The notes under the pieces were generated by a model. The model did no database searches. It was not told the origin of the DNA and saw only the letters and a list, made by a program, of their open reading frames with translations. The translations under genes and the position numbers were made by a program. Of a DNA stretch of 64,000 bases, positions 1 through 64,000 are shown piece after piece. Within the stretch, counting starts at the first letter, position 1, and every line of letters begins with the position of its first letter. Location of the stretch: assembly GCA_965219445.1 (NCBI GenBank), contig CBDCNQ010000004.1, positions 1,088,001 to 1,152,000 of the forward strand, read 5' to 3'. The stretch is from Longimicrobiales bacterium. Its GTDB lineage: Bacteria; Gemmatimonadota; Gemmatimonadetes; Longimicrobiales; Gaopeijiaceae.

Positions 1-41
1 AGCTCTTGTTCCGTGGATCTCGATGGGGGCTGGTCCCATGA
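1..41 (+). CDS. 3' end of upstream gene, probably BatA-like VWA protein (partial)
   Basis: Frame from nt 3 reads LLFRGSRWGLVP*; the TGA overlaps the next ATG (ATGA 38-41); context is a VWA/TPR operon. Confidence 0.5.
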   Translation, partial: LLFRGSRWGLVP

Positions 42-1162
42 CGTTTCTGGATCCGTCGTTCTTCCAGGTCGGAGTGGGGCTGACCGCACTCGTCCTCGTC
101 GGTCTCCTGAGCCACGCGGGGCGCCGACGCCGGTTGGCCGATTTCATCGGTGGACGACGGGCGGTCCATCGGCTCTCTCGGTCCGACCTGTACCGGCTCC
201 GGGTTGAACGGGCTCTTCTGCTGGGGATCGGTGGCTTGGCACTCGCCGCCGCAGCGGCGGAGCCGCACTGGTCGGGATCTCCCGAGCTGCCAGCGGTGAA
301 CAGCGTAGTCCTCGGGATCGACGTATCGGCGTCGATGCAGGCAGTCGATGTAGCTCCGACCAGACTAGCGCGGGCCGTAGAAGTCGCAGGCGAGTTGCTC
401 GACGCCCTCGAAGATCACCGGGTGGGGCTCGTGCTCTTCGCGGGCACCGGATATTCCATCGCACCACCAACGCACGACCACCAGGCCCTTCGTTCCCTGC
501 TGGAGGGTGTGACACCGACGATGGCGAGTGCGTATGACCCGGGGTCGCTCCTGTCGGCCGGAATCGAAGAGGGGATCTCGCTCCTCGGGCGCCAAACGCC
601 TCTGGCTGTCGAGACGGACGGGCTGGGGGTCGGCGCCGATACGGTGGCTCAGGAGCGGGAGGGGGAACAGCTCATCGTGCTGCTCACCGACGGTGAGGCC
701 GGCGAGGCCGACGGGGATGTGTCGCGAGCGGTCGAGATGGCCCTGGAAGCCGGGATCGGGATTCACACGATCGGTGTTGGCACGGAGCAAGGTGCGGGCA
801 TGATCATGCCTGCCAGCGCGTACCAGATCGGCGGCCCGGTTCTGGACGCGACGGGGTCCCCGAGCACTTCGCGGCTTCGGGAACCGCCCCTTCGTGATTT
901 GGCAGCGGCCGGCGGCGGCCGATATGCGAACGCCGGAAGCGGAGCCCAAGTCCGGGCGCTCACGGGAGAGCTCCAGGCATCGGGATTGATCCGGCAACAG
1001 AATCCCGGCGACGAGGTGCCTGGCTGGGCCCGTTACGACCTCCCGTTCCTTCTGGGCCTCGTGGCGCTCGTCCTTATTCTGACTGAGAGCTTGCTCGATA
1101 TGACCCTGCCGGAGCGCTGGTCTTCGCGTATACGGGAATGGGCATGGGGGAAATCGGCATGA
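38..1162 (+). CDS. VWA domain membrane protein (BatB-like)
   Basis: MIDAS motif DVSASM, LLTDGE, TIGVGT; N- and C-terminal TM segments. Confidence 0.85.
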   Translation: MTFLDPSFFQVGVGLTALVLVGLLSHAGRRRRLADFIGGRRAVHRLSRSDLYRLRVERALLLGIGGLALAAAAAEPHWSGSPELPAVNSVVLGIDVSASMQAVDVAPTRLARAVEVAGELLDALEDHRVGLVLFAGTGYSIAPPTHDHQALRSLLEGVTPTMASAYDPGSLLSAGIEEGISLLGRQTPLAVETDGLGVGADTVAQEREGEQLIVLLTDGEAGEADGDVSRAVEMALEAGIGIHTIGVGTEQGAGMIMPASAYQIGGPVLDATGSPSTSRLREPPLRDLAAAGGGRYANAGSGAQVRALTGELQASGLIRQQNPGDEVPGWARYDLPFLLGLVALVLILTESLLDMTLPERWSSRIREWAWGKSA

Positions 1163-1893
1163 CGAAATACGTCTTGGTGGCCACGATCCTTCTGGCGATT
1201 TTTTTGCTCTGGCGGGATCATCACAGCCTCGAGCGCGGCAATCGGCTCTACCGGGCCGGCGATTCCCCGGGCGCTGCGGAAGTCTATCGGGGTTCCGAGA
1301 GGGCGGGCGATGCGCTCCCGACGGTGGAATACAACTTGGGTACGGCCCTCCTTCAGATCGATCCGGACTCCGCGCAGGCCTACCTTATCCGGGTGGCGGA
1401 AGGGGAGGATCGTACGACCGCTCAAAAGGCCTTTTACAATCTAGGATACCGCTTCCTTACGGCAGTCCAGAACCCCATGGAGCTCGACGCTACCGTGAGT
1501 GCTCTGAGGGCAGCGGTCGCGAGCAATCGGTTGGCCCTTCGCCTCGATCCCGCCGATGAGAGCACCCGCTGGAACCTGGCTCTGGCGCAGGACTGGCTCG
1601 ACGCGCTGGCTCCGCCCGAGGAAGAAGAAGAGGTCCCCAGTTCGGGTGCGGAATCAGGCGACGAACCGGAGAATACGGGGGTCATCATTTCCGCCCCACG
1701 TCGGGGCGCGGTCGAGGGCGAACGTGAAGCTCTGGCCGGCCAGGATCCAGGGCCCATGAGCGCAACGGAGGCGTCCGGCCTGCTGGAAGCCGTAATCGAC
1801 GAGCCCGAATCTCTCATGAGAAGGATTCTCTGGTCTCATCGGCCGGACGTCCCCTGGTGGGAGGCCCAAGCGTACCCCGGGGGTGGATGGTAG
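1159..1893 (+). CDS. TPR protein (BatC-like)
   Basis: YNLGTAL / FYNLG / RWNLALA TPR motifs, acidic linker, ATGA overlap with the VWA gene. Confidence 0.75.
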   Translation: MTKYVLVATILLAIFLLWRDHHSLERGNRLYRAGDSPGAAEVYRGSERAGDALPTVEYNLGTALLQIDPDSAQAYLIRVAEGEDRTTAQKAFYNLGYRFLTAVQNPMELDATVSALRAAVASNRLALRLDPADESTRWNLALAQDWLDALAPPEEEEEVPSSGAESGDEPENTGVIISAPRRGAVEGEREALAGQDPGPMSATEASGLLEAVIDEPESLMRRILWSHRPDVPWWEAQAYPGGGW

Positions 1894-1901
1894 GAGGCCG
1901 C

Positions 1902-2816
1902 ATGTCCCATCGATCAGGCAATCTGTTTAGGGCCATGCGAATGGCCGTCATCGGCACCGCCTTCGTGGCGGCAGCCGTAACGGGCGCTGCACGGCCCGCG
2001 GCGGGGCAGATCCAGCTCGATGTCATGACGTTCAACATCCGGACGTCGAACATCCCCGATGGGGGCAACGCTTGGCCGCATCGCAGAGAGCTGGTGGCGG
2101 AGACGATCCGTCGATTCGCACCCCAGGTGATCGGCATGCAGGAGGCCATGGACGAGCAGATCGAGTATCTCGCGTCCGCGCTACCGGACTACCGCTGGCT
2201 GGGAATGGATCGCCGGCTCAACGGGGGCGAGGGGCTCAGTGAGGCCACACCCATCTTCTACCGGCATGACGAGTTGACGCCGATCGAATCGGGCAACTTC
2301 TGGCTCACGGAGACACCGGACGTGCCACCGGTGCCGAGGAGCGGAACCGGCCGGCGCCGGCGAGGTGGCGGTCGCATCGTCACCTGGGCGAGGTTTCATC
2401 ACCAGGCCAGCGGGCAGGCGGTGTACGTCTTCAATACCCATCTCTCGCCGAGGCGAGGGCAGGGACAGATCGACGCGGTCAACTTGATCCTAGAGCGGGT
2501 CGGGGCGTTGCCGTCGGGTAGCGCCGTGATCGTCCTGGGCGACTTCAACAACGTCGGGGAGGAGAGCGACCTCTGGCGAATCGCCACGAGCCATGGGCTC
2601 GACGACGCCTGGGTCATGGCTGACGAGCGGCGGGGTCCGCCCATGACTCGGAGCGACTTCGGTCCGCCGGAAAACGGGTACGCCGAGCGGATCGACTGGA
2701 TTCTGGTCGGAGGTCCGATTCGCGTCCGCTCGGTCGAGACGGTCCTTCACAACGACGGAGGCCGCTACCCGTCGGATCATTACCCGGTCACCGCGCGTCT
2801 CGAGGTCGACTATTAG
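1902..2816 (+). CDS. Endonuclease/exonuclease/phosphatase family protein, secreted
   Basis: MTFNIR, GMQE, NTHL, GDFN, IDWI, SDHYPV motifs; GGAGG RBS; signal peptide-like N-terminus. Confidence 0.9.
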   Translation: MSHRSGNLFRAMRMAVIGTAFVAAAVTGAARPAAGQIQLDVMTFNIRTSNIPDGGNAWPHRRELVAETIRRFAPQVIGMQEAMDEQIEYLASALPDYRWLGMDRRLNGGEGLSEATPIFYRHDELTPIESGNFWLTETPDVPPVPRSGTGRRRRGGGRIVTWARFHHQASGQAVYVFNTHLSPRRGQGQIDAVNLILERVGALPSGSAVIVLGDFNNVGEESDLWRIATSHGLDDAWVMADERRGPPMTRSDFGPPENGYAERIDWILVGGPIRVRSVETVLHNDGGRYPSDHYPVTARLEVDY

Positions 2817-2828
2817 GCCCGTGCCGAC

Positions 2829-4088
2829 CTAGCAGTAGCCGACCGGCGCGTCGATGAGGACCCGTCGCTCCCGCAGTTCCTCGTATCCCGACCCGAGGGT
2901 CTCGCGCAGGATCGGGCCACTCAGGTCCGCCTCCACGGTGATGCGGTCCGGCAGGTACCGGCGGCATTCACCGAACTCTGCCTCGTATTCGGGTGTGGGG
3001 AAGGTGAGCGTCAAGATCGACGACTCGCCGCGCCGTTCAACCCGATACAGCGGGTTGACCGACAGCTGGCCTGTCACGTCACGCTCATCCGTCAGCTCGT
3101 AACGACGAAAGAGATCAGCCCGAGTGCTGGCGACCAGCGTGAGCGACGGCTCGGTGCCGAGCTGCTCGGGCGACATATCTCGCGTCAGGTCGACGACACG
3201 GTGCTCGATCACGTCGTTGAAGATCCGCTCATCGCTGAACAGTCGCGGCTGGAGTGGCTCGAAGAGCGCCCGATACGCCGCTGGCGTGAGCGTGTCGCCC
3301 GCCGAGAAGTTGTCGCCGAGCGCGCTGTGAAGGTGCGGCATCACCACGACGCCATCCGCGCCCGCAAGACGCATCATCTCTTCGGCCAGCAGTCGCTTGT
3401 GCCAGATGTACGGAAACGCGTCGGCGAGGACCACGGTCGAGAACGTCCCGCGAGCGAACGGGAGCGGATGGTTGGCGTCGCAGCAGACCGGTTCGGAGTC
3501 GGGCGCAGTGAACCGGCTGGCGAGCCACAGCTTCCAGAAGTGCACGTCGGCGAGCACCGTGCCCGGGACCAAAGGCCCCCCGGGGGGGCGCAGACCGGCG
3601 AGGACCCGGGTCAGATGACCTGAGCCGCCGCAGAGATCGAGGGTGCGGCCTTGGACGGGCCAGTGTTCCTGGCCGATCGCCCGCAGCAGCGTTTCCCCGG
3701 TCAGAAACGTCGGGTCCGTGAAGCGATAGAGAAAGTACGGGCCCTCGGCGTCGCTGCACAGAATTTCGAGGGCGTCGCGATACGTCGCGGTGTCAAGCGC
3801 CATGAGCGCGCGAAAGCGTTCGCTGCGTGCCGCATCGTCAGAAAGGCCCAGGAGGCCGAAGAGCGCCTCCTCCCCCCGGCCCGCCTCGAGGGCATGCAGA
3901 GCGTGCCGCGTCACATCGTCGGCCATCATCACGGGGATACCGGCGACGACAGGAAAGGCGCAGCACTCGCACGCGAGCACCCCCGCGTCGATGCGGGCGC
4001 CCTCGCGCGTCAGCGCGTCGTTCTCGACGATCGAGACAACGGTACCGCAAAACGGGCAGCGCAGGATGTCCAGGAGGCTTGCGTGCAT
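2829..4088 (-). CDS. Class I SAM methyltransferase with N-terminal Trm112-like Cys-rich domain
   Basis: LLDILRCPFCG...LACECCAFPVVAGIP, then LDLCGGSGH SAM motif and CDANHPLPF. Confidence 0.75.
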   Translation of the reverse strand: MHASLLDILRCPFCGTVVSIVENDALTREGARIDAGVLACECCAFPVVAGIPVMMADDVTRHALHALEAGRGEEALFGLLGLSDDAARSERFRALMALDTATYRDALEILCSDAEGPYFLYRFTDPTFLTGETLLRAIGQEHWPVQGRTLDLCGGSGHLTRVLAGLRPPGGPLVPGTVLADVHFWKLWLASRFTAPDSEPVCCDANHPLPFARGTFSTVVLADAFPYIWHKRLLAEEMMRLAGADGVVVMPHLHSALGDNFSAGDTLTPAAYRALFEPLQPRLFSDERIFNDVIEHRVVDLTRDMSPEQLGTEPSLTLVASTRADLFRRYELTDERDVTGQLSVNPLYRVERRGESSILTLTFPTPEYEAEFGECRRYLPDRITVEADLSGPILRETLGSGYEELRERRVLIDAPVGYC

Positions 4089-4104
4089 GAAAAATCTCAG
4101 CTGC

Positions 4105-4797
4105 TCAGAGCAGCACGGCCGCATTCTCGGCGAGACGCCTGATGAGCCTCAACGCCCGCTCGGCCGGACCGTCGGCCTCGAGCAGCTCCTGTCGGTGGGC
4201 AGGCTCGAGCCGGAGAAGGAGCGAGAGACCGTCGACGACCTGCTCGTCGGAGAGCTCCGGAGGAGGAGGCGGTAGTGGGGGCGAGACGGAGAGGAGGGCT
4301 TCTTCGAGTTCTTGGCGTCTCTGAGCGAGTAGCGGGCGTTCGCTCATCTCGACGGCCTCCGGAAGCGCCTCCACCTCCGCGAGCCGGTAAGAACGGCTCG
4401 CATCCTCGCTCAGGACACGAAACTTCACGAGCCCGGCCAGGACGATGTTGTACCGCCCGTCCGGTAGTTCCTCGACGTCGATGATGACCCCAGCGCAGCC
4501 GACAGAGTAGACCGGGGGTCGTCCTTCGTACTCCGCTTCGTAGCCCGGTTGCAGCAATATCATGCCGATGATGCTGTCGCCTTCGAGTGCGTCGGCCACC
4601 ATCGCGCGGTAGCGCGGCTCGAAGATGTGCAACGGCTGGATGCTGTTTGGAAACAGCACGACGTCCTGAAGAGGGAAGATCGGAATCGTCGCCGGCAGCG
4701 GCCTGGCTTCAGCCGATCCGGATTGGGCCGCGCCGAGACCCGGGGTACACAGGACAGCGATGGGCACGATCGCCCATCCCAGCGTCATGGGTCTCAT
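4105..4797 (-). CDS. LON peptidase N-terminal (substrate-binding) domain protein
   Basis: IPIFPLQDVVLFP...PLHIFEPRYRAMV; no ATPase or protease domain. Confidence 0.85.
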   Translation of the reverse strand: MRPMTLGWAIVPIAVLCTPGLGAAQSGSAEARPLPATIPIFPLQDVVLFPNSIQPLHIFEPRYRAMVADALEGDSIIGMILLQPGYEAEYEGRPPVYSVGCAGVIIDVEELPDGRYNIVLAGLVKFRVLSEDASRSYRLAEVEALPEAVEMSERPLLAQRRQELEEALLSVSPPLPPPPPELSDEQVVDGLSLLLRLEPAHRQELLEADGPAERALRLIRRLAENAAVLL

Positions 4798-5624
4798 GTG
4801 CCGCCTCCTATCGAGACCGGGTTGCCAAAGCGTTCGATGAACACGTCGTTGCGCGAGCCGACCACCGCACGCCGGTAGTGCTCGGTCCCGAGGAGCCGCT
4901 CGGCGTCAAGTTCGTTGAGGTACTCCAGCGCACTCCCGTCCAGCTGCGTTCGGTGGCATCGTAGCGCGGCCAGCTTCCGGCCCGCAAACTCTCCGGCCTC
5001 CACGACGAGTGTCGGCTCGGGCGCCATCGATCCAAACGCATCCGCATCGGCCACACCGAGGACAAGCCTCGGAGGCTCGTCACCACTCTCAGGGCTCTTC
5101 GAGGCCGCATCCACGATGGCACGCATTCTGCCTGCGGGCATGCTGACGTAGCGGAGGGCCGGACCGGCGGCGCCAAGCCGGGCGACCACGGCAGTAGTTC
5201 GTTCATGCACCGCGATGTGGTCAGGATGCCAGTAGAGGCCGTCCTCGTCGAACGTTACGACGACCTGTGGCCGGAACCGGCGGATGGCGCCGAGGATGTC
5301 AGCCTCGAGCCGCGCTCCGTCGATCCAGGGGAGCATGCCATCCTCGTGGTCGAGCAATACAACGTCACGAATGCCGAGAACCCGCGCGGCATCTCCCAGC
5401 TCAGTCGCCCGGGTGTCGCGAAGCCGTGCGCGATCGTGCCTCGGCCCGTGTTCGTGATCCTGCCCCGGACCGTGTTCGCCGTGTGTGAGGCAGAGGAGCG
5501 AGAGCCGCACCCCACATTCGGCACACCGAGCGAGCAGGCCGCCACACGCCAGCGATTCGTCGTCGGGGTGCGCGAAGACCGCCAAAAGGGAAGACCCGCT
5601 CAGATCATCGAGTGGCGTCGACAT
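4794..5624 (-). CDS. PIG-L/LmbE family deacetylase
   Basis: AHPDDE and HPDH metal motifs; K..AL.CH.TQ. Confidence 0.9.
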   Translation of the reverse strand: MSTPLDDLSGSSLLAVFAHPDDESLACGGLLARCAECGVRLSLLCLTHGEHGPGQDHEHGPRHDRARLRDTRATELGDAARVLGIRDVVLLDHEDGMLPWIDGARLEADILGAIRRFRPQVVVTFDEDGLYWHPDHIAVHERTTAVVARLGAAGPALRYVSMPAGRMRAIVDAASKSPESGDEPPRLVLGVADADAFGSMAPEPTLVVEAGEFAGRKLAALRCHRTQLDGSALEYLNELDAERLLGTEHYRRAVVGSRNDVFIERFGNPVSIGGGT

Positions 5625-5625
5625 G

Positions 5626-6666
5626 TCAGGCCGTGCGCTCGGCGCGATGACGCTTCGTGACCAGACGCGAGTAGGCCTCGACGTGTGCCTCGACCATGCG
5701 GTCGGGGCCGAAGCGCTCCACGGCGCGACTCCGCACCCGGCCCCGGTCGAGCGCCAGCACGCGTGGGAGCCCGTCGACGAGTGCGTCGAGCGAGTCGAAG
5801 ATCCCGCCGGTGACACCGTCATCGACGAGCTCACCGACGGCGCCGCGACGAAGCGCGGCAACGGGTGTTCCGCAAGCCATGGCCTCCGCCATGACGAGCC
5901 CGAAGGGCTCACTCGATTGCACGGGATAGAGCAGGGCTCGAGCCCCGCCGAGGAGTGTCACCTTCGCGGCGAGGTCTACCTCGCCGGCGTAGACGACCTG
6001 CCGGCCGTCGACCACGGGCGCGACGACGTCTCGATAGTAGTCATTCGCCGCCGCCGCGAGCATCAGATGCAGGCCGGTCCGTCGGGCTACGTCGATCGCC
6101 TGCAGTACGCCCTTGCCCTCCGTGAAGCGACCGAGAAAGACGAGGTAGTCGTCAGGTTGCGGGCGAAGAACGAACGTGGCCGTGTCCACTGCGTGATGAA
6201 TCGTCCCCACGACGTTGAGTCCGGCGAGCTGCCGCTCTTGCACGGCCGAGATGGCCACGAACGGCGCCGCCGGATAGCGCGACCAGAGCGCAACCTCGGG
6301 CGACGTCGGCGCGTGGTGCAGGGTGAGCAGTAGCGGTGTGGGCGAGAGCCGGGCGAACGCCAGCGATATCGGAGCGTACTCCGCCTGATAGTGAATGATA
6401 TCGAATTCGGCGGCCCGCTCGACGGCAGCGGCGAGGTTGAACAGCTCGCAGAGCTCCCATGGCCACAACGACGTGTCCTCGTGATAACCGGTTGAAAAGG
6501 TCGCTTGGAGCTTGGCAGTCGTCGTCGATGATCCGGTCGCGAAGAGGGTGACTTGGTGGCCTCTAGCTACGAGGCCGTCGGTGAGGAGCGCCGTGACGGT
6601 TTCGACCGAGCCGGACCGGGTCGGCGGTATCGACTGAGCGACCGGGCCGACTACAGCGATACGCAT
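5626..6666 (-). CDS. Glycosyltransferase family 4
   Basis: MRIAVVGP, FLGRFTEGKG, EPFGLVMAEAMACGTPV. Confidence 0.9.
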   Translation of the reverse strand: MRIAVVGPVAQSIPPTRSGSVETVTALLTDGLVARGHQVTLFATGSSTTTAKLQATFSTGYHEDTSLWPWELCELFNLAAAVERAAEFDIIHYQAEYAPISLAFARLSPTPLLLTLHHAPTSPEVALWSRYPAAPFVAISAVQERQLAGLNVVGTIHHAVDTATFVLRPQPDDYLVFLGRFTEGKGVLQAIDVARRTGLHLMLAAAANDYYRDVVAPVVDGRQVVYAGEVDLAAKVTLLGGARALLYPVQSSEPFGLVMAEAMACGTPVAALRRGAVGELVDDGVTGGIFDSLDALVDGLPRVLALDRGRVRSRAVERFGPDRMVEAHVEAYSRLVTKRHRAERTA

Positions 6667-6670
6667 CGTG

Positions 6671-7792
6671 TCATCCGCATGCCTGCTCCAGAAACGGGGG
6701 CAGGACGTGAGACGCGTCGAAACACTCTCGTGCGATCTCAGTGGCACGGCCCGCATGAAGGGAGTAGTCGCTTTCTAGCCGCTCGAGGCCGTCGAGCGCC
6801 TCGTCGAGGGTCGAGAAGCCGATCAGACCGGTGCCCGAAGGGATGTGGGCGCTCCACCCGGTGTCCTGCACAAGAGCCGGTCGCCCGGCCGCCAGGTAGC
6901 ACTCCGTCCGATCGCTGAACCAGCCCGAGCGCCGAGCTACATAGGCGTGCTTGGCGACGCCGAACTCCGCCTTCGAGTCACGGATGAAGTCGCGGTAGTC
7001 CCAGAGCGATCTGGAGACGCCCATCGCGTCGATCGGCGACCAGCCGTGATCCCGGAGCAGCCCCATCGGACCGTTCACCGCGATCTCGATTCGCGACGGG
7101 GTGCGAGACGGTATCTCAATGAACCGAATGAACTCCCGGTCCTTGTCGCCGTCGACATCGGTGAAGCTCTCGGTCTTCCAGGTCATCACAGTGGTGAAGC
7201 GGTCACCGGCCGGCGGCTCGTCGGTGTGCCAGAGCTCGGTCACGACGGGCTGCCGGGTCGGGTGCCAGTCCAAACCGCTCGTCGGCACGTCGCAGGCCGG
7301 CGTGCCGATGTTCGTCCCGAACGTGAACAGACGGTCGAACCGCTGAAAGAACTCGACATACCACTCCTCGCCTTTCGCGATCGCGAGCTGTGTGAACACC
7401 GGGTCCGAGTCGACGAACACCCGGCGCGGGATCGCCGCGTACTCGTCACGCCAGAACCATGAGCCGCCGGAGAGGTTCACGAAGAGGTCGGCCTCGGCGC
7501 AGTAGGCGCGAACGGCATCCTTCGAAAGACCGTGATAAGACCCGTCGTAGTTGACGAAGCTCCAGCGGTCGCCGAGGCCGAACGGCTCGAGCGCTTCATG
7601 GATGTAGCGCGTGCCATAAGCGGGGTCGGTCGCGATCTCGTCGCGCTCCGGGTCGTAGATACACTCGCCAGTGTCCTCGATGTAGAGGACCTCGTGCCCC
7701 AGCGCCCGGAGGCCGAGGAGATACATGAGGGAACACCAGGTGACGCCACCGAACGGATACCGAGCGATGATGCCGGCGAACAGGATCTTCAT
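6671..7792 (-). CDS. GT-B fold glycosyltransferase-like protein
   Basis: GGVTWCSLMYLLGL..LGHEV, GWFSDRTECYLAAGRPALVQDTG; ATGA-coupled to the ABC gene. Confidence 0.65.
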   Translation of the reverse strand: MKILFAGIIARYPFGGVTWCSLMYLLGLRALGHEVLYIEDTGECIYDPERDEIATDPAYGTRYIHEALEPFGLGDRWSFVNYDGSYHGLSKDAVRAYCAEADLFVNLSGGSWFWRDEYAAIPRRVFVDSDPVFTQLAIAKGEEWYVEFFQRFDRLFTFGTNIGTPACDVPTSGLDWHPTRQPVVTELWHTDEPPAGDRFTTVMTWKTESFTDVDGDKDREFIRFIEIPSRTPSRIEIAVNGPMGLLRDHGWSPIDAMGVSRSLWDYRDFIRDSKAEFGVAKHAYVARRSGWFSDRTECYLAAGRPALVQDTGWSAHIPSGTGLIGFSTLDEALDGLERLESDYSLHAGRATEIARECFDASHVLPPFLEQACG

Positions 7793-9612
7793 GTGGTGGC
7801 CCACAGGAGCTCGTCCACCGTACCTATGTCATCGAGCGATTTACCTACCGATAGGCGCGCACACATCCGTCGGTAGAGCTCGCACGTCCTGACCAACTCG
7901 TGATGGCGTCCCTGGGCGACCACCCCCCCCTCGTTCAGCACGACGATGCGCGTGGCGTCGCGGATCGTGGAGAGGCGGTGGGCGATGACGAGCATGGTGT
8001 GGCTAGCGCGGAGCCGCCGCAGGGTGTCGAAAATCGCCCCTTCAGAGATCGCGTCGACTGCCGAGGTCGGCTCGTCGAGAATCAGGATCGGAGCCGCTTT
8101 CAGAAGCGCGCGGGCGATACCGATTCTTTGACGCTCGCCGCCCGAGAGTGTCGCGCCCGCCTCATGGACAGCGGTCTCGTATCCCTGTGGCAGACGAGTC
8201 ACGAAATCGTGAAGGTTCGCGTCTCGTGCCGCGGCCTCGACGTCGGCATCGGAAGCGTCGAGCCGCCCGTACCGGATATTGTCTCCGATCGTGCCGGTGA
8301 ACAGTACCGGCTGCTGCGGGACCAACCCGATCTGCTCACGAAGCGATTTGAGGGAGTACAGGGCAACATCAATGTCGTCGATGAGTACGCGGCCAGTGCC
8401 GGGCTCGAAGAATCTCGGGACGAGGCTGGCGATGGTCGTCTTGCCGGCGCCGGTGAGACCGACCAGGGCCACCAGTTCTCCGGGACGGGCCTCGAAGCTG
8501 ATCGAGTCGAGTACGTTCCGTTGGTCGTCGTAGGCGAAGCTCACTGCATCGAAGCGGACGTGTCCGGCGATGCCGTGGGCGTCGATAGCGTCAGGAGCGT
8601 CGAGAACCTCAGGGGTGAGGGCGAAGATCTCGCGGACGCGGCGAGCGCTCGCGACAGCCTGCTGCAGTGATCCGGCCGAGTGAGCGATCGCCGAGATCGG
8701 GTCGTAGACCGCGGCCAGATACGCGATGACGACGAGCAAGCTCCCGAGCGTCAGCGTGCCATTCAGGACATGGAGTCCGCCCACGATGAGGATCAGAGCA
8801 GTGCCGGCGAGCGTGATCGCGGTCACGGCGACCGAGAAGAGCGATTCCTGCCACGTCAGCCTGAGGCGGGCACGCATGGTGTCATCGCCGGAGCTCGAGA
8901 AGCGCGACAGCTCGTGGCGCTCCCGTGTAAAGCTCTTGACCGCGGCGACCGAGGACAACACCTCGAAGGCGCGCTCGATCAACGTCGCCTCCAGCGCCTT
9001 CACCCGCTCGGCGCGTTCCAGCATGGTACGTGAGTAGAAGCGAAGGCACACATAGAGAAATGGCGCCACCACGAGTGAGAGCAGGGCGAGCGTCAGGTCC
9101 ACGTAGACGAGGACGACGAACATGACCCCCAGATTGAGCATCGCGAGGGCCAACGGAAACACACCACCGATGATCAGGTCGTCCACGCAGTGGGCGTCGG
9201 CATCGAGCCGATAAACCGAATCAGCCGTTGGGGTCAGGACGTGGCGCCGCAACGGGAGCGCCTGGAGGTGTGCCAGCAGCTTGGACCGAAGGGTGTAGAC
9301 GACGCGCTGGGCTACCTGCACCTGCATCTGGGTGTGGATCATGCGGACCACCTCGTTGGCGACCTGGATGAGGAGACCCACCAGGACCACGGCCACGAGG
9401 ATGGCGACAGCGCTGCCAGCGACTGCTAAGGGGACGATGGCCGCCAGCTGTGCCGGGAGGGGGAGACCGCCCAGCACGTAATCCACGATCACCTTGAGCG
9501 GCCAGGGCGCCAGCGCCGCGAGGCCGACCTCCAGGATCGACAGCGCAAGGATCGCTACGGCCTGTCCGCGATACGGTCGAAGGAATCCAAGCGTCCAGGA
9601 AATCACGGTCAC
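7789..9612 (-). CDS. ABC exporter, fused permease/ATPase (MsbA/NdvA-like)
   Basis: TM domain, Walker A GLTGAGKT, LSGGERQR, ILILDEPTS, IAHRLST. Confidence 0.93.
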   Translation of the reverse strand: MTVISWTLGFLRPYRGQAVAILALSILEVGLAALAPWPLKVIVDYVLGGLPLPAQLAAIVPLAVAGSAVAILVAVVLVGLLIQVANEVVRMIHTQMQVQVAQRVVYTLRSKLLAHLQALPLRRHVLTPTADSVYRLDADAHCVDDLIIGGVFPLALAMLNLGVMFVVLVYVDLTLALLSLVVAPFLYVCLRFYSRTMLERAERVKALEATLIERAFEVLSSVAAVKSFTRERHELSRFSSSGDDTMRARLRLTWQESLFSVAVTAITLAGTALILIVGGLHVLNGTLTLGSLLVVIAYLAAVYDPISAIAHSAGSLQQAVASARRVREIFALTPEVLDAPDAIDAHGIAGHVRFDAVSFAYDDQRNVLDSISFEARPGELVALVGLTGAGKTTIASLVPRFFEPGTGRVLIDDIDVALYSLKSLREQIGLVPQQPVLFTGTIGDNIRYGRLDASDADVEAAARDANLHDFVTRLPQGYETAVHEAGATLSGGERQRIGIARALLKAAPILILDEPTSAVDAISEGAIFDTLRRLRASHTMLVIAHRLSTIRDATRIVVLNEGGVVAQGRHHELVRTCELYRRMCARLSVGKSLDDIGTVDELLWATT

Positions 9613-9622
9613 GGGGGCACCA

Positions 9623-12397
9623 TCAGCCTCTCGAGTCGGACACCACTGTCTCGGTGGAGCGCCACAATGTGGGTTCGACCGCGGGTTCGACCGCGGGTTC
9701 GACCTTGGCTTCGACCGTGGGTTCGACCGTGGGTTCGGCGGTGGCGGCTACCGCGGGCTCGACCCTGGTGGAGATCGGAAGTTTCAGCAGCCCGGCGGAG
9801 ATGCCGACCCGCGTCACCGCCTGGTCGAGTACCGCCGTGGCACGGATCACCTGCCAGGCGGCGCGTGCGCCGACCGCCGCGATGGCAACCGCCGAGACGA
9901 GGAGGGTCACCGACGGGTCGTAGAGAAAAATCGACGCGCTCATGCCGCCCGCCACCAGTACCGCCACCGTCCCACCGCGGAGGGTGCCGGCGAAGCTGGG
10001 ACGCAGCCGCGCTCGGATCCGGAAGAGACAGGCTCCGCGCTCGTGCTCCTCCACCAGCGTCTGCACGTGCAGCCAGCCCCAGCGGCCGATCGCCAGGCTG
10101 AGATCCCGGTCGGGACGCCATCCCTCGTCGACATCGACGATCTGAGCCGGCCGCGAGGCGCGCAGGACCCCGACGAGTTCCGTCAACAGCGTCGTGTGCT
10201 GTGCCCACGCCTCGCTCCAGAACGAGCGCTCCATACCGGCGCGGGTCAAGAGCCGCGCGGACGCGACGACGTCTCGGAACGTCGGCATCGGCGACTTCCA
10301 CGGATGCCTCGTCATGTGCTTCGGTGCGACCGCCTTGGGCCGTGACAAACCGCGCAGCCTGCCCCTGAATCGGGCCAGCGGCTGGAGCAAGTGGAGCCAT
10401 GCGATGAGGCCCCGATACAGCAAGCGACTCTGTCGTATGGACCAGCGTCCGATGGAGGGCAGACCGTCGAGGTTGGAACGCCAACCACACATAGTGCATC
10501 GGGTGATGGTAGTGGCCCCCCCAAGAATACCGGCGATCAGAGGCAGCCATGCGGCGTCCATGCCCGCCAGGGGACCGAAGACGCCGATGAGCAACAAGAC
10601 GAGCGAGGCCGCCATCCACGCGGGCGAGTGGGGCAGGTAGTGCCACCGGTGGGCTTGCGTGCTGTAGACCGACGGAAACGACGCGGTGCCCCAAACGCCC
10701 GTGTTGACGCGCCGCTCTGCCGCAGTGCGCAGGAAGGGGAGCGGGCTGTAGATGCGCCCACGCCAAACCATCTGCCCGCCGAGAAATTTCTCGGGATGAT
10801 GCGCGTCGAGCCACGCCTCTCCCTCACCGTAGCCGACCTGCTGACGCCAGTACGATCGTACGCTCGCCCGGCGATGGTGCCAGACCAGCGCTGACGGCGC
10901 GAAGACGATGTCCAGCTTCTTGGCCTGAAGCCGCCAGCAGATGTCGACATCGTCGCCGGCTCGGACATAGACCGGATTGAAACCGTCGGCCGCCAGGAGC
11001 GCGTCCCTTCTGAACGCCATGTTGCAACCCGGCACGTGCTCGGCGATCCGGTCGTCGAGCATGACGTGGATCGGCCCACCCGGGGCACGTGCGACACACT
11101 GCGCCACCCACGGGTCGTCTATTGGCACGACGTTCGGACCGCCGACGCCGGCCGCGTCGGAGGTGAGTAATGGTTGGACCAGGTAGGTCAGCCAATCGGG
11201 GTCGACCCTGACATCCGCGTCGGTATACGCGATGATCTCACCACTCGCGGCAGCGAGTCCGGCATTCCGGGCCGCGCTCAGGCCGCTGTTCGGCACCTCG
11301 ACGACACGGACACCGGAATACCCTCTCGCGATGTCGCCGGTCGTATCGCGCGACCCGTCGTCGACGACAATGACCTCCGTGTCGGGGTAGGTCAGCGCGT
11401 CGAGCGACGTCAGACACTCGGCAATGGTGTCTGCAGCGTTATACGCGCACACCACCACCGACACCTTCGGCCACGTCGCTCGTTCCCTGGGCGGGAACGG
11501 GGCGCTGGCGAAGACCTCTTGTACGGCGGCGAGCGCCGGCTTGCGCTGTCGCGCCTCATCCACCAGGCCAAAAGCCCAATCGTCGACCGCCCGACCTCCA
11601 CGCCACCATTCGTCAGTCCAGGAGTAGGCCACCGCGCCGCAGGCGCCTTCGGCAAAGGCCGTCCGAAGGTGTGTCGCCGTGATGGACGCCTGGCCATCGA
11701 GCCCCTCACGCAGACTATCCCCGCCGGCTTCCGCGAGGAGCAGGGGTCTGGTACCTGCGAGATGCTGCAAACGCGCGAGGTAGCCACGGAGCTCGGTCTC
11801 TCGATGCAGATAGACGTTGTAGGCGAAGATGTCGAACGCATCGAGCTCGAGGTGCTCGGTGGGTGGGAAGTTTACATACGTCAACAGGCTTTCGGGTGCG
11901 GCCGCCTTCACGTCTTCGTAGAGCTCGCGCAGGAAGCGCTCGATCCTCCGGTGGCCGTGCCAGCGCACGATCCCGGCGGGGATCTCGTTGCCCAGCGCGA
12001 AGAGAAGCGCCGCGGGGTGCGCCGCGATCCGGCGCACTGTGGTGACGGCGTCGCGTTTGATTCGTCGCTTGAGCCTCTTGTCGTCGAGAAACGGGAGGTG
12101 TTGCGGCCACGCCAGTCCGACCATGACCCGGAGCCCGTGCCGATGGGCCGCGTCGAGGAGGGCGGGAGATGGCGGCGTGTAGGTGCGCACCGTGTTGATC
12201 CCGGCGGCAGCCATCAGCCTAAAGTCTTGCGCCATGCGCCCTGCCGACGGGAACTGCGCTCCCTCGCTGTCTGGAGCGAAGGTGCCGTAGGCCACTCCCT
12301 TGATCAGGACGCGACGCCCATCGACCTCCAGGAACTTGCCATCCACGCGGGGGCAGCCGGTGGAGGCGCTCGGGGTGGAGCCGTTCAGGATCGCCAC
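9623..12397 (-). CDS. Fusion of GH-A clan glycoside hydrolase domain and GT2 glycosyltransferase with C-terminal TM segments
   Basis: GNEIP and LAEAG glutamates in a TIM-barrel-like N-terminus; VSVVVCAYN, DDGS, YTDAD, GDDVD, QQVGY GT2 motifs. Confidence 0.85.
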   Translation of the reverse strand: MAILNGSTPSASTGCPRVDGKFLEVDGRRVLIKGVAYGTFAPDSEGAQFPSAGRMAQDFRLMAAAGINTVRTYTPPSPALLDAAHRHGLRVMVGLAWPQHLPFLDDKRLKRRIKRDAVTTVRRIAAHPAALLFALGNEIPAGIVRWHGHRRIERFLRELYEDVKAAAPESLLTYVNFPPTEHLELDAFDIFAYNVYLHRETELRGYLARLQHLAGTRPLLLAEAGGDSLREGLDGQASITATHLRTAFAEGACGAVAYSWTDEWWRGGRAVDDWAFGLVDEARQRKPALAAVQEVFASAPFPPRERATWPKVSVVVCAYNAADTIAECLTSLDALTYPDTEVIVVDDGSRDTTGDIARGYSGVRVVEVPNSGLSAARNAGLAAASGEIIAYTDADVRVDPDWLTYLVQPLLTSDAAGVGGPNVVPIDDPWVAQCVARAPGGPIHVMLDDRIAEHVPGCNMAFRRDALLAADGFNPVYVRAGDDVDICWRLQAKKLDIVFAPSALVWHHRRASVRSYWRQQVGYGEGEAWLDAHHPEKFLGGQMVWRGRIYSPLPFLRTAAERRVNTGVWGTASFPSVYSTQAHRWHYLPHSPAWMAASLVLLLIGVFGPLAGMDAAWLPLIAGILGGATTITRCTMCGWRSNLDGLPSIGRWSIRQSRLLYRGLIAWLHLLQPLARFRGRLRGLSRPKAVAPKHMTRHPWKSPMPTFRDVVASARLLTRAGMERSFWSEAWAQHTTLLTELVGVLRASRPAQIVDVDEGWRPDRDLSLAIGRWGWLHVQTLVEEHERGACLFRIRARLRPSFAGTLRGGTVAVLVAGGMSASIFLYDPSVTLLVSAVAIAAVGARAAWQVIRATAVLDQAVTRVGISAGLLKLPISTRVEPAVAATAEPTVEPTVEAKVEPAVEPAVEPTLWRSTETVVSDSRG
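9669..9764. repeat. 12-bp imperfect tandem repeat (GGGTTCGACCGY) encoding VEPT/VEPA tail
   Basis: About six adjacent copies plus one displaced copy. Confidence 0.85.
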
Positions 12398-12406
12398 GCC
12401 GGCCGC

Positions 12407-13534
12407 CTAATCCCCAGAGGCGCGCTGCGAGATCATGTCCATCAGCCAGTGGCCCGAGCGGTCTACCTTGGCCTGGACGTAGCGCAGGTTGTGGCGGTTG
12501 ATCCCGCCGTAGATGGGGGTGCGCTCCGCGACTTCGATGCCGCCTTCCTCCACGGCCGTCACCTTGTCGGGGTTGTTGGTGAGGAGCTCGACCCGCACGA
12601 TCTCGAGGTGGCGGAGGATCGCCACCGCGGCGTCGTAGCGCCGCTCGTCGGCGCCGAAGCCGAGCACGCCGTCGGCGTCGACGGTATCCAGGCCTTCCTC
12701 CTGGAGGGCGTAGGCGCGGATCTTGTTGCCCAGTCCGATCCCACGTCCCTCCTGGGCCAGGTACACCAGCACGCCTCCGCCCCGATTCTCGAAGTAGCGG
12801 AGACTCCCGCGCAACTGCTCACCGCAGTCACAACGCAGGCTGCCAAAGAGGTCTCCCGTGAGGCAGGCCGAGTGGAGTCGCACGGGCACCGGATCGGGCC
12901 AGCCTTCGCGGGGGCCGATCAGGACCGCCACGTGCTCCAGGAAGCCCCCGCCTTCGCGGAAAAACATGAAGCGGGAGTGCCCGGCATCCGCCAGGGGAAC
13001 CGGGGCCTCGGCCACGCTCGTGACTTCGATCCCGGACCGGGCCACCGCATGCTCGACCTCCTCGCTCGAGACGTCGAGAAGCGTCCCCTCCTCGATCCAC
13101 CGCATGAGCACGGAGGAGCCGGGATCCACCTCGACGCTCACGAGGGCCGGAAGGAGACGCCCGAATCGGGTGAGCGCCAACGCCGCCAATTCTGTGGAGG
13201 TGGCCGGACGCGTGTCGAAGCGGAGCGGAGAGCCCGACGGAGCAACTCTCCTCGCCGTCGCAAATCCCAGGATCGTATCGGGCGTCTCGCCCGCGCCCAG
13301 CCCGAGGCTGAGGTTCGTCTCGCTTTCGTGCGTGGCGATCCCCATCGCTCGACCGCGATGTTGGGTCACGACCAGGCGAAGGGGCGAGCCCAGGGAGCGG
13401 AGCTGCTCCAGTCTGTCCAGGCCGAGACACTCGACTGCGGCGACCAGGGCGCGCACACCCCGGACCGCATCGGTCACGCAGAGAGCTCGCCCCTGTCTGA
13501 GCTCGAAGAGTCCTCGTTCCGCTTTGTGCGCCAT
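12407..13534 (-). CDS. ribA: GTP cyclohydrolase II paralogue with degenerate RibB-like N-terminal domain
   Basis: VRLHSACLTGDLFGSLRCDCG, QEGRGIGLGNKIRAY, LLTNNPDK. Confidence 0.9.
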   Translation of the reverse strand: MAHKAERGLFELRQGRALCVTDAVRGVRALVAAVECLGLDRLEQLRSLGSPLRLVVTQHRGRAMGIATHESETNLSLGLGAGETPDTILGFATARRVAPSGSPLRFDTRPATSTELAALALTRFGRLLPALVSVEVDPGSSVLMRWIEEGTLLDVSSEEVEHAVARSGIEVTSVAEAPVPLADAGHSRFMFFREGGGFLEHVAVLIGPREGWPDPVPVRLHSACLTGDLFGSLRCDCGEQLRGSLRYFENRGGGVLVYLAQEGRGIGLGNKIRAYALQEEGLDTVDADGVLGFGADERRYDAAVAILRHLEIVRVELLTNNPDKVTAVEEGGIEVAERTPIYGGINRHNLRYVQAKVDRSGHWLMDMISQRASGD

Positions 13535-13685
13535 TGGGTCAGGTGATATCGTTGGGCCAGCGTGTGCCCCGAACCGGGGGTCGTGGGCTGGCGAGCCGCT
13601 CCGCTGTTCGCCCCCGGACGCCGGTTCCGGGGCCGTCGGGTGAATGATGCACCTGTGGGAGTCCGGCTGATGAGGTACCCTTGAG

Positions 13686-15311
13686 ATGATCAGGCTCGTG
13701 TCCGCGTGGGTGCTTGTCAATGGGCTGCTCATGACGCCGTTCTGGCTCTCGGGCGCCGTGACGGACGCGCCGGCGCCCGCTTGGCTTTCACTGGAAGCGG
13801 CCCTGATCGTCGGTGCAATGGCTCTCCTGCCGCGACGGCCATGGAGCCGCGGGTTAGCCTGGATCTTGGCCGTGGGACTCGTCGTGTTCGCCGTCGCCGC
13901 GCTCGTGGATCTCCTCTTCCGGGTGAGCCTGGGCCGCCCGCTCAACCTCTCTCTGGACCTCTACCTGATCAGTGCCGTCTACCGCCTCGCGGTGGGGAAT
14001 TCGGGCTTCCTCCGGACCCTCTTCGGGTTCGGGACGATCACCGTCTTGCTCGCCCTGTCGGCGGTCGCGGCGGCCTGGCTCCTGACGCCAGCCCCTTCGG
14101 AAGGCGACAGAACTCTGCCCCGCCTCGTACCGCGGCTCGGCGTGGCGGTCCTCGTGGCCGCGATCACGCTCGGCCTGATCGGTCACAGCGCGCCCGTCGT
14201 CGGACACCGGCTGGCCACACCCGCCGTACGGCTCGTCCTCGAGCAGGCGGAGCAGTTTCGGGCGACTCACAGGGAGCGGGAAGCGTTCGCCGCCGAGCTG
14301 GAGAAGCAGCCCGACGGATTCGCGGACCTGCCCGGGCTACTCTCGAGGCTGGAGGGGGGTAACGTCGTCGTGACGTTCATCGAGTCCTATGGGATGGCCG
14401 CGCTCGAGGACCCTGAGTTGGCGGCGACCATCCGGCCGAGCCTGGACATGGCCGCGGCTCGAATCGAGAGCGCGGGGCTCCACTTCGCGACCGGCGAGCT
14501 CGCCTCCCCCACCCTGGGTGGGCAGTCGTGGTACGCGCATGGGACCATGCTCAGCGGGCTCTGGCTCGAGAATCAGCTCCGCTACGACCTCTTGCTCGCG
14601 AGTAAACGAGAGACGCTGGTCGACGACTTCCGTCGGGCCGGCTACCGCACCGTGGTCGTGATGCCCGCCATCACCACGAACTGGCCCGAGGGGCTCCGAC
14701 TCGGCTACGACGAGGTGTACACGAGGCCTTCCATTCCCTATGCCGGCCCACCCCTCTACTGGGTCACCATGCCGGACCAGTACACATGGTCGTTCCTCGG
14801 GGAGATGGTCCGGGACGCAGTGACCCCGCTCTACGTCGAGGCGGCGATGGTGAGCAGCCACGCGCCCTGGACCCCCGTCCTGCCCCTCCTCGACTGGGAC
14901 TCTGTGGGGGACGGAGCGATCTTCGAACCCTACCGAGAGGATGGGTATCCGCCCGAGGAGCTGTGGATGGACACCCAGGTTCTGCGCGAGAGCTACGCCC
15001 GTTCGCTCGACTACTCGCTTCAAGCGATGGCCGAGTTCGCCGAGCGGTTCCTGGACGAACGGACCCTGCTTGTCGTGCTCGGGGACCACCAGGCGGCTCC
15101 GTGGGTGACGGGGACGAGCGACCCCAACGTTCCGGTGCACGTGTTCACGCGTGACCCCGCCCTGCTCGAGCCCTTTTTCGAGTGGGGGTTCCTCCCCGGC
15201 CCTTTCCCAGACTCAGACGGCTCGCCTCCCGGCATGGACGAGTTCCGCGAATGGTTCGTGCGGGGATTCAGCGGCACTTCCGCCTCCGCCGCTCTTTCGA
15301 TGAAGGAGTGA
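13686..15311 (+). CDS. Membrane-anchored alkaline phosphatase/sulfatase-superfamily protein (LtaS/OpgB-like)
   Basis: About 5 TM helices, then FIESYG, GGQSW, SSHAPW, GDHQ. Confidence 0.75.
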   Translation: MIRLVSAWVLVNGLLMTPFWLSGAVTDAPAPAWLSLEAALIVGAMALLPRRPWSRGLAWILAVGLVVFAVAALVDLLFRVSLGRPLNLSLDLYLISAVYRLAVGNSGFLRTLFGFGTITVLLALSAVAAAWLLTPAPSEGDRTLPRLVPRLGVAVLVAAITLGLIGHSAPVVGHRLATPAVRLVLEQAEQFRATHREREAFAAELEKQPDGFADLPGLLSRLEGGNVVVTFIESYGMAALEDPELAATIRPSLDMAAARIESAGLHFATGELASPTLGGQSWYAHGTMLSGLWLENQLRYDLLLASKRETLVDDFRRAGYRTVVVMPAITTNWPEGLRLGYDEVYTRPSIPYAGPPLYWVTMPDQYTWSFLGEMVRDAVTPLYVEAAMVSSHAPWTPVLPLLDWDSVGDGAIFEPYREDGYPPEELWMDTQVLRESYARSLDYSLQAMAEFAERFLDERTLLVVLGDHQAAPWVTGTSDPNVPVHVFTRDPALLEPFFEWGFLPGPFPDSDGSPPGMDEFREWFVRGFSGTSASAALSMKE

Positions 15312-15313
15312 GT

Positions 15314-15916
15314 GTGACGAAAGGCTTTGGCGCCGGCGCCCGGCTCTTCCACTGGCTCGTCGTGCTCCTCCTGTTGGTGCAGATCCCGGCGGGGATCGCG
15401 ATGATCGCGCCCGCCCTCGAGCAGGGATCGATCGACCGGCTCTTCATCCTGCACAAGGGACTCGGCGTCGTGCTGCTCGTGGTGGTGGTGGCCCGAGTGC
15501 TGTGGCGGCTGACCCACCCGGCGCCGCCGATGTCGGAGACCATCCCGGAGCTGGAACGACGCATCGCGACCATGGCGCATGGGGTCATCTACGGAGTCCT
15601 GGTCCTGGTTGCGGGGAGCGGATACGTGCACGTCGTCGGGGATGGCTTCCCCATCGAGATGATGGACGCGCTCGGGCTGCCGACGCTGCTGCCTCTGATG
15701 CCCGAGGTCGCGTCGTGGGCATCCCTAGTGCACCGGTTCTCGACCTTCCTGCTGGTGGCCCTGGTGTCGGTTCACGTGGGAGAGGTGATGCGGCACCATC
15801 TGGTGGTGCGGGACGGGACGCTGGAGCGGATGTGGCCCCCACTAGGGAGCGGGAGCGCCGCCGCTCCCCCCGAACCGACGCCGGGGGGAGGGACCGGTGG
15901 GGTGGACCCGAGCTGA
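15314..15916 (+). CDS. Cytochrome b561 family protein
   Basis: RLFHW, LHKGLG, LVHR, VHVG histidines in 4 TM helices; RMWP end. Confidence 0.85.
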   Translation: MTKGFGAGARLFHWLVVLLLLVQIPAGIAMIAPALEQGSIDRLFILHKGLGVVLLVVVVARVLWRLTHPAPPMSETIPELERRIATMAHGVIYGVLVLVAGSGYVHVVGDGFPIEMMDALGLPTLLPLMPEVASWASLVHRFSTFLLVALVSVHVGEVMRHHLVVRDGTLERMWPPLGSGSAAAPPEPTPGGGTGGVDPS

Positions 15917-16772
15917 GCGGTGGCTCGGCCTGGTCCGCTCGCTGATCATGTACTGGCGGCCGGGCCGGCAGCGCGGGCTGCGGGAGCTATACCGCCCCTT
16001 CGTCGGAGCGGGGGATCTCGTCTTCGACGTGGGGGCGCACCTGGGCGACCGCACAGCGGCATTCCGGACGCTGGGCGCGCGCGTGGTAGCCTTGGAGCCC
16101 CAGCCCGCCGTGCGCCGCTGGCTCGTACGGCTGGTTGGGCGCAAGCCGGACGTCTCCGTGCGGGCGGAGGCGGTCGGGCGCGCGGTCGGCACCGCACGCC
16201 TGGTGCTGAGCCACCGTACGCCCACCGTGTCCTCGCTGGCCGAGGACTGGCCGAGCACGATGCCGGAACGGAACCGCGGCTTCCGCGGTGTGCGCTGGGA
16301 CGACTCGGTCGAGGTACCGGTGACGACCTTGGACGCGCTGATCGAGCACCATGGACTGCCGCGCTTCTGCAAAATCGACGTGGAGGGGTACGAAGCCGAG
16401 GTGTTGGCCGGCCTGAGCCACCGCATCCCTGCGCTCTCTGTCGAGTTCGTGGCAGGGGCGCTGGACATCGCCCAGGCCTGCGTGCGGAGGCTCGAAGCGC
16501 TGGGTGGGTACGAGTTCAACGCGGTCGTAGGAGAGGAGAGGAGCTTCATGTCGAAGCGGTGGCTTGGGGCCGATGACATGGTCGCCTGGTTGAGGCGCGG
16601 TGGGGCGAGTGTTTCTTCGGGGGACGTCTACGCCCGGCTGAGGAGTGAAGTCGAGCAGAGGGGCGAAGCCGAGCAGAGGGGCGAAACAGACACCGTGAGA
16701 GACGCTGAGTCCGACCGGGGCGCTGGGGACGGCGAGCCCGATCGGGGCGCCGAGGCCGCGAACGATGGCTGA
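15897..16772 (+). CDS. FkbM family methyltransferase
   Basis: FDVGAHLG, ALEP, TTLDALI, KIDVEGYE. Confidence 0.9.
   Translation: MGWTRAERWLGLVRSLIMYWRPGRQRGLRELYRPFVGAGDLVFDVGAHLGDRTAAFRTLGARVVALEPQPAVRRWLVRLVGRKPDVSVRAEAVGRAVGTARLVLSHRTPTVSSLAEDWPSTMPERNRGFRGVRWDDSVEVPVTTLDALIEHHGLPRFCKIDVEGYEAEVLAGLSHRIPALSVEFVAGALDIAQACVRRLEALGGYEFNAVVGEERSFMSKRWLGADDMVAWLRRGGASVSSGDVYARLRSEVEQRGEAEQRGETDTVRDAESDRGAGDGEPDRGAEAANDG
16653..16685. repeat. Tandem duplication with 18-bp period (EQRGEA/EQRGET)
   Basis: GAGCAGAGGGGCGAA at 16653 and 16671. Confidence 0.75.
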
Positions 16773-17577
16773 CGGGGCGGTCCGGTGGTGGCAGTCGCTG
16801 ACGACGGTGGACGCCGGGGCGATCGAGCTGAGCGATCCGGTGGTCGTCCTGCCCATCGCCGCGATCGAACAGCACGGACCACACCTCCCCCTCTCCACCG
16901 ACCTCGATATCGGGCTCGGCTTGCTCTCGGAGGCGTTTCGGCGGCTGCCGGCCGACTTTCCGGCCTGGGCTCTGCCACCGCAGGCAATCGGTTGCAGCCG
17001 GGAGCACGCGCGCTTTCCGGGAACGCTCTCCCTCGAGCCGGACCAGCTCTCCACTCTGATCGAGGAGGCGGGTGACACCCTCGCGCAAATCGGGGTGCGG
17101 CGGATCGTGCTGAGCAACAGCCACGGTGGGAACCGGCCCGCGCTGGAGACAGCCGGTCTCAGGCTTCGCGACGAGCTGGGAATGCTGGTCGTGCACGCGA
17201 GCTGGTTCCGTTTTCCCCCTCCGGAAGACGTGGGTCTCCCTGAGGGGGAGTGGCGTCACGGCCTCCACGGCGGGGCGGTGGAGACGGCCATGATGATGCA
17301 TCTCCAGCCCGATCTGGTGCGCACCTCCGAAGTGGCTCGGGCGCGTTCCCTCGGAGAGGAGTTGGAGGAGACGCTACGCCGGGTGGCTCCGGCGGGTTCG
17401 GCCTCGTTCTCTTGGCTCGCCGGAGATCTCAACCCCGACGGTGTGGTTGGGGACGCGACGCTGGCCGACGCCGATCTGGGGGCGCGGCTCGTGTCGCACT
17501 ACGGGGCGGTGTTGGCGGATGTGATCGAGGACGCGCGGGCGTTCCCCCTGGACCGGCTGGTGGCGGACGCCCCGTGA
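16765..17577 (+). CDS. Creatininase/formamide hydrolase family protein
   Basis: EQHGPHLPLSTD, NSHGGN, HGGAVET. Confidence 0.92.
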   Translation: MADGAVRWWQSLTTVDAGAIELSDPVVVLPIAAIEQHGPHLPLSTDLDIGLGLLSEAFRRLPADFPAWALPPQAIGCSREHARFPGTLSLEPDQLSTLIEEAGDTLAQIGVRRIVLSNSHGGNRPALETAGLRLRDELGMLVVHASWFRFPPPEDVGLPEGEWRHGLHGGAVETAMMMHLQPDLVRTSEVARARSLGEELEETLRRVAPAGSASFSWLAGDLNPDGVVGDATLADADLGARLVSHYGAVLADVIEDARAFPLDRLVADAP

Positions 17578-17604
17578 GCGGTTCCGCGAAGGCGGCGTGT
17601 CCTG

Positions 17605-18513
17605 TTGGCTGAGGTCGACGCCCGGCTCGACGAAGCCGCCGCCTGGGCGCTGGTGCGTGCCGCCGTTCCGCACTCGGCCCTCGAGACCGGGCCTCGTCGT
17701 GTGGCTCATCCCTCGCGCCCGGAACTCTGGCTGGAGTTGAGCGAATCCGGAGGCTGGGATCTGTCGGCCCCACCCACGCCAGCCGCCCGAGATCTACTCG
17801 ACCTCTATCTGCCGCTCACGAGTGGGCCCGATTTCGTCATCGGGCAGCTCGGCCAGAGCCTGGACGGCCGCATCGCGACGGTGAGCGGGAGGTCCCACTA
17901 CATCACCGGACCAGAGGACATCCGCCGCCTCCACCGACTTCGGGCCCTGGTCGATGCCGTGATCGTGGGGGCCGGAACCGTGGCACAGGACGATCCGCTG
18001 CTCACCGTGAGGGAGGTCGAGGGGGAGAATCCGGTCCGCGTGGTGCTCGATCCGGACGGCCGCCTCGGGAAGGACCGCCGGGTCTTCTCGGACCGGGCGG
18101 CCCGGACACTCGTGATGCGGCGCGCGACGGCTCCCCCGGGCCGCTCCCGCGTGCCGAGGGATCAGCGGCCCGGCGCGGGCGAGGTATCGCCAGAGGATGG
18201 CTCCCGAGCCCCGGAGGTCCTCACTCTTTCCGCCTCGGACCCCGAGGGCTTCGAGCCGGGGGCCGTGCTGGAAGCGCTCCGTGCCCGTGGGCTTCGGCGG
18301 GTGCTCGTGGAGGGGGGAGGGGTCACGGTGTCGAGGTTCCTCGATGCCGGCCTCCTCGACCGGCTCCACCTGACCGTCGCGCCTCTCCTGATGGGCTCGG
18401 GCCGTCCGGGCATCACGCTTCCACAGATCGAGAGCCCCGACCAGTCGCTGCGGGTCCGGTGCCGTCACGTACCCCTGGGAGACGACCTCCTCTTCGATCT
18501 CGACCTGAGCTGA
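17605..18513 (+). CDS. RibD C-terminal reductase domain protein (no deaminase domain)
   Basis: QSLDGRIAT, GAGTVAQDDPLLT, VLVEGGG, APLLMGSG. Confidence 0.9.
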   Translation: MAEVDARLDEAAAWALVRAAVPHSALETGPRRVAHPSRPELWLELSESGGWDLSAPPTPAARDLLDLYLPLTSGPDFVIGQLGQSLDGRIATVSGRSHYITGPEDIRRLHRLRALVDAVIVGAGTVAQDDPLLTVREVEGENPVRVVLDPDGRLGKDRRVFSDRAARTLVMRRATAPPGRSRVPRDQRPGAGEVSPEDGSRAPEVLTLSASDPEGFEPGAVLEALRARGLRRVLVEGGGVTVSRFLDAGLLDRLHLTVAPLLMGSGRPGITLPQIESPDQSLRVRCRHVPLGDDLLFDLDLS

Positions 18514-18556
18514 GCAGCACTGGGGATCACGGGGCGCCCAGCCTCAGGGGGGAGGA

Positions 18557-19375
18557 TCACGCGCCTGACCTCGGCGGGAGGGCCAGCAGGTCCACGTGTC
18601 CGACCTCGAGCCCGATCCCGGCGGCGGTCGTGGTGCGGCGGCGTTCGGCCCAATCCCGGATGAGCAGGGCGTCCTGGGGGCGCTGCTCCGAGGCAGCGGC
18701 CGTCCATACGTCGATCAGCTCGCGAAGCAGCGAAGTGTCGGCGTCGCCCAGGCGCCAAGGGCTCGGCCGGAGCCGGGTGTCGAATCCCGCCGCGCGGAAC
18801 GCGCGCTCCGCCGCCGGGCCCGCCGCCGGGCCGAGCGCCGGCCCCATTCCCTTGTCCCGGAGCTGATGGCTCCGCACCGCGTCCGTGACGAGCGCGTCGT
18901 CGGGGTCGGACTCACCCCAGGTCATCGTGCCGTCCCAGGTGAGCGTAAGCAGGGCCGCGTTCCCGGCCGCCCCGCATGCCGCGACGAGCCGCTCCAGCCA
19001 CTCGTGCGTCACCAGGTCCAGCAGCGCGGAGGCCGTCACGAGGTCGGCTCCGGGGACGAGTCCCAACCCTTCTCGGTCCAGCTCGCCCCGAACGCGCTCC
19101 ACCTGAGCCACCCCGGGGACGGCGACGGCCGCGCCCGTCGCCCGGTCGAGCAGCGCGGCGTCCCTGTCCACCAACGTCCACTCCTGCTCGCCCGGGAGCC
19201 GAGGCGCGAGGTAGCGGAGGTTGGATCCGGTGCCGCTGCCCAGGTCGAGCACCCGCCGGCTCGGACGGGACTCCCACCACTCGGTGAGGAGGGCCACGAG
19301 ATCGGCGGCGCGGGAGCGGTGATCCACCGGCTCGCGCAGTACCAGCCAGCCGGCGGTGAACGTCTTCTCACCCAC
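18557..19375 (-). CDS. Class I SAM-dependent methyltransferase
   Basis: WL.LREPVD, VLDLGSGTGSN, TASALLDLV. Confidence 0.85.
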   Translation of the reverse strand: MGEKTFTAGWLVLREPVDHRSRAADLVALLTEWWESRPSRRVLDLGSGTGSNLRYLAPRLPGEQEWTLVDRDAALLDRATGAAVAVPGVAQVERVRGELDREGLGLVPGADLVTASALLDLVTHEWLERLVAACGAAGNAALLTLTWDGTMTWGESDPDDALVTDAVRSHQLRDKGMGPALGPAAGPAAERAFRAAGFDTRLRPSPWRLGDADTSLLRELIDVWTAAASEQRPQDALLIRDWAERRRTTTAAGIGLEVGHVDLLALPPRSGA

Positions 19376-20441
19376 CCGGCGAGATCTCCAGAACGGCCCG
19401 CTCGAAGGCCAGCGCCGCGTCGCTCCAGGTCGGGAGGGAGTGGCCGTGGCGGAGCGAGCCCTCGGCTAGGCCGGCCCTTCGGGCGGCCCCTTCCGGGCCC
19501 GAAACAAGCGCCTGCAGCGCTGCCGCCAGGGCCCGATCGTCCCCGGGGGGAAGGAGCACCCCCGCCTCGGGGGGCACGGTGTCCGGAACCGCTCCTACGT
19601 GCGTGCTCACGATCGGAAGCCCGCGGGCGAGGGCCTCGGCCAGCGCCATACCGTAGCCCTCGTAGTGCGTAGCCAGCACGAAGATCGAGGCGGAGTGATA
19701 GAGCACGTCGAGTTCCGGGGCGCCGAGCTCGCCGGGGAAGTCGATCCGGTCCTCCAGATTCAGCTCTCGCACCAGCGCCAGCACCGAGTCGGCGAATTCG
19801 GGCGTGTGCGTCAGGCTCCCGGCGCAGAGGCAGCTCCAGGGGAGGGCGGGGATGCGGGCGAGCGCGCGAACCAGCACGTCCTGCCCCTTTCGGGGGCTCA
19901 CCGAGCCCACGCACAGCAGGCGGGGAGGCTCGCCGGGCCCGGGGCCTACCGCGGCCTGCACCGGGTCCGTCCCGGGCGGTACCACGCGGACGCGCGAGGC
20001 CGGGACGCCGTACGCCCCGAGCCGGCGCGCCGTGAAGGCGCTCGTCACGAGCGCCCCGGCGCACTGCGCCAGAGACTCGCTCTCCAACCGGGCGAGACGC
20101 GAGCGCTCGGCGGACTCCAACCCCGTCTCGTCGGCAAGGGGATGGTGAATGAGGGCGATCAGTCGAAGGCGATCTGGGTGCGCCCGGAGAGGATCGGGAA
20201 GGGGGCTCATGGCGAGACCGTCCAGGACCACCCAGGCGCCCTGGGGGATCTCAGCAAGGGTGTGGGCGAGGCTGGACTCCGCGCACGCGTCGCCCTCGGG
20301 GAACGCGCCCTCGAGCCCGTGGGCGATCACCGTCCAGCCCAACGCGGTCAGGCCCTCGGCGATCCGCGCGTCGTAGAGGTAGCCGCCGGTCCGCTGCTCG
20401 AGCGGCCCGGGGACGATCAGATGAAGCTCACGCGCGCTCAA
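19368..20441 (-). CDS. Glycosyltransferase family 4
   Basis: [31 protein letters not shown]. Confidence 0.9.
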
Positions 20442-20836
20442 ACCGACCCTTCGTAGGACGCCCAGGCCACGTGCGACTCGTGAAGCGTCACGCTCAGCCG
20501 CTGGAGACCCTGCGCTCCGTCTCCGAGGTGGCCCCCTCGGATCGCTTCTACGAGCCGATCGAAGATGGTGCGCGCCAGGAACTCGGTCGTCGTGTTCTGC
20601 CCCGTGAACGCCACCTCGTCGTCCAGGTTCCGGTAGTCGAGCTCCGCGAGGACCGCCTTCAGGCTCGCGCTGGCGAGCCCGATGTCGACGACCAAGCCGT
20701 CAGCGTCGAGCTCGTCGCGCCTGAAGGTGGCGTCGACCACGTAGGTGGCTCCGTGGAGCCGCTGGGCCGGTCCGAAGACCTCGCCCCGGAAGCTGTGGGC
20801 GATCATGAAGTGATCGCGAACGTTCAAGCTATACAA
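20438..20836 (-). CDS. 6-pyruvoyl-tetrahydropterin synthase/QueD-fold protein, PTPS-IV-like
   Basis: [48 protein letters not shown] start after GGAGA. Confidence 0.88.
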
Positions 20837-20867
20837 CGATTTGGTCTCCAGGCGGCTCCGGGCCGCA

Positions 20868-20901
20868 GTCAGGGTTGAGCGTACCGTCAGGGTTGAGCGT
20901 A
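20868..20901. repeat. Duplication of dehydrogenase 3' end including stop codon (18-bp period)
   Basis: GTCAGGGTTGAGCGTA at 20868 and 20886. Confidence 0.8.
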
Positions 20902-21879
20902 GCGGATGCGGTGACACAGGACCCCCCGCCCGTCCTCGGCGAGGCGGCCCATCACCTCCGGGAGCGTCTCGAAGTCGCTCTCTCCCGAGATGAGGAGGTC
21001 GAGCCGCTCGTCGCAGAGGAGGTCGAGCGCGACCCCGAGCCGGCGAGAGTGATCCCAGCGCGGAGCCCGCTCCGCGGGGATGCCGCCCACCTGGCTGCTC
21101 CGGAGGGTGAGCCGGCGGGAGTGGAACGCCTCTCCCAGAGGGAGCGGAACGGACCGGGTGCCGTACCAGCTCAGCTCGACCACCGTGGCCTCGACACCTG
21201 CCACCGACAGGGCGGCTTCGAGGCCCTGCGGGCTTCCGCTCGCGTGGAAGACGAAATCGGCGTCGGCCCCGGCCGGGGCCCGATCGGAGAATTCCAGCCC
21301 CAGACCCCGGGCCACGCTCTCTCGTGAGGGGTCGACGTCCACCAGGCTCACTCGAGCCGCGGGAATCTGACGGCACAACCACGCGACGAGGAGCCCCACG
21401 ACCCCACCCCCGATTACGACGATCCTGTCGCCAGCCGAGGGTCGCGCGTCCCACACCGCGTTGAGGGCGGTCTCCATGTTCGCGCCGAGGACGGCGCGCT
21501 CGGGAGGCAGGCCGTCCGGCAGCACGCGCACGACCCTCGCCGGCACCAGATAGAGGTCCTGGTGAGGGTGGAGGCAGAAGACGTGCCGCCCGAGGAGCGA
21601 GGGTTCAGGCCGTTCCGGCGCCTCGAGGACTTCGCCCACGTTGCTGTACCCATATTTCACGGGCCCGGGAAAGTCGCCCTCTTGGAACGGCGCCCGCATC
21701 ACCTGGTGCTGGGACGGCGGCACCTCGCCCCGAAAGACTAGCGACTCCGTACCTCGGCTGATGCCGGAGTAAAGAGCACGCACGAGCACTTGGTCCGGCT
21801 CGCGGCTACCGAGCGGCGACGTGACGATTTCTCCGCGGCCCGGAGCATGGATCCAGAATTGGCGAGTGGTTCTCGGCAC
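20887..21879 (-). CDS. Zinc-binding alcohol dehydrogenase (MDR) family protein
   Basis: [20 protein letters not shown] Rossmann motif, SWYG. Confidence 0.88.
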
Positions 21880-21915
21880 GAGCGTTCTCGTTCCTCCGAA
21901 GTTAATGTCGTTCCC

Positions 21916-22680
21916 ATGAGTCGGACTACTTGGACGCAATCTCCGCCTCCCACTTCAAGGGAGGGCCCCTCGTGGCCGGTGGGCGATGTGGCGCTGGGGC
22001 TCCTACCCCTCTTGGGTGTGTCCCTCGCAACTTGCCGGATGCTCGCCCTTCCGACCAGCCACGCGTTTCTCGTCGTCGCGCCGTACGCCGCACTGGGCGC
22101 GCTGCTGCTCGCTAAGCTGCCACCCTCACACCCCGGGCCCGGCTTGGGGCCCGCCAACCGGCTGACGCTGGCCCGCGCCACTCTCGTGCTGCCTCTTGCG
22201 ACGCTGGCTCTCTTGCCCGGCAAGTTCACGGGAGCGGGCTACTGGTGGATCGTGGGGCTGTCCACAATAGCGCTGGTGCTGGACGGGCTCGACGGACACC
22301 TCGCGCGGCGAACCGGCACGGAGAGCGCCTTCGGAGCCCGCTTCGACCTGGAGCTCGACGCATTCCTGCTCCTGACGCTGTCCGCGTTGGTTTGGCGGAG
22401 CGGGAGCGTGGAGTCCTGGGTCCTGCTCGTCGGTGGGCTGCGATACCTCTTCGTACTCGGAGGGCTGTTGTGGCCAACGCTCCGGGGGGCGCTGCCGCCG
22501 AGCCTGCGGCGGAAGGTGATTTGCGTGGTGCAGGGGATCGTGCTCGTCGTCTGCCTGGCCCCCGTGACCCGGCCTGCGCCGGCCACCGCGCTCGCAGCCT
22601 CGGCCCTGCTCCTCCTCGTCTATTCGTTCGTCGTCGACACCTTGTGGCTGGCGCGGAGCCACGAGGGCAAGATCCAGTGA
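21916..22680 (+). CDS. CDP-alcohol phosphatidyltransferase family protein
   Basis: AN.LT..R and DGLDGHLARRTGTESAFGARFDLELD signature. Confidence 0.93.
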   Translation: MSRTTWTQSPPPTSREGPSWPVGDVALGLLPLLGVSLATCRMLALPTSHAFLVVAPYAALGALLLAKLPPSHPGPGLGPANRLTLARATLVLPLATLALLPGKFTGAGYWWIVGLSTIALVLDGLDGHLARRTGTESAFGARFDLELDAFLLLTLSALVWRSGSVESWVLLVGGLRYLFVLGGLLWPTLRGALPPSLRRKVICVVQGIVLVVCLAPVTRPAPATALAASALLLLVYSFVVDTLWLARSHEGKIQ

Positions 22681-22710
22681 CCGGCATAGATGGCATCAGA
22701 CATGGCGGAC

Positions 22711-24435
22711 TTATTCGCCATCCAACACCTGGAGCGCGATGAGCGAGGCTCCGTGGTTACTTCCGATCCAGAACGTCACCGGCGTCGTTGAATCGTCCAC
22801 GAACACACGGCGAATGTTGACGCCCTTTTCGGGTAGGAGATACTCGACAAACTCCCCCGTCCCGGGAATGAGCCGCACCACCCGATCGGTGAACATAGAC
22901 CCAGTCCAAACGTCGCCGTTCCTGTCGACGTGCGTATCGTACGGCTTGGTGCGAGGCGTTGGCGGGATCCACTCCTGGAACTGCTCGGTCCGAGGGTCGA
23001 ACATCCCAATCACGTTGCCACCGAATCCAGCGTACCAGACGCGGTCTTGCGAGTCGACCTCGCCCCTGCGCGGGCGCGACCCGAGCGTCGGCGTCTCATA
23101 GAGGTTGATTTCCCCGGTCTTGGCATCGATCCGACCGATGTGCTCGTTCGAGAAATCCATGAACCACAAGTTGTTCCGCGAGTCCGGTTGAATACCGTAT
23201 AGGTTGTGCGAGCTACGTGTCGACTTGAAGAACGGCTCGAAGGACTCGAATTCACCGGTCGCCAGGTCCAGACGGTGAACCCCGGCGATCGACCGGTTTT
23301 GGAGCCAGACCTTCCCGTCTACGTGGGAGCTCTCCGGAGCCGCGTGGTTGATCTGGAAGATGCGGGTGCCGTACGGCCCCTTTGGCTGCTCCAACTCATC
23401 GGGAACCTTCCACACCTGGAACTCCTCGCTTCGCCGATCAAATTTGAAAATGGAACCCTGAAACATGTTGCCCCCCCAGGGATTGCCATCTCGGTCCAAC
23501 TTCACGGCCAGGGTGCCGGTCGGATTGCCAGGTCTCGCCTCGGGAACTTGGTATTCCGTGACCTCGCCCGTCCGTGGGTCGAGCTTGCCCAAGTACTGTT
23601 GCCCGAAGTCGACGTACCACACCATGCCGTCCGGATCGACTTCCGCGTCGTGCGGCGCTGTCGATGGGTTCGGAAGATCGTACTCCGTAATGATCACCTG
23701 TGTGGCTCGGCCTGTAGGACGGGGGAAGGTCTTGAGGTCGTACTCCCGTTTACCTGAGCTCAAATTGATGCTGGCCAGGTAGTCGGCCTGCCGCCGCCGA
23801 GCCTCCTGCTGCCGCTCGCTCCGCTCGGCGAACGGTGTCACCTGGTCGGTGGGGCGCCTCTGCGGGTTGCCCGGGAAAGCCGACGTCACATAGCCATCCA
23901 TTCGTTCCAAGACGTGCAGCCAGGCGTCCGCATCGTACTGCGACCGCATGACTCGATCGAGCGTATGGCAGCGCACACAGGATTCGAACATGCGCTTCTG
24001 ATCTTCAGTCCCGGGAATGCTCTCGAGCCATTCCGCGTTCGTGAGCTGAGCCTCGAGGTCCTGGGTCGGGCGGAGCGCGAGATCGACTGTGGCCATCCCC
24101 GACGCCCCAATTTCCGTCGCTTTCGGACCCTCCAGATCATAGCCCACGGCGCGGATGCTGAGTGTATGCCGCCCCGCTTCCAGTCTGCCCACAGGAAAGC
24201 GATACCGTCCCTGAGCATCGCTGATCACGCTGACCGCGATCGTGGAACCCTCCCGCTTTGCAGTGACGACCACCCCCTCCATGGAGCCTTCCGCCGCGGA
24301 CGTGACCTGGCCGGTCACCGCGACCTCAGCTTGCGCGGGAGGCGCCAGCTCTGTTTGAGGAGCGAGAGTGACCAGCGCACCGGTGAGGACCGCCAGGGTC
24401 CCAATGACTCCGAACAGCATGCGCCTTCTCAGCAT
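22711..24435 (-). CDS. Secreted protein: carboxypeptidase-regulatory-like domain, c-type heme motif, Vgb-lyase-like beta-propeller
   Basis: Signal peptide, EGVVVTAK...SDAQGRY, CVRCH, repeated D.DG.VW blades; AAGGAGG RBS. Confidence 0.8.
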   Translation of the reverse strand: MLRRRMLFGVIGTLAVLTGALVTLAPQTELAPPAQAEVAVTGQVTSAAEGSMEGVVVTAKREGSTIAVSVISDAQGRYRFPVGRLEAGRHTLSIRAVGYDLEGPKATEIGASGMATVDLALRPTQDLEAQLTNAEWLESIPGTEDQKRMFESCVRCHTLDRVMRSQYDADAWLHVLERMDGYVTSAFPGNPQRRPTDQVTPFAERSERQQEARRRQADYLASINLSSGKREYDLKTFPRPTGRATQVIITEYDLPNPSTAPHDAEVDPDGMVWYVDFGQQYLGKLDPRTGEVTEYQVPEARPGNPTGTLAVKLDRDGNPWGGNMFQGSIFKFDRRSEEFQVWKVPDELEQPKGPYGTRIFQINHAAPESSHVDGKVWLQNRSIAGVHRLDLATGEFESFEPFFKSTRSSHNLYGIQPDSRNNLWFMDFSNEHIGRIDAKTGEINLYETPTLGSRPRRGEVDSQDRVWYAGFGGNVIGMFDPRTEQFQEWIPPTPRTKPYDTHVDRNGDVWTGSMFTDRVVRLIPGTGEFVEYLLPEKGVNIRRVFVDDSTTPVTFWIGSNHGASLIALQVLDGE

Positions 24436-24657
24436 TGAAGCACCTCCTTGCGCCATATTGTGCGTTACCGGAACCGCGCCCGAGGTGAAGCCACGGAGAA
24501 GATGGGCCGCACCGCAATGCCGAGCAAGCAAGTGGATTTTTTTCTACTCAGTCCACGAGTAGCATTGTATCTTGTCTATGAACCACCCCACCCGGCCATT
24601 CTGCCCAACCAGTTGGCGTCCGAGTTAGGGGAATACCCTGTGCTTCGGAGGCTGGAA

Positions 24658-24882
24658 ATGAAGAAGGGATCTTTTTTCGTAACGGATGGCATTCCCGGTA
24701 TTGCCGCAAAAGGCGAAATCATCAAGATGGACGATAACGGCATACTCGTAGGCCGCTGGCTGCCGATGTCGAAGTATCCCCAGCTCATGAACAATCGTCA
24801 TCGTCTTCGCGCCCTCGCCCCGGGTTCATATTCCCCGGAAACCCGTCCACCACGTCGTCCTAGGGGTTCGTCGGCACTATAG
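24658..24882 (+). CDS. Small hypothetical protein (74 aa)
   Basis: GGAGG RBS before ATG; fills the gap between genes. Confidence 0.5.
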   Translation: MKKGSFFVTDGIPGIAAKGEIIKMDDNGILVGRWLPMSKYPQLMNNRHRLRALAPGSYSPETRPPRRPRGSSAL

Positions 24883-24960
24883 TCGGGACCATCTAGCGAG
24901 AACACTTCTGACGCTCGGCTCGAGCTTGGCGATCCCGGATGAGGAGACCTTGATCCTCAG

Positions 24961-25287
24961 ATGAGCAAGCGCCGAAAGCGACGGCGAAAGGGCGCCCCCA
25001 GCCCAACCCCTGCCCCAACCGGGATCGCCCAGCTCCTGAGCGAGATGGCCGTCGCCACGCTCGACCTACATGGTTACACGGCGGCCCAGGCTCGACCACG
25101 CCTGCGGGACTTCCTCACCACCCACTCTCGCATCTCAGCTGGAGGCGTGGTCCACGTCATCACCGGCAAGAGTACCGCCGTGCTCTTGGAACTCGTGCGA
25201 GACATGCTCGACAACGAGGCGGCTAGCCATGTCGACGAGTATGCGGGGATGTTGGGCGGAGGTGGGTGGGTGGTACGTGTGAAGTAA
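24961..25287 (+). CDS. Stand-alone Smr domain protein
   Basis: TLDLHG, VHVITGK, GGGGWVVRV. Confidence 0.8.
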   Translation: MSKRRKRRRKGAPSPTPAPTGIAQLLSEMAVATLDLHGYTAAQARPRLRDFLTTHSRISAGGVVHVITGKSTAVLLELVRDMLDNEAASHVDEYAGMLGGGGWVVRVK

Positions 25288-25520
25288 GCGGGGGTGCTTC
25301 GATCGCATCTCAGGCCAGAAGTGTGTCTCGGGAGCATCAACACACCGTAAACTGTTGCAAAGAGCCCACATAATGGCTTGTAAACGTGCCGGATCCCCGC
25401 GGCATGAGCTTTGCCTCGCAATCAGTTCGATTGTGCCCCGACGAAGAGTGGACAGACGTAGCCTCGTACTTTGGACCGGTCTTCTCGAAGTGGTGCAACG
25501 GAAGACAGTCAGGAGGCTAT

Positions 25521-26540
25521 TTGTTCGCGGTGGAAAATTTTGGTGGGCTGCGCCAGGCTCGTGCGACAGCCCTTTGCGGAGTGTTCCTGTGCGGATTCTC
25601 GTGCGGATCCTTGATAGCGCTATTGGTCGGTTGGGGGCACGGCTACAGGTGGGTCCCGGGAATGCAATCCTATCGGAGCGCCAATAACCTCGATCCCGCC
25701 GCACTTGCGGAGATGGAGTGGGAGATACGGCGCGCGAGGCTCCCCATGGAGGTGAATAAGGCTGTAGAGTCCTGGATGCTTCACCTCACAACCGACCGCA
25801 AATCAACCTTCAAGTACGCTCTCTCCCGGGCCGGCCTATACTCGAACATGATCCGGACCAAGCTCCGCGAGCGCGGAATGCCGGAAGACCTGTTGTATCT
25901 CGCCCTGATCGAGTCCGACTTCTACACCGATGCGCGGTCGCGTGTATTGGCAACCGGCATGTGGCAGTTCATGGAACCGACGGCGAGGCGATACGGACTG
26001 CGAATCGACGCTTTCGTGGACGAGCGGTACGATCCGGTGAGGTCGACGGATGCTGCTGTCGACCACCTGAGTGACCTCTACCAAGAATATGGCTCCTGGT
26101 ATCTTGCTGCCGCGGCTTATAATGCCGGCTCAATACGCGTGTCTGATGCCCTTCAGCGGTACACGGACGGACACGTTGGAGATGACGGTCTCTACTGGGC
26201 GATCGTGGATCACCTACCGTCGGAGACGGCGAACTATGTGCCGAAGCTGCTCGCTGCCACGCACCTCGCACGATCAGCGGCGGCCTACGACCTCGACGTG
26301 ACGCTCCTGGATGCCTACGAATACGACTTCGTCTGGTCTCCGGGGGGTGTGGATCTCGGTGAGGTGGCGCACTCCCTCGGCGTTGCGGCCGAGCAGATGT
26401 ACGACTTGAACCCTCAGCTCATCCGCCAGGCGACGCCGCCGGATGAGATCTATCCGTTGAGGGTTCCCGTAGGGATGGCCAGTCAGGTCGTGGCCGCACT
26501 CGCCTGGCCGAATCACGGGACCCGCCTGGCGGACGACTGA
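25521..26540 (+). CDS. Lytic transglycosylase (MltD-like SLT domain, LysM-like tail)
   Basis: LALIESDF, ATGMWQFM, AAAYNAG, ETANYVPK, LNP.L; TTG after AGGAGG. Confidence 0.9.
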   Translation: MFAVENFGGLRQARATALCGVFLCGFSCGSLIALLVGWGHGYRWVPGMQSYRSANNLDPAALAEMEWEIRRARLPMEVNKAVESWMLHLTTDRKSTFKYALSRAGLYSNMIRTKLRERGMPEDLLYLALIESDFYTDARSRVLATGMWQFMEPTARRYGLRIDAFVDERYDPVRSTDAAVDHLSDLYQEYGSWYLAAAAYNAGSIRVSDALQRYTDGHVGDDGLYWAIVDHLPSETANYVPKLLAATHLARSAAAYDLDVTLLDAYEYDFVWSPGGVDLGEVAHSLGVAAEQMYDLNPQLIRQATPPDEIYPLRVPVGMASQVVAALAWPNHGTRLADD

Positions 26541-26694
26541 TCGGCGAAGAACTGTAAGTCGGCCACTTTCATACTCGCGTGAAGCCTCATGTTGACCGCT
26601 TCGGTCCTGCCCCTCACGTTATCTTCACCGGTCAGAGGGCTATTTGATAGGAGTGCCCGTCAGTGTCGTGGATCACGCCTGAATGGAGGTCGAG

Positions 26695-27807
26695 ATGAGC
26701 AATCGTGTGGCGGTGGTTGGTCGAGGCCATGAAGTGATGTCGCCTTACTCCGCTCTACTTCTAGCCGTTCTCTGTCTGACCACAGCGCCCGGCGTCGTCT
26801 CGACCGCGGCAGCGCAGAACAGACCCTCCGACGCCGGAGAGTGGGAAGTTCCCAGGACACCCCACGGCCATCCGGATCTTCAGGGGAACTGGACGAACGT
26901 GACGCTCACTCCGTTCGAGCGGGAAGAGGGTAGGGGTCCGGTGTTCACCAGGGAGGAGGTCGAGGAGATCGAGCGGCCATCAGGGGAGTGCCCCGCTAAC
27001 CCAGGGACGGTCGAGTGCGGAAGGGAAGACAACCAAGGGGATGCGTCTCTGAGTAATGAGCGTCGACTGAGTGGCGCGGAGTACAGCGAGGTCTATTGGG
27101 ATCGGGGCTCGCGGGTAGCGATCGTCGATGGCGAATACGTAACCTCCCTGGTCACCCATCCGGCGAATGGGCGCCGTCCGGCCCTCACGCCGGAGGCCGA
27201 GCGGCGGGTCCAGGAATACGAGGACTTCAGGGACCAATTCGGCCCATACGACCATCCGGAGCTGAGACCGCTCGCCGAGCGCTGTATCGTGTCGTTCGGT
27301 TCCAGCGCCGGACCCCCGATGATCCCCAACACGGCCTACAACAACAACTACACCATCGTACAGACCGCCGATTACGTGATGATCAAGGCGGAGATGGTTC
27401 ACGACGTGCGGATCATCCGACTCGGTGAGCCCGACCGGTTGCCGGCAGACGTACATCCCTGGTTCGGCGACTCCTGGGGCCACTGGGATGGAGACGTACT
27501 CGTGGTCGAGACCACGAACATAAACCCGACCCACAGATTCCGGGGAATCGCTCCCACGGCGGACCTGAAAGTGACCGAACGCTTCACGCGGGTCGATGAA
27601 GAGACGTTCCTCTACGAGTTCACCATCGACGACCCGACGACGTACACCCAACCCTGGGGAGGAGTGATCCCGTACAAGAGGCTCAACGACAAGCTCTACG
27701 AGTACGCTTGCCACGAGGGCAACTACTCTTTGTCGAGCGTACTGAGCGGAGCGCGCTATGAGGAGAGGATGGAAGCCCAGGGGTCGGGTGGGTCCAGGCC
27801 GAAGTGA
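26695..27807 (+). CDS. Conserved secreted hypothetical protein
   Basis: Signal peptide; GHPDLQGNW, GDSWGHWDGDVLVVETTN, YEYACHEGN. Confidence 0.7.
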   Translation: MSNRVAVVGRGHEVMSPYSALLLAVLCLTTAPGVVSTAAAQNRPSDAGEWEVPRTPHGHPDLQGNWTNVTLTPFEREEGRGPVFTREEVEEIERPSGECPANPGTVECGREDNQGDASLSNERRLSGAEYSEVYWDRGSRVAIVDGEYVTSLVTHPANGRRPALTPEAERRVQEYEDFRDQFGPYDHPELRPLAERCIVSFGSSAGPPMIPNTAYNNNYTIVQTADYVMIKAEMVHDVRIIRLGEPDRLPADVHPWFGDSWGHWDGDVLVVETTNINPTHRFRGIAPTADLKVTERFTRVDEETFLYEFTIDDPTTYTQPWGGVIPYKRLNDKLYEYACHEGNYSLSSVLSGARYEERMEAQGSGGSRPK

Positions 27808-27888
27808 GCCCTCGCATATATGGCGTTCAGACCGTTTAGGATAGCTTCTCAACGACAGTCTCACCGCAGAAACCAGAAGGAGAAAATC

Positions 27889-28542
27889 ATGAAGCGCGGA
27901 TCCATCTTCGTGGGGCTTGTGCTCCTCGCAACGGCGGGTTGCGGACCCGCAGAGGAAGAGCCCGCAGCTCAAGAGCCGGCCTCGCAGCCCGCCCCCACCC
28001 GAGTGGCATCCCAGCCTCAATGGACGGTGCTCTTCGACGGGTGGAGCGCCTATCGAGAGGAGATCCTGAATGGCTGGAACATTGTCGGTGAGGCTAACTG
28101 GACCCTGGACGCGAACGACGGATCCGTGATGGCCGATATGGGAGGGGGGTTCCTGGTGACGGAGTCCCCCTACGCCGATTTCGAACTGACGCTCGAGTTC
28201 TGGGTGGATGAGCCGGCTAACTCCGGCGTCTTCATCCGATGCCAGGATCCGACGTCGATTACCGCAGCGAACTGCTACGAGGTGAACATCTTCGATACCC
28301 GTGCGGACCAGACCTACCGCACGGGCGCGATCGTCGGCGTGTCACCTCCCTCGGAAATCATCAACGCCGGCGGACAGTGGAACACATTCGTGATACAAGC
28401 GGATGGACCGCGTCTTACGGTTACGCTCAACGACATCGAGACCGTCGACGCCGAGGATTCGAATCTTTCGACGGGTGTGATCGCCCTGCAGTATGGAGGC
28501 GGCGTGGTCAAGTTCCGGAACGTTCGGATTCGATCACTCTAG
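27889..28542 (+). CDS. DUF1080 (3-keto-disaccharide hydrolase-like) lipoprotein
   Basis: Lipobox TAGC; LFDG, NSGVFIR, GQWN, G.IALQ, VKFRNVRIR. Confidence 0.85.
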   Translation: MKRGSIFVGLVLLATAGCGPAEEEPAAQEPASQPAPTRVASQPQWTVLFDGWSAYREEILNGWNIVGEANWTLDANDGSVMADMGGGFLVTESPYADFELTLEFWVDEPANSGVFIRCQDPTSITAANCYEVNIFDTRADQTYRTGAIVGVSPPSEIINAGGQWNTFVIQADGPRLTVTLNDIETVDAEDSNLSTGVIALQYGGGVVKFRNVRIRSL

Positions 28543-28927
28543 GGGTGCGATAAGCAGACTGCAGACCATAGTACAAAACATGGTACAAAAGTTGAGGCCG
28601 TGACCGAGAGGGCCTAGTGAGGGGCGGCCCTTCCCGGCAAGACCAGTGCGCTGATGGCCGCAAGAACCAGGGCCGCGGAATAGACGACGGCAGCAGCACC
28701 GTGCGCGTCGACACCCACCTGTTCCCCGCCGAGTAGATATCCGAGCGCGGAGATGCCGATTACTCCTCCGATGTACCTCGCCGTCGAGACGGCTCCGCCC
28801 CCCATTCCGGCGTGGTCACGAGCCACGGCACTCATCGCCGCGGCCTGAGACGGAGCCGAGGTCAGTCCTAGGCCGGCACCGATCAGGACGAGTCCAAGCA
28901 GGGCATCGGCGGGCGTCTGTAAGGCCT

Positions 28928-30030
28928 CTTGGATTCATATAGTAAGTGCAACAAACCACCCGACCGAACTGCACAAAGAAGTTGAGGCGAGCTGGGACGC
29001 CCTAGACCTTCCTTCTCGACGAAAAGGAGGAAGTTCATGAACAGGTATCGCCAGCTCACCTCTGGTGAGCGATATGCGCTCTCTGCGCTCAGAAAACAAG
29101 GATGCAACCAAGCTGCGATCGCTCGAGCACTGGGCCGACATCGAAGTACGATCAGCCGTGAGGTGCGCCGCAACTCGAAGGATCGTCAGGGCCGGGCCTA
29201 TCGACCGGACCTGGCCGATGACTACGCCCGGTGGAGACGAGGCAGATCGCGCCGTCAATGAGCGCTTCGGTGCATCGGACTGGCGAATGGTGGAGGCGTG
29301 CCTCAGGCAACAGTGGAGCCCTGAGCAAGCCGCAGGCTGGTTACGGCGCAAGGCTCGGCTCTCGATCAGCCACGAGACCATCTACCGCCACATCTGGCGC
29401 GACCGAAAGCGCGGTGGCCGCCTGTATCTGCATCTGCGCTGTTCGCCCAAGCAACGCCGAAAACGGTACGGATCCTATGATTCCCGAGGTCGGTTGGCCG
29501 GCAAACGGCCGATATCTGAGCGCCCAGCTGGCGCACAGAACCGAAGCCGAGTCGGCCACCTCGAAGCCGATACCGTGATCGGTACCAGCTCCGACAAGCA
29601 CTGCGTCCTCACCTTCGTCGATCGTAAGACGGGCTACGTGATGATCGGCAAGCTCGAGGCTCGTACCGTCGAGGCTACGAACCGTCGAGCCGTTCGTCTG
29701 ATCAAGACTGCCGCTCGCCCCACTCACACCATCACGGCCGACAACGGAACTGAGTTCCACGGCTATGGGGCGATCGAAGCAGAAACCGGATCGAAATTCT
29801 ACTTCGCCGCGCCCTACCACTCTTGGGAAAGGGGGACCAGCGAGAACACGAACGGTCTGATTCGTCAGTACCTACCGAAGCGTACCAGCATGGCTCACAT
29901 CACCCAGCATGCTTGCAACCGCATCGCTCACAAACTCAACAACCGACCCAGGAAGCGTTTAGGCTATCGCACCCCCGAGGAATGCTATGTACAGATCTAG
30001 CTCGTGTTGCACTTCAAAGTTGATCCGAAG
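28928..30030 (+). mobile_element. IS30 family insertion sequence, 1103 bp
   Basis: Imperfect 26-bp terminal IRs (CTT...AAGTGCAACA); 3-bp target duplication CCT at 28925-28927 and 30031-30033. Confidence 0.92.
29037..30000 (+). pseudogene. IS30 transposase, frameshifted near 29256
   Basis: HTH (GRHRSTISREVRRN) in one frame; WSPEQ, SHETIY, EADT, DNGTEF, WERGTSENTNGLIRQY in the next. Confidence 0.9.
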
Positions 30031-31194
30031 CCTCGAAATCGGACAAGAGGTAAAGCCCGCCCAGTGAGGTCAGAGTGCCCACGAACGCGGTCGTACGGAT
30101 GCCGACCGACTCCGATACCCGGCCCCCCAAGGGGGAGAAGACCACCATCGAGATCATCATTCCGATGATGGTTCGCCCAGTAATCCCGGCCTCCACGTTG
30201 CGCACCTGCTCGAAGAAGATCGGGAGCTGGAAGAGGAGCGCGTACATGGCCAAGTTCTGCAGCCCAATGACGGCGCTCGAGGCGGCGAATGTGGGCCGCA
30301 GGAACAGCCTGAGCTCGAGGACGGGCTCCTCCACACGGCGCTCCCACCAAACAAACACGGCCAACAACCCTGCGGCGGCCAGCGCCGACCCCAGGGCGGT
30401 CGAACCCGAGGTCTGAGCCGCCACCACGAGCAACGTCAGGCCGGATCCCAGCAATACGCTGCCAAGGATATCGAAGCGAGGCGACGGGCGGTCCCCTCCA
30501 TCCCGCGAAGACTTATCCGAGTCCGCTCCGCGTCGAAGCGCCTCGGTACCCCGCCGAATGAGGTAGTACGCGAGCAGAATGACGGGAATGTTGGCGATGA
30601 ACACGGACCGCCACCCGAAGAGGGCGGTCAGCTCCCCCCCGACGAGTGGGCCGACTCCGGCCGCGGTTCCCATCACGGAACCGAAATATCCAAACGTGCG
30701 CGCCCGCCTCTCGGGGGGCACGAGATTTCGCAGCAATGCCATCGTCGCCGGTACCGACATGGCTCCGCCGGCGGCCATCGCGATCCGAGCAAGCGCTAGG
30801 CTGGGCAGGGTCGCCAGCGTAAACCCGGCGATCGAGCCGACCCCGTAGATTGCCATGCCGATCACGAGAGCGCGTCTGTGACCGATGCGGTCCCCGAGCT
30901 TACCACCTGGGCTCATGGTGGCGATCCCGACGATGAGGTAGCTGGAGACAAGCCACTGCGTCAGCGCCCCGCTTCCGATCCCGAGCTCGAATCCGATCGA
31001 CGGCAGTGCCACCGCGATCATCGTGGACCCCAGCGGAGATAGGGAAGCGGCGAGGAACATTCCCACGTAGAACGACGGGGACGGCCGCCGGGTGGGAGCG
31101 TGAGGCACGGAGGCCGTTTCCTGAGTCATTTCGGCAGGTTCACGCGGGTCGAAGTACGCGTCTCGATGGGCTCAAAGGGGAAGTGTCGAGGATC

Positions 31195-31272
31195 TCAGCG
31201 GGTGATCCCCCGGCATTGAAGAAGGTAGAGCCGTCCGTCCGCAAACGCCCATTCGATGTCCAGCGGGCGCGG
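31195..31272 (-). pseudogene. Orphan 3' end of a PEP/pyruvate-binding (PPDK_N-type) domain gene
   Basis: Translates PRPLDIEWAFADGRLYLLQCRGITR*. Confidence 0.7.
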
Positions 31273-31439
31273 ATCGGGCGGAATCGTATCGGAAGCGGGA
31301 AGGAGCGTCAATCAAACAGCTCAGGCCCCCACGAGGTTGCGTTTGCGGCTTTCGAACCTTCCTTTTAAATCGGTTCGAGGCTTGGTGCGGCGTTCGACGG
31401 GGAAGCTAAGCCTGATCAACCCATGAGCGGGAGGGCCAG

Positions 31440-31910
31440 ATGAACACGAAGCAGGTCGTGACGGGAATGGTCGTTGGCGGGATTACGATGTTCGTAGTCG
31501 GCTATCTGATCTTTGCGCTAGCCATGGGCGGCTTCTACGATGCGAACGAGGGCTCGGCCACCGGCCTGGCACGTGCATCGACTCTCTGGTGGGCGATCGC
31601 CCTAGGCACCCTTTCGCTAGCCACGCTGGTCACGCTCGCCGTCGGTTGGTCGGGCGCCAAATCCGCCGGCCAAGGCTTCAGGATCGGTGCGATAGTGGGC
31701 TTTCTCGTCTGGTTCGGCGTGGATTTCATCCTTTACGGGAACCTCAATATCTCGACGATCAATATCCCACTGGTCGATCCGCTGCTGGAGATCGTCCGCA
31801 CGGGAATCGGCGGGGCGGTTATCGCCGCCGTGCTGGGCAGAGGTGCTACCGGCGCAGTCCCCATGGGTGGTGAGGAGCACGGAGGGGAATCCCCACATAC
31901 GGTCCCGTAA
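31440..31910 (+). CDS. Hypothetical 4-TM membrane protein
   Basis: Four hydrophobic segments; GGAGGG RBS. Confidence 0.7.
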   Translation: MNTKQVVTGMVVGGITMFVVGYLIFALAMGGFYDANEGSATGLARASTLWWAIALGTLSLATLVTLAVGWSGAKSAGQGFRIGAIVGFLVWFGVDFILYGNLNISTINIPLVDPLLEIVRTGIGGAVIAAVLGRGATGAVPMGGEEHGGESPHTVP

Positions 31911-31927
31911 TAGTCACCACAGTGCTT

Positions 31928-33346
31928 CTATCGCACGACCTCCCGGACCACACCGTCCCACTTGTTCAGCAGGAAGACCCGCCCACCCGGTCCCCGCCCA
32001 AAGTGCAGATCCGCCCGGGGTGTCGGCTCCCTGCCCTGATCAGCGTTCTTCGCCTGGACCAGCTCGAGCAGCGTTGTCGTCGCTCCGCCATCGCGGAACA
32101 GCACCCTCCGGATCGCGGCTTGTCCGCCATCCCGTAGGCCGTCGGCAGGCACATGAAACACCTGGCCGCTCGGGAGGTCGCCCCAGAGCACCCGGTTCGT
32201 GAGCTGTGGGATCCGATCGTCCCGGTATGCCACTACACCTGTGGCCGCCGACCCCGACTGGAGTAGCGGATCGTTCTGGTCGAACTCAGCCACAGGGTAG
32301 GTAATCCACGGCTCCCCCCTCGGGTTCGACAGCTCGACGCGAGTGTTACTCACCACTCGGTAGCTCCCCTCCCAGGTGTTCCAACCCAGGTCACCACCGG
32401 CCGGCACGACGTTGAGCGTCTCCACGACGCTCTGTCCGATGTCGGCCATGAGGAGATCGCCAGTCACCACGTCCCAGTCGAACCCCTGCGGATTGCGAAC
32501 CCCCGACGCGTAGATCTCACCCAGTGTGCGGTCGACACTGTCTCGCGCGTAGGGGTTGCCCTCAGGCACACCGTAGCGCCCGTTCGCACTGTTGGAGCCC
32601 AACGGGTGGATCCGCAGGATCTTGCCGAACACCGAGCCGAGGTTCTGCGCGATGTCCAACTCGTCGCCCGCGGCGCCGCCGTCCGCCATGCCGATGTACA
32701 GCAGTCCGAAATCCGGATCGCCCGCCGACGAGGTCGGGTTGAATCCGATCCGGCCGCCGTTGTGATTCTCGAAGGGCTGCTCCACCCGCAACAGCTCCCG
32801 AGGCGGGCCACCGTCGTAGGTCGCCGCCGCCGGGTCGCGTGCGGTCCATTCGAGGAGCACGATGTCGTGGTCGTCGACGCCCCCGCCGGGAACGAAGTCG
32901 GGCTCCGGAGTCGTATTGTCCGTATCGATCCACGTGTAGAGCTTCCCGTATCCCGCGGTGCCGGGCTCGTTGAAGTGCGGATGGAACGCGAAGCTCTGCA
33001 GCCCAACTTCCATGATCGGAACGACCTCGGGAGGCGTCTCCACCTCGACCTCCCACCTGGATTCGCGGGCGTCGAGGTATCGGGTCACGCTCCCGCCGTA
33101 GCTGATGGCGTAAACGAGGCCCCACATGTCGTTGACGAAAAGGCGGCCGGAGCCCGGCTGGTCGACGAGGACCATGGGCCGGGCGGGCGCTCCGTCGATG
33201 TCCGGAAGGGTTGCGAACTCCTCGAGCCCGACAATGATCGCGCCCTCGGACGCCGGAATCGGGTCCGGGAACGGGTCGTTGGTAATCTGAGCGACGGCGG
33301 GGCCGGCGATCAGCAATGCTGCGACGACGGGGTGGATCGTGGCCAA
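31928..33346 (-). CDS. Glucose/sorbosone dehydrogenase-like (PQQ-dependent sugar dehydrogenase family) protein
   Basis: FAFHP.F, NHNGG, LYIGMADGG, GKILRI.P, G.RNPQ; start uncertain. Confidence 0.8.
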   Translation of the reverse strand: MATIHPVVAALLIAGPAVAQITNDPFPDPIPASEGAIIVGLEEFATLPDIDGAPARPMVLVDQPGSGRLFVNDMWGLVYAISYGGSVTRYLDARESRWEVEVETPPEVVPIMEVGLQSFAFHPHFNEPGTAGYGKLYTWIDTDNTTPEPDFVPGGGVDDHDIVLLEWTARDPAAATYDGGPPRELLRVEQPFENHNGGRIGFNPTSSAGDPDFGLLYIGMADGGAAGDELDIAQNLGSVFGKILRIHPLGSNSANGRYGVPEGNPYARDSVDRTLGEIYASGVRNPQGFDWDVVTGDLLMADIGQSVVETLNVVPAGGDLGWNTWEGSYRVVSNTRVELSNPRGEPWITYPVAEFDQNDPLLQSGSAATGVVAYRDDRIPQLTNRVLWGDLPSGQVFHVPADGLRDGGQAAIRRVLFRDGGATTTLLELVQAKNADQGREPTPRADLHFGRGPGGRVFLLNKWDGVVREVVR

Positions 33347-33436
33347 ATAGGCCCCCCTCAACGGTATTCCTCGTAGGCTGCCCTCAACCAGCGCTCGGTG
33401 CCGTCGGACCGCGGGAGAAGTGCTCAATGGCGTCTC

Positions 33437-34198
33437 TCAGTTCCGAGTCAACGGAACGAACCGGACGGCAATAACATCACGTATCTCGACCTCACCCCCA
33501 GGCAGCTTCTCCACAACTTTCAGGATCTGGAAGGAGGACTGATCACCCACCGGAATGATCATCCGGGCACCAGGCTTCAGCTGGTCCACCAATGGCGGTG
33601 GGACGTCCTCGGCCCCCGCCGTGACGAGGATTCCGTCGAACGGGCCCTGCTCGGGCCATCCGAGGTATCCGTCACCGGCGCGGACGAACACGTTCGAGAC
33701 TCCAAGTCGGAGGAGTCGGTCCCCCGCTGAGCTCGCCAGCCCCGGAATGATCTCGATACTGTAGACCTCGGAGACCAACTCGGCCGCAACGGCTGCCTGA
33801 TATCCGGAACCCGTTCCGACCTCCAATATCCGGTCATCCGGCGCCGGCTGAAGGAGCTCTGTCATCAATCCGACGATGTAGGGCTGTGAAATCGTCTGCT
33901 CGAACTCGATCGGTAGGGGCGTATCACGGTAGGCAAGGGCCCTATACGGCGCAGGGACGTACTCGTGGCGAGGGACCCGTGACATGGCATCGAGAACCCG
34001 AGAGTCGGTGACTCCACGCGCCTCAATCTGTTCCTCCACCATCTGGCGCCGTGCCTCCTCGAAGTCGACGTCCTGGGGTGAGCCGGTGGACGAAGTGGCT
34101 TGGTCCGGCGTCGCTGGAAGACACAACACGTTCACGGCAATGATGAGGCCAACGCGTCGTGCGGTACGGCTGGAGAGATCTCCTAGGGAGATCGGCAT
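33437..34198 (-). CDS. pcm: Protein-L-isoaspartate O-methyltransferase
   Basis: QTISQPYIV, LEVGTGSGYQAA, GDGYLGW, VRFVPL. Confidence 0.93.
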   Translation of the reverse strand: MPISLGDLSSRTARRVGLIIAVNVLCLPATPDQATSSTGSPQDVDFEEARRQMVEEQIEARGVTDSRVLDAMSRVPRHEYVPAPYRALAYRDTPLPIEFEQTISQPYIVGLMTELLQPAPDDRILEVGTGSGYQAAVAAELVSEVYSIEIIPGLASSAGDRLLRLGVSNVFVRAGDGYLGWPEQGPFDGILVTAGAEDVPPPLVDQLKPGARMIIPVGDQSSFQILKVVEKLPGGEVEIRDVIAVRFVPLTRN

Positions 34199-34314
34199 CT
34201 TTGGTCCCTCCTCGCTCCTAATCTCGCCCTTGTAGAGCGGCGCGTCGAGCTAGCCCTCGGAGTCCTCCGAATCCGACTCCCTCTCGACCTCGATCGAGCA
34301 GCACACGGGCCTGA

Positions 34315-35037
34315 TCAGCAACCGTCAACGGGTCGGGCCTCGGCGCCGCTCTCCAGGACCATGGGGACTTTGGAGTGGAGTGCACCCCGAAGCCACTGGC
34401 GCCACGACGCGCGCCGGACCAGGACCACCTGCACGGGAGACTCGATGCGGTTCACCACGAGGAAGTGGACGTCACCCAGTTCCTGGGGCCGTGGCAGCCG
34501 ATAGGACTGCTCGTTCAAGGTGAACTCGATTTCCGCCAGGCGATCGAACTCCTCGGCCGTGAGGACCCGCTCGATGTACACCTCGTCTTCTACCCGGTAC
34601 ACGCCCTCGCCCACGGGCTCGCCCCAATGGAAGTACCAAGGGTCGAACGCCTCGCCCCGCTCCCGCTTGAACGACTCGTCCACGGCGTAGTCCATCGCCT
34701 CGAGGGCGTCTTCGTCGGCCAGGGATTCGAGGTGGTGCTGGAGCTCGTGCGTAAGGGTCGCCCAGAGCTCACCCTCCCAGTCGAAGTCGGGATCCTCCTC
34801 GACCATCTTGCGGAAGGAGCCGTAGTAGAGGACCACCCGTGAGCGAGTGGTCTCGGGGCCCTGCCACTCCGAGTTGAAGGCCTGTGTGAGACATTCACCC
34901 AGTGTGACGACGCCCGGGAGTTCGGGATGGGTCTTCACCGCCTCGACAGTCGTGACGCCATCCACACCCTCTCGATACGCCTTGGGAACACTTTGGAAGG
35001 CTTCCTGGGCCACGCGGGAGAAGTCGTCGAAGGTCAT
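34315..35037 (-). CDS. Zincin-like metallopeptidase family protein
   Basis: VVLYYGSF, TLTHELQHH (HExxH). Confidence 0.75.
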   Translation of the reverse strand: MTFDDFSRVAQEAFQSVPKAYREGVDGVTTVEAVKTHPELPGVVTLGECLTQAFNSEWQGPETTRSRVVLYYGSFRKMVEEDPDFDWEGELWATLTHELQHHLESLADEDALEAMDYAVDESFKRERGEAFDPWYFHWGEPVGEGVYRVEDEVYIERVLTAEEFDRLAEIEFTLNEQSYRLPRPQELGDVHFLVVNRIESPVQVVLVRRASWRQWLRGALHSKVPMVLESGAEARPVDGC

Positions 35038-35223
35038 CACGGGGATCAGCTTGGCCGAAGGGAACGCCAGGGTCAACGGGTGGATCGCTCCCCCGAGAGT
35101 CCGACCGAAGACCAGGCGATTAGGTTGCTTGCCCAGACTGCCCGCACCCCTCACCTTATCACCCCCGTGAAGGGACTCCTGGTGTGACTGTCCCCGGCGA
35201 ACCCGTTGAGAAGGAGACGGTTC

Positions 35224-36147
35224 ATGAGAATGCTCACCCGTGTCACAGCCGCGACGCTGACGGTGTTCTGCCTGGCCACACCGGTCCACGCACAGAGCAC
35301 CGCGTCCATCATCCCGGACGTTGTCTATGGCCATAAGGACGGGATGGCTCTGACGTTCGACGTCTTCATGCCACCTGGTGAGCCCAACGGAGCCGGAATC
35401 CTCAACATGGTGAGCGGCGGCTGGATTTCGCGGTGGAGGGCCCCTGAGCAGGCCCGGCAGGGGTACGAGGCGCTCTTGAACCAGGGGTTTACGGTCTTCT
35501 CCATTCGTCACGGAAGCAGCCCGAGGTTCAACGTCCCAGAAGCGTACGCCGATGTGAATCGCGCGGTGCGCTTTGTGCGCCTCAACGCCTCGACCTATGG
35601 AGTGGACCCGGCGCGCCTTGGCGTCTACGGAGGGAGTGCCGGTGGCCATCTCTCCCTCATGTTGGGCCTTGCGTCGGACGAGGGTGACCCCGAGGCGACG
35701 GACGAAGTGCTGCGTATGAGTAGTCGCGTCGCAGCGGTCGTCGCGTACTACCCCCCCGTGGATCTGCGCAAGCGGCCCATTCCGAGCGAGGATTTTCCCG
35801 CTACACTCCCGGAGAGTGGCCTCTTTTTCGCGCGCGGGGTGGTCGCGCCAGGTGCTGCTGACCGCTTCGTTGCGCTTGAGTTCGAAGACGAACTCGGCGC
35901 TTCGGTGTCGCCGATCGTGCACGTTTCCTCCGACGATCCGCCGACCCTGTTGGTTCATGGAGACGCAGACGCGCTCGTCGATCTCAACAACAGCGAGCTG
36001 ATCCACGCGGCCTTTCAGAGTAAAGGCGTTGAGACCGACCTCGTGGTCATCGAGGGTGCTGGTCACGGGTTTCGAACCGAGGAGCACCGCACGCTCGCCT
36101 CAGACGCGCTGGTCGCGTGGTTCGAGGAGCATTTGACAGCGCGTTAG
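35224..36147 (+). CDS. Secreted alpha/beta hydrolase (esterase)
   Basis: GGSAGGHL, VHGDAD, GAGHGF. Confidence 0.88.
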   Translation: MRMLTRVTAATLTVFCLATPVHAQSTASIIPDVVYGHKDGMALTFDVFMPPGEPNGAGILNMVSGGWISRWRAPEQARQGYEALLNQGFTVFSIRHGSSPRFNVPEAYADVNRAVRFVRLNASTYGVDPARLGVYGGSAGGHLSLMLGLASDEGDPEATDEVLRMSSRVAAVVAYYPPVDLRKRPIPSEDFPATLPESGLFFARGVVAPGAADRFVALEFEDELGASVSPIVHVSSDDPPTLLVHGDADALVDLNNSELIHAAFQSKGVETDLVVIEGAGHGFRTEEHRTLASDALVAWFEEHLTAR

Positions 36148-36175
36148 GAGCTAGACGCCAAACTGTCTGAGGTGG

Positions 36176-36580
36176 TCAATAGGTCTCCCACGTGCCTGGC
36201 GTCACGAGCTCGAGTAGATGTCCGTCGGGGTCTCGGAAGTAGAGGCTCCGGCCCCCTCTCTCCCATTCGATTTCGCTCTCGACCTCGACATCCTGCTCGA
36301 GCAGCCACTGCTCCCATTGCATCACATCACTCTCTTGGATGGCGAAGGCGAAATGAGACGTTCCCTCACCGTCGTGCCCCGGTAACACGCCTCCAGGCAC
36401 GTTCATAGCCTCGCTCGACGCCCCGTGCTTGAACAAGAGCAATATCTGCTTCCCTTCCACGTCGAGCGCAGCGATCCGCTCTTTCGAGATCAGTACTGGA
36501 AAACCGAAGAGGCGGTTGTAGAAAGCGGATGCTCGCGAAACGTCCTGCACGTACAGGCCGAACTCCAACATCCCTTGCAC
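36176..36580 (-). CDS. VOC/glyoxalase family protein
   Basis: FY..LFG, HFAF, SLYFRDPDGHLLEL. Confidence 0.88.
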   Translation of the reverse strand: MQGMLEFGLYVQDVSRASAFYNRLFGFPVLISKERIAALDVEGKQILLLFKHGASSEAMNVPGGVLPGHDGEGTSHFAFAIQESDVMQWEQWLLEQDVEVESEIEWERGGRSLYFRDPDGHLLELVTPGTWETY

Positions 36581-36613
36581 AGGTGGTCTATCCAGGTTCC
36601 CTCCTAAGCGCCG

Positions 36614-36925
36614 TTAGTCGGCGCCACTATGCCTCCGGATGTAACTGATGTTCGTGACCACCCCGATGGCACAGGCGATGGCAAACAGCACATGGGCGCC
36701 GACCACCACTCGTGACCCCCAGGTCGTATCGAACAGCACGTCCACCCCTAATGCGACCAGCACGAAAAAGAGGGCCATCACCGGAACGGGCATTAGCGAA
36801 ACGCCGCGAGTTCGCCCGGATTCGAGGGGGTTCTTTAGGTCCTCGACACCAGCCTGAGTCAGACTTGCAACCAGGTTCATGAACCACGTCAGCGCCACGA
36901 CGAGGATCAGAATCCAGGTGGACAC
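36614..36925 (-). CDS. Small membrane hypothetical protein
   Basis: Three hydrophobic segments; AGGAG RBS. Confidence 0.6.
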   Translation of the reverse strand: MSTWILILVVALTWFMNLVASLTQAGVEDLKNPLESGRTRGVSLMPVPVMALFFVLVALGVDVLFDTTWGSRVVVGAHVLFAIACAIGVVTNISYIRRHSGAD

Positions 36926-36971
36926 GTGAGCCGACTCCTAACGGGCCATCAGAGCCGAATCAGCTTGGGTC

Positions 36972-37027
36972 GGAACCCAGGAACCGGATCAGCTCCCGTG
37001 GGAACCCAAGAACCGAATCAGCTCCCG
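36972..37027. repeat. 27-bp imperfect direct repeat (29-bp period) at hydrolase 3' end
   Basis: GGAACCCAGGAACCGGATCAGCTCCCG / GGAACCCAAGAACCGAATCAGCTCCCG. Confidence 0.85.
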
Positions 37028-38005
37028 GTTGAAGATCTCCGGCGCCTCCAGGTGCGGATTGTGCCCCACATTGGGAATCAATACCAGCTCGGCGTTCTGA
37101 AGCGCCTTCGCCACCTTGCCGGCGATCTCGGGAAAATCCGGACCATCCTCCGCGCCCCCGATGACCATCGCCCTCGTCGCCATCTGCGGCCAATCGTGCA
37201 CTACGGTATCGATCGAACGGGCGTTGCCGGCCATCGCCCGCACCAGATTCAGGCGGGGCCACTCACTGCTCAGCGCATTTCCGTAACGGATGCGGACATG
37301 TTCGAGGAACTCGGGCTTCCACTCCACTACACGGCCCATTTCTCCAGCCAGGGCCCTCTCGTACAGCTGTCGAAGGTCGGGCGGCGCACTCTCTCCACTC
37401 GGTTCGCGCCACGGTCGCCCTGCCCGTGAATCCGTGAGCCCGATTGCGTTCACCATCACGAGCTCGGTCGCGGTCTCCGGATACAGGAAGGCGAAACGAC
37501 TGGCCATTTGTCCGCCAAAGGAATGGCCCGCCACCGCTGCCTCGGAGATTCCGAGATGGTCTAGAATCGCCTTGGTGTTGGACGCGTGGAGGTTGATGTT
37601 GTACGGAAGAATCGGCTTGGACGAGCGGCCCCAACCGAGGCGGTCCTTCACCACCACGCGATACCCCTCGTTACGGAGCGCCTCGATCGTGTCCTTCCAG
37701 TACCATCCGTAATAGCCGCCCCCGTGTAACAGCATGACCGTGCGCCCATTCGGCTCGCCGACGGGCGCCACGTCCATATACGCGATCCGGACATCCTGCC
37801 CGAACAGATTCCGATCGAGGAATTGCACCGGATGCGGGTACGGGACGTCTTCGAGGTTGATCGAGACCGCTCCCCAGTGGGCCGGGGGCTCGGACGGGGG
37901 CGAAGCCGCCTGAGCCTGTAACGCTCGGCCGTAGGGCGCCATGGCGAGAGCAAGGAGCAGAAGTGTCGGCGATGGATACCGGACAAGCGTACGTCGGACG
38001 GTCAC
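36989..38005 (-). CDS. Secreted alpha/beta hydrolase
   Basis: LLHG, GWGRS, GHSFGG, GHNPH; AAAGGAGG RBS. Confidence 0.88.
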   Translation of the reverse strand: MTVRRTLVRYPSPTLLLLALAMAPYGRALQAQAASPPSEPPAHWGAVSINLEDVPYPHPVQFLDRNLFGQDVRIAYMDVAPVGEPNGRTVMLLHGGGYYGWYWKDTIEALRNEGYRVVVKDRLGWGRSSKPILPYNINLHASNTKAILDHLGISEAAVAGHSFGGQMASRFAFLYPETATELVMVNAIGLTDSRAGRPWREPSGESAPPDLRQLYERALAGEMGRVVEWKPEFLEHVRIRYGNALSSEWPRLNLVRAMAGNARSIDTVVHDWPQMATRAMVIGGAEDGPDFPEIAGKVAKALQNAELVLIPNVGHNPHLEAPEIFNRELIRFLGSHGS

Positions 38006-38081
38006 TCTTCCTCCTTTAAACCGCATCCGATTCGTTGATCGGAAAGATCTGCTCACAGGCCGAATCCTGAAGGCCGTTCGT

Positions 38082-38510
38082 TCAACCGTCCGAGGAGATC
38101 GTAATCTTGAAGCCGTCCGGGTCCGCAAGGCTGAAGGCTCGTGAACCCCAAGGCGTATCCGCCGGAGGTGACTCCAAGGTTCCACCCCGTTTCTCGATCC
38201 TTGCCGCGATCTCGTCCACGTCATCGGCGGTGGCCAGGTGTAGCCGAAACCCTTCACCCTTCACTCGGTCACGGCCCTTCGCCCAGTCGTCCTGGAGCAA
38301 GAAAAGGCCGATCCCCCCGGCAAGGAGACGGGCACCCCCGACCTTCCCCTCGTGTTCCCAGGTCTCCTCCACATGAAACCCGACCACGTCTCGATACCAT
38401 GGGAGGCTCACATCGATGTCTGAGACCGTCAACGCCGGTCGCACGCTACGCAACTCGAGAGTCTCGGGGCCGCCGTTGTCCCCACCGTCCAGCTCTGATT
38501 CGGTGCTCAC
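38082..38510 (-). CDS. VOC/glyoxalase family protein
   Basis: WYRDVVGF, PWGSRAFSLADPDGF. Confidence 0.85.
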   Translation of the reverse strand: MSTESELDGGDNGGPETLELRSVRPALTVSDIDVSLPWYRDVVGFHVEETWEHEGKVGGARLLAGGIGLFLLQDDWAKGRDRVKGEGFRLHLATADDVDEIAARIEKRGGTLESPPADTPWGSRAFSLADPDGFKITISSDG

Positions 38511-38591
38511 GCTAATCTCCGTTCATGCTCAGCTCGAGTCGGGCGCACGATCGGCGGCACCCCCGATTCCTTCCTCAAGGCTTCCGGCCAT

Positions 38592-38635
38592 CCCAACGGC
38601 GACCCAACGACGACCCAACGGCTACCCAGCGGCTA
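38592..38635. repeat. 4 x 11-bp imperfect tandem repeat
   Basis: CCCAACGGCGA CCCAACGACGA CCCAACGGCTA CCCAGCGGCTA. Confidence 0.8.
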
Positions 38636-39844
38636 CCGCCTGACGTACTTCGTCAGCCCGCCGTCCACTGCAGGCAGGGACCCCGGCCCTTCCGCCGCAT
38701 ACACATTTCCATCGCCGTCAACCGATACGCCTTCCCCGGCGACGTTCTGGGGCCGGTCTTCATAGGCGTGCCCCGGGATGAACGCGGTGACCACGTCGGC
38801 GGTGGCGCTCCCGATTCGGATGCCGGTACTCCAGCCGGGGTGGTTCGTGTCTCTCGTTTCGGAGTCGATCGCGTACAACATGTCATCATCGGTGATGAAT
38901 AGGCCGCTGATCCGGCTGAACTGGTAGTACGAGTCGAGGTAGTTCCCGTCCTGGTCGAAGATCTGGATCCGGTGGTTGCCCCGGTCGGCCACGAAGAGGC
39001 GGCCCCGCGAGTCGAACTCCAACGCGTGCGGGGTCCGGAACTCGCCGGTACCGGTCCCGATCTGCCCCCATTCCATGATGAACTCGCCGTCGGGGGTGTA
39101 CTTCAGGATCCGTCCGGTGGAGCCCGCGGGAGGGTCCTGACTCTGCCCGTTGTGCCCGTCCGCAACGAAGATGTTTCCGTTCGGCGCCGTGATCACATCG
39201 TTCGGCTGGTTGAGTTGGCCGGGACCACTTCCCGGCACGCCGGCCTGGCCGAGTCGCATCAGGACCTCGCCCTCCGGGCTGAATTTGATCACCTGATGAC
39301 CCTTCGTACCGGCCTCGTTCCCGGCGAAGTCGGTCACCCAGACGTTGCCGTCGTCGTCCACGTGAATTCCGTGGGGGGTGACGAACAGGCCCGCACCAAA
39401 GCTGGCCAACAACTCTCCGGTGTTATGGTCGTACTTGACGATCGGGTCCACGGGGTTGTTCTCGCAGTTGATCCCGGGTCCACCCGCCGAGCCCGATCCG
39501 CACCGGTCGTAGGCCCACACGTGCCCATCGGGTCCGATATCGGTGCCCGCCGTCGAGCCCCATTCGCGGCCGTCGGGCAGCAGTCCCCAGTTCGTCATCA
39601 CGGTCGGATTGGGGTTCGAGAGCATGTTCAGCGCCGGGTCGGTGACCATATCCGCCGGCGTGTTGGTGGTGCCCGGCGGCGGGAGCATGAAGGCTGGCGC
39701 CTCATCGCCGGCGGTCATTTCACTACTCATGACCACTTCATCTTCCATGGCCATTTCATCGTCGGCGGGCCCGGCACATCCCGCGATCAGTGTCAGGGAA
39801 AGAGCGAAGGGGATTACACGCATCGAGTGCTTGGAGAATGACAT
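38633..39844 (-). CDS. NHL-repeat lipoprotein (PAL/alpha-amidating lyase-like)
   Basis: Lipobox IAGC; PHGIHVD, PNDV, VADRGNHRIQIFD. Confidence 0.85.
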   Translation of the reverse strand: MSFSKHSMRVIPFALSLTLIAGCAGPADDEMAMEDEVVMSSEMTAGDEAPAFMLPPPGTTNTPADMVTDPALNMLSNPNPTVMTNWGLLPDGREWGSTAGTDIGPDGHVWAYDRCGSGSAGGPGINCENNPVDPIVKYDHNTGELLASFGAGLFVTPHGIHVDDDGNVWVTDFAGNEAGTKGHQVIKFSPEGEVLMRLGQAGVPGSGPGQLNQPNDVITAPNGNIFVADGHNGQSQDPPAGSTGRILKYTPDGEFIMEWGQIGTGTGEFRTPHALEFDSRGRLFVADRGNHRIQIFDQDGNYLDSYYQFSRISGLFITDDDMLYAIDSETRDTNHPGWSTGIRIGSATADVVTAFIPGHAYEDRPQNVAGEGVSVDGDGNVYAAEGPGSLPAVDGGLTKYVRR

Positions 39845-40013
39845 AGCGGCCTCACTTGAGGATATGTTTTTGACACGCCTATTGGATGCCGTGTCGACCC
39901 TGGACATAGTGAGTTCGCGCCGGAGGCTGCGCAAGAAGAGCGGGGGCTAACCCCCCCCCGAACACCCGGAGTAATGAGCGGCGTTCAGGGGGAATCGAAG
40001 GGCAGGCCGGCTA

Positions 40014-40451
40014 CTATTTGAAGAGCGCCTCGAAGTGGGCGATGCACGCGCCCCAACCGTGCTCATGACTCTCCTTCGCCTCCACAGCCGGGAAGCCCGT
40101 GTGGAGGAGGACGACCTCCGTCGCATCACCGCGGGCCTCGAACTCCACGGTAACGAGCGTCTCACCCATGCGGTTGTCCTCTTCCTTCCAATCCCACGTA
40201 TAGACCAAACGATTCGGCGCGTCGATTTCCTTGTAGGTGCCGACGGCCGTGTGCTCGGTTTCTCCGACACGCATTCTGATCGTGTACTCTCCTCCGACCC
40301 GGAAGTCGCTTGCGACGTCCTGGACCCCGCCCGGCTCGGGGCACGACCACTGCCTCATCAGGTCCGGCTGCGTCCACGCGTTCCAGACTGCCTGTTGATC
40401 CGCCTGAATCAGGCGAGTCATACGGAGGGAGTTCATGGTTTCGACACTCAT
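40014..40451 (-). CDS. SRPBCC/AHSA1 domain protein
   Basis: VWNAWTQP, DFRVGG.Y, RLVYTW, H..GW. Confidence 0.88.
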   Translation of the reverse strand: MSVETMNSLRMTRLIQADQQAVWNAWTQPDLMRQWSCPEPGGVQDVASDFRVGGEYTIRMRVGETEHTAVGTYKEIDAPNRLVYTWDWKEEDNRMGETLVTVEFEARGDATEVVLLHTGFPAVEAKESHEHGWGACIAHFEALFK

Positions 40452-40828
40452 TTGGGTTTTCCTCCTTCGTTGGGAAGCTGCTCGCTGGCTCCCCCCGTCC
40501 CCGGACCCTCCAGGAAGGTGGCCAGCGAATCCAGCTGCTGTGTCCAGAATTCGCGATGCGCTTCGATCCAGTCACTCGCAACCTCAATGGAGTCCGGGTC
40601 GAAGGAGCATCGGCGCACGCGGCCATCCTTCTCTCGCCGAATCAAGCCCGCCTCCCCCATGACCTTCAGATGTTTCGAGATGGCCATGAGAGAAACTTCG
40701 AACGGCTCTGCCAGATCGCTGACCGATGCGCTTCCCTTGGTGGCGAGCCGGGTCAGCATCGCACGACGAATGGGGTGCGCCAGCGCGGCGAATGTTCGGT
40801 CCAGTTTTTCGTCTGAGAAGGCTACCAC
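40448..40828 (-). CDS. ArsR/SmtB family transcriptional regulator
   Basis: FAALAHPIRR, ISKHLKVM..AGLI. Confidence 0.9.
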   Translation of the reverse strand: MVAFSDEKLDRTFAALAHPIRRAMLTRLATKGSASVSDLAEPFEVSLMAISKHLKVMGEAGLIRREKDGRVRRCSFDPDSIEVASDWIEAHREFWTQQLDSLATFLEGPGTGGASEQLPNEGGKPK

Positions 40829-40836
40829 GCGCGGCT

Positions 40837-40866
40837 CCTATACTAAACTTGTTGGTTTACTATAGG
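40837..40866. promoter_or_regulatory. 12-6-12 inverted repeat, probable ArsR autoregulatory operator
   Basis: CCTATACTAAAC-TTGTTG-GTTTACTATAGG (1 mismatch), just upstream of the ArsR start. Confidence 0.7.
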
Positions 40867-40985
40867 CGCACAGCGGGTCTCCGGCAAGGGTGGGGGTGCG
40901 CTCTACCAGCAGAGCCTCGGACTAGCGAACGGGCCGGACCTCAAGGTCCGACCCGTGCCTCCGCTGACGGTGCGCGGACGATAAG

Positions 40986-41525
40986 CTACTGAATCGTGGC
41001 AGTCCCGGCTGGGAAGCTGGCTAGGTTGCTGGGGATCGAATAGGTGACGTGGTCGGTGGCATTGGCTTCGATCGGGCCGGCCAGCGGCTTGAGCGTGAAC
41101 GGCGCTGCCGAGTCGTCCGGCTCAGGCTCGATCGAGATCACCGCGGTGCCACCGGCGAGATCAGTTGGAAAGACCAGCCCCATCGGGGCGTTCATGAGGA
41201 AGTCTTCCCCGGGGAACGGAGGTCCTGGCTGACTGCCGCTGAACGGGGCACTGAGGTCCGCAGCGTCCGTCGCGGTGAAGCGGCCGGTCGTGACCGGGGT
41301 CCCCTCGATCACGGCCCAACCCTCGAAGGCCCACCCCGCGGGGAGGGTCGGGAGGTCTAGCCCTTCGGCCGGGCTACCCGACGCGAGGGACAGGAACCAG
41401 ATACCACTGTTCTCGTTGGCGGCAGGGTCGTTCGTCGGTGTCGCGAGGATGAAAGACCCCGAGGCACCGGTGAAGTCGTCACCGAGCGCCGATCCGTCGC
41501 CCACCGAAAGGCCGGCTGCTCCGGT
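40986..41525 (-). pseudogene. 5'-truncated secreted protein (RskA-C/'anti-sigma factor'-annotated family)
   Basis: ILATPT, SGIWFL, LP.LPAGW.FEGW, PPFPGEDFL, ISIEP; in-frame stop near 41550; no signal peptide or RBS. Confidence 0.6.
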
Positions 41526-41603
41526 ATGTTCGGTGAGGCCTGCGACGGGTTACGGCAGCTACGACACACGTGATGGCGGGCACGACGCCCCTGGGAACCA
41601 CCG

Positions 41604-43393
41604 ATGACGGTTTCGCTACAGCGCACGCTTCTGGGCCTCGTTCTTCTGGTCCTCCTGGTAGGGCTCGTCCCGGCGGGTGTTCTCCTCGATCGCCGCTTGC
41701 TTGCCTCACTCGAGGACGGGGTGCGTGCCGAGCTGCTCGCCGCGCCACTCGTGCTCCAGGACAGGTTCCAGAACCAGGCCGGCGCACGCATGATGCACGC
41801 GCGTGAGATCTCGGCGAGCGAGGTGCTCGCCAGAGCCATCCGGACGGCGGATACTATGAGCGCGGTCGAGGAAGCTCTTCGCATATCCGACGCGTTTCCC
41901 GGTGAGTTGCCCATCGTGATCGGACCCGACGGAGCCAGCTGGGCCGGGCCGATGATGCCGGCTCAGGTCGTAGACCAGACGAAGGATGGAGCGGCACCGG
42001 TGCTTGTCGTGAAGACGCAGGAGGAGCTCGGAACAGTCGCGCTGGCTCCCGTCGGGATGCCCGAGCAGTGGGCGGGGGCAGCGGGTGTCTGGGTTCCGAT
42101 GGTGTCGCAAGAGGCGATACAGCTCTCGGCGCTGACCCGCTCCGATGTGCTCATCACGGCGCCCGATGGGGCTCCGGGTGCGTACACCGGCCGAGCCGAG
42201 CCGGCGATGGGGCTCTTCGGTCTTCTCTCTGGGCTACCGGACTCCGAGGAGGTCGCACAGCTCACGTGGGAGGGCGAGCGGTACCTCGTCGTGACGGCCG
42301 GCGTCCCGGGCGGCGCACGGGTGACGTTCGTACGGGCCCTCGCCGAAGAGCTCGCCATCGTTCCGGCGCTGCGCTCTGTCGGATTCCTGGTGTTGGCTCT
42401 TTCGGCGCTGTTCGCGCTCGTCGTGGGCGCTTGGCTCGCCGCTCGCTTCGCGCGCCCGGTGCATGCACTGGCTGAGGCGGCCCAACGAATCACCCATGGC
42501 AACTTCGAAGCGCCCGTGGAGCGTTCGGCCATTTCGGAGGTAGATCAGGTGGCGTCGGCCTTCGAAGTGATGCGCGATGCGCTCGCGGCCCGAATCGCCG
42601 AGCTGAGCGAAACCAACAAGGCGCTCGAGGACCGGCAGGCGCGGCTGGGCATGCTCCAGGCTCAGCTCGTCCAGAGAGACCGACTCTCGGCCGCGGCGCG
42701 CCTGCTCGCACAGCTTGCGCACGAGGTCCGCAATCCGGTCGCGAGCGTTCGGAACTGCCTCGAGATCCTCCGCAGGCGGGTGGCCGACGATCCGGAGGCG
42801 AGAGACTTTGCCGACCGCGCCATCGACGAGCTCCTCCGCATGCATGAGCTCGCCGAGCACATGCTCGACCTACATCGCCCGAGGAGCTGGGAGGGGGATT
42901 GCGACGCGGTTGTGGTGGCCGAGGAGGTCGCCGCACTGGTCCGCATCGGCCTCGGCGACCGGGATGTTGCGGTGACGGTTGGATCCAAGGGACCTGTGCA
43001 GGTGGCGATCCCGACCGACGCGCTCAAGCAGGTGCTGCTGAACCTGGTGCAGAACGCGCAGGCGCGCTTGGCGCGGCGGGAAACATCGACATCGTCGTAG
43101 AGGCTAGCGGGGAACGGGCCACGCTCCAGGTCACCGACGACGGGCCCGGCATCGACGACTCGGCACTTCCTCACCTGTTCGACCCGTTCTTCACGACCAA
43201 GGCCGACCTGCGGGGCGTGGGCCTGGGCCTTTTCACCGCCGACGGGCTCGCCCGGACGCACGGCGGGAGGATCATGGCAGGGAATCGGCCGGAGGGTGCG
43301 GGCGCGGTGCTCACAGTCGAGCTACCCCTGGCGTCCAGGTCCGAAGAACGGGTTGCACACACAGCTGGTCTGTCGGCGGAGACGACATCATGA
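41604..43393 (+). pseudogene. HAMP sensor histidine kinase, frameshifted near 43062
   Basis: H-box AHEVRNP and N-box NLVQNA in the first frame; DDGPGI, FDPFFTTK, GLGL in the second. Confidence 0.85.
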
Positions 43394-44736
43394 CCCCACG
43401 CCGCCTCCTTATCGTCGACGACGACCCGACGTTTCGCATGTCGACCGCCGCTCTCATGCGCGAGGACGGACATGAAGTCGAGGAGGCGGCCGACGGTCAG
43501 ACGGCGATCGAGCAGCTCAAGGAGTCCGACTTCGACCTGATTCTCCTCGACCTGCGCATGCCAGGGTTGGACGGGATCGGGATCGTCGAGGTACTTCGCA
43601 CGTGGGGCGAGGACACACCGATTCTCATGATCAGCGGATTTGGAACCGTCGATGCCGCCGTGGCTGCCCTCCATACGGGAGTAGACGACTTTCTCACGAA
43701 GCCCGTCGAACCCGACGTCCTGAGTGCGCGGGTGGATGCGTTGCTGGCGAGGCGACCATCGGTCCCATCAGCCGGTGCGGAGCCCCCTGGCGGACTCTTG
43801 GGCCGCTCGCCATCGATGCGGATGGTGTTCGAGATCATCGCGCGCGTCGCGCCTACCGACGCTACGGTGCTGGTGACCGGCGAGACCGGCACGGGCAAGG
43901 AGCTCGTGGCTCGAGCGATTCACCAGCTGTCGGACCCGAAAGATGGACCGTTCGTTGCGGTGAACTGCGCAGCCCTCGCCGAGGGTGTGCTCGAGTCCGA
44001 GCTCTTCGGGCACGTGCGAGGGGCTTTCACCGGCGCCGCACGTGACCGCAAGGGGCTTTTCGCCGCAGCGGACGGCGGGACACTGTTGCTCGACGAGATC
44101 GGTGATGTCTCACTCGGGATGCAGCATCGCCTGCTGCGGGTCCTACAGGAGCGGGAATTCACGCCCGTAGGCGCGGTGAAGCCCGTGTCGGTGGACGTCC
44201 GGATCATCGCCGCCACGAACCGCGACCTCCGGGCGGAGATGGAGGCCGGCCGCTTCCGCGACGACCTCTACTACCGGCTGAACGTCGTGCGCATCGACGT
44301 ACCACCGCTGAGGGAGCGCCGCGAGGACATCCCTCTCATCGCGGAGTCGTTCTTCCGCCTTGTCGACCTTCCGCCGCACGCCGCCTGCTCTCCGCTCGCG
44401 ATGCGTCACCTGCTAGCGTATCGCTGGCCCGGTAATGTCCGGCAGCTCCTGGCGGCCCTGGAGAGCGCCCGGATCCAGTCAGGCGGGCGTCGGATCGAGG
44501 CGCAGCACCTTCCCGGTGAGGTACGCGGGCAAGTCGCTCGCGAGGACGACCCGTATGAGCGGTACCGCCAGACCAGCGCGCCCGAACACGAGCGCGCCGC
44601 GATCACCAGGGCGCTCACCGAAACAGGAGGGGCCCGCAACACCGCAGCCGAGCGGCTCGGGATGAGCCGCACGACGCTGTGGCGGAAGATGAAGCAGTAC
44701 GGGTTGGAAGGACGGGACGTAGTGGACGCCGGGTAG
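43390..44736 (+). CDS. Sigma-54-dependent response regulator (NtrC family)
   Basis: Receiver (IVDDD, LDLRMP), GETGTGKE, GAFTGA, WPGNVR, Fis HTH. Confidence 0.95.
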   Translation: MTPRRLLIVDDDPTFRMSTAALMREDGHEVEEAADGQTAIEQLKESDFDLILLDLRMPGLDGIGIVEVLRTWGEDTPILMISGFGTVDAAVAALHTGVDDFLTKPVEPDVLSARVDALLARRPSVPSAGAEPPGGLLGRSPSMRMVFEIIARVAPTDATVLVTGETGTGKELVARAIHQLSDPKDGPFVAVNCAALAEGVLESELFGHVRGAFTGAARDRKGLFAAADGGTLLLDEIGDVSLGMQHRLLRVLQEREFTPVGAVKPVSVDVRIIAATNRDLRAEMEAGRFRDDLYYRLNVVRIDVPPLRERREDIPLIAESFFRLVDLPPHAACSPLAMRHLLAYRWPGNVRQLLAALESARIQSGGRRIEAQHLPGEVRGQVAREDDPYERYRQTSAPEHERAAITRALTETGGARNTAAERLGMSRTTLWRKMKQYGLEGRDVVDAG

Positions 44737-44801
44737 CTCGCTCCGGGGGCTCCCACGCGCTCCAAGTAGGTGTAAGTCCCTCGATCCCGAGGATTAGCCC
44801 A

Positions 44802-45440
44802 TTGTTAAGACTCGAAGCGAACCACGAGCCGGAGCTCAACAGGCGCGAGGCTTTCCAGGCCGCGGCGTCCCAGCTCGACGCCACCTTCGTGGCGGGAAGG
44901 CTGAGCTCCGGCGACAAGGTCCACCTCGAGCACGGCCCATGGAGGGTGATCCTCGACACCTACGTCGTGAATGGCCAGAGCCCCATTACGTATACACGAG
45001 TGCGGGCCTTATATGTAGCGAAGGAGGACTTCACCCTCCGCATCTCCCGGAGGAACGTCTTCACGCGGATCGCGGAGCTCTTCGGCTTCTACGGGCTCCC
45101 GATCGGTGATCGGGAATTCGAGCACAAATACACGATCAAGAGCTCCAACGAGCCACGCGGCCGGTCCCTCATGACGGACCGGCGGCTCCGGGACCTGATC
45201 AAGGGCCAACCGTCACTCCGGCTGGAGATCCGGCGGTGCCCGTGGGGGAAGCGCAGAAAGACGGGGGACGGGGTCCGGGCGGTGACGGTCGGGATCCCGG
45301 GCGTCATTAGGGAGCCGGACCGTCTGGTAGACTACGTCCTTCTCGTGGCCGCGACCCTGGACCAGCTCCTGAGGATCGGCGGGGCCTACAATGAGTCCGT
45401 GGCGAAGGGTCGCACCTACGCTCTTTGCCGACGCGTCTAG
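44802..45440 (+). CDS. Hypothetical protein (DUF3137-like)
   Basis: W.VILDTY, YTRVRA.Y, IGD.EF; start uncertain. Confidence 0.55.
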   Translation: MLRLEANHEPELNRREAFQAAASQLDATFVAGRLSSGDKVHLEHGPWRVILDTYVVNGQSPITYTRVRALYVAKEDFTLRISRRNVFTRIAELFGFYGLPIGDREFEHKYTIKSSNEPRGRSLMTDRRLRDLIKGQPSLRLEIRRCPWGKRRKTGDGVRAVTVGIPGVIREPDRLVDYVLLVAATLDQLLRIGGAYNESVAKGRTYALCRRV

Positions 45441-45468
45441 CGCGACATTTGCTCGCTGGATACGCCCG

Positions 45469-46077
45469 TCAAAAAAAGGGCCGGAAGGCCGTGGAATCCG
45501 GCGTCACTGTGATCTCCCGGACGACGGGTGCCTCGTCCTCCAAGAATTCAGTAGAGGTGGTGAAGAAGCCGGCAGCGTAGAGGATCACCGTGACCGGGCC
45601 GTCGGTTTCGTTGAGCCAGTACCAGCCGTGGATCCCCGGAAAGGGCGCGACGTAGCTTCCGTGCCGGGCGAGCGTCTCCTCGGCGACCTCGAAGAACTCG
45701 GCCGTGCCCTCGGGTGAACCGTCAGCCTCGCTGTGCATCTCGGAGCGAACCCAGGAGGACGCGGTCCACGAATACACTATCGTTCGGCCCGCCTCGAGTC
45801 GATACTTGTATTCGACGAAACCGCCGGGCTCGAGCTCGAACGTCCTCAGATCCGTGCGATAGCTACTCCGGTAGGCGCTGAGGCCATCAGTACGTACGGG
45901 AATCGCACCGCTTCCGGGTTCCGAAAGGATGCGCAGCCCAAGAGCCTCGCCGATTCCCAGGGGATCGATGTCGTACTCGGCCGGCAGGACGGCGGCGACG
46001 AGAACAATGCCGGCCACCAGGAAGGCCGCCAGGGTCGCCCAAGCCAGTTTGGCTTTCGATGGGAGTTCAGGATTCAC
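45469..46077 (-). CDS. Membrane-anchored partner of HupE/UreJ protein
   Basis: VLPAEYDIDPLGIG, APFPGIHGWYW.N; GTGA overlap. Confidence 0.75.
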   Translation of the reverse strand: MNPELPSKAKLAWATLAAFLVAGIVLVAAVLPAEYDIDPLGIGEALGLRILSEPGSGAIPVRTDGLSAYRSSYRTDLRTFELEPGGFVEYKYRLEAGRTIVYSWTASSWVRSEMHSEADGSPEGTAEFFEVAEETLARHGSYVAPFPGIHGWYWLNETDGPVTVILYAAGFFTTSTEFLEDEAPVVREITVTPDSTAFRPFF

Positions 46078-46784
46078 GACGCGTTCACGAAAAATCCGAC
46101 GATCTGATATCCCATGAGCATGAAACCTCCGGCCATGAGCAGAGAGTTCGTCACGAAGGCATGCTTCAGGAATCCGTCCCGTGTACGCCAGAAACTCAAG
46201 GCGATGAGAACGCCCATCAGCGCCAGGATCTGCCCGATTTCGACGCCGACGTTGAAGCTGAGCATGTTCGTGACTAGCCCCTCTTGCGAGATCGAGTACT
46301 CCTGAATCGTCGTCGCCAGACCGAATCCGTGGAAGAGACCGAACGTGAGGACCGCGATCTTGGTGTTCGGCTGGACGCCTAGGTAGCGGCGAAAGCCGTC
46401 CATATTGTCGAACGCCTTGTATACGACCGAGAGGCCGATGATGGCGTCGACGACGAATGGGTTCGCTTGCACCCCCCCGAGAACACCCACCAGCAGCGTA
46501 ATGCTGTGTCCCAGGGTGAAGAGACTCACGTATAAGACCACGTCCTGAAGACGATACAGGAAGAAGATGACGCCGACGAGGAAGAGCAGGTGGTCGTAGC
46601 CGGTGAACATGTGCTTTGCGCCGAGATACATGAACGGCCCGATCGCCGCACCCACGTTCGTGAGGAAGAACGAGGCGTCGTCCTGTGCCACCCCGTGGGC
46701 GGCAGCTGCGATGTCCACTTCCCACACGAAGAGGAGGGTGCACAGCAGGCCTGCGGACGCGCTCCACCGCCGCAAGACCTTCAC
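46074..46784 (-). CDS. HupE/UreJ family protein
   Basis: LGAKHMFTGYDHLLF, GHSITL, FGLFHGFG, FNVGVEIGQ. Confidence 0.9.
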   Translation of the reverse strand: MKVLRRWSASAGLLCTLLFVWEVDIAAAAHGVAQDDASFFLTNVGAAIGPFMYLGAKHMFTGYDHLLFLVGVIFFLYRLQDVVLYVSLFTLGHSITLLVGVLGGVQANPFVVDAIIGLSVVYKAFDNMDGFRRYLGVQPNTKIAVLTFGLFHGFGLATTIQEYSISQEGLVTNMLSFNVGVEIGQILALMGVLIALSFWRTRDGFLKHAFVTNSLLMAGGFMLMGYQIVGFFVNAS

Positions 46785-46908
46785 AGGGCTTTCTCGACGG
46801 AAAATCGGCCCTCGATGGGCGTGTTCACGAGAGTGAGAGGATCTAACATGCCGGATAAGATGCCTCCAACTCGTGCGAACCAGCAAGCGCCGCCGGGCTT
46901 GCCGGAGT

Positions 46909-47658
46909 TTAGAGCTCAGAATCTGAGCGGAACCGACCCTGTCGGAGAAAGTTCACGACCTCCTCAGCCACATCCCGGCGGTTCATGATGAACGTGTGCG
47001 TCGCGGAGACCACCATGAAGTCCGTCGCCCCGTCGACCCTGGCCCGGTCGACGCCCACCTTTCCATCATCCGGTCCTGGAATGAGCCACGAACCCAACGG
47101 GCTCAAGCTCCGATCACCGGTGACGATGCCGAGCGCGAATCGCACGGGCCCCAGCTGACTCGAGATGCCAGCGGAGTCGGTCCCGAGTTGCGAGCCGGCG
47201 GGACCCAAAAGGGACTGAAGCAGCGGAGAGTCGGCGAAGGCGTCGACGAACTCGCTCCCCTGGCTCGGGGGACTCAACATGACGACACGCCCGGCATGTG
47301 CCTGGGGCTTCTGGCCGAGGTAGCTCCGGACTAACAATCCGCCCATCGAGTGAGTGACGAAATGCACCTCGTCCGCCTCGTCCCCACAGCACCGCTCCAC
47401 TTCGGCCTGGAGCCGATCGACGAGTGCTTCCATGGATTCCGTCGTCGATGGATATCCAAAACTGACTACGCGAAAGCTGGCACTCTTGAGGCGCGACACC
47501 AGAATCGTCATCGAGGCGGGCGTACGGCCCAGGCCGTGCACAACGATCACAGACTCGGCCCCATCCGGGGGTGGAGCCGAGCAACCGGACAAGAGCCATA
47601 GAAGCGCGCAGGTCGGCGCGAGCTTCGGCCTACCCCAATGCGTGCGTAAGTGCTTCAA
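46909..47658 (-). CDS. Alpha/beta hydrolase lipoprotein (lipase-like)
   Basis: Lipobox LSGC; HGLGR, THSMGG, DDGKV, HTFIM. Confidence 0.85.
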   Translation of the reverse strand: MKHLRTHWGRPKLAPTCALLWLLSGCSAPPPDGAESVIVVHGLGRTPASMTILVSRLKSASFRVVSFGYPSTTESMEALVDRLQAEVERCCGDEADEVHFVTHSMGGLLVRSYLGQKPQAHAGRVVMLSPPSQGSEFVDAFADSPLLQSLLGPAGSQLGTDSAGISSQLGPVRFALGIVTGDRSLSPLGSWLIPGPDDGKVGVDRARVDGATDFMVVSATHTFIMNRRDVAEEVVNFLRQGRFRSDSEL

Positions 47659-48376
47659 AGCTCTCCTCGAAGGTGCTCGTGGTCACGATGATGGGAGATC
47701 CGACGGCCACATGGATGGTCGAAAAGGGTAGAGGCTGCATCTTCCGATCCCAGGAAGAGGATCGTAGAGATCTCGTCGCCGAAATGTGCATCGGTACGAT
47801 CGGCACACCACTCTGAAGTGCAATATGAAGCACGCCCTTCTTCAGTGTTCGCGCCGGTCCACGGGGTCCGTCCGGCGCGATGACTGTCGAGTACCCGTCC
47901 TTGAGGTACGTCACGAGCTCGTCCGCCGCCCGGCGTCCGTCATGCCCCGTTGATCCGAGAACGAATCGCTGCACACCGATCAGACTCAGCAGCACAGCGA
48001 CCGGCTTCGTGTACCAGGCCGGATGCTGCAGCCAGGCGTGCGGCCGCTGCCGAAGATAGGCCGGAAGACGGGGAGTCCACCCTTGAAAGGACAGGGGACC
48101 GGACTCGTGCCACTGGCAGAAGATGTAGTTCGAGTCGGCCGAGACGTTCTGCGTACCCGTTACCCGAACGGCAACGGTCAGACGCAGCAGCAGCAGGAAC
48201 GTGAACCAGAGGGACCCCAATACATACCCGTACACGAGGAAAGGAACCCGGAATACGAGCGGGACATTATCTATCCGATATCGACTGAACAGATCTCTTC
48301 TCCTCCGCCTTGATCTACCCCTGAAATCCGTTCGGGCACCGCGGTCCTCTCGGTGAGCTCCTGACCTCTCCATCAC
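47630..48376 (-). CDS. DUF374/lysophospholipid acyltransferase-like protein
   Basis: WH, PDGPRGP, SWD..Q.LPFS; start may be nearer 48292. Confidence 0.75.
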   Translation of the reverse strand: MMERSGAHREDRGARTDFRGRSRRRRRDLFSRYRIDNVPLVFRVPFLVYGYVLGSLWFTFLLLLRLTVAVRVTGTQNVSADSNYIFCQWHESGPLSFQGWTPRLPAYLRQRPHAWLQHPAWYTKPVAVLLSLIGVQRFVLGSTGHDGRRAADELVTYLKDGYSTVIAPDGPRGPARTLKKGVLHIALQSGVPIVPMHISATRSLRSSSWDRKMQPLPFSTIHVAVGSPIIVTTSTFEESFEALTHALG

Positions 48377-48386
48377 AGAGCAATCG

Positions 48387-51200
48387 TCAGGGATTCAGCC
48401 AGTAGTTCACCTTGATCAGGAAGATGTTGTCCGCGGGCGTCGCGAACATGTCGCTAACGTCACGGCCGACCCCGAACCCGCCGATCCAGGGATCGGTCCC
48501 GTTAACGCCGTCTCCCGTGAGTGAGCTGATCCGGCGCTGCTGCCACACGAGAAACAGCGTCGAGCCCTGTCGCCACTCCCAACGGAGCACCACGTTCCCG
48601 ATAAGGCTGCGGTAACTGAAGTCCGGATCCGACACTCCGAACGGCGCAGCGGGGCCGGTCCCGTCTGGATCGATGTCGTACGTTCCGCCAGGGCCCTGCG
48701 AGACCGTCCCGATGTCCGTCCCGTACTCCAGAAACTTGTACGCGCGCGGCCGTTCGAACTCCTTCAGCTCACCGTAGTCTCCGGTGGAAATGAAAGGCTC
48801 GACATAAACCTGCAGAGACAGCGTGGGGGTGAAGGTGACGTTCACTCTCGCCTCGATGGAGACCGTGGTCTGGTCGAGTCCGCCGAAGATGTAGCGGCTA
48901 CCGTACGTCTGGGTTGCGAGGGGGTCCGCCACCGACGAAACGTATTGAGCCGACGTATGGCCGTAGCTGAAGGACGGCCCGAATTGGATCGTGAGGCTCT
49001 CGCTAGGATTCATGGTCAGGTTGAAGCCGAAGCTGCGATTCCAGGAATCCCCGCTCTCGGTAGCCCACTGATAGTTGAGGCGCCCAACGGTCTCGCGCCT
49101 CCTGTCCGAGCGGACGTTCAGGCTGCCGGAGATGCGGCTGGGCGTGCGCGCCAGCGGCCCCCCACGTGTCAGGCGATCGTCGTCGTGTACGGGGTTGTAG
49201 CCGAATCTCCCTCCTCCACCCCAGTAGTTCAGGAACTGCACGTTGAAGCTACTGTTCACTTCGGTCCAGACCCGGTCGCCGGCGTAGTTCCACACCGCGT
49301 CCGGGCTTCCGCGAACGTCCCACTGCCTCAGGATCCGACCCGGGTCCGGGTGGCTGTAGCTGAAGTTCGTGTCGACGATGACCCGGTCCGAGGCGGACTG
49401 GAATCCGAGGTCGTTCACCTCGAAGCCCGGGCTGGCCGCCGCAACCGCAACCCTCGGACGGAACGCTCCGGCCTGCTTGTCGAACTGCACCATCGCATAG
49501 TATCCGGCCAGAGACGTCGCATCTGCATCGAGAGTCAGGTGGTCGGCGTCGGGGCGCTGATAGTACCGGGTGGAGGAACCTTGTGTAAGCGTGATCGCGG
49601 CCGGATCTCCTTGTACGTAGCTCCCCGAGAACATGGTACTGATCCGGTAAGTTCGACGCGACCACTCGTGGGCGAGGTCGGCACTCCCGGAGTAAGCCGC
49701 CGAGTGAAGCCGGCCATCCATTCCCGTCCCTGCCAGGTTACGGTTCGCGGCTGTGCCTAAAACCCCGAACCGGGTCTCTCCACCCCTGATCTGTCTTCGA
49801 ACCCTCCCCACCAGGTAGTTCGTTGCGGGTTCGACTACGGCCTCATCCCCTGCCTGGTTGGCGTCCACGTACGTTGCGGTTTCCCGGGCAGTGACGGCCT
49901 CGAGGAGACCGAGCGACCAACCGTCCCCCACCCTCCCCGTGACTTTGGCGGCGCCCAGGATTGTTGTGGCGGAGGCCGCATCGGAGAACACCGCATCGGA
50001 AGGAGCTGAGCCCGACGGAGATCGTCCGATCCGACGGGAGTAGAACAACTGGGGGGGGCGCCCCGTGCTCCCGCCCGGGCCCCCTTCTCCGATTTGGAAG
50101 ATATCCCCACCCTCCACAAAAAACGGACGACGCTCCTGAAACCGGGTCTCGAACGCCGTGAGGTTGATCACGGAGGGATCCACCTCCACCTGGCCAAAAT
50201 CGGGATTCACAGTGGCGTCCAGTGTCAGATTCGACGCCAGCCGGTACTTCAGGTCCAGCCCGGCTTCCCCGAAGTAGTCGGATCCGGTCCGAAAGGGGTT
50301 CGAGAAGCCGATACCCGGGGGCACCGCCAACTGAAGGTACTCTCCACGACCCGCCACATAGGGCAACAGCTCCAGCCTCTGGCCCGGCTCGATTCCCTCG
50401 ATCCCATCGAGGTGCGCGAACCGCGATGCCCCTCCCCGCTCCAGAGTCGGTGTAAAGGGGAACGCCGCTCGCTCCTGGTTACGGTGGATGTTTCTCTTTA
50501 TTTCGATGCCCCATACCTGCTCTCCATCGGGGCTGAAACGGAGTTGACTGAACGGAATCCGCATCTCCACCGACCACCCCGCGTCGGTAATCCGGGTGCC
50601 GACATCCCACACGGGATCCCACGAGGGGTCCCCGCCCCCGCCTCCGAATCCACCGCCGCCACCTCCTCCTCCGCGTCCGCCTACACTGGATGACACCGCA
50701 TCGCGAAACGAGCCCGATGGATTAACGCGAAACCGGTACCACGTCTCATGGTCGTGGTAGCTGTCGAGATTCACCAGGAGGTAGTCGAAGGCACCGCCAC
50801 CCATATCGCGCCGAGTGAGGCGCGTGGTGACCGGAGAGCGGTCGTAGAGCATCGCCCCGACATAGATCGCGTCATCGTCATAGGCCAAATGGACCTCGGT
50901 ACGCTCGGTTACGGGCTCTCCCTCCGCCGGGTTCTCCTGGATGAACCCCGTGAGTGCAGGCGCCTCTGTCCATACGGGCTCGTCAAGGCGACCGTCCACA
51001 TCGATGGCGGTTCGAACTCGGACGGCCCGCGCCCGAACAGCCGAATCGTGGTCATACTCAGTCTCAGTGGCGACCGTCTCTTCCTGAACTGGTTCGGTGT
51101 TCCCCTGACCGGATTCGACGATCTGTGCACGCAAGCCCACTGGAGTCGAAAGCAGGATGAGCGCGAGCGTGAGTGTGTCCCTGCGAACAATCATGTGCAT
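48387..51200 (-). CDS. CBM9-like + DUF5916 outer-membrane protein
   Basis: IDVDGRLDEPVW, GWSVEMRIPFSQLRF, TVNPDFGQVEVD, ERRPFFVEG, terminal KVNYWL. Confidence 0.85.
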   Translation of the reverse strand: MHMIVRRDTLTLALILLSTPVGLRAQIVESGQGNTEPVQEETVATETEYDHDSAVRARAVRVRTAIDVDGRLDEPVWTEAPALTGFIQENPAEGEPVTERTEVHLAYDDDAIYVGAMLYDRSPVTTRLTRRDMGGGAFDYLLVNLDSYHDHETWYRFRVNPSGSFRDAVSSSVGGRGGGGGGGGFGGGGGDPSWDPVWDVGTRITDAGWSVEMRIPFSQLRFSPDGEQVWGIEIKRNIHRNQERAAFPFTPTLERGGASRFAHLDGIEGIEPGQRLELLPYVAGRGEYLQLAVPPGIGFSNPFRTGSDYFGEAGLDLKYRLASNLTLDATVNPDFGQVEVDPSVINLTAFETRFQERRPFFVEGGDIFQIGEGGPGGSTGRPPQLFYSRRIGRSPSGSAPSDAVFSDAASATTILGAAKVTGRVGDGWSLGLLEAVTARETATYVDANQAGDEAVVEPATNYLVGRVRRQIRGGETRFGVLGTAANRNLAGTGMDGRLHSAAYSGSADLAHEWSRRTYRISTMFSGSYVQGDPAAITLTQGSSTRYYQRPDADHLTLDADATSLAGYYAMVQFDKQAGAFRPRVAVAAASPGFEVNDLGFQSASDRVIVDTNFSYSHPDPGRILRQWDVRGSPDAVWNYAGDRVWTEVNSSFNVQFLNYWGGGGRFGYNPVHDDDRLTRGGPLARTPSRISGSLNVRSDRRRETVGRLNYQWATESGDSWNRSFGFNLTMNPSESLTIQFGPSFSYGHTSAQYVSSVADPLATQTYGSRYIFGGLDQTTVSIEARVNVTFTPTLSLQVYVEPFISTGDYGELKEFERPRAYKFLEYGTDIGTVSQGPGGTYDIDPDGTGPAAPFGVSDPDFSYRSLIGNVVLRWEWRQGSTLFLVWQQRRISSLTGDGVNGTDPWIGGFGVGRDVSDMFATPADNIFLIKVNYWLNP

Positions 51201-51331
51201 CTACCTGTCCGCAATGGGACGAGAGGGGTCTAATGGGCCACGAGTATACGTCATCCCATCCCACGGGGTTCCGACCGGACCGCTAACCGCGAGTCCGCTC
51301 AGTTTCCCCGAACTCCGGCTCACCTCCGCCT

Positions 51332-52894
51332 TCAGTTGATCCGCCCCCCGTGCTCCTCCCACTCACGATTGCGTAGCAGGAACTTCTGAATCTTCCCGGT
51401 TGAGGTCTTGGGCAGATCGCCGAACTCGATCGTCTTGGGCACCTTGAAGCCCGCGAGCTTCCCGCGACAGTGCTCGACGATATCGTCCTCCGAGGCCGTT
51501 TGTTGTGGCTTCAGGGTGACGAAGGCCTTCGGCACCTCACCCCATTTTTCGTGCGGGATGGGAACGACGGCACACTCCATTACGGCCGGATGCGAAACCA
51601 CGGTTTGTTCGACTTCAACCGTGCTGATGTTCTCCCCACCCGAGATGATGATGTCTTTTTTGCGGTCACGGAGTTCGATGGAGCGGTCGGGATGGAGCAC
51701 GGCGATGTCGCCGCTGTGGAACCAACCGCCCGCGAACGCCTTCTCGGTAGCCTCCGCATCGTCGAAGTAGCCCTTCATGACGATGTTTCCGCGCATGACG
51801 ACTTCACCCATGGTCTCGCCATCGGCCGGAATCGGCTGCATTTCGGCATCGACGACGCTCACTTCTCCAGTGCAGACGTTCGCAAACCCCTGTCGTGCCT
51901 TGTGGCGCGACTGCTCCTCCTCGGACCGATCCCCCAGACTCGGTGGCGCGACGTTGATCGTGCACGGGCCGTAGGTCTCCGTCAGGCCGTATGTATGCTC
52001 GAGCTCGAAGTTGAGGGCGGCCATCTGCGCAATGATCGTGGGCGACGGTGGTGCACCCGCGGTGAAGAGCCTCACCGGTCGCTCGAGTCGGTGTGCGGAC
52101 GGATCGTTGGCAAGCATGGTGAGCACCGTGGGTGCGGCGCAGAAATGCGTGACACCCTCATCGAACCGTCGCCACACGTCCGCCGGATCGATCCGCGGAA
52201 TGCAGACGCTCTTTGCGCCGACGGCCGCGACCCCCCAGGCGAACGTCCACCCGTTGCAGTGGAACATGGGCAACGTCCAGAGATACACGCTTTCCGCGGT
52301 CAGACGCTGGTCGAGGACCATCGCCAGCGCATTCAAATACGCACCGCGATGATGATACATGACGCCCTTCGGTCGGCCCGTGGTCCCGGACGTGTAGTTG
52401 ATCGTGATCGTCTCGTCCTCGTGAAACCCGCTCGTGGGCAACTCGTCATCCGTGCCCTGGGACAAGAGATCCTCGAGCCCGTCTCGGGTGTCGAGCAGCG
52501 TGACGCCGGAAAGCGTGCCGGGGATTTGGTCACGGAGTTCGGGAGAGTAGAACACCATGGTCGACCCCGATTGCCCGATGATGTACCCGATTTCGTCGGG
52601 CGACAGACGCGTGTTGATGCTCACGAGCGTTCCACCGGCGAGCGGCACTCCGAAGTGGGCAAGGAGCAATGGCTCCGAGTTCAACGCAAGAAACGCGACC
52701 CTGTCCCCCTTTTCGAGTCCTCGAGCCTTGAGCGCCGACGCGAAGCGCCTGGCGCGGGCGCGGAAGTCACGCCAGGTGTATTCGACCTCCCCGTCCACGA
52801 CGGCGGTGTGCTCCGCATACGCGTCGCCGGCGCGTTCCAGAAAATGCGTTGGGAGTAATTCTTGGCGGTAGACCTTCGTTTCTGGTTGGCTCAT
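51332..52894 (-). CDS. Acyl-CoA synthetase (AMP-binding)
   Basis: YTSGTTGRPKG, YGLTE, GWFHSGD, TGKIQK. Confidence 0.93.
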   Translation of the reverse strand: MSQPETKVYRQELLPTHFLERAGDAYAEHTAVVDGEVEYTWRDFRARARRFASALKARGLEKGDRVAFLALNSEPLLLAHFGVPLAGGTLVSINTRLSPDEIGYIIGQSGSTMVFYSPELRDQIPGTLSGVTLLDTRDGLEDLLSQGTDDELPTSGFHEDETITINYTSGTTGRPKGVMYHHRGAYLNALAMVLDQRLTAESVYLWTLPMFHCNGWTFAWGVAAVGAKSVCIPRIDPADVWRRFDEGVTHFCAAPTVLTMLANDPSAHRLERPVRLFTAGAPPSPTIIAQMAALNFELEHTYGLTETYGPCTINVAPPSLGDRSEEEQSRHKARQGFANVCTGEVSVVDAEMQPIPADGETMGEVVMRGNIVMKGYFDDAEATEKAFAGGWFHSGDIAVLHPDRSIELRDRKKDIIISGGENISTVEVEQTVVSHPAVMECAVVPIPHEKWGEVPKAFVTLKPQQTASEDDIVEHCRGKLAGFKVPKTIEFGDLPKTSTGKIQKFLLRNREWEEHGGRIN

Positions 52895-53164
52895 GGCCGC
52901 TGTCCGGTCAAAAAGGCTCGCACACTACGGAGGCAGTCGCGCGACGAACTCGTGTCCGAGACTCGCCCGGTCTGCTGAACGGTTAATCTGCCGACCGCGA
53001 GCGAAGCGCGCGACCCTGCTATGTCCCGCCACATGCGAAACGCGCCTGTCTCGTCCAGGCTGTACAAAGAAGGTTCGCCGCCCGAGACTGGGCCCCGGGG
53101 GATCGGCACCATCCTCTGGAGCCACACGATTGAGCGACTGCCCATTGAGAGAGGGGCCATACGC

Positions 53165-54655
53165 ATGTCATACGAGGAGCTGTGCTACAACGAGGTTCGA
53201 CAGACGTCGAGCCACAATGCGTTCCAGCGTCCGGAGAGTATCTATGACCAGGTGGTGTATTGGAGAGTCCGGTCGCTCGAGATCGATTTGCACCGCGGTA
53301 AGCCAGGGCGGCGTGCACTGAAGAAGGACTGGTACATCTATCATGTGGCGTTCATCGACCCCGATACCACGGTGGACCGCTTTAGCGGATTCCTTCAGAT
53401 CTGTCGCGGGATCCAACGAGCCATCCCACAGCACGAAGTGGTGACCGTTTTCCTTGACATCAAGGATCGTTTCCATACGACCGCGTCCGCGTCACAGTCG
53501 GCTGTAGTCTTCGATGGCCTTCTCATCGATGCTCTCGGAGAGGGCCACATCTACCGCCCACAGGACCTGCTGGCTCGCGAGCCCGGAGCGGTGTCGCTCC
53601 AGGCGGCGGTGGCCGCCCAGGGTTGGCCGACCCTGGAAGAATTGAGGGGGAAATTCCTGTTCGTGCTCACCGGAGGAGACGATGAGCTGGCCACGTACGC
53701 CGAATCCGGTACAGCGAACCGACGGGTGGCCTTCCTGTCCACTGGAATGTCGCATGCCAACGAAGTTCCAGCGGATCCACGCATCGTCTTCTACAATATG
53801 AACGGCCAGAATGTGCGTTTCGCGAAGAAGGTTCATGAGGCGGGCCTGGTTTCAAGGGCCTACTACGTCGACTCCAAGGCGCGGTGGCAGTCCGCAGTCG
53901 ATCACGACTGCCACCACATCGCGACCGATCATGTGAACACCCGCCTGGAGCCTTGGTCGAGGACCCGTCGGAGCACCGGTTTCCCCTTCCAGGCGCTGCG
54001 TGGCTACACGCCCTCCGTCACGGAGGCGGGTGAGGTATGCGGCTTGTGGGCGCGATCAGGGGATATCTGGCGTAAACGCGACAGTTTTCTCTACCATTAC
54101 CGGGACTGCTCAGACCGGATAGACAATCGGTATTCGTTCTATATCTCCGGCCCGAACTCGGCAGTCGACGATTGGGTCAAGGGCGGTGTGCTCGTGAGAT
54201 CGTCTCTGGCCAGGAACTCCCCATACTTTGGGGTATTCCGCGTGGGGGAGCACCACGGGCTCCGCATACAGTACCGCGTCTCCTCCAAAGGCCCGACCAT
54301 GGCCGAGGAGAGGAGGCTTGGCCCGGCGGGGCTCTTCGACCCTGACACACTCGTATTCGTCAGACTCAGCGTCAGTCGAGAAGGGCACCGCGTCCGGGGC
54401 TGGGGCTCTGTCGACGGACGCGCTTGGACCGAGCTGGGCCGCTACGAATTCCCCGAGCCGTTGAGGTATCAAGGAATCGGCGTGAGCTCGCACGGAGTCG
54501 CGAGGGGAGCGAAGTTCCTCTTCGGCGTGCCGGGTAACCGCCCTCGCCCCGAGTTCAATCGCCGGCGGTTTATCGGAAAGGGCGACGCAAAAGACAGAGG
54601 ATGGGTCGATTGGGACGGGAAGCGGCGTTGGAGGGTGAACCGCTTCGCTGATTGA
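53165..54655 (+). CDS. PI-PLC-like phosphodiesterase with C-terminal beta-sandwich domain
   Basis: SSHNAF, RSLEIDLH, IYH, WPTLEELRGKF, IATD; GDIW...K.GV..R.SL...GVSSH. Confidence 0.75.
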   Translation: MSYEELCYNEVRQTSSHNAFQRPESIYDQVVYWRVRSLEIDLHRGKPGRRALKKDWYIYHVAFIDPDTTVDRFSGFLQICRGIQRAIPQHEVVTVFLDIKDRFHTTASASQSAVVFDGLLIDALGEGHIYRPQDLLAREPGAVSLQAAVAAQGWPTLEELRGKFLFVLTGGDDELATYAESGTANRRVAFLSTGMSHANEVPADPRIVFYNMNGQNVRFAKKVHEAGLVSRAYYVDSKARWQSAVDHDCHHIATDHVNTRLEPWSRTRRSTGFPFQALRGYTPSVTEAGEVCGLWARSGDIWRKRDSFLYHYRDCSDRIDNRYSFYISGPNSAVDDWVKGGVLVRSSLARNSPYFGVFRVGEHHGLRIQYRVSSKGPTMAEERRLGPAGLFDPDTLVFVRLSVSREGHRVRGWGSVDGRAWTELGRYEFPEPLRYQGIGVSSHGVARGAKFLFGVPGNRPRPEFNRRRFIGKGDAKDRGWVDWDGKRRWRVNRFAD

Positions 54656-54784
54656 CCAGGTTGCTAACATGCCGATGCTCCCGTAGCGTGGGCACTGGCC
54701 GAGAGTCGGTCGGGGTCGTGCCACGGTCGGGGCGTCCCGGAACAGGGACTCCACAACATCAACAGGTGCTGAGAGCCCAAGCAA

Positions 54785-54913
54785 ATGCGTGGATTCTGGT
54801 TTGGCCTATCCTTCCTGGTCGTTTCGCCCGCCGTTGGGCTTGTGGGCCAGACACCCGATGATCCCCTCGTCCGTGTCATGGGCTTCGGTGACTTCAACTA
54901 CGTGGCGACGTAG
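54785..54913 (+). pseudogene. 5' fragment of a secreted/outer-membrane protein (42 aa)
   Basis: MRGFWFGLSFLVVSPAVGLVGQTPDDPLVRVMGFGDFNYVAT*: signal peptide plus a beta-strand-like start. Confidence 0.5.
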
Positions 54914-55410
54914 ACCAGCATCTCCGTTTCCCCGCTTCGGAGGCCTCCCACGAGAAGGTCGTTCAGCCCGGACTGGTTCAGGGTGACCAGACGCTCCTGC
55001 AGGTTGTACGAGAGGGAGAGGCCGGCAACCACATCGTAGTCCATGTATCCCAAGGCACCGGTAGCGACCGCCGTTTCCCACGCCGTGCTGACCAGAATGG
55101 CGGGCTGAAAGCCCTCCATGATGTTTCGGATCGTGGTCGCAGGCACGGCGTCGCCGCTGGAGTCCATGCCGACCAGGACGTCCCGGAGTCCTACATGGAA
55201 CAGGGTGACGTCCTCCAGGCGGAGGCGGTTCTGTTGGATTTCCCGCTCGAAGTTGACCAGCGAGCGGTCGGCGAGATCCTGGAACTCCAGATCCTCGTTC
55301 CACTCGTCGAGCGCGAGGGCCAGGAGTATGCTCCCGACCACCAGCACCCGGGAAATCCAGGAGCCCCACCGCAGGGGGCCTTCGGTCTCGGACGGACTAA
55401 GGTTGGCCAA
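54898..55410 (-). pseudogene. Membrane-anchored hypothetical protein, probably 3'-truncated
   Basis: SILLALALDEW, TAWETAVATG; ends abruptly at a palindromic junction; start uncertain. Confidence 0.5.
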
Positions 55411-55649
55411 TGGGCACTCAGCTGGTTCGAAGCCTATCTCCGTAAAGGGACTCACAGGACGCGGACCCGCACAGGAAGATGGAAGAAGGTGAGGCGTCGG
55501 GCCAGGGAGCCGGACGTTCGCGTGGAGCAATGCACTCACCCTTGGTGGGGGGAGCGAACGTCATGGTGGGAGGCGAGGCGATTTTCTTCGGACGGCTGAA
55601 GAGGGGGTCGAACGTATATCTCCCGGTGAGGTACAGTTTCTAGATAAAA

Positions 55650-56315
55650 CTGCTCGATACCGCACGCATACCGGGCGAGGGTCGTGAGCTCAGCCTCTAC
55701 CAACTGGGCGAGGACTTCGTGATCCGGATCGTAGACGGTCAGGAGCTGATGACCACTCGAGCCCACGGGTCCGAGGACGTGTTAGCCGAGATCGCGTGCA
55801 GAGAGGTCGCCCGTCGCGAGCGGCCCCGGGTGCTGATCGGTGGCCTAGGTATGGGCTTTACTCTGGCCTCGGCGCTGTGCCACCTCGGGCATGACGCGGA
55901 GGTTGTGGTAGCCGAGTTGGTGCCGGCGGTGGTCGAATGGAACCGGGGCCCCCTCGGAGAGAAGGCAGGTCATCCCCTCAGGGATGAACGGGTCACCGTC
56001 CACGAGGTCGACGTCTCGACTATCCTGAAGGCGCAACTGCGGAGCTTCGACGCCATCTTGTTGGACGTGGACAATGGCCCGGACGGACTGACGCGGGAGG
56101 GCAATCATTGGCTCTACTCGAGGGACGGACTGAGCGCAGCCTACCAAGCACTTCGGCCAAAAGGTGTGCTTGCGGTGTGGTCGGCCGGTCCTGACCGCGC
56201 GTTCAGCAAACGTTTGGGCAAGACCGGTTTCGAGGTCCACGAGGTCCCGGTGCGGGCACACCGCGGGAAGGGCGCCCGGCACCTCATCTGGGTTGCTCGA
56301 GCGCCTGAGCAGTAG
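55650..56315 (+). CDS. Spermidine synthase-like methyltransferase (start uncertain)
   Basis: [37 protein letters not shown]. Confidence 0.8.
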
Positions 56316-56322
56316 AGAGCGG

Positions 56323-56415
56323 TTAGCCCTCCAGTCCCACCTCCACGAGAAAACGTTTGAAGCGTGGGCTTCCTCGCAAGGGATCGAAGACGGGCTCGAC
56401 CTTCAGGGCAGCCGT
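56323..56415 (-). pseudogene. Orphan 3' end of a TPR/kinase-type gene
   Basis: [27 protein letters not shown], matching the common LxVDPxFDPLRxDPRF terminal motif. Confidence 0.65.
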
Positions 56416-56499
56416 TCGTCTGGCAGGCGTCGACCCACCCACCCCTCTCCTCGCCCCACGCATTCGTGTACGTTGGGGCTCGCACCCGGTACCCGGACC

Positions 56500-58062
56500 A
56501 TGGAGCCTGCGATCACCCCCCATCCGACGGGCACTCCCCTCGGCATTCTTCGCGATGTCTTCGGCTACGAGGACTTCCGCCCCGGCCAGCTCGAGGTCAT
56601 CGAGGCCGTGGTCGAGGGCCGTGACTGCATCGCACTCATGCCCACCGGGGCGGGCAAATCCCTGACGTTCCAGGTGCCAGCCCGCTTGATGGACGGCACG
56701 GTGCTCGTGTTGTCTCCACTGATCTCCCTCATGAAGGACCAGGTCGATGCGCTCAATGATCTGGGCTTTCGGGCCGCTGCGATCAACTCCTCCCTGGAAC
56801 CGGGCGAGCGGGAGCGGAGGCTCCAGGACCTGAGAGCCGGAGAGTACGAGCTCGTTTATCTTGCCCCGGAGGGGCTCGACGGCCCTTTGAGCCGGGAGGC
56901 AGGAAACTGGCCGCTCTCGCTCCTCGTGGTGGACGAGGCCCACTGTATCAGCCAGTGGGGCCACGACTTCCGGCCGTCGTACCGGCGGCTGCAGAGGCTC
57001 CGGGAAGAGCTGCCCAACGTGCCAGTGCTCGCGCTCACCGCGACCGCCACAAACGCGGTGGCCCGTGACATCATTCGCCAACTCGACATGAGCAAGCCCG
57101 CGGGCTTCAAGGGCTCGTTCTTCCGCCCCAACCTGAACATTTATTGCCGGAAGAAGGGCACTGGACCCACGCGCCGCGAGATCGCAGGGCTGATCCAGGC
57201 TCGGCAGGGGCAGAGTGGCATCCTGTACTGCGCCTCGCGGAAGGCGGTCGACCAGATGGCCGACTTCCTCTGCAATCAGGGCGCGCGGGCGTTGCCGTAT
57301 CACGCGGGCATGGAGGACGGAGATCGGGCGGCAAATCAGGAGGCTTTTGCGCGCGACGACGCCGATGTGATCGTCGCTACCATTGCCTTCGGCATGGGCA
57401 TCGACAAGTCGAACGTGCGCTTCGTCATCCACCGAGACATGCCCAAGGACGTGGAGTCCTGGTATCAGGAGATGGGTCGCGCGGGTCGGGATGGTCTGGA
57501 TAGCGACTGCTTTCTGTTCTATTCGTGGGCCGACGTGAAGCTACAGGAGAGGTTCCTGAGTGACATCGACGACCCGGATCTCTACTGGGCGAAGATCGAG
57601 GCGGCCAAGGCCCTCTTCCGCTTGGTGGACGGCGGTGGATGCCGGCACAGGAAGATCCTGGGCCACTTCGCCGAGGAGATCGATGCGTGCGGTACGTCCT
57701 GTGATTGGTGCACGGGTGTGAAGGCCGAGGAACTGGCGGCGGAGGGGATGGGGGCGGCCGCGGTGGCAGCCCCTCGACGGCGATCGTCGCAGTCATACGA
57801 TCGAGTGGCGGAGTCCGCGCCACTCACTGATGAAGGTGAGGCCCTGTTTCAGACCCTAAGAGAGCTCCGCAAGTCGATCGCGGACCAGCAGGGTGTGCCG
57901 GCCTACATCGTCTTCAGCGATAAGACCCTTCGGACCATGGCAGAGGAGCGTCCATCCACGCCGGAAGAGTTCTTGGCTCTCTCGGGCGTTGGGCCGCTGA
58001 AGCTCGAGCGATACGGAGAGGCGTTCTTGGAGGCGGTGGGCGAGGCCCCCATCGGGCGGTAG
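56500..58062 (+). CDS. recQ: RecQ family DNA helicase with HRDC domain
   Basis: [29 protein letters not shown], Zn-binding cysteines, [13 protein letters not shown]. Confidence 0.92.
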
Positions 58063-58109
58063 TGGCCACCTCTGTGGCGGCCACCCACAATTGACGATAC
58101 AGTACGCTC

Positions 58110-59027
58110 ATGCTGACTCGACGATCTTTCGTTCTGGCTTCTTTGGCGGCTCCCCTGGCGCGGTCGGTACGGCCGGTCGAGGCACAGTCAGCCCCGCCCG
58201 GCAAGATGCTGCTCAGCATTCACCAGAACACTTCCCGAGCGGCCGGATTCCGCGGATCGCTCGAAGGCTGGGCGAGAGCGGGTATCGAGTACGTCGAGCT
58301 GAACGCCGGCATGCTCGACGGTTTCCTCGAGAACGATACGTTACCTGCCGCGCGGCGGCTTCTGACCGATCTGGGACTGACACCGGTTTCCGCTGCGGCG
58401 GGCTTGCCGGATATCTGGATCCCGGGTCCGGCAAGAGCAGCATCGCTCGAGACGTGGAGAAGGCGCTGCGATCAGTTTGCCAGCCTTGGACTGCAGAAGA
58501 TCTACTCCTCGTCGAGCACGAGGCGGCCCGTCACCCCCGAAGACTTCGCGGCGACGCCAGACTGCATCCGTGAGACCGGAGAGATCGCCAGGGAGTACAA
58601 CCTCACGGCGATGATCGAATTCCTCCGCACGTCGAGCCACCTGGCAACGCTGACCTCAGCGCTCCAGGTGATCCGCGAGGCGGCGCATCCCAACGTCCGA
58701 CCCATGCTCGATTTTTTCCACTTCTGGTCGGGACTGAGCAAATTCGAAGATCTGGACCTGCTCGAGCCGGGTGAGCTCGCACATGCGCATTTCCAGGATC
58801 TGCTCGATGGGCCGCGCGAGTTGATCGATAACGATTCGAGGCTGATTCCCGGCGACGGCATCGCACCTGTGGTGCGCATCCTCCGAAAGCTGGCTGAAAA
58901 AGAGTACGACGGAGCGCTTTCGGTAGAGTTGTTCCGGGCGGAGCTGGTCAGGGGGGACCCGTTCCAGGTCGCTACCGAAATCCGCCGGAAATGCGAAGCT
59001 GTGATGCGCGAAGCACAGGTTCTCTAG
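58110..59027 (+). CDS. Sugar phosphate isomerase/epimerase (xylose isomerase-like TIM barrel), Tat-exported
   Basis: TRRSFV Tat motif; IEF, DFFH, HFQD, PGDG, SVELF. Confidence 0.85.
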   Translation: MLTRRSFVLASLAAPLARSVRPVEAQSAPPGKMLLSIHQNTSRAAGFRGSLEGWARAGIEYVELNAGMLDGFLENDTLPAARRLLTDLGLTPVSAAAGLPDIWIPGPARAASLETWRRRCDQFASLGLQKIYSSSSTRRPVTPEDFAATPDCIRETGEIAREYNLTAMIEFLRTSSHLATLTSALQVIREAAHPNVRPMLDFFHFWSGLSKFEDLDLLEPGELAHAHFQDLLDGPRELIDNDSRLIPGDGIAPVVRILRKLAEKEYDGALSVELFRAELVRGDPFQVATEIRRKCEAVMREAQVL

Positions 59028-59094
59028 GCGGACTAGAACTGACCGGGGGCGGGGGCGGCCCGGCACTCTCCACCCACACGAGGAGTCCAGCCAG

Positions 59095-60882
59095 GTGGCC
59101 CATCCCCTTCGAGGTCCGGCGCGTAAAAGCGCGATTCAAAGAGTCACCTCCTGTGCTGTCGCGTCCCTCATCGGGCTCTTCAGTTTGTATTCCATCGCGG
59201 GCGCGCAGTCGCTCGTCGACAGCTATACGCCCGTGACCGAGGCCATGCTACTCAGCCCACCGGACGGCGAGTGGCTGATGTGGCGCCGAACCTACAACCA
59301 CTGGGGGTACAGCCCCCTCGACCAGATCAACACGTCGAACGTAGGCGACCTCCGCCTGGCATGGGCGTGGACCATGGAACCGGGCATGCAGGAAACGACC
59401 CCTTTGGTGCACGACGGGGTCATGTTTCTGCCTCAGGCGTGCGACTTCATCGAGGCGGTGGACGCGCGGGACGGAACGCCGCTCTGGGACTACCGCCGCG
59501 AGCGCGTCGAGCACGCGGCGACCCTGGCGTGCGCCAACCGCAACGCGGCGCTCTACGGCGACCGGCTCTTCCTCGCTACCCACGACGCCTATCTGGTCGC
59601 CCTCGACGCTCGCACAGGAGAGGTCGAGTGGGAGAAGCAGGTTGGGGATTGGACCGTGGGACAGCACTACTCCGGTGGGCCCCAGATCATCAAGGGTCAG
59701 GTCGTCGCGGGCATGTCCGGCTGCTATTTCATCAACACAGGCTGCTGGATCTCGGCCCACGACCTCGAGACGGGTGAGGAGTTGTGGCGCACGCGCACGA
59801 TCCCACAGCAAGGGGAGCCCGGAAGCGAAACCTGGGGAGCCCTTCCAGACGAGCAACGCCGGGGAGGCTCCGCCTGGATTGCCCCGAGCTACGATCCGGA
59901 GCTGAACCTGATCTATAGCGGAGTGGGCGTGCCGGTCCCGTGGGGATCGGTCCAACGAGACACAGGCGGCGGCGACGTCCTCTACACGAATTCGACGCTG
60001 GCCCTGAATGCCGACACGGGCGAGATGGTGTGGTACTTCCAACATCTGCCGGGGGACGAGTGGGACCAGGACCACCCCTTCGAGCGCATCCTGGTTGAGA
60101 CGGAGGTTTCACCCGACCCGGACGCAGTGGCGTGGCTGAATCCCGACATCACGCCGGGCGGCCGACGCAAGGTGGTCACCGGTGTTCCGGGCAAGCCGGG
60201 CCTCGTTTGGACACTAGACGCCGCTACGGGGGACTTCCTGTGGGCACGAGAGACGAGTTACCAGAACGTCATCGTGGATGTCGACATAGCGGGGCGGAAG
60301 GGAATCGCGAACCCAACCATCAGGCCCCAGGCGATCGAGGAGGAAACCCTCGTCTGTCCACACCTGGCAGGCGGCGGCATCAGCTGGCAAGCGGTGGCAT
60401 ACAGCCCAGAAACGAACGCCCTCTACACGCCGACCAACAACGCCTGCATGATCTACACGCTGAATCTGGTGGAGCCGACGATCGGTTTGCACCACGCCTC
60501 CGCGACTTCCCGGCGAGTGCAGGTGCCCAACTCCGACGAGCAGGTCGGTCAGCTCACGTCCGTGAACGTGGCCACGGGACGAACGCGTTGGCTGCATAGG
60601 CAAAGGGCGGGGATCGGCGGGTCCCTGCTCGCCACGGGCGGCGGGTTGGTTTTCGTCACCGACGACGCACGGCGCTTTCGCGCCTTCGACGCCGACACGG
60701 GTGAGATTCTGTGGGAGCAGATTCTCAACTCGACCGCCGGAGGGTACCCGGTCAGCTATAGCGTGGACGGTGTTCAATACATCGCCATCGCAGCCGGTGG
60801 GGGGGTAAACTACCGGAGCATCACCCCGGAGATCCGGCAGCGGGGCGGGGGTAATACACTCTTCGTGTTTCGGCTGCCCTGA
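59095..60882 (+). CDS. PQQ-binding beta-propeller dehydrogenase-like protein
   Basis: YSPLDQIN, ETTPLV, WYFQH, WDQD, YSVDGVQYIA. Confidence 0.88.
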   Translation: MAHPLRGPARKSAIQRVTSCAVASLIGLFSLYSIAGAQSLVDSYTPVTEAMLLSPPDGEWLMWRRTYNHWGYSPLDQINTSNVGDLRLAWAWTMEPGMQETTPLVHDGVMFLPQACDFIEAVDARDGTPLWDYRRERVEHAATLACANRNAALYGDRLFLATHDAYLVALDARTGEVEWEKQVGDWTVGQHYSGGPQIIKGQVVAGMSGCYFINTGCWISAHDLETGEELWRTRTIPQQGEPGSETWGALPDEQRRGGSAWIAPSYDPELNLIYSGVGVPVPWGSVQRDTGGGDVLYTNSTLALNADTGEMVWYFQHLPGDEWDQDHPFERILVETEVSPDPDAVAWLNPDITPGGRRKVVTGVPGKPGLVWTLDAATGDFLWARETSYQNVIVDVDIAGRKGIANPTIRPQAIEEETLVCPHLAGGGISWQAVAYSPETNALYTPTNNACMIYTLNLVEPTIGLHHASATSRRVQVPNSDEQVGQLTSVNVATGRTRWLHRQRAGIGGSLLATGGGLVFVTDDARRFRAFDADTGEILWEQILNSTAGGYPVSYSVDGVQYIAIAAGGGVNYRSITPEIRQRGGGNTLFVFRLP

Positions 60883-60964
60883 GGCGCCCAAAGAGGTCGC
60901 GTACCAAGCCCTGAAGGCCAGAACCGGAGTCCTGGCCGCTGAGGCTTTGCGATTCGCAGGGGAG

Positions 60965-61456
60965 CTAGTGCCCCTCCCCGTCATCGTCTGCAGACGGGCC
61001 ATAAATCGCCGGGACTTTACTGCCCATGGGACGCAGATGCGTGCTGAGTTGCCCCCGGTGGTGCACCGAGTCAAGGAAGAGGATCCAGGCCAGCTGCATG
61101 CGCGGCCCCTCCATGACCTCGTGCTCGCCAACGAGAAACTTCGCCGGGCTCATCCAGGTCTCCTCGTCCACGTTTCCCAGCCGTTCGATCAATTCTCCGA
61201 ACGTCTGGTCGAGTGTCGCAACCGCGTCGTCTACGCTTTCGAAGGGCACCTGGTTACGGTGATTGATCACGCCATCGTCGAGGAGCTCGATCAGGTCCTG
61301 GTTGTGCCCGATCATGTGTCCGATGAGATCTTCTGCGCTGCGTGCTTTAGGATCGGGGCGGTACCCCCTGCCCTCCTCGGGGACTGCGCCCACGACATTG
61401 CAGAAGAGTCCGCGCTCATGTCCCAGAATCCCTTGCAAAAACGCTGGAGTGCTCAT
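60965..61456 (-). CDS. DinB family protein
   Basis: YRP.PK.RS...L..H, HHRGQL...LR..G..VP.IYGPS. Confidence 0.88.
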   Translation of the reverse strand: MSTPAFLQGILGHERGLFCNVVGAVPEEGRGYRPDPKARSAEDLIGHMIGHNQDLIELLDDGVINHRNQVPFESVDDAVATLDQTFGELIERLGNVDEETWMSPAKFLVGEHEVMEGPRMQLAWILFLDSVHHRGQLSTHLRPMGSKVPAIYGPSADDDGEGH

Positions 61457-61612
61457 GGAAACGTCCTTCCTGAAGATGAGTTGAGGATAAGAAGCAGGAG
61501 AATCTTACTTTCCCGGGACGGTTAGGCCAGCCCTGGCCCCTGGCGCGAATCCCCGGAACGCCCTCATTTCATCGCTCTCGCACGCCCCGGCACACCCATG
61601 AGGAGCCAACCT

Positions 61613-62485
61613 ATGAAGACTTTGCCCAAGCTCGGATATGTGGCCCTGATTTTAGCGGCCGGGAGCACGTTGCTGCCGGCCCAAGCGTTCGCCCAAGGAC
61701 GGTTCGACAATGTCGAGGTCGTGGCGCATCACGTGGCGGGGAGCGTCTACTACCTTGCAGGCCAGGGCGGGAACATCGGTGTGTCCGTGGGTGAGGACGG
61801 CGTCGTCATGATCGACGATCAGTTCGCTCCGCTCACCGACAAGATCGTCGCTGCCATCCGAGGCATCTCGAACGGGGACATCCGGTTTTTGATCAACACC
61901 CACGTCCACGGCGACCACACCGGGGGTAACGAGAACATGGGCAGGATGGGCGTGCTGATCCTCGCCAGGGATGAAGTGCGCGTTCGTCTCGCGGCCCAAT
62001 CTCCGGAAGACGCATTGCCCGTCCTGACCTACAGCGATGCGATCACGATCCACCTGAACGGAGGAGAGGTCTACGCCGCTCCCCTCCCTCCCGGCCATAC
62101 GGACGGCGACAGCTACATTCATTTCCGCGACGACGATGTGATCCACGTTGGGGACGTCTTCCGGACCGTGGCCTTCCCCGTCATCGATCGGAACAACGGC
62201 GGCACGCTCCAGGGGACGATCGACGCGCTGGCGATCCTGGCCGGACTAGGCGGCCCCAACACCATGTACGTTCCGGGACACGGTGAGGTCTCGACCCGGG
62301 AGGACGTCATGGAGTTTCGGGATATGGTCATGACGGTGAAGGACCGCGTCGCGGCCCTGATCGCGAACGGCGCCAGCTACGATGATGTGGCGGCCGCGCG
62401 CACAACCGCCCGGTGGGAGGCCCGTTGGGGCGACCCCGAGCGGTTTCTGACCGCCGTATACGCCGAGCTCAACGGAACGGAATGA
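61613..62485 (+). CDS. MBL-fold metallo-hydrolase (cyclase-like), secreted
   Basis: THVHGDHTGGN, GHTDGD, GD, VPGHG. Confidence 0.9.
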   Translation: MKTLPKLGYVALILAAGSTLLPAQAFAQGRFDNVEVVAHHVAGSVYYLAGQGGNIGVSVGEDGVVMIDDQFAPLTDKIVAAIRGISNGDIRFLINTHVHGDHTGGNENMGRMGVLILARDEVRVRLAAQSPEDALPVLTYSDAITIHLNGGEVYAAPLPPGHTDGDSYIHFRDDDVIHVGDVFRTVAFPVIDRNNGGTLQGTIDALAILAGLGGPNTMYVPGHGEVSTREDVMEFRDMVMTVKDRVAALIANGASYDDVAAARTTARWEARWGDPERFLTAVYAELNGTE

Positions 62486-62488
62486 ACT

Positions 62489-62522
62489 CGAGGCCCCGCA
62501 GCACGCTCGCTGCGGGGCCTCG
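62489..62522. terminator. 14-bp perfect GC-rich hairpin between convergent genes
   Basis: CGAGGCCCCGCAGC-ACGCTC-GCTGCGGGGCCTCG; no clear U-tract. Confidence 0.6.
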
Positions 62523-62543
62523 GCTGGCCGATCGAAATCGTCC

Positions 62544-63203
62544 CTAATTCGGCTGAGAAACGATCCGCAGATACGGCTTGGGTGCACTCCATCCCTCCGG
62601 GTACTTCTCTTCGGCCTCCTCATTGGAAACCGAGGGCACGATGATCACGTCTTCGCCCTGTTTCCAGTTGGCCGGGGTCGCGACCTGGTGGTTCGCCGTC
62701 AACTGAATCGAGTCCAGGACGCGAAGCACTTCATGGAAGTTGCGGCCCGTGGTCATAGGGTAGGTGAGCGTGAGTTTGACCTTCTTGTCTGGCCCGATCA
62801 CGAACAGCTTGCGCACGGTTTGGTTGTCGCCTGCCGTCCTCTCCCCGGCGCTTCCCTCCGCGTTGGGATGGAGCATGCCGAAGAGCTTGGCGATGCTCAG
62901 ATCGGTGTCTCCGATGAGCGGATAGCCGACCGCGTTTCCGGTGGTCTCCTCGATGTCTTTGGACCACTCGGCATGATCACCGACGGAGTCGACGCTCAAG
63001 CCGACAATCTTGCAGTTGCGCTTCTCGAACTCCGGCTGGAGGCCCGCCACCGAACCCAGCTCGGTCGTGCAGACCGGCGTGAAGTCCTTGGGATGCGAGA
63101 ACAGCACGGCCCAGCCGTCCCCGATCCAATCGTGGAAGTTGATCGTCCCTTGTGTGCTCTCAGCTGAGAAATCGGGTACCTCATCACCCAATTGTACGGA
63201 CAT
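62544..63203 (-). CDS. 1-Cys peroxiredoxin (Prx6)
   Basis: FSHPKDFTPVCTTE, YPMTTGRNF, ATPANW. Confidence 0.95.
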   Translation of the reverse strand: MSVQLGDEVPDFSAESTQGTINFHDWIGDGWAVLFSHPKDFTPVCTTELGSVAGLQPEFEKRNCKIVGLSVDSVGDHAEWSKDIEETTGNAVGYPLIGDTDLSIAKLFGMLHPNAEGSAGERTAGDNQTVRKLFVIGPDKKVKLTLTYPMTTGRNFHEVLRVLDSIQLTANHQVATPANWKQGEDVIIVPSVSNEEAEEKYPEGWSAPKPYLRIVSQPN

Positions 63204-63328
63204 GGGATGTCTCCTTTTCAGATGTCTCCTTTAGACAGACCCCACTGGAACGTACGAGCGTACGACCGAGTGGAGCCTCTTGTCCAGAGGCTACACCACT
63301 TGTGCAGCGGCCACCCCACTGAAATCCC

Positions 63329-64000
63329 TCAACGGACGCGTGCCCGATAGACACTTTGGAAGCTGCCCGCCCCCACCCCCCGACAGAAATTCGCTTCGAT
63401 CGCCTCCTCCGAGCACTCGGCGAACACGTCGAGTTGGATTACTCCGGCCTGGAAATCGAGGCGTATGTATCCCCGTAACCCCGCCGCGAACCGGCTACCG
63501 TCAATGGGCCCCGCACCGGTGACCTTGCTGCCGCTGCCGGAAATGAGGTGCAGGACCGAGGAGCCCTCCTCGGATTCGTCGATGACCTGGAGCGAGTGAT
63601 CGTGCCCGGCCACGTAGATGACGGACCGCGAGGCCCGATCAAAGGCCCCGGACAGGCTATCGATAAGGGCTCGGTACCGAGGGGCGTTGAGATCCCCCCT
63701 CAACAAGCCCATGCGATTCGCCAACCACCTAGGGAAACTGGTATTCCCTCCGTGCGGCCCTCCCGTCCGCAGCGGATGGTGGCCCGCGACGATTACGGGG
63801 ACGTTCGACGCTTCGGACAGCAAGCGCTCCACTTCCCGAACCACGCCCTCCTTCGTGGAAGGGCTGCATCGCGAGGCGGCCGACGGGCCCAGCATCCACC
63901 ATGGAGTGTCCAGCAAGACGAGCGCGGCCAGAACGTCCCCACGGGAATCCTCCAGATCCTCGCGCTCGGGGCCGGGACACCCAGCCTGAGGCATGAGGCT
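63329..64000 (-). CDS. Metallophosphoesterase family protein, C-terminal part (partial)
   Basis: LDTPWW, AGHHPL, AGHDHSLQ, SGSGSK. Confidence 0.75.
   Translation of the reverse strand, partial: SLMPQAGCPGPEREDLEDSRGDVLAALVLLDTPWWMLGPSAASRCSPSTKEGVVREVERLLSEASNVPVIVAGHHPLRTGGPHGGNTSFPRWLANRMGLLRGDLNAPRYRALIDSLSGAFDRASRSVIYVAGHDHSLQVIDESEEGSSVLHLISGSGSKVTGAGPIDGSRFAAGLRGYIRLDFQAGVIQLDVFAECSEEAIEANFCRGVGAGSFQSVYRARVR

Follow-up and report, generated by a model that had tools for sequence, protein, structure and literature searches.

The window (the whole 64-kb stretch of DNA that was analyzed) carries a block of 18 genes at 2829..22680, all of which were recovered as open-reading frames in the families assigned to them in the original prediction (Table 1). 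The block consists of two modules. Module A is an orphan PTPS-IV (SCO6650-type) cassette containing, in addition, a RibA paralogue, a RibD reductase, a creatininase, a dehydrogenase, a GT4 glycosyltransferase, methyltransferases, a CDP-alcohol transferase, an LtaS/EptA-fold transferase and a cytochrome b561, while module B is made up of GH-GT2, ABC, GT, PIG-L and methyltransferase genes. The cytochrome b561 gene had been counted among the 18 and left unnamed, and the EEP-family gene in the first row lies outside the range originally proposed. Start codons were picked from the translations using homologue starts as a guide, and a long plus-strand ORF at 11174-13546 and a 137-codon upstream extension of ribA were regarded as shadow frames of the real genes.

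Table 1 Genes of the locus, with positions in the window, strand, module and the basis of each assignment
Gene product	Position	Strand	Module	Basis and conservation
EEP-family phosphatase/phosphodiesterase	1902..2816	+		PF03372; hydrophobic, signal-peptide-like N-terminus; 32/80 GTx loci
MT1, Trm112-like N-terminus and class I SAM methyltransferase	2829..4088	-	B	Weak NCBIfam Trm112; Atlas Methyltransf_11 clusters; 65/80 loci
LON substrate-binding domain protein (LON-N)	4105..4797	-	Insertion	PF02190; 2/80 loci; missing from G006, G007, G011, G014
PIG-L/MshB-like de-N-acetylase	4794..5624	-	B	PF02585; HPDDE and HPDH kept in at least 93% of 75 sequences
GT4a glycosyltransferase	5626..6666	-	B	Closest solved relative alpha-1,2-glucosyltransferase Tll1591 (7FG9, 238 bits)
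GTx, unclassified GT-B-fold glycosyltransferase	6671..7792	-	B (marker)	Model pLDDT 81.7; GT-B enzymes at TM ~0.6
MsbA-type ABC exporter	7789..9612	-	B	PF00664 and PF00005; under cut-off of every NCBIfam family shown
GH-GT2 fusion, predicted glucan synthase	9623..12397	-	B	PF02836 and PF00535
RibA paralogue	12407..13534	-	A (heads the B run here)	PRK08815-like GTP cyclohydrolase II, long N-terminal region
Putative LtaS/EptA-fold membrane phospho-headgroup transferase	13686..15311	+	A	Weak PF00884; fold model
Cytochrome b561	15308..15916	+	A (accessory)	PF01292; also Rhizobium and Thiodictyon loci, 13/80 metagenome loci
FkbM-family methyltransferase	15897..16772	+	A	PF05050, TIGR01444
Creatininase-family amidohydrolase	16765..17577	+	A	PF02633; metal-site motifs present; PDB creatininases matched
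RibD C-terminal reductase without deaminase domain (RibD-C)	17605..18513	+	A (core)	PF01872; best PDB match DARP reductase 6P8C, 93 bits
MT2, class I methyltransferase	18557..19375	-	A (core)	Domain match; behind GT4b in most loci
GT4b glycosyltransferase	19368..20441	-	A (core)	PF00534; immediately behind PTPS-IV, Haloarcula to Streptomyces
PTPS-IV T-fold protein, SCO6650 orthologue	20438..20836	-	A (marker)	FGPAQ signature; PDB 3D7J, 192 bits
MDR dehydrogenase (ADH), BchC-like	20887..21879	-	A (core)	Weak TIGR01202; SRGTE and KYGY kept but no conserved Cys (107 sequences)
CDP-alcohol phosphotransferase	21916..22680	+	A	PF01066; full D-x2-DG-x2-AR...G-x3-D-x3-D motif

Organization of the locus

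On the minus strand, ribA is followed by GH-GT2 after a gap of 9 nt, exactly as predicted, and the run continues through ABC (10 nt), GTx (4-nt overlap), GT4a (4 nt), PIG-L (1 nt), LON-N (4-nt overlap) and MT1 (16 nt). The packing and order claimed for this run hold, with the qualification that LON-N is a non-conserved insertion found at 2 of 80 related loci. The LtaS-like gene is divergent from ribA, with 151 nt between them, and opens a plus-strand run that continues with cytochrome b561, FkbM, creatininase and RibD-C. Beyond this lie a minus-strand set (ADH, PTPS-IV, GT4b and MT2) and the plus-strand CDP-alcohol transferase gene. A promoter and terminator scan gave signals no better than those of shuffled sequence, and an Rfam search of the window returned no match, whether to the FMN riboswitch or to any other family.

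The source genome (G000, 92% complete) has a housekeeping ribD...ribBA operon at 88119-91058 of contig C2 and a second PTPS-family gene, presumed to be queD, on contig C5, indicating that the ribA and PTPS genes of the cluster are paralogues. In the second copy of the locus in genome G014, module B is inverted and ribA remains with module A, and for this reason ribA was assigned to module A.

Sequence and structural features of the encoded proteins

Alignment to E. coli RibA (2BZ0) showed that the RibA paralogue retains the Tyr of the IRAY motif together with all three Zn-binding Cys of a canonical GTP cyclohydrolase II, with HSAC where HSEC is usual. This position is Tyr, not Met, in the window RibA and 41 of 42 scored homologues, with Met in the Streptomyces locus only. 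Replacement of this Tyr by Met is what we take to be the mark of the SCO6655-type, formyl-retaining GCH II, and the window protein, having Tyr and no Met, falls outside that type. A fusion with RibA joined to the cytoplasmic end of OpgH is encoded as a single ORF in relatives G021, G018 and G013, and was present in 99 of the 120 long homologues listed (157 found), which have a median pairwise identity of 54%; RibA-FolE fusions also exist. In a quick tree, a single clade with 98% support held the window RibA and RibAs of all three settings (linked to B, fused to OpgH and linked to Opg genes), and no fewer than three changes of the B label are required on this tree.

The LtaS-like protein matches no NCBIfam model, and its profile gave no significant match to PDB sequences, so the fold was assigned by structure search. 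The model (pLDDT 88.9) matched MCR-1 (TM 0.53), LtaP, LtaS, EptA and GacH in Foldseek, and combines an N-terminal TM bundle with an alkaline-phosphatase fold carrying metal ligands, as in LtaS/EptA/OpgB-type enzymes; E233, H392 and D467-H468 are invariant among 47 sequences. The protein is therefore predicted to be a phospho-headgroup transferase of the EptA/LtaS fold. For the CDP-alcohol transferase, weak matches to PssA and CPT1 gave no clue to the substrate.

In module B, the GH-GT2 fusion begins with a clan GH-A barrel retaining both glutamates (NE, AEAG), followed by the GT2 domain and few TM segments, the first strong one at residue 595. N127-E128 and E213 are invariant in 30 sequences, and PDB matches were to 9FZ9 (E 4e-15) and GH158 (5e-9). 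Its product is probably a glucan. GTx had no match in Pfam or NCBIfam and none among plasmids.

Linkage and co-occurrence of the two modules

Coupling of the modules was examined in 201 Vicinamibacterales genomes and in a second sample of 251 genomes of the phylum Gemmatimonadota, scoring module A by PTPS-IV and, in the Vicinamibacterales, module B by a close GTx. PTPS-IV was present in 35 of the 43 Vicinamibacterales genomes with a close GTx and in 18 of the 158 without one, an odds ratio of 34; like the other statistics given here, it overstates the association, as the genomes include kin that are not independent. Fourteen of the 35 co-carriers have the modules within 25 kb and one at 40 kb. 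In the other 20, where the assemblies show no linkage within 40 kb, the LtaS-like gene accompanies PTPS-IV in 15 and GTx in only 5, which speaks against the pathway proposed below. This gene was found in 51 of 53 PTPS-IV carriers in the sample; among the 47 loci with full flanks, it lies no more than 10 kb from GTx in 40, and where module A is split (G119, G149, G271, G207, G185 and G090), it remains beside the glucan genes. Adjacency of A and B recurs in two phyla and in several gene orders, and so exceeds chance. Adjacency confined to this genome, with independent distributions elsewhere, is thus not what was found, and the proposed coupling is supported by linkage, co-distribution and the RibA-OpgH fusion of relatives.

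A second glucan system was associated with module A. OpgG and OpgH occur together in 8 of the 201 Vicinamibacterales genomes, all 8 of which carry PTPS-IV, with the opgG start within ~300 nt of the LtaS-like gene in each, and in none of the 43 B carriers. Among A carriers, OpgGH and B coincided in 0 genomes against 5.3 expected, and neither sample contained OpgGH without module A. The Gemmatimonadota sample held three PTPS-IV carriers, two with a close GH-GT2 and one with the sole OpgH found, and OpgG was present in 4 of 5 same-family genomes carrying A without GTx. Given that OpgGH is found only with A, beside the LtaS-like gene and never with B, and that RibA is fused to OpgH in relatives, B looks like a replacement for OpgGH as the glucan partner of A. 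No OpgG or OpgH match was found in the source genome. The claim of a single pathway was too tight, as module A is a stand-alone cassette whose partner varies between B, OpgGH and none that was found, while the coupling itself is supported. The glucan cassettes likewise occur without A: 8 of the 43 B carriers have no PTPS-IV, and a distant GH-GT2 subfamily was found without it in 12 Gemmatimonadota genomes.

Comparison with characterized systems

PTPS-IV clusters, of COG0720, are described as having the FGPAQ signature with GCH II and RibD-C neighbours (PMC5445326), and the locus has FGPAQ in the T-fold protein and PF00925 and PF01872 in its neighbours. The S. coelicolor SCO6650 cluster (PDB 3D7J; GCH II paralogue SCO6655) shares the ADH-PTPS-GT4-MT core and the CDP transferase with the locus, which differs in having Tyr where the Streptomyces RibA homologue has Met and in adding the LtaS-like enzyme, cytochrome b561, FkbM and the glucan cassette.

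Osmoregulated periplasmic glucans carry phospholipid-derived substituents (OpgB, OpgE; CgmB). Like the OPG system, the locus pairs a glucan synthase with an alkaline-phosphatase-fold membrane transferase, and module A adjoins genuine opgGH genes in relatives; the donor proposed here would differ in being a lipid made for this purpose, its head group derived from GTP. Systems for cyclic beta-glucans comprise NdvB (GT2-GH17), Cgs and the exporter NdvA. These resemble the locus in joining a GT2 to a retaining glycoside hydrolase barrel beside an ABC exporter, but the GH domain here is GH2_C/GH158-like rather than a GH17 on the periplasmic side, no TM or signal segment precedes it, and extra glycosyltransferase, deacetylase and methylase genes are present. 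The ABC protein, at 334 against a cut-off of 733 bits for the glucan exporter PRK13657 and 254 against 585, is below equivalog level for NdvA/ChvA.

Pterin glycosides such as cyanopterin and biopterin glucoside, and excreted periplasmic pterins, are a precedent for a ring made from GTP that is glycosylated by a GT4 and O-methylated; they begin with GTP cyclohydrolase I where the locus has II, and the passages of PMC13259868 consulted describe no glucan- or lipid-bound form. GT4a was considered as a pterin glucosyltransferase and dropped as a link, being distantly related to the tetrahydrobiopterin glucosyltransferase (84 bits, against 238 for Tll1591).

Proposed pathway and alternatives

From the gene content, folds, recurrent linkage, partner exchange and OpgH-RibA fusion observed above, we infer, with about an even chance of being right, that A and B together make an envelope glucan bearing a phospho-linked, GTP-derived group, supplied as a GTP-derived alcohol by way of a phospholipid. 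RibA would open GTP to DARP, which the RibD-C domain would reduce to its ribityl form, and the creatininase may strip a formyl group. The zinc-less dehydrogenase and PTPS-IV would then remodel the side chain, perhaps with closure of a ring as in neopterin, after which GT4b glycosylation and MT2 methylation would give a compound X, which the CDP-alcohol transferase would convert to phosphatidyl-X. Module B, meanwhile, would build a short beta-glucan at the cytoplasmic side, to be branched, de-N-acetylated, methylated and exported by the ABC protein. Outside the inner membrane, the LtaS/EptA-fold enzyme would shift X-phosphate from lipid to glucan, the kind of transfer by which OpgB and OpgE attach glycerol-phosphate and ethanolamine-phosphate. 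If X is redox-active, it may be recycled by cytochrome b561.

The lipid-carrier route cannot be universal across module A. A set of 80 metagenome loci of alphaproteobacterial type was collected with Methylosinus as the seed. In 49 of the 52 that are informative, the gene upstream of the dehydrogenase is OpgH-like and takes the place of the CDP transferase; across the whole set, a CDP transferase was seen in 1 of 80 loci and neither an LtaS-like gene nor OpgG in any (0 of 80 each). This arrangement would suit direct priming, in which OpgH or GH-GT2 extends X itself with an oligoglucoside tail and the CDP and LtaS genes serve as a further, dispensable means of delivery. MftF builds such a tail on mycofactocin, and the creatininase-family hydrolase and the GT2 have MftE and MftF as their best NCBIfam matches, both below cut-off (129 against 172 and 160 against 280). 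In contrast to mycofactocin, the 18 genes include no MftA, MftB or MftC and no radical-SAM or peptide gene, and the scaffold would be GTP-derived. The joining of RibA to the cytoplasmic end of OpgH also agrees with priming, but a fusion is by itself no proof of substrate channelling, the glucan genes adjoin the LtaS-like gene in both Gemmatimonadota and Vicinamibacterales, and 8 of the 43 Vicinamibacterales genomes with B have no PTPS-IV. We consider priming fairly unlikely.

Module A might instead make its own free small molecule or membrane lipid, with the glucan genes co-travelling because both serve one envelope or osmotic stress response or share an island, and with no product in common. 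Neither annotation nor matching placed a glucan synthase near A in the Streptomyces, Haloarcula, Rhizobium and Thiodictyon plasmid loci, the first two of which also have no LtaS-like gene, and 10 of the 53 sample carriers have A with neither B nor OpgGH, although 2 of these 10 have a GH-GT2 with a distant GTx and several of the genomes are small or fragmented. The 20 co-carriers with unlinked modules point the same way. For genomes that carry A and neither B nor OpgGH, a Cgs-like cyclic beta-1,2-glucan synthase was considered as partner and rejected as uninformative (PF10091 in 3 of 5, against 6 of 10 controls); PF10091 was not found in the source genome. Independence is unlikely, however, as it accounts neither for the confinement of OpgGH to genomes with A in both samples, nor for the mutual exclusion of OpgGH and B among carriers of A, nor for the existence of a diverse family of OpgH-RibA fusions.

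It is very improbable that module A backs up or feeds the synthesis of one of the known cofactors F420, riboflavin, folate and queuosine: an F420 role reported for PTPS-IV as an unpublished result (PMC5041015), the creatininase-family formamidase of Sinorhizobium riboflavin synthesis (PMC9478397), the RibA-FolE fusions and a CofG-like FO synthase in three of the five A carriers searched would favor it, but CofG was not found in G021, neither CofG/FbiC nor CofD was found in the source genome, CofD was found in 0 of the 5, the cluster does not hold the riboflavin-operon set (ribE, ribH, an intact ribB and a deaminase), a full housekeeping rib operon and a second PTPS gene lie elsewhere, no Rfam riboswitch was found in the window, and the GT4, methyltransferases, CDP transferase and LtaS-like enzyme are foreign to all four pathways.

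Conclusions

The structure of PTPS-IV/SCO6650 has been solved, but our literature search gave no established pathway, and we found no report of a PTPS-IV cluster product or of coupling between module A and glucan genes. Partner exchange and the OpgH-RibA fusion point to the periplasmic glucan and lipid fractions as the place to look for the product. The known substituents of periplasmic glucans are glycerol-phosphate, ethanolamine-phosphate, choline-phosphate, succinate and acetate, and, if the glucan-decoration pathway is correct, a nucleotide-derived group would join this short list and the GH-GT2 proteins would be a new family of glucan synthases in uncultured Gemmatimonadota and Vicinamibacterales. 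A wider reading, possible and still doubtful, is that several phyla place a redox-active, GTP-derived pterin or pyrimidine group on their periplasmic glucans from a dedicated phospholipid donor, with recycling by b561 and with a cassette that can serve OpgGH as well as an unrelated GH-GT2/ABC glucan system and whose first enzyme is fused to OpgH in a large natural family of proteins; if true, the decorated glucan would be a polymer-bound periplasmic redox buffer.

Results and discussion

ORF listing, translation and family scans bore out the original prediction of 18 contiguous genes from 2829 to 22680, including a tightly packed run from the ribA paralogue with the GH/GT2 gene 9 nt on, the successive gaps being 9, 10, -4, 4, 1, -4 and 16 nt. 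With refined gene starts, four units are predicted: ribA to MT1 (-), the LtaS-like gene to RibD (+), the dehydrogenase gene (ADH) to MT2 (-), and the CDP-alcohol transferase gene (+), with 151 nt separating the divergent ribA and LtaS-like genes. Close homologues carried Gemmatimonadota/Longimicrobiales labels. Since a ribD...ribBA-ribH operon and another PTPS gene lie elsewhere in the genome (G000), the window ribA and PTPS genes are paralogues. On one side, VWA (BatB-like) and TPR-like genes lie upstream of the EEP gene, with no conservation with the cluster. On the other, convergent with the CDP transferase gene, is a gene whose product looks secreted and combines a carboxypeptidase-regulatory-like domain with a Vgb-like propeller and a possible c-type heme motif (CVRCH); no such gene was found accompanying the cluster in relatives.

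We distinguish module A (marker gene PTPS-IV) from module B (GH-GT2, ABC, GTx, GT4a, PIG-L and MT1; marker gene GTx). By its sequences, module A is a PTPS-IV cassette of known structure and orphan function. The window PTPS matched SCO6650 (3D7J) at 192 bits, carries the FGPAQ signature and has GCH II and RibD-C genes as neighbours, the signature and neighbours described for PTPS-IV in PMC5445326. In alignment the window RibA (12407-13534) retained the cysteines that bind zinc as well as the tyrosine of IRAY; that tyrosine is present in 41/42 scored homologues, with Met in Streptomyces only. The HSEC motif of housekeeping RibA is mostly replaced by HSAC or HSSC in the paralogues, Ala standing in place of Glu in 99/99 OpgH-RibA fusions and Ala or Ser almost throughout; this loss of Glu may alter the substrate or product of the enzyme. 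RibD-C had a DARP reductase as nearest relative, the dehydrogenase showed no cysteine conserved across 107 sequences, and the LtaS-like protein, a 'sulfatase' by family, had a fold like those of MCR-1, EptA, LtaS and GacH with conserved metal ligands. Cytochrome b561 accompanies module A in Rhizobium, Thiodictyon, Vicinamibacterales and 13/80 metagenome loci, a recurrence that hints that X, the proposed GTP-derived compound of module A, is redox-active. The cassette was present on 23 plasmid records; among five plasmid loci examined, no glucan synthase was found near module A in those of Thiodictyon, Streptomyces, Rhizobium and Haloarcula, and mdoH adjoins the dehydrogenase gene in that of Methylosinus.

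PTPS-IV is assigned to F420 on an unpublished result in PMC5041015; a search of G000 for the F420 genes found neither CofG nor CofD. Three Vicinamibacterales genomes (G058, G082, G100) have a fused CofG-type FO synthase and no CofD match. Other papers describe a function unrelated to flavin for the third S. coelicolor RibA (PMC13151069), a formamidase of the creatininase family (PMC9478397) and pterin glycosides (PMC13259868; see also PMC8305020). Our literature search, with most subscription papers outside its scope, found no report of the cluster product, of glucan-gene coupling or of an OpgH-RibA fusion.

GH-GT2, in module B, includes a GH-A barrel whose two glutamates did not vary among 30 sequences, and its closest structures were 9FZ9 and GH158, the latter a beta-1,3-glucanase. 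Its TM segments are few, with none before the GT2 domain, a topology consistent with synthesis of the product on the cytoplasmic side and its export through the ABC transporter. GTx has a GT-B fold by structure model and fold comparison, and GT4a is nearest to the alpha-1,2-glucosyltransferase Tll1591. GTDB yielded 280 GTx loci; in the best 80 of them, ABC was present in 79, GT4a in 76, PIG-L in 67, MT1 in 65, GH-GT2 in 52, EEP in 32 and LON-N in 2, with MBOAT/AlgX genes beside module B in 12; where GH-GT2 was not adjacent, it was found elsewhere in the genome in 5/5 cases tested. Some of the MBOAT and AlgX O-acylation genes lie between MT1 and the LtaS-like gene, and in Acidobacteriota GH-GT2 is in many cases extended at its C-terminus by an NHL propeller.

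Coordinates and members of the features discussed
Feature	Location or members	Remark
VWA + TPR-like genes	window 2-1893 (+)	
EEP gene	window 1902-2816 (+)	
LON-N gene	window 4105-4797 (-)	
Secreted-looking protein gene	window 22711-24531 (-)	
OpgH(MdoH)-RibA fusions	L034:2210-5407; L250:2944-5955; L251:1-2625; P0121-P0218, P0220	about 1000 aa
RibA-FolE (GTP cyclohydrolase I) fusions	P0221-P0237, P0240	named member Lautropia mirabilis
HAD-GT4-RibA fusion	P0238	eukaryotic
CDP-alcohol transferase-RibA fusion	P0239	
GH-GT2 with C-terminal NHL propeller	L060:1985-5770; L071, L078, L121	about 1250-1340 aa
MBOAT + AlgX genes	L071, L077, L081, L085, L121, L254, L256	
Distant GH-GT2/ABC/GTx cassette	L229-L236, L242, L243	
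Methylosinus-seeded subtype	L127, L149-L228	

The two modules also adjoin in G006, G007, G010 and both copies in G014. The two complete clusters of G014 (L029-L032) are 78-90% vs 45-75% identical to the window; in the second, divergent copy module B is inverted and ribA remains with module A. Several distinct gene orders occur among 27 GTx loci reaching ribA, one type having module B inside module A. The LtaS-like gene lay <=10 kb from GTx in 40/47 full-flank loci, and 7 had no module A gene in range. Of 50 GTx genomes drawn from the 80, Acidobacteriota for the most part, 46 had PTPS-IV; comparison of coordinates in these 46 placed it <=25 kb from GTx in 23, at 40 kb in 1, probably linked in 1, far apart on one contig in 4 and on different contigs in 17.

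As a background sample we used 201 genomes of Vicinamibacterales, with the cut-off for 'close' GTx placed post hoc where scores fell from 529 to 306 bits. PTPS-IV was present in 53, close GTx in 43, both in 35 and neither in 140, with statistics inflated by kinship; 8 further genomes had distant GTx only, 2 of these with PTPS-IV. In the 35 co-carriers, GTx and PTPS-IV lay <=25 kb apart in 14 and 40 kb apart in 1; in 5 they shared a contig at a long distance, and in 15 they sat on separate contigs. Where the two lay apart, the LtaS-like gene sided with PTPS-IV in 15/20. Neither close GTx nor OpgGH was found in 10/53 PTPS-IV carriers, 8/43 module B carriers lacked PTPS-IV (GH-GT2 being present in all 8), and 12 Gemmatimonadota genomes had a distant GH-GT2 match and no PTPS-IV; the 7 of these 12 examined have a GH-GT2/ABC/GTx cassette with no module A in its vicinity. 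Multiple GTx copies are frequent in this distant cassette, unassigned genes often lie between its ABC and GTx genes, and module A mostly does not accompany it. The proposal that the modules form one pathway thus stands in part: adjacency and co-occurrence recur (35 of 43 module B carriers have both), but each module also occurs alone.

The osmoregulated periplasmic glucan proteins OpgG and OpgH were each found in 8/201 genomes, the identical 8, all carrying PTPS-IV, and OpgGH never coincided with close GTx (0 observed vs 5.3 expected). In 8/8, no more than about 300 nt separated opgG from the LtaS-like gene. A distant GH-GT2 is additionally present in one of these genomes, G101, amid insertion-sequence-like ORFs. 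The LtaS-like gene matched in 53/201 genomes, 51 common to the PTPS-IV carriers, the other two being G105, which has a divergent module A, and G139, whose match is a fragment at a contig end. Among 251 Gemmatimonadota genomes PTPS-IV was present in 3, two with close GH-GT2 (unlinked in G390) and the third holding the sole OpgH found, 10 kb away. OpgG was present in 4/5 same-family genomes having module A without GTx, and none was found in G000. On this comparative genomic footing, module B, a predicted and hitherto undescribed glucan cassette, looks like a substitute for OpgGH as partner of module A.

In G021 the LtaS-like gene is followed by divergent opgG and one ORF encoding OpgH and then RibA, a fusion also present in G018 and G013 and absent from G017. 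A long-homologue search with the window RibA found 157 proteins; among the 120 listed and examined, 99 were OpgH-RibA fusions (median pairwise identity 54%, range 45-96%). Named members of this large natural fusion family are mostly from Gemmatimonadota and annotated as MdoH only. Further fusion types among the listed proteins were RibA-FolE, CDP transferase-RibA and a eukaryotic HAD-GT4-RibA. On a quick tree the clade that holds the window RibA had 98% support and comprised 27 B-linked, 18 OpgH-fused, 8 Opg-linked and 3 unassigned rows, with at least 3 changes of the B label, for which we claim no direction.

A Methylosinus-seeded sample of 80 metagenome loci (best of 582 by seed rank, many short) had an OpgH-like gene in the CDP transferase slot in 49/52 informative loci, which strengthens the tie of module A to glucan synthases. 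The CDP transferase was present in 1/80, the LtaS-like gene in 0/80 and OpgG in 0/80; the near absence of the first two indicates that a lipid-carrier route is not the sole route. Genes for multi-TM proteins that match GT-C-like families weakly or not at all recur in these loci, where FkbM, cytochrome c and HAD genes also lie nearby.

The A + B system is real, recurrent and modular, and some form of functional coupling between the two modules is quite probable. For one specific scheme, whose chemistry we infer throughout, the chances are about even: a RibA/RibD/ADH/PTPS-IV/GT4b/MT2 core would convert GTP to X, the CDP transferase would load X on a phospholipid, module B would synthesize and export a glucan, and the LtaS-like enzyme would move X from the lipid onto that glucan. 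Were X a pterin, its skeleton would be of neopterin type and arise by ribityl oxidation followed by ring closure; the alternative would be an unfused pyrimidine. Decoration of periplasmic glucans with phospho-head-groups is already known, and a GTP-derived tag together with the module B cassette would, if true, be new. If the tag is a redox-active heterocycle, there is a fair chance that this is a categorically new system.
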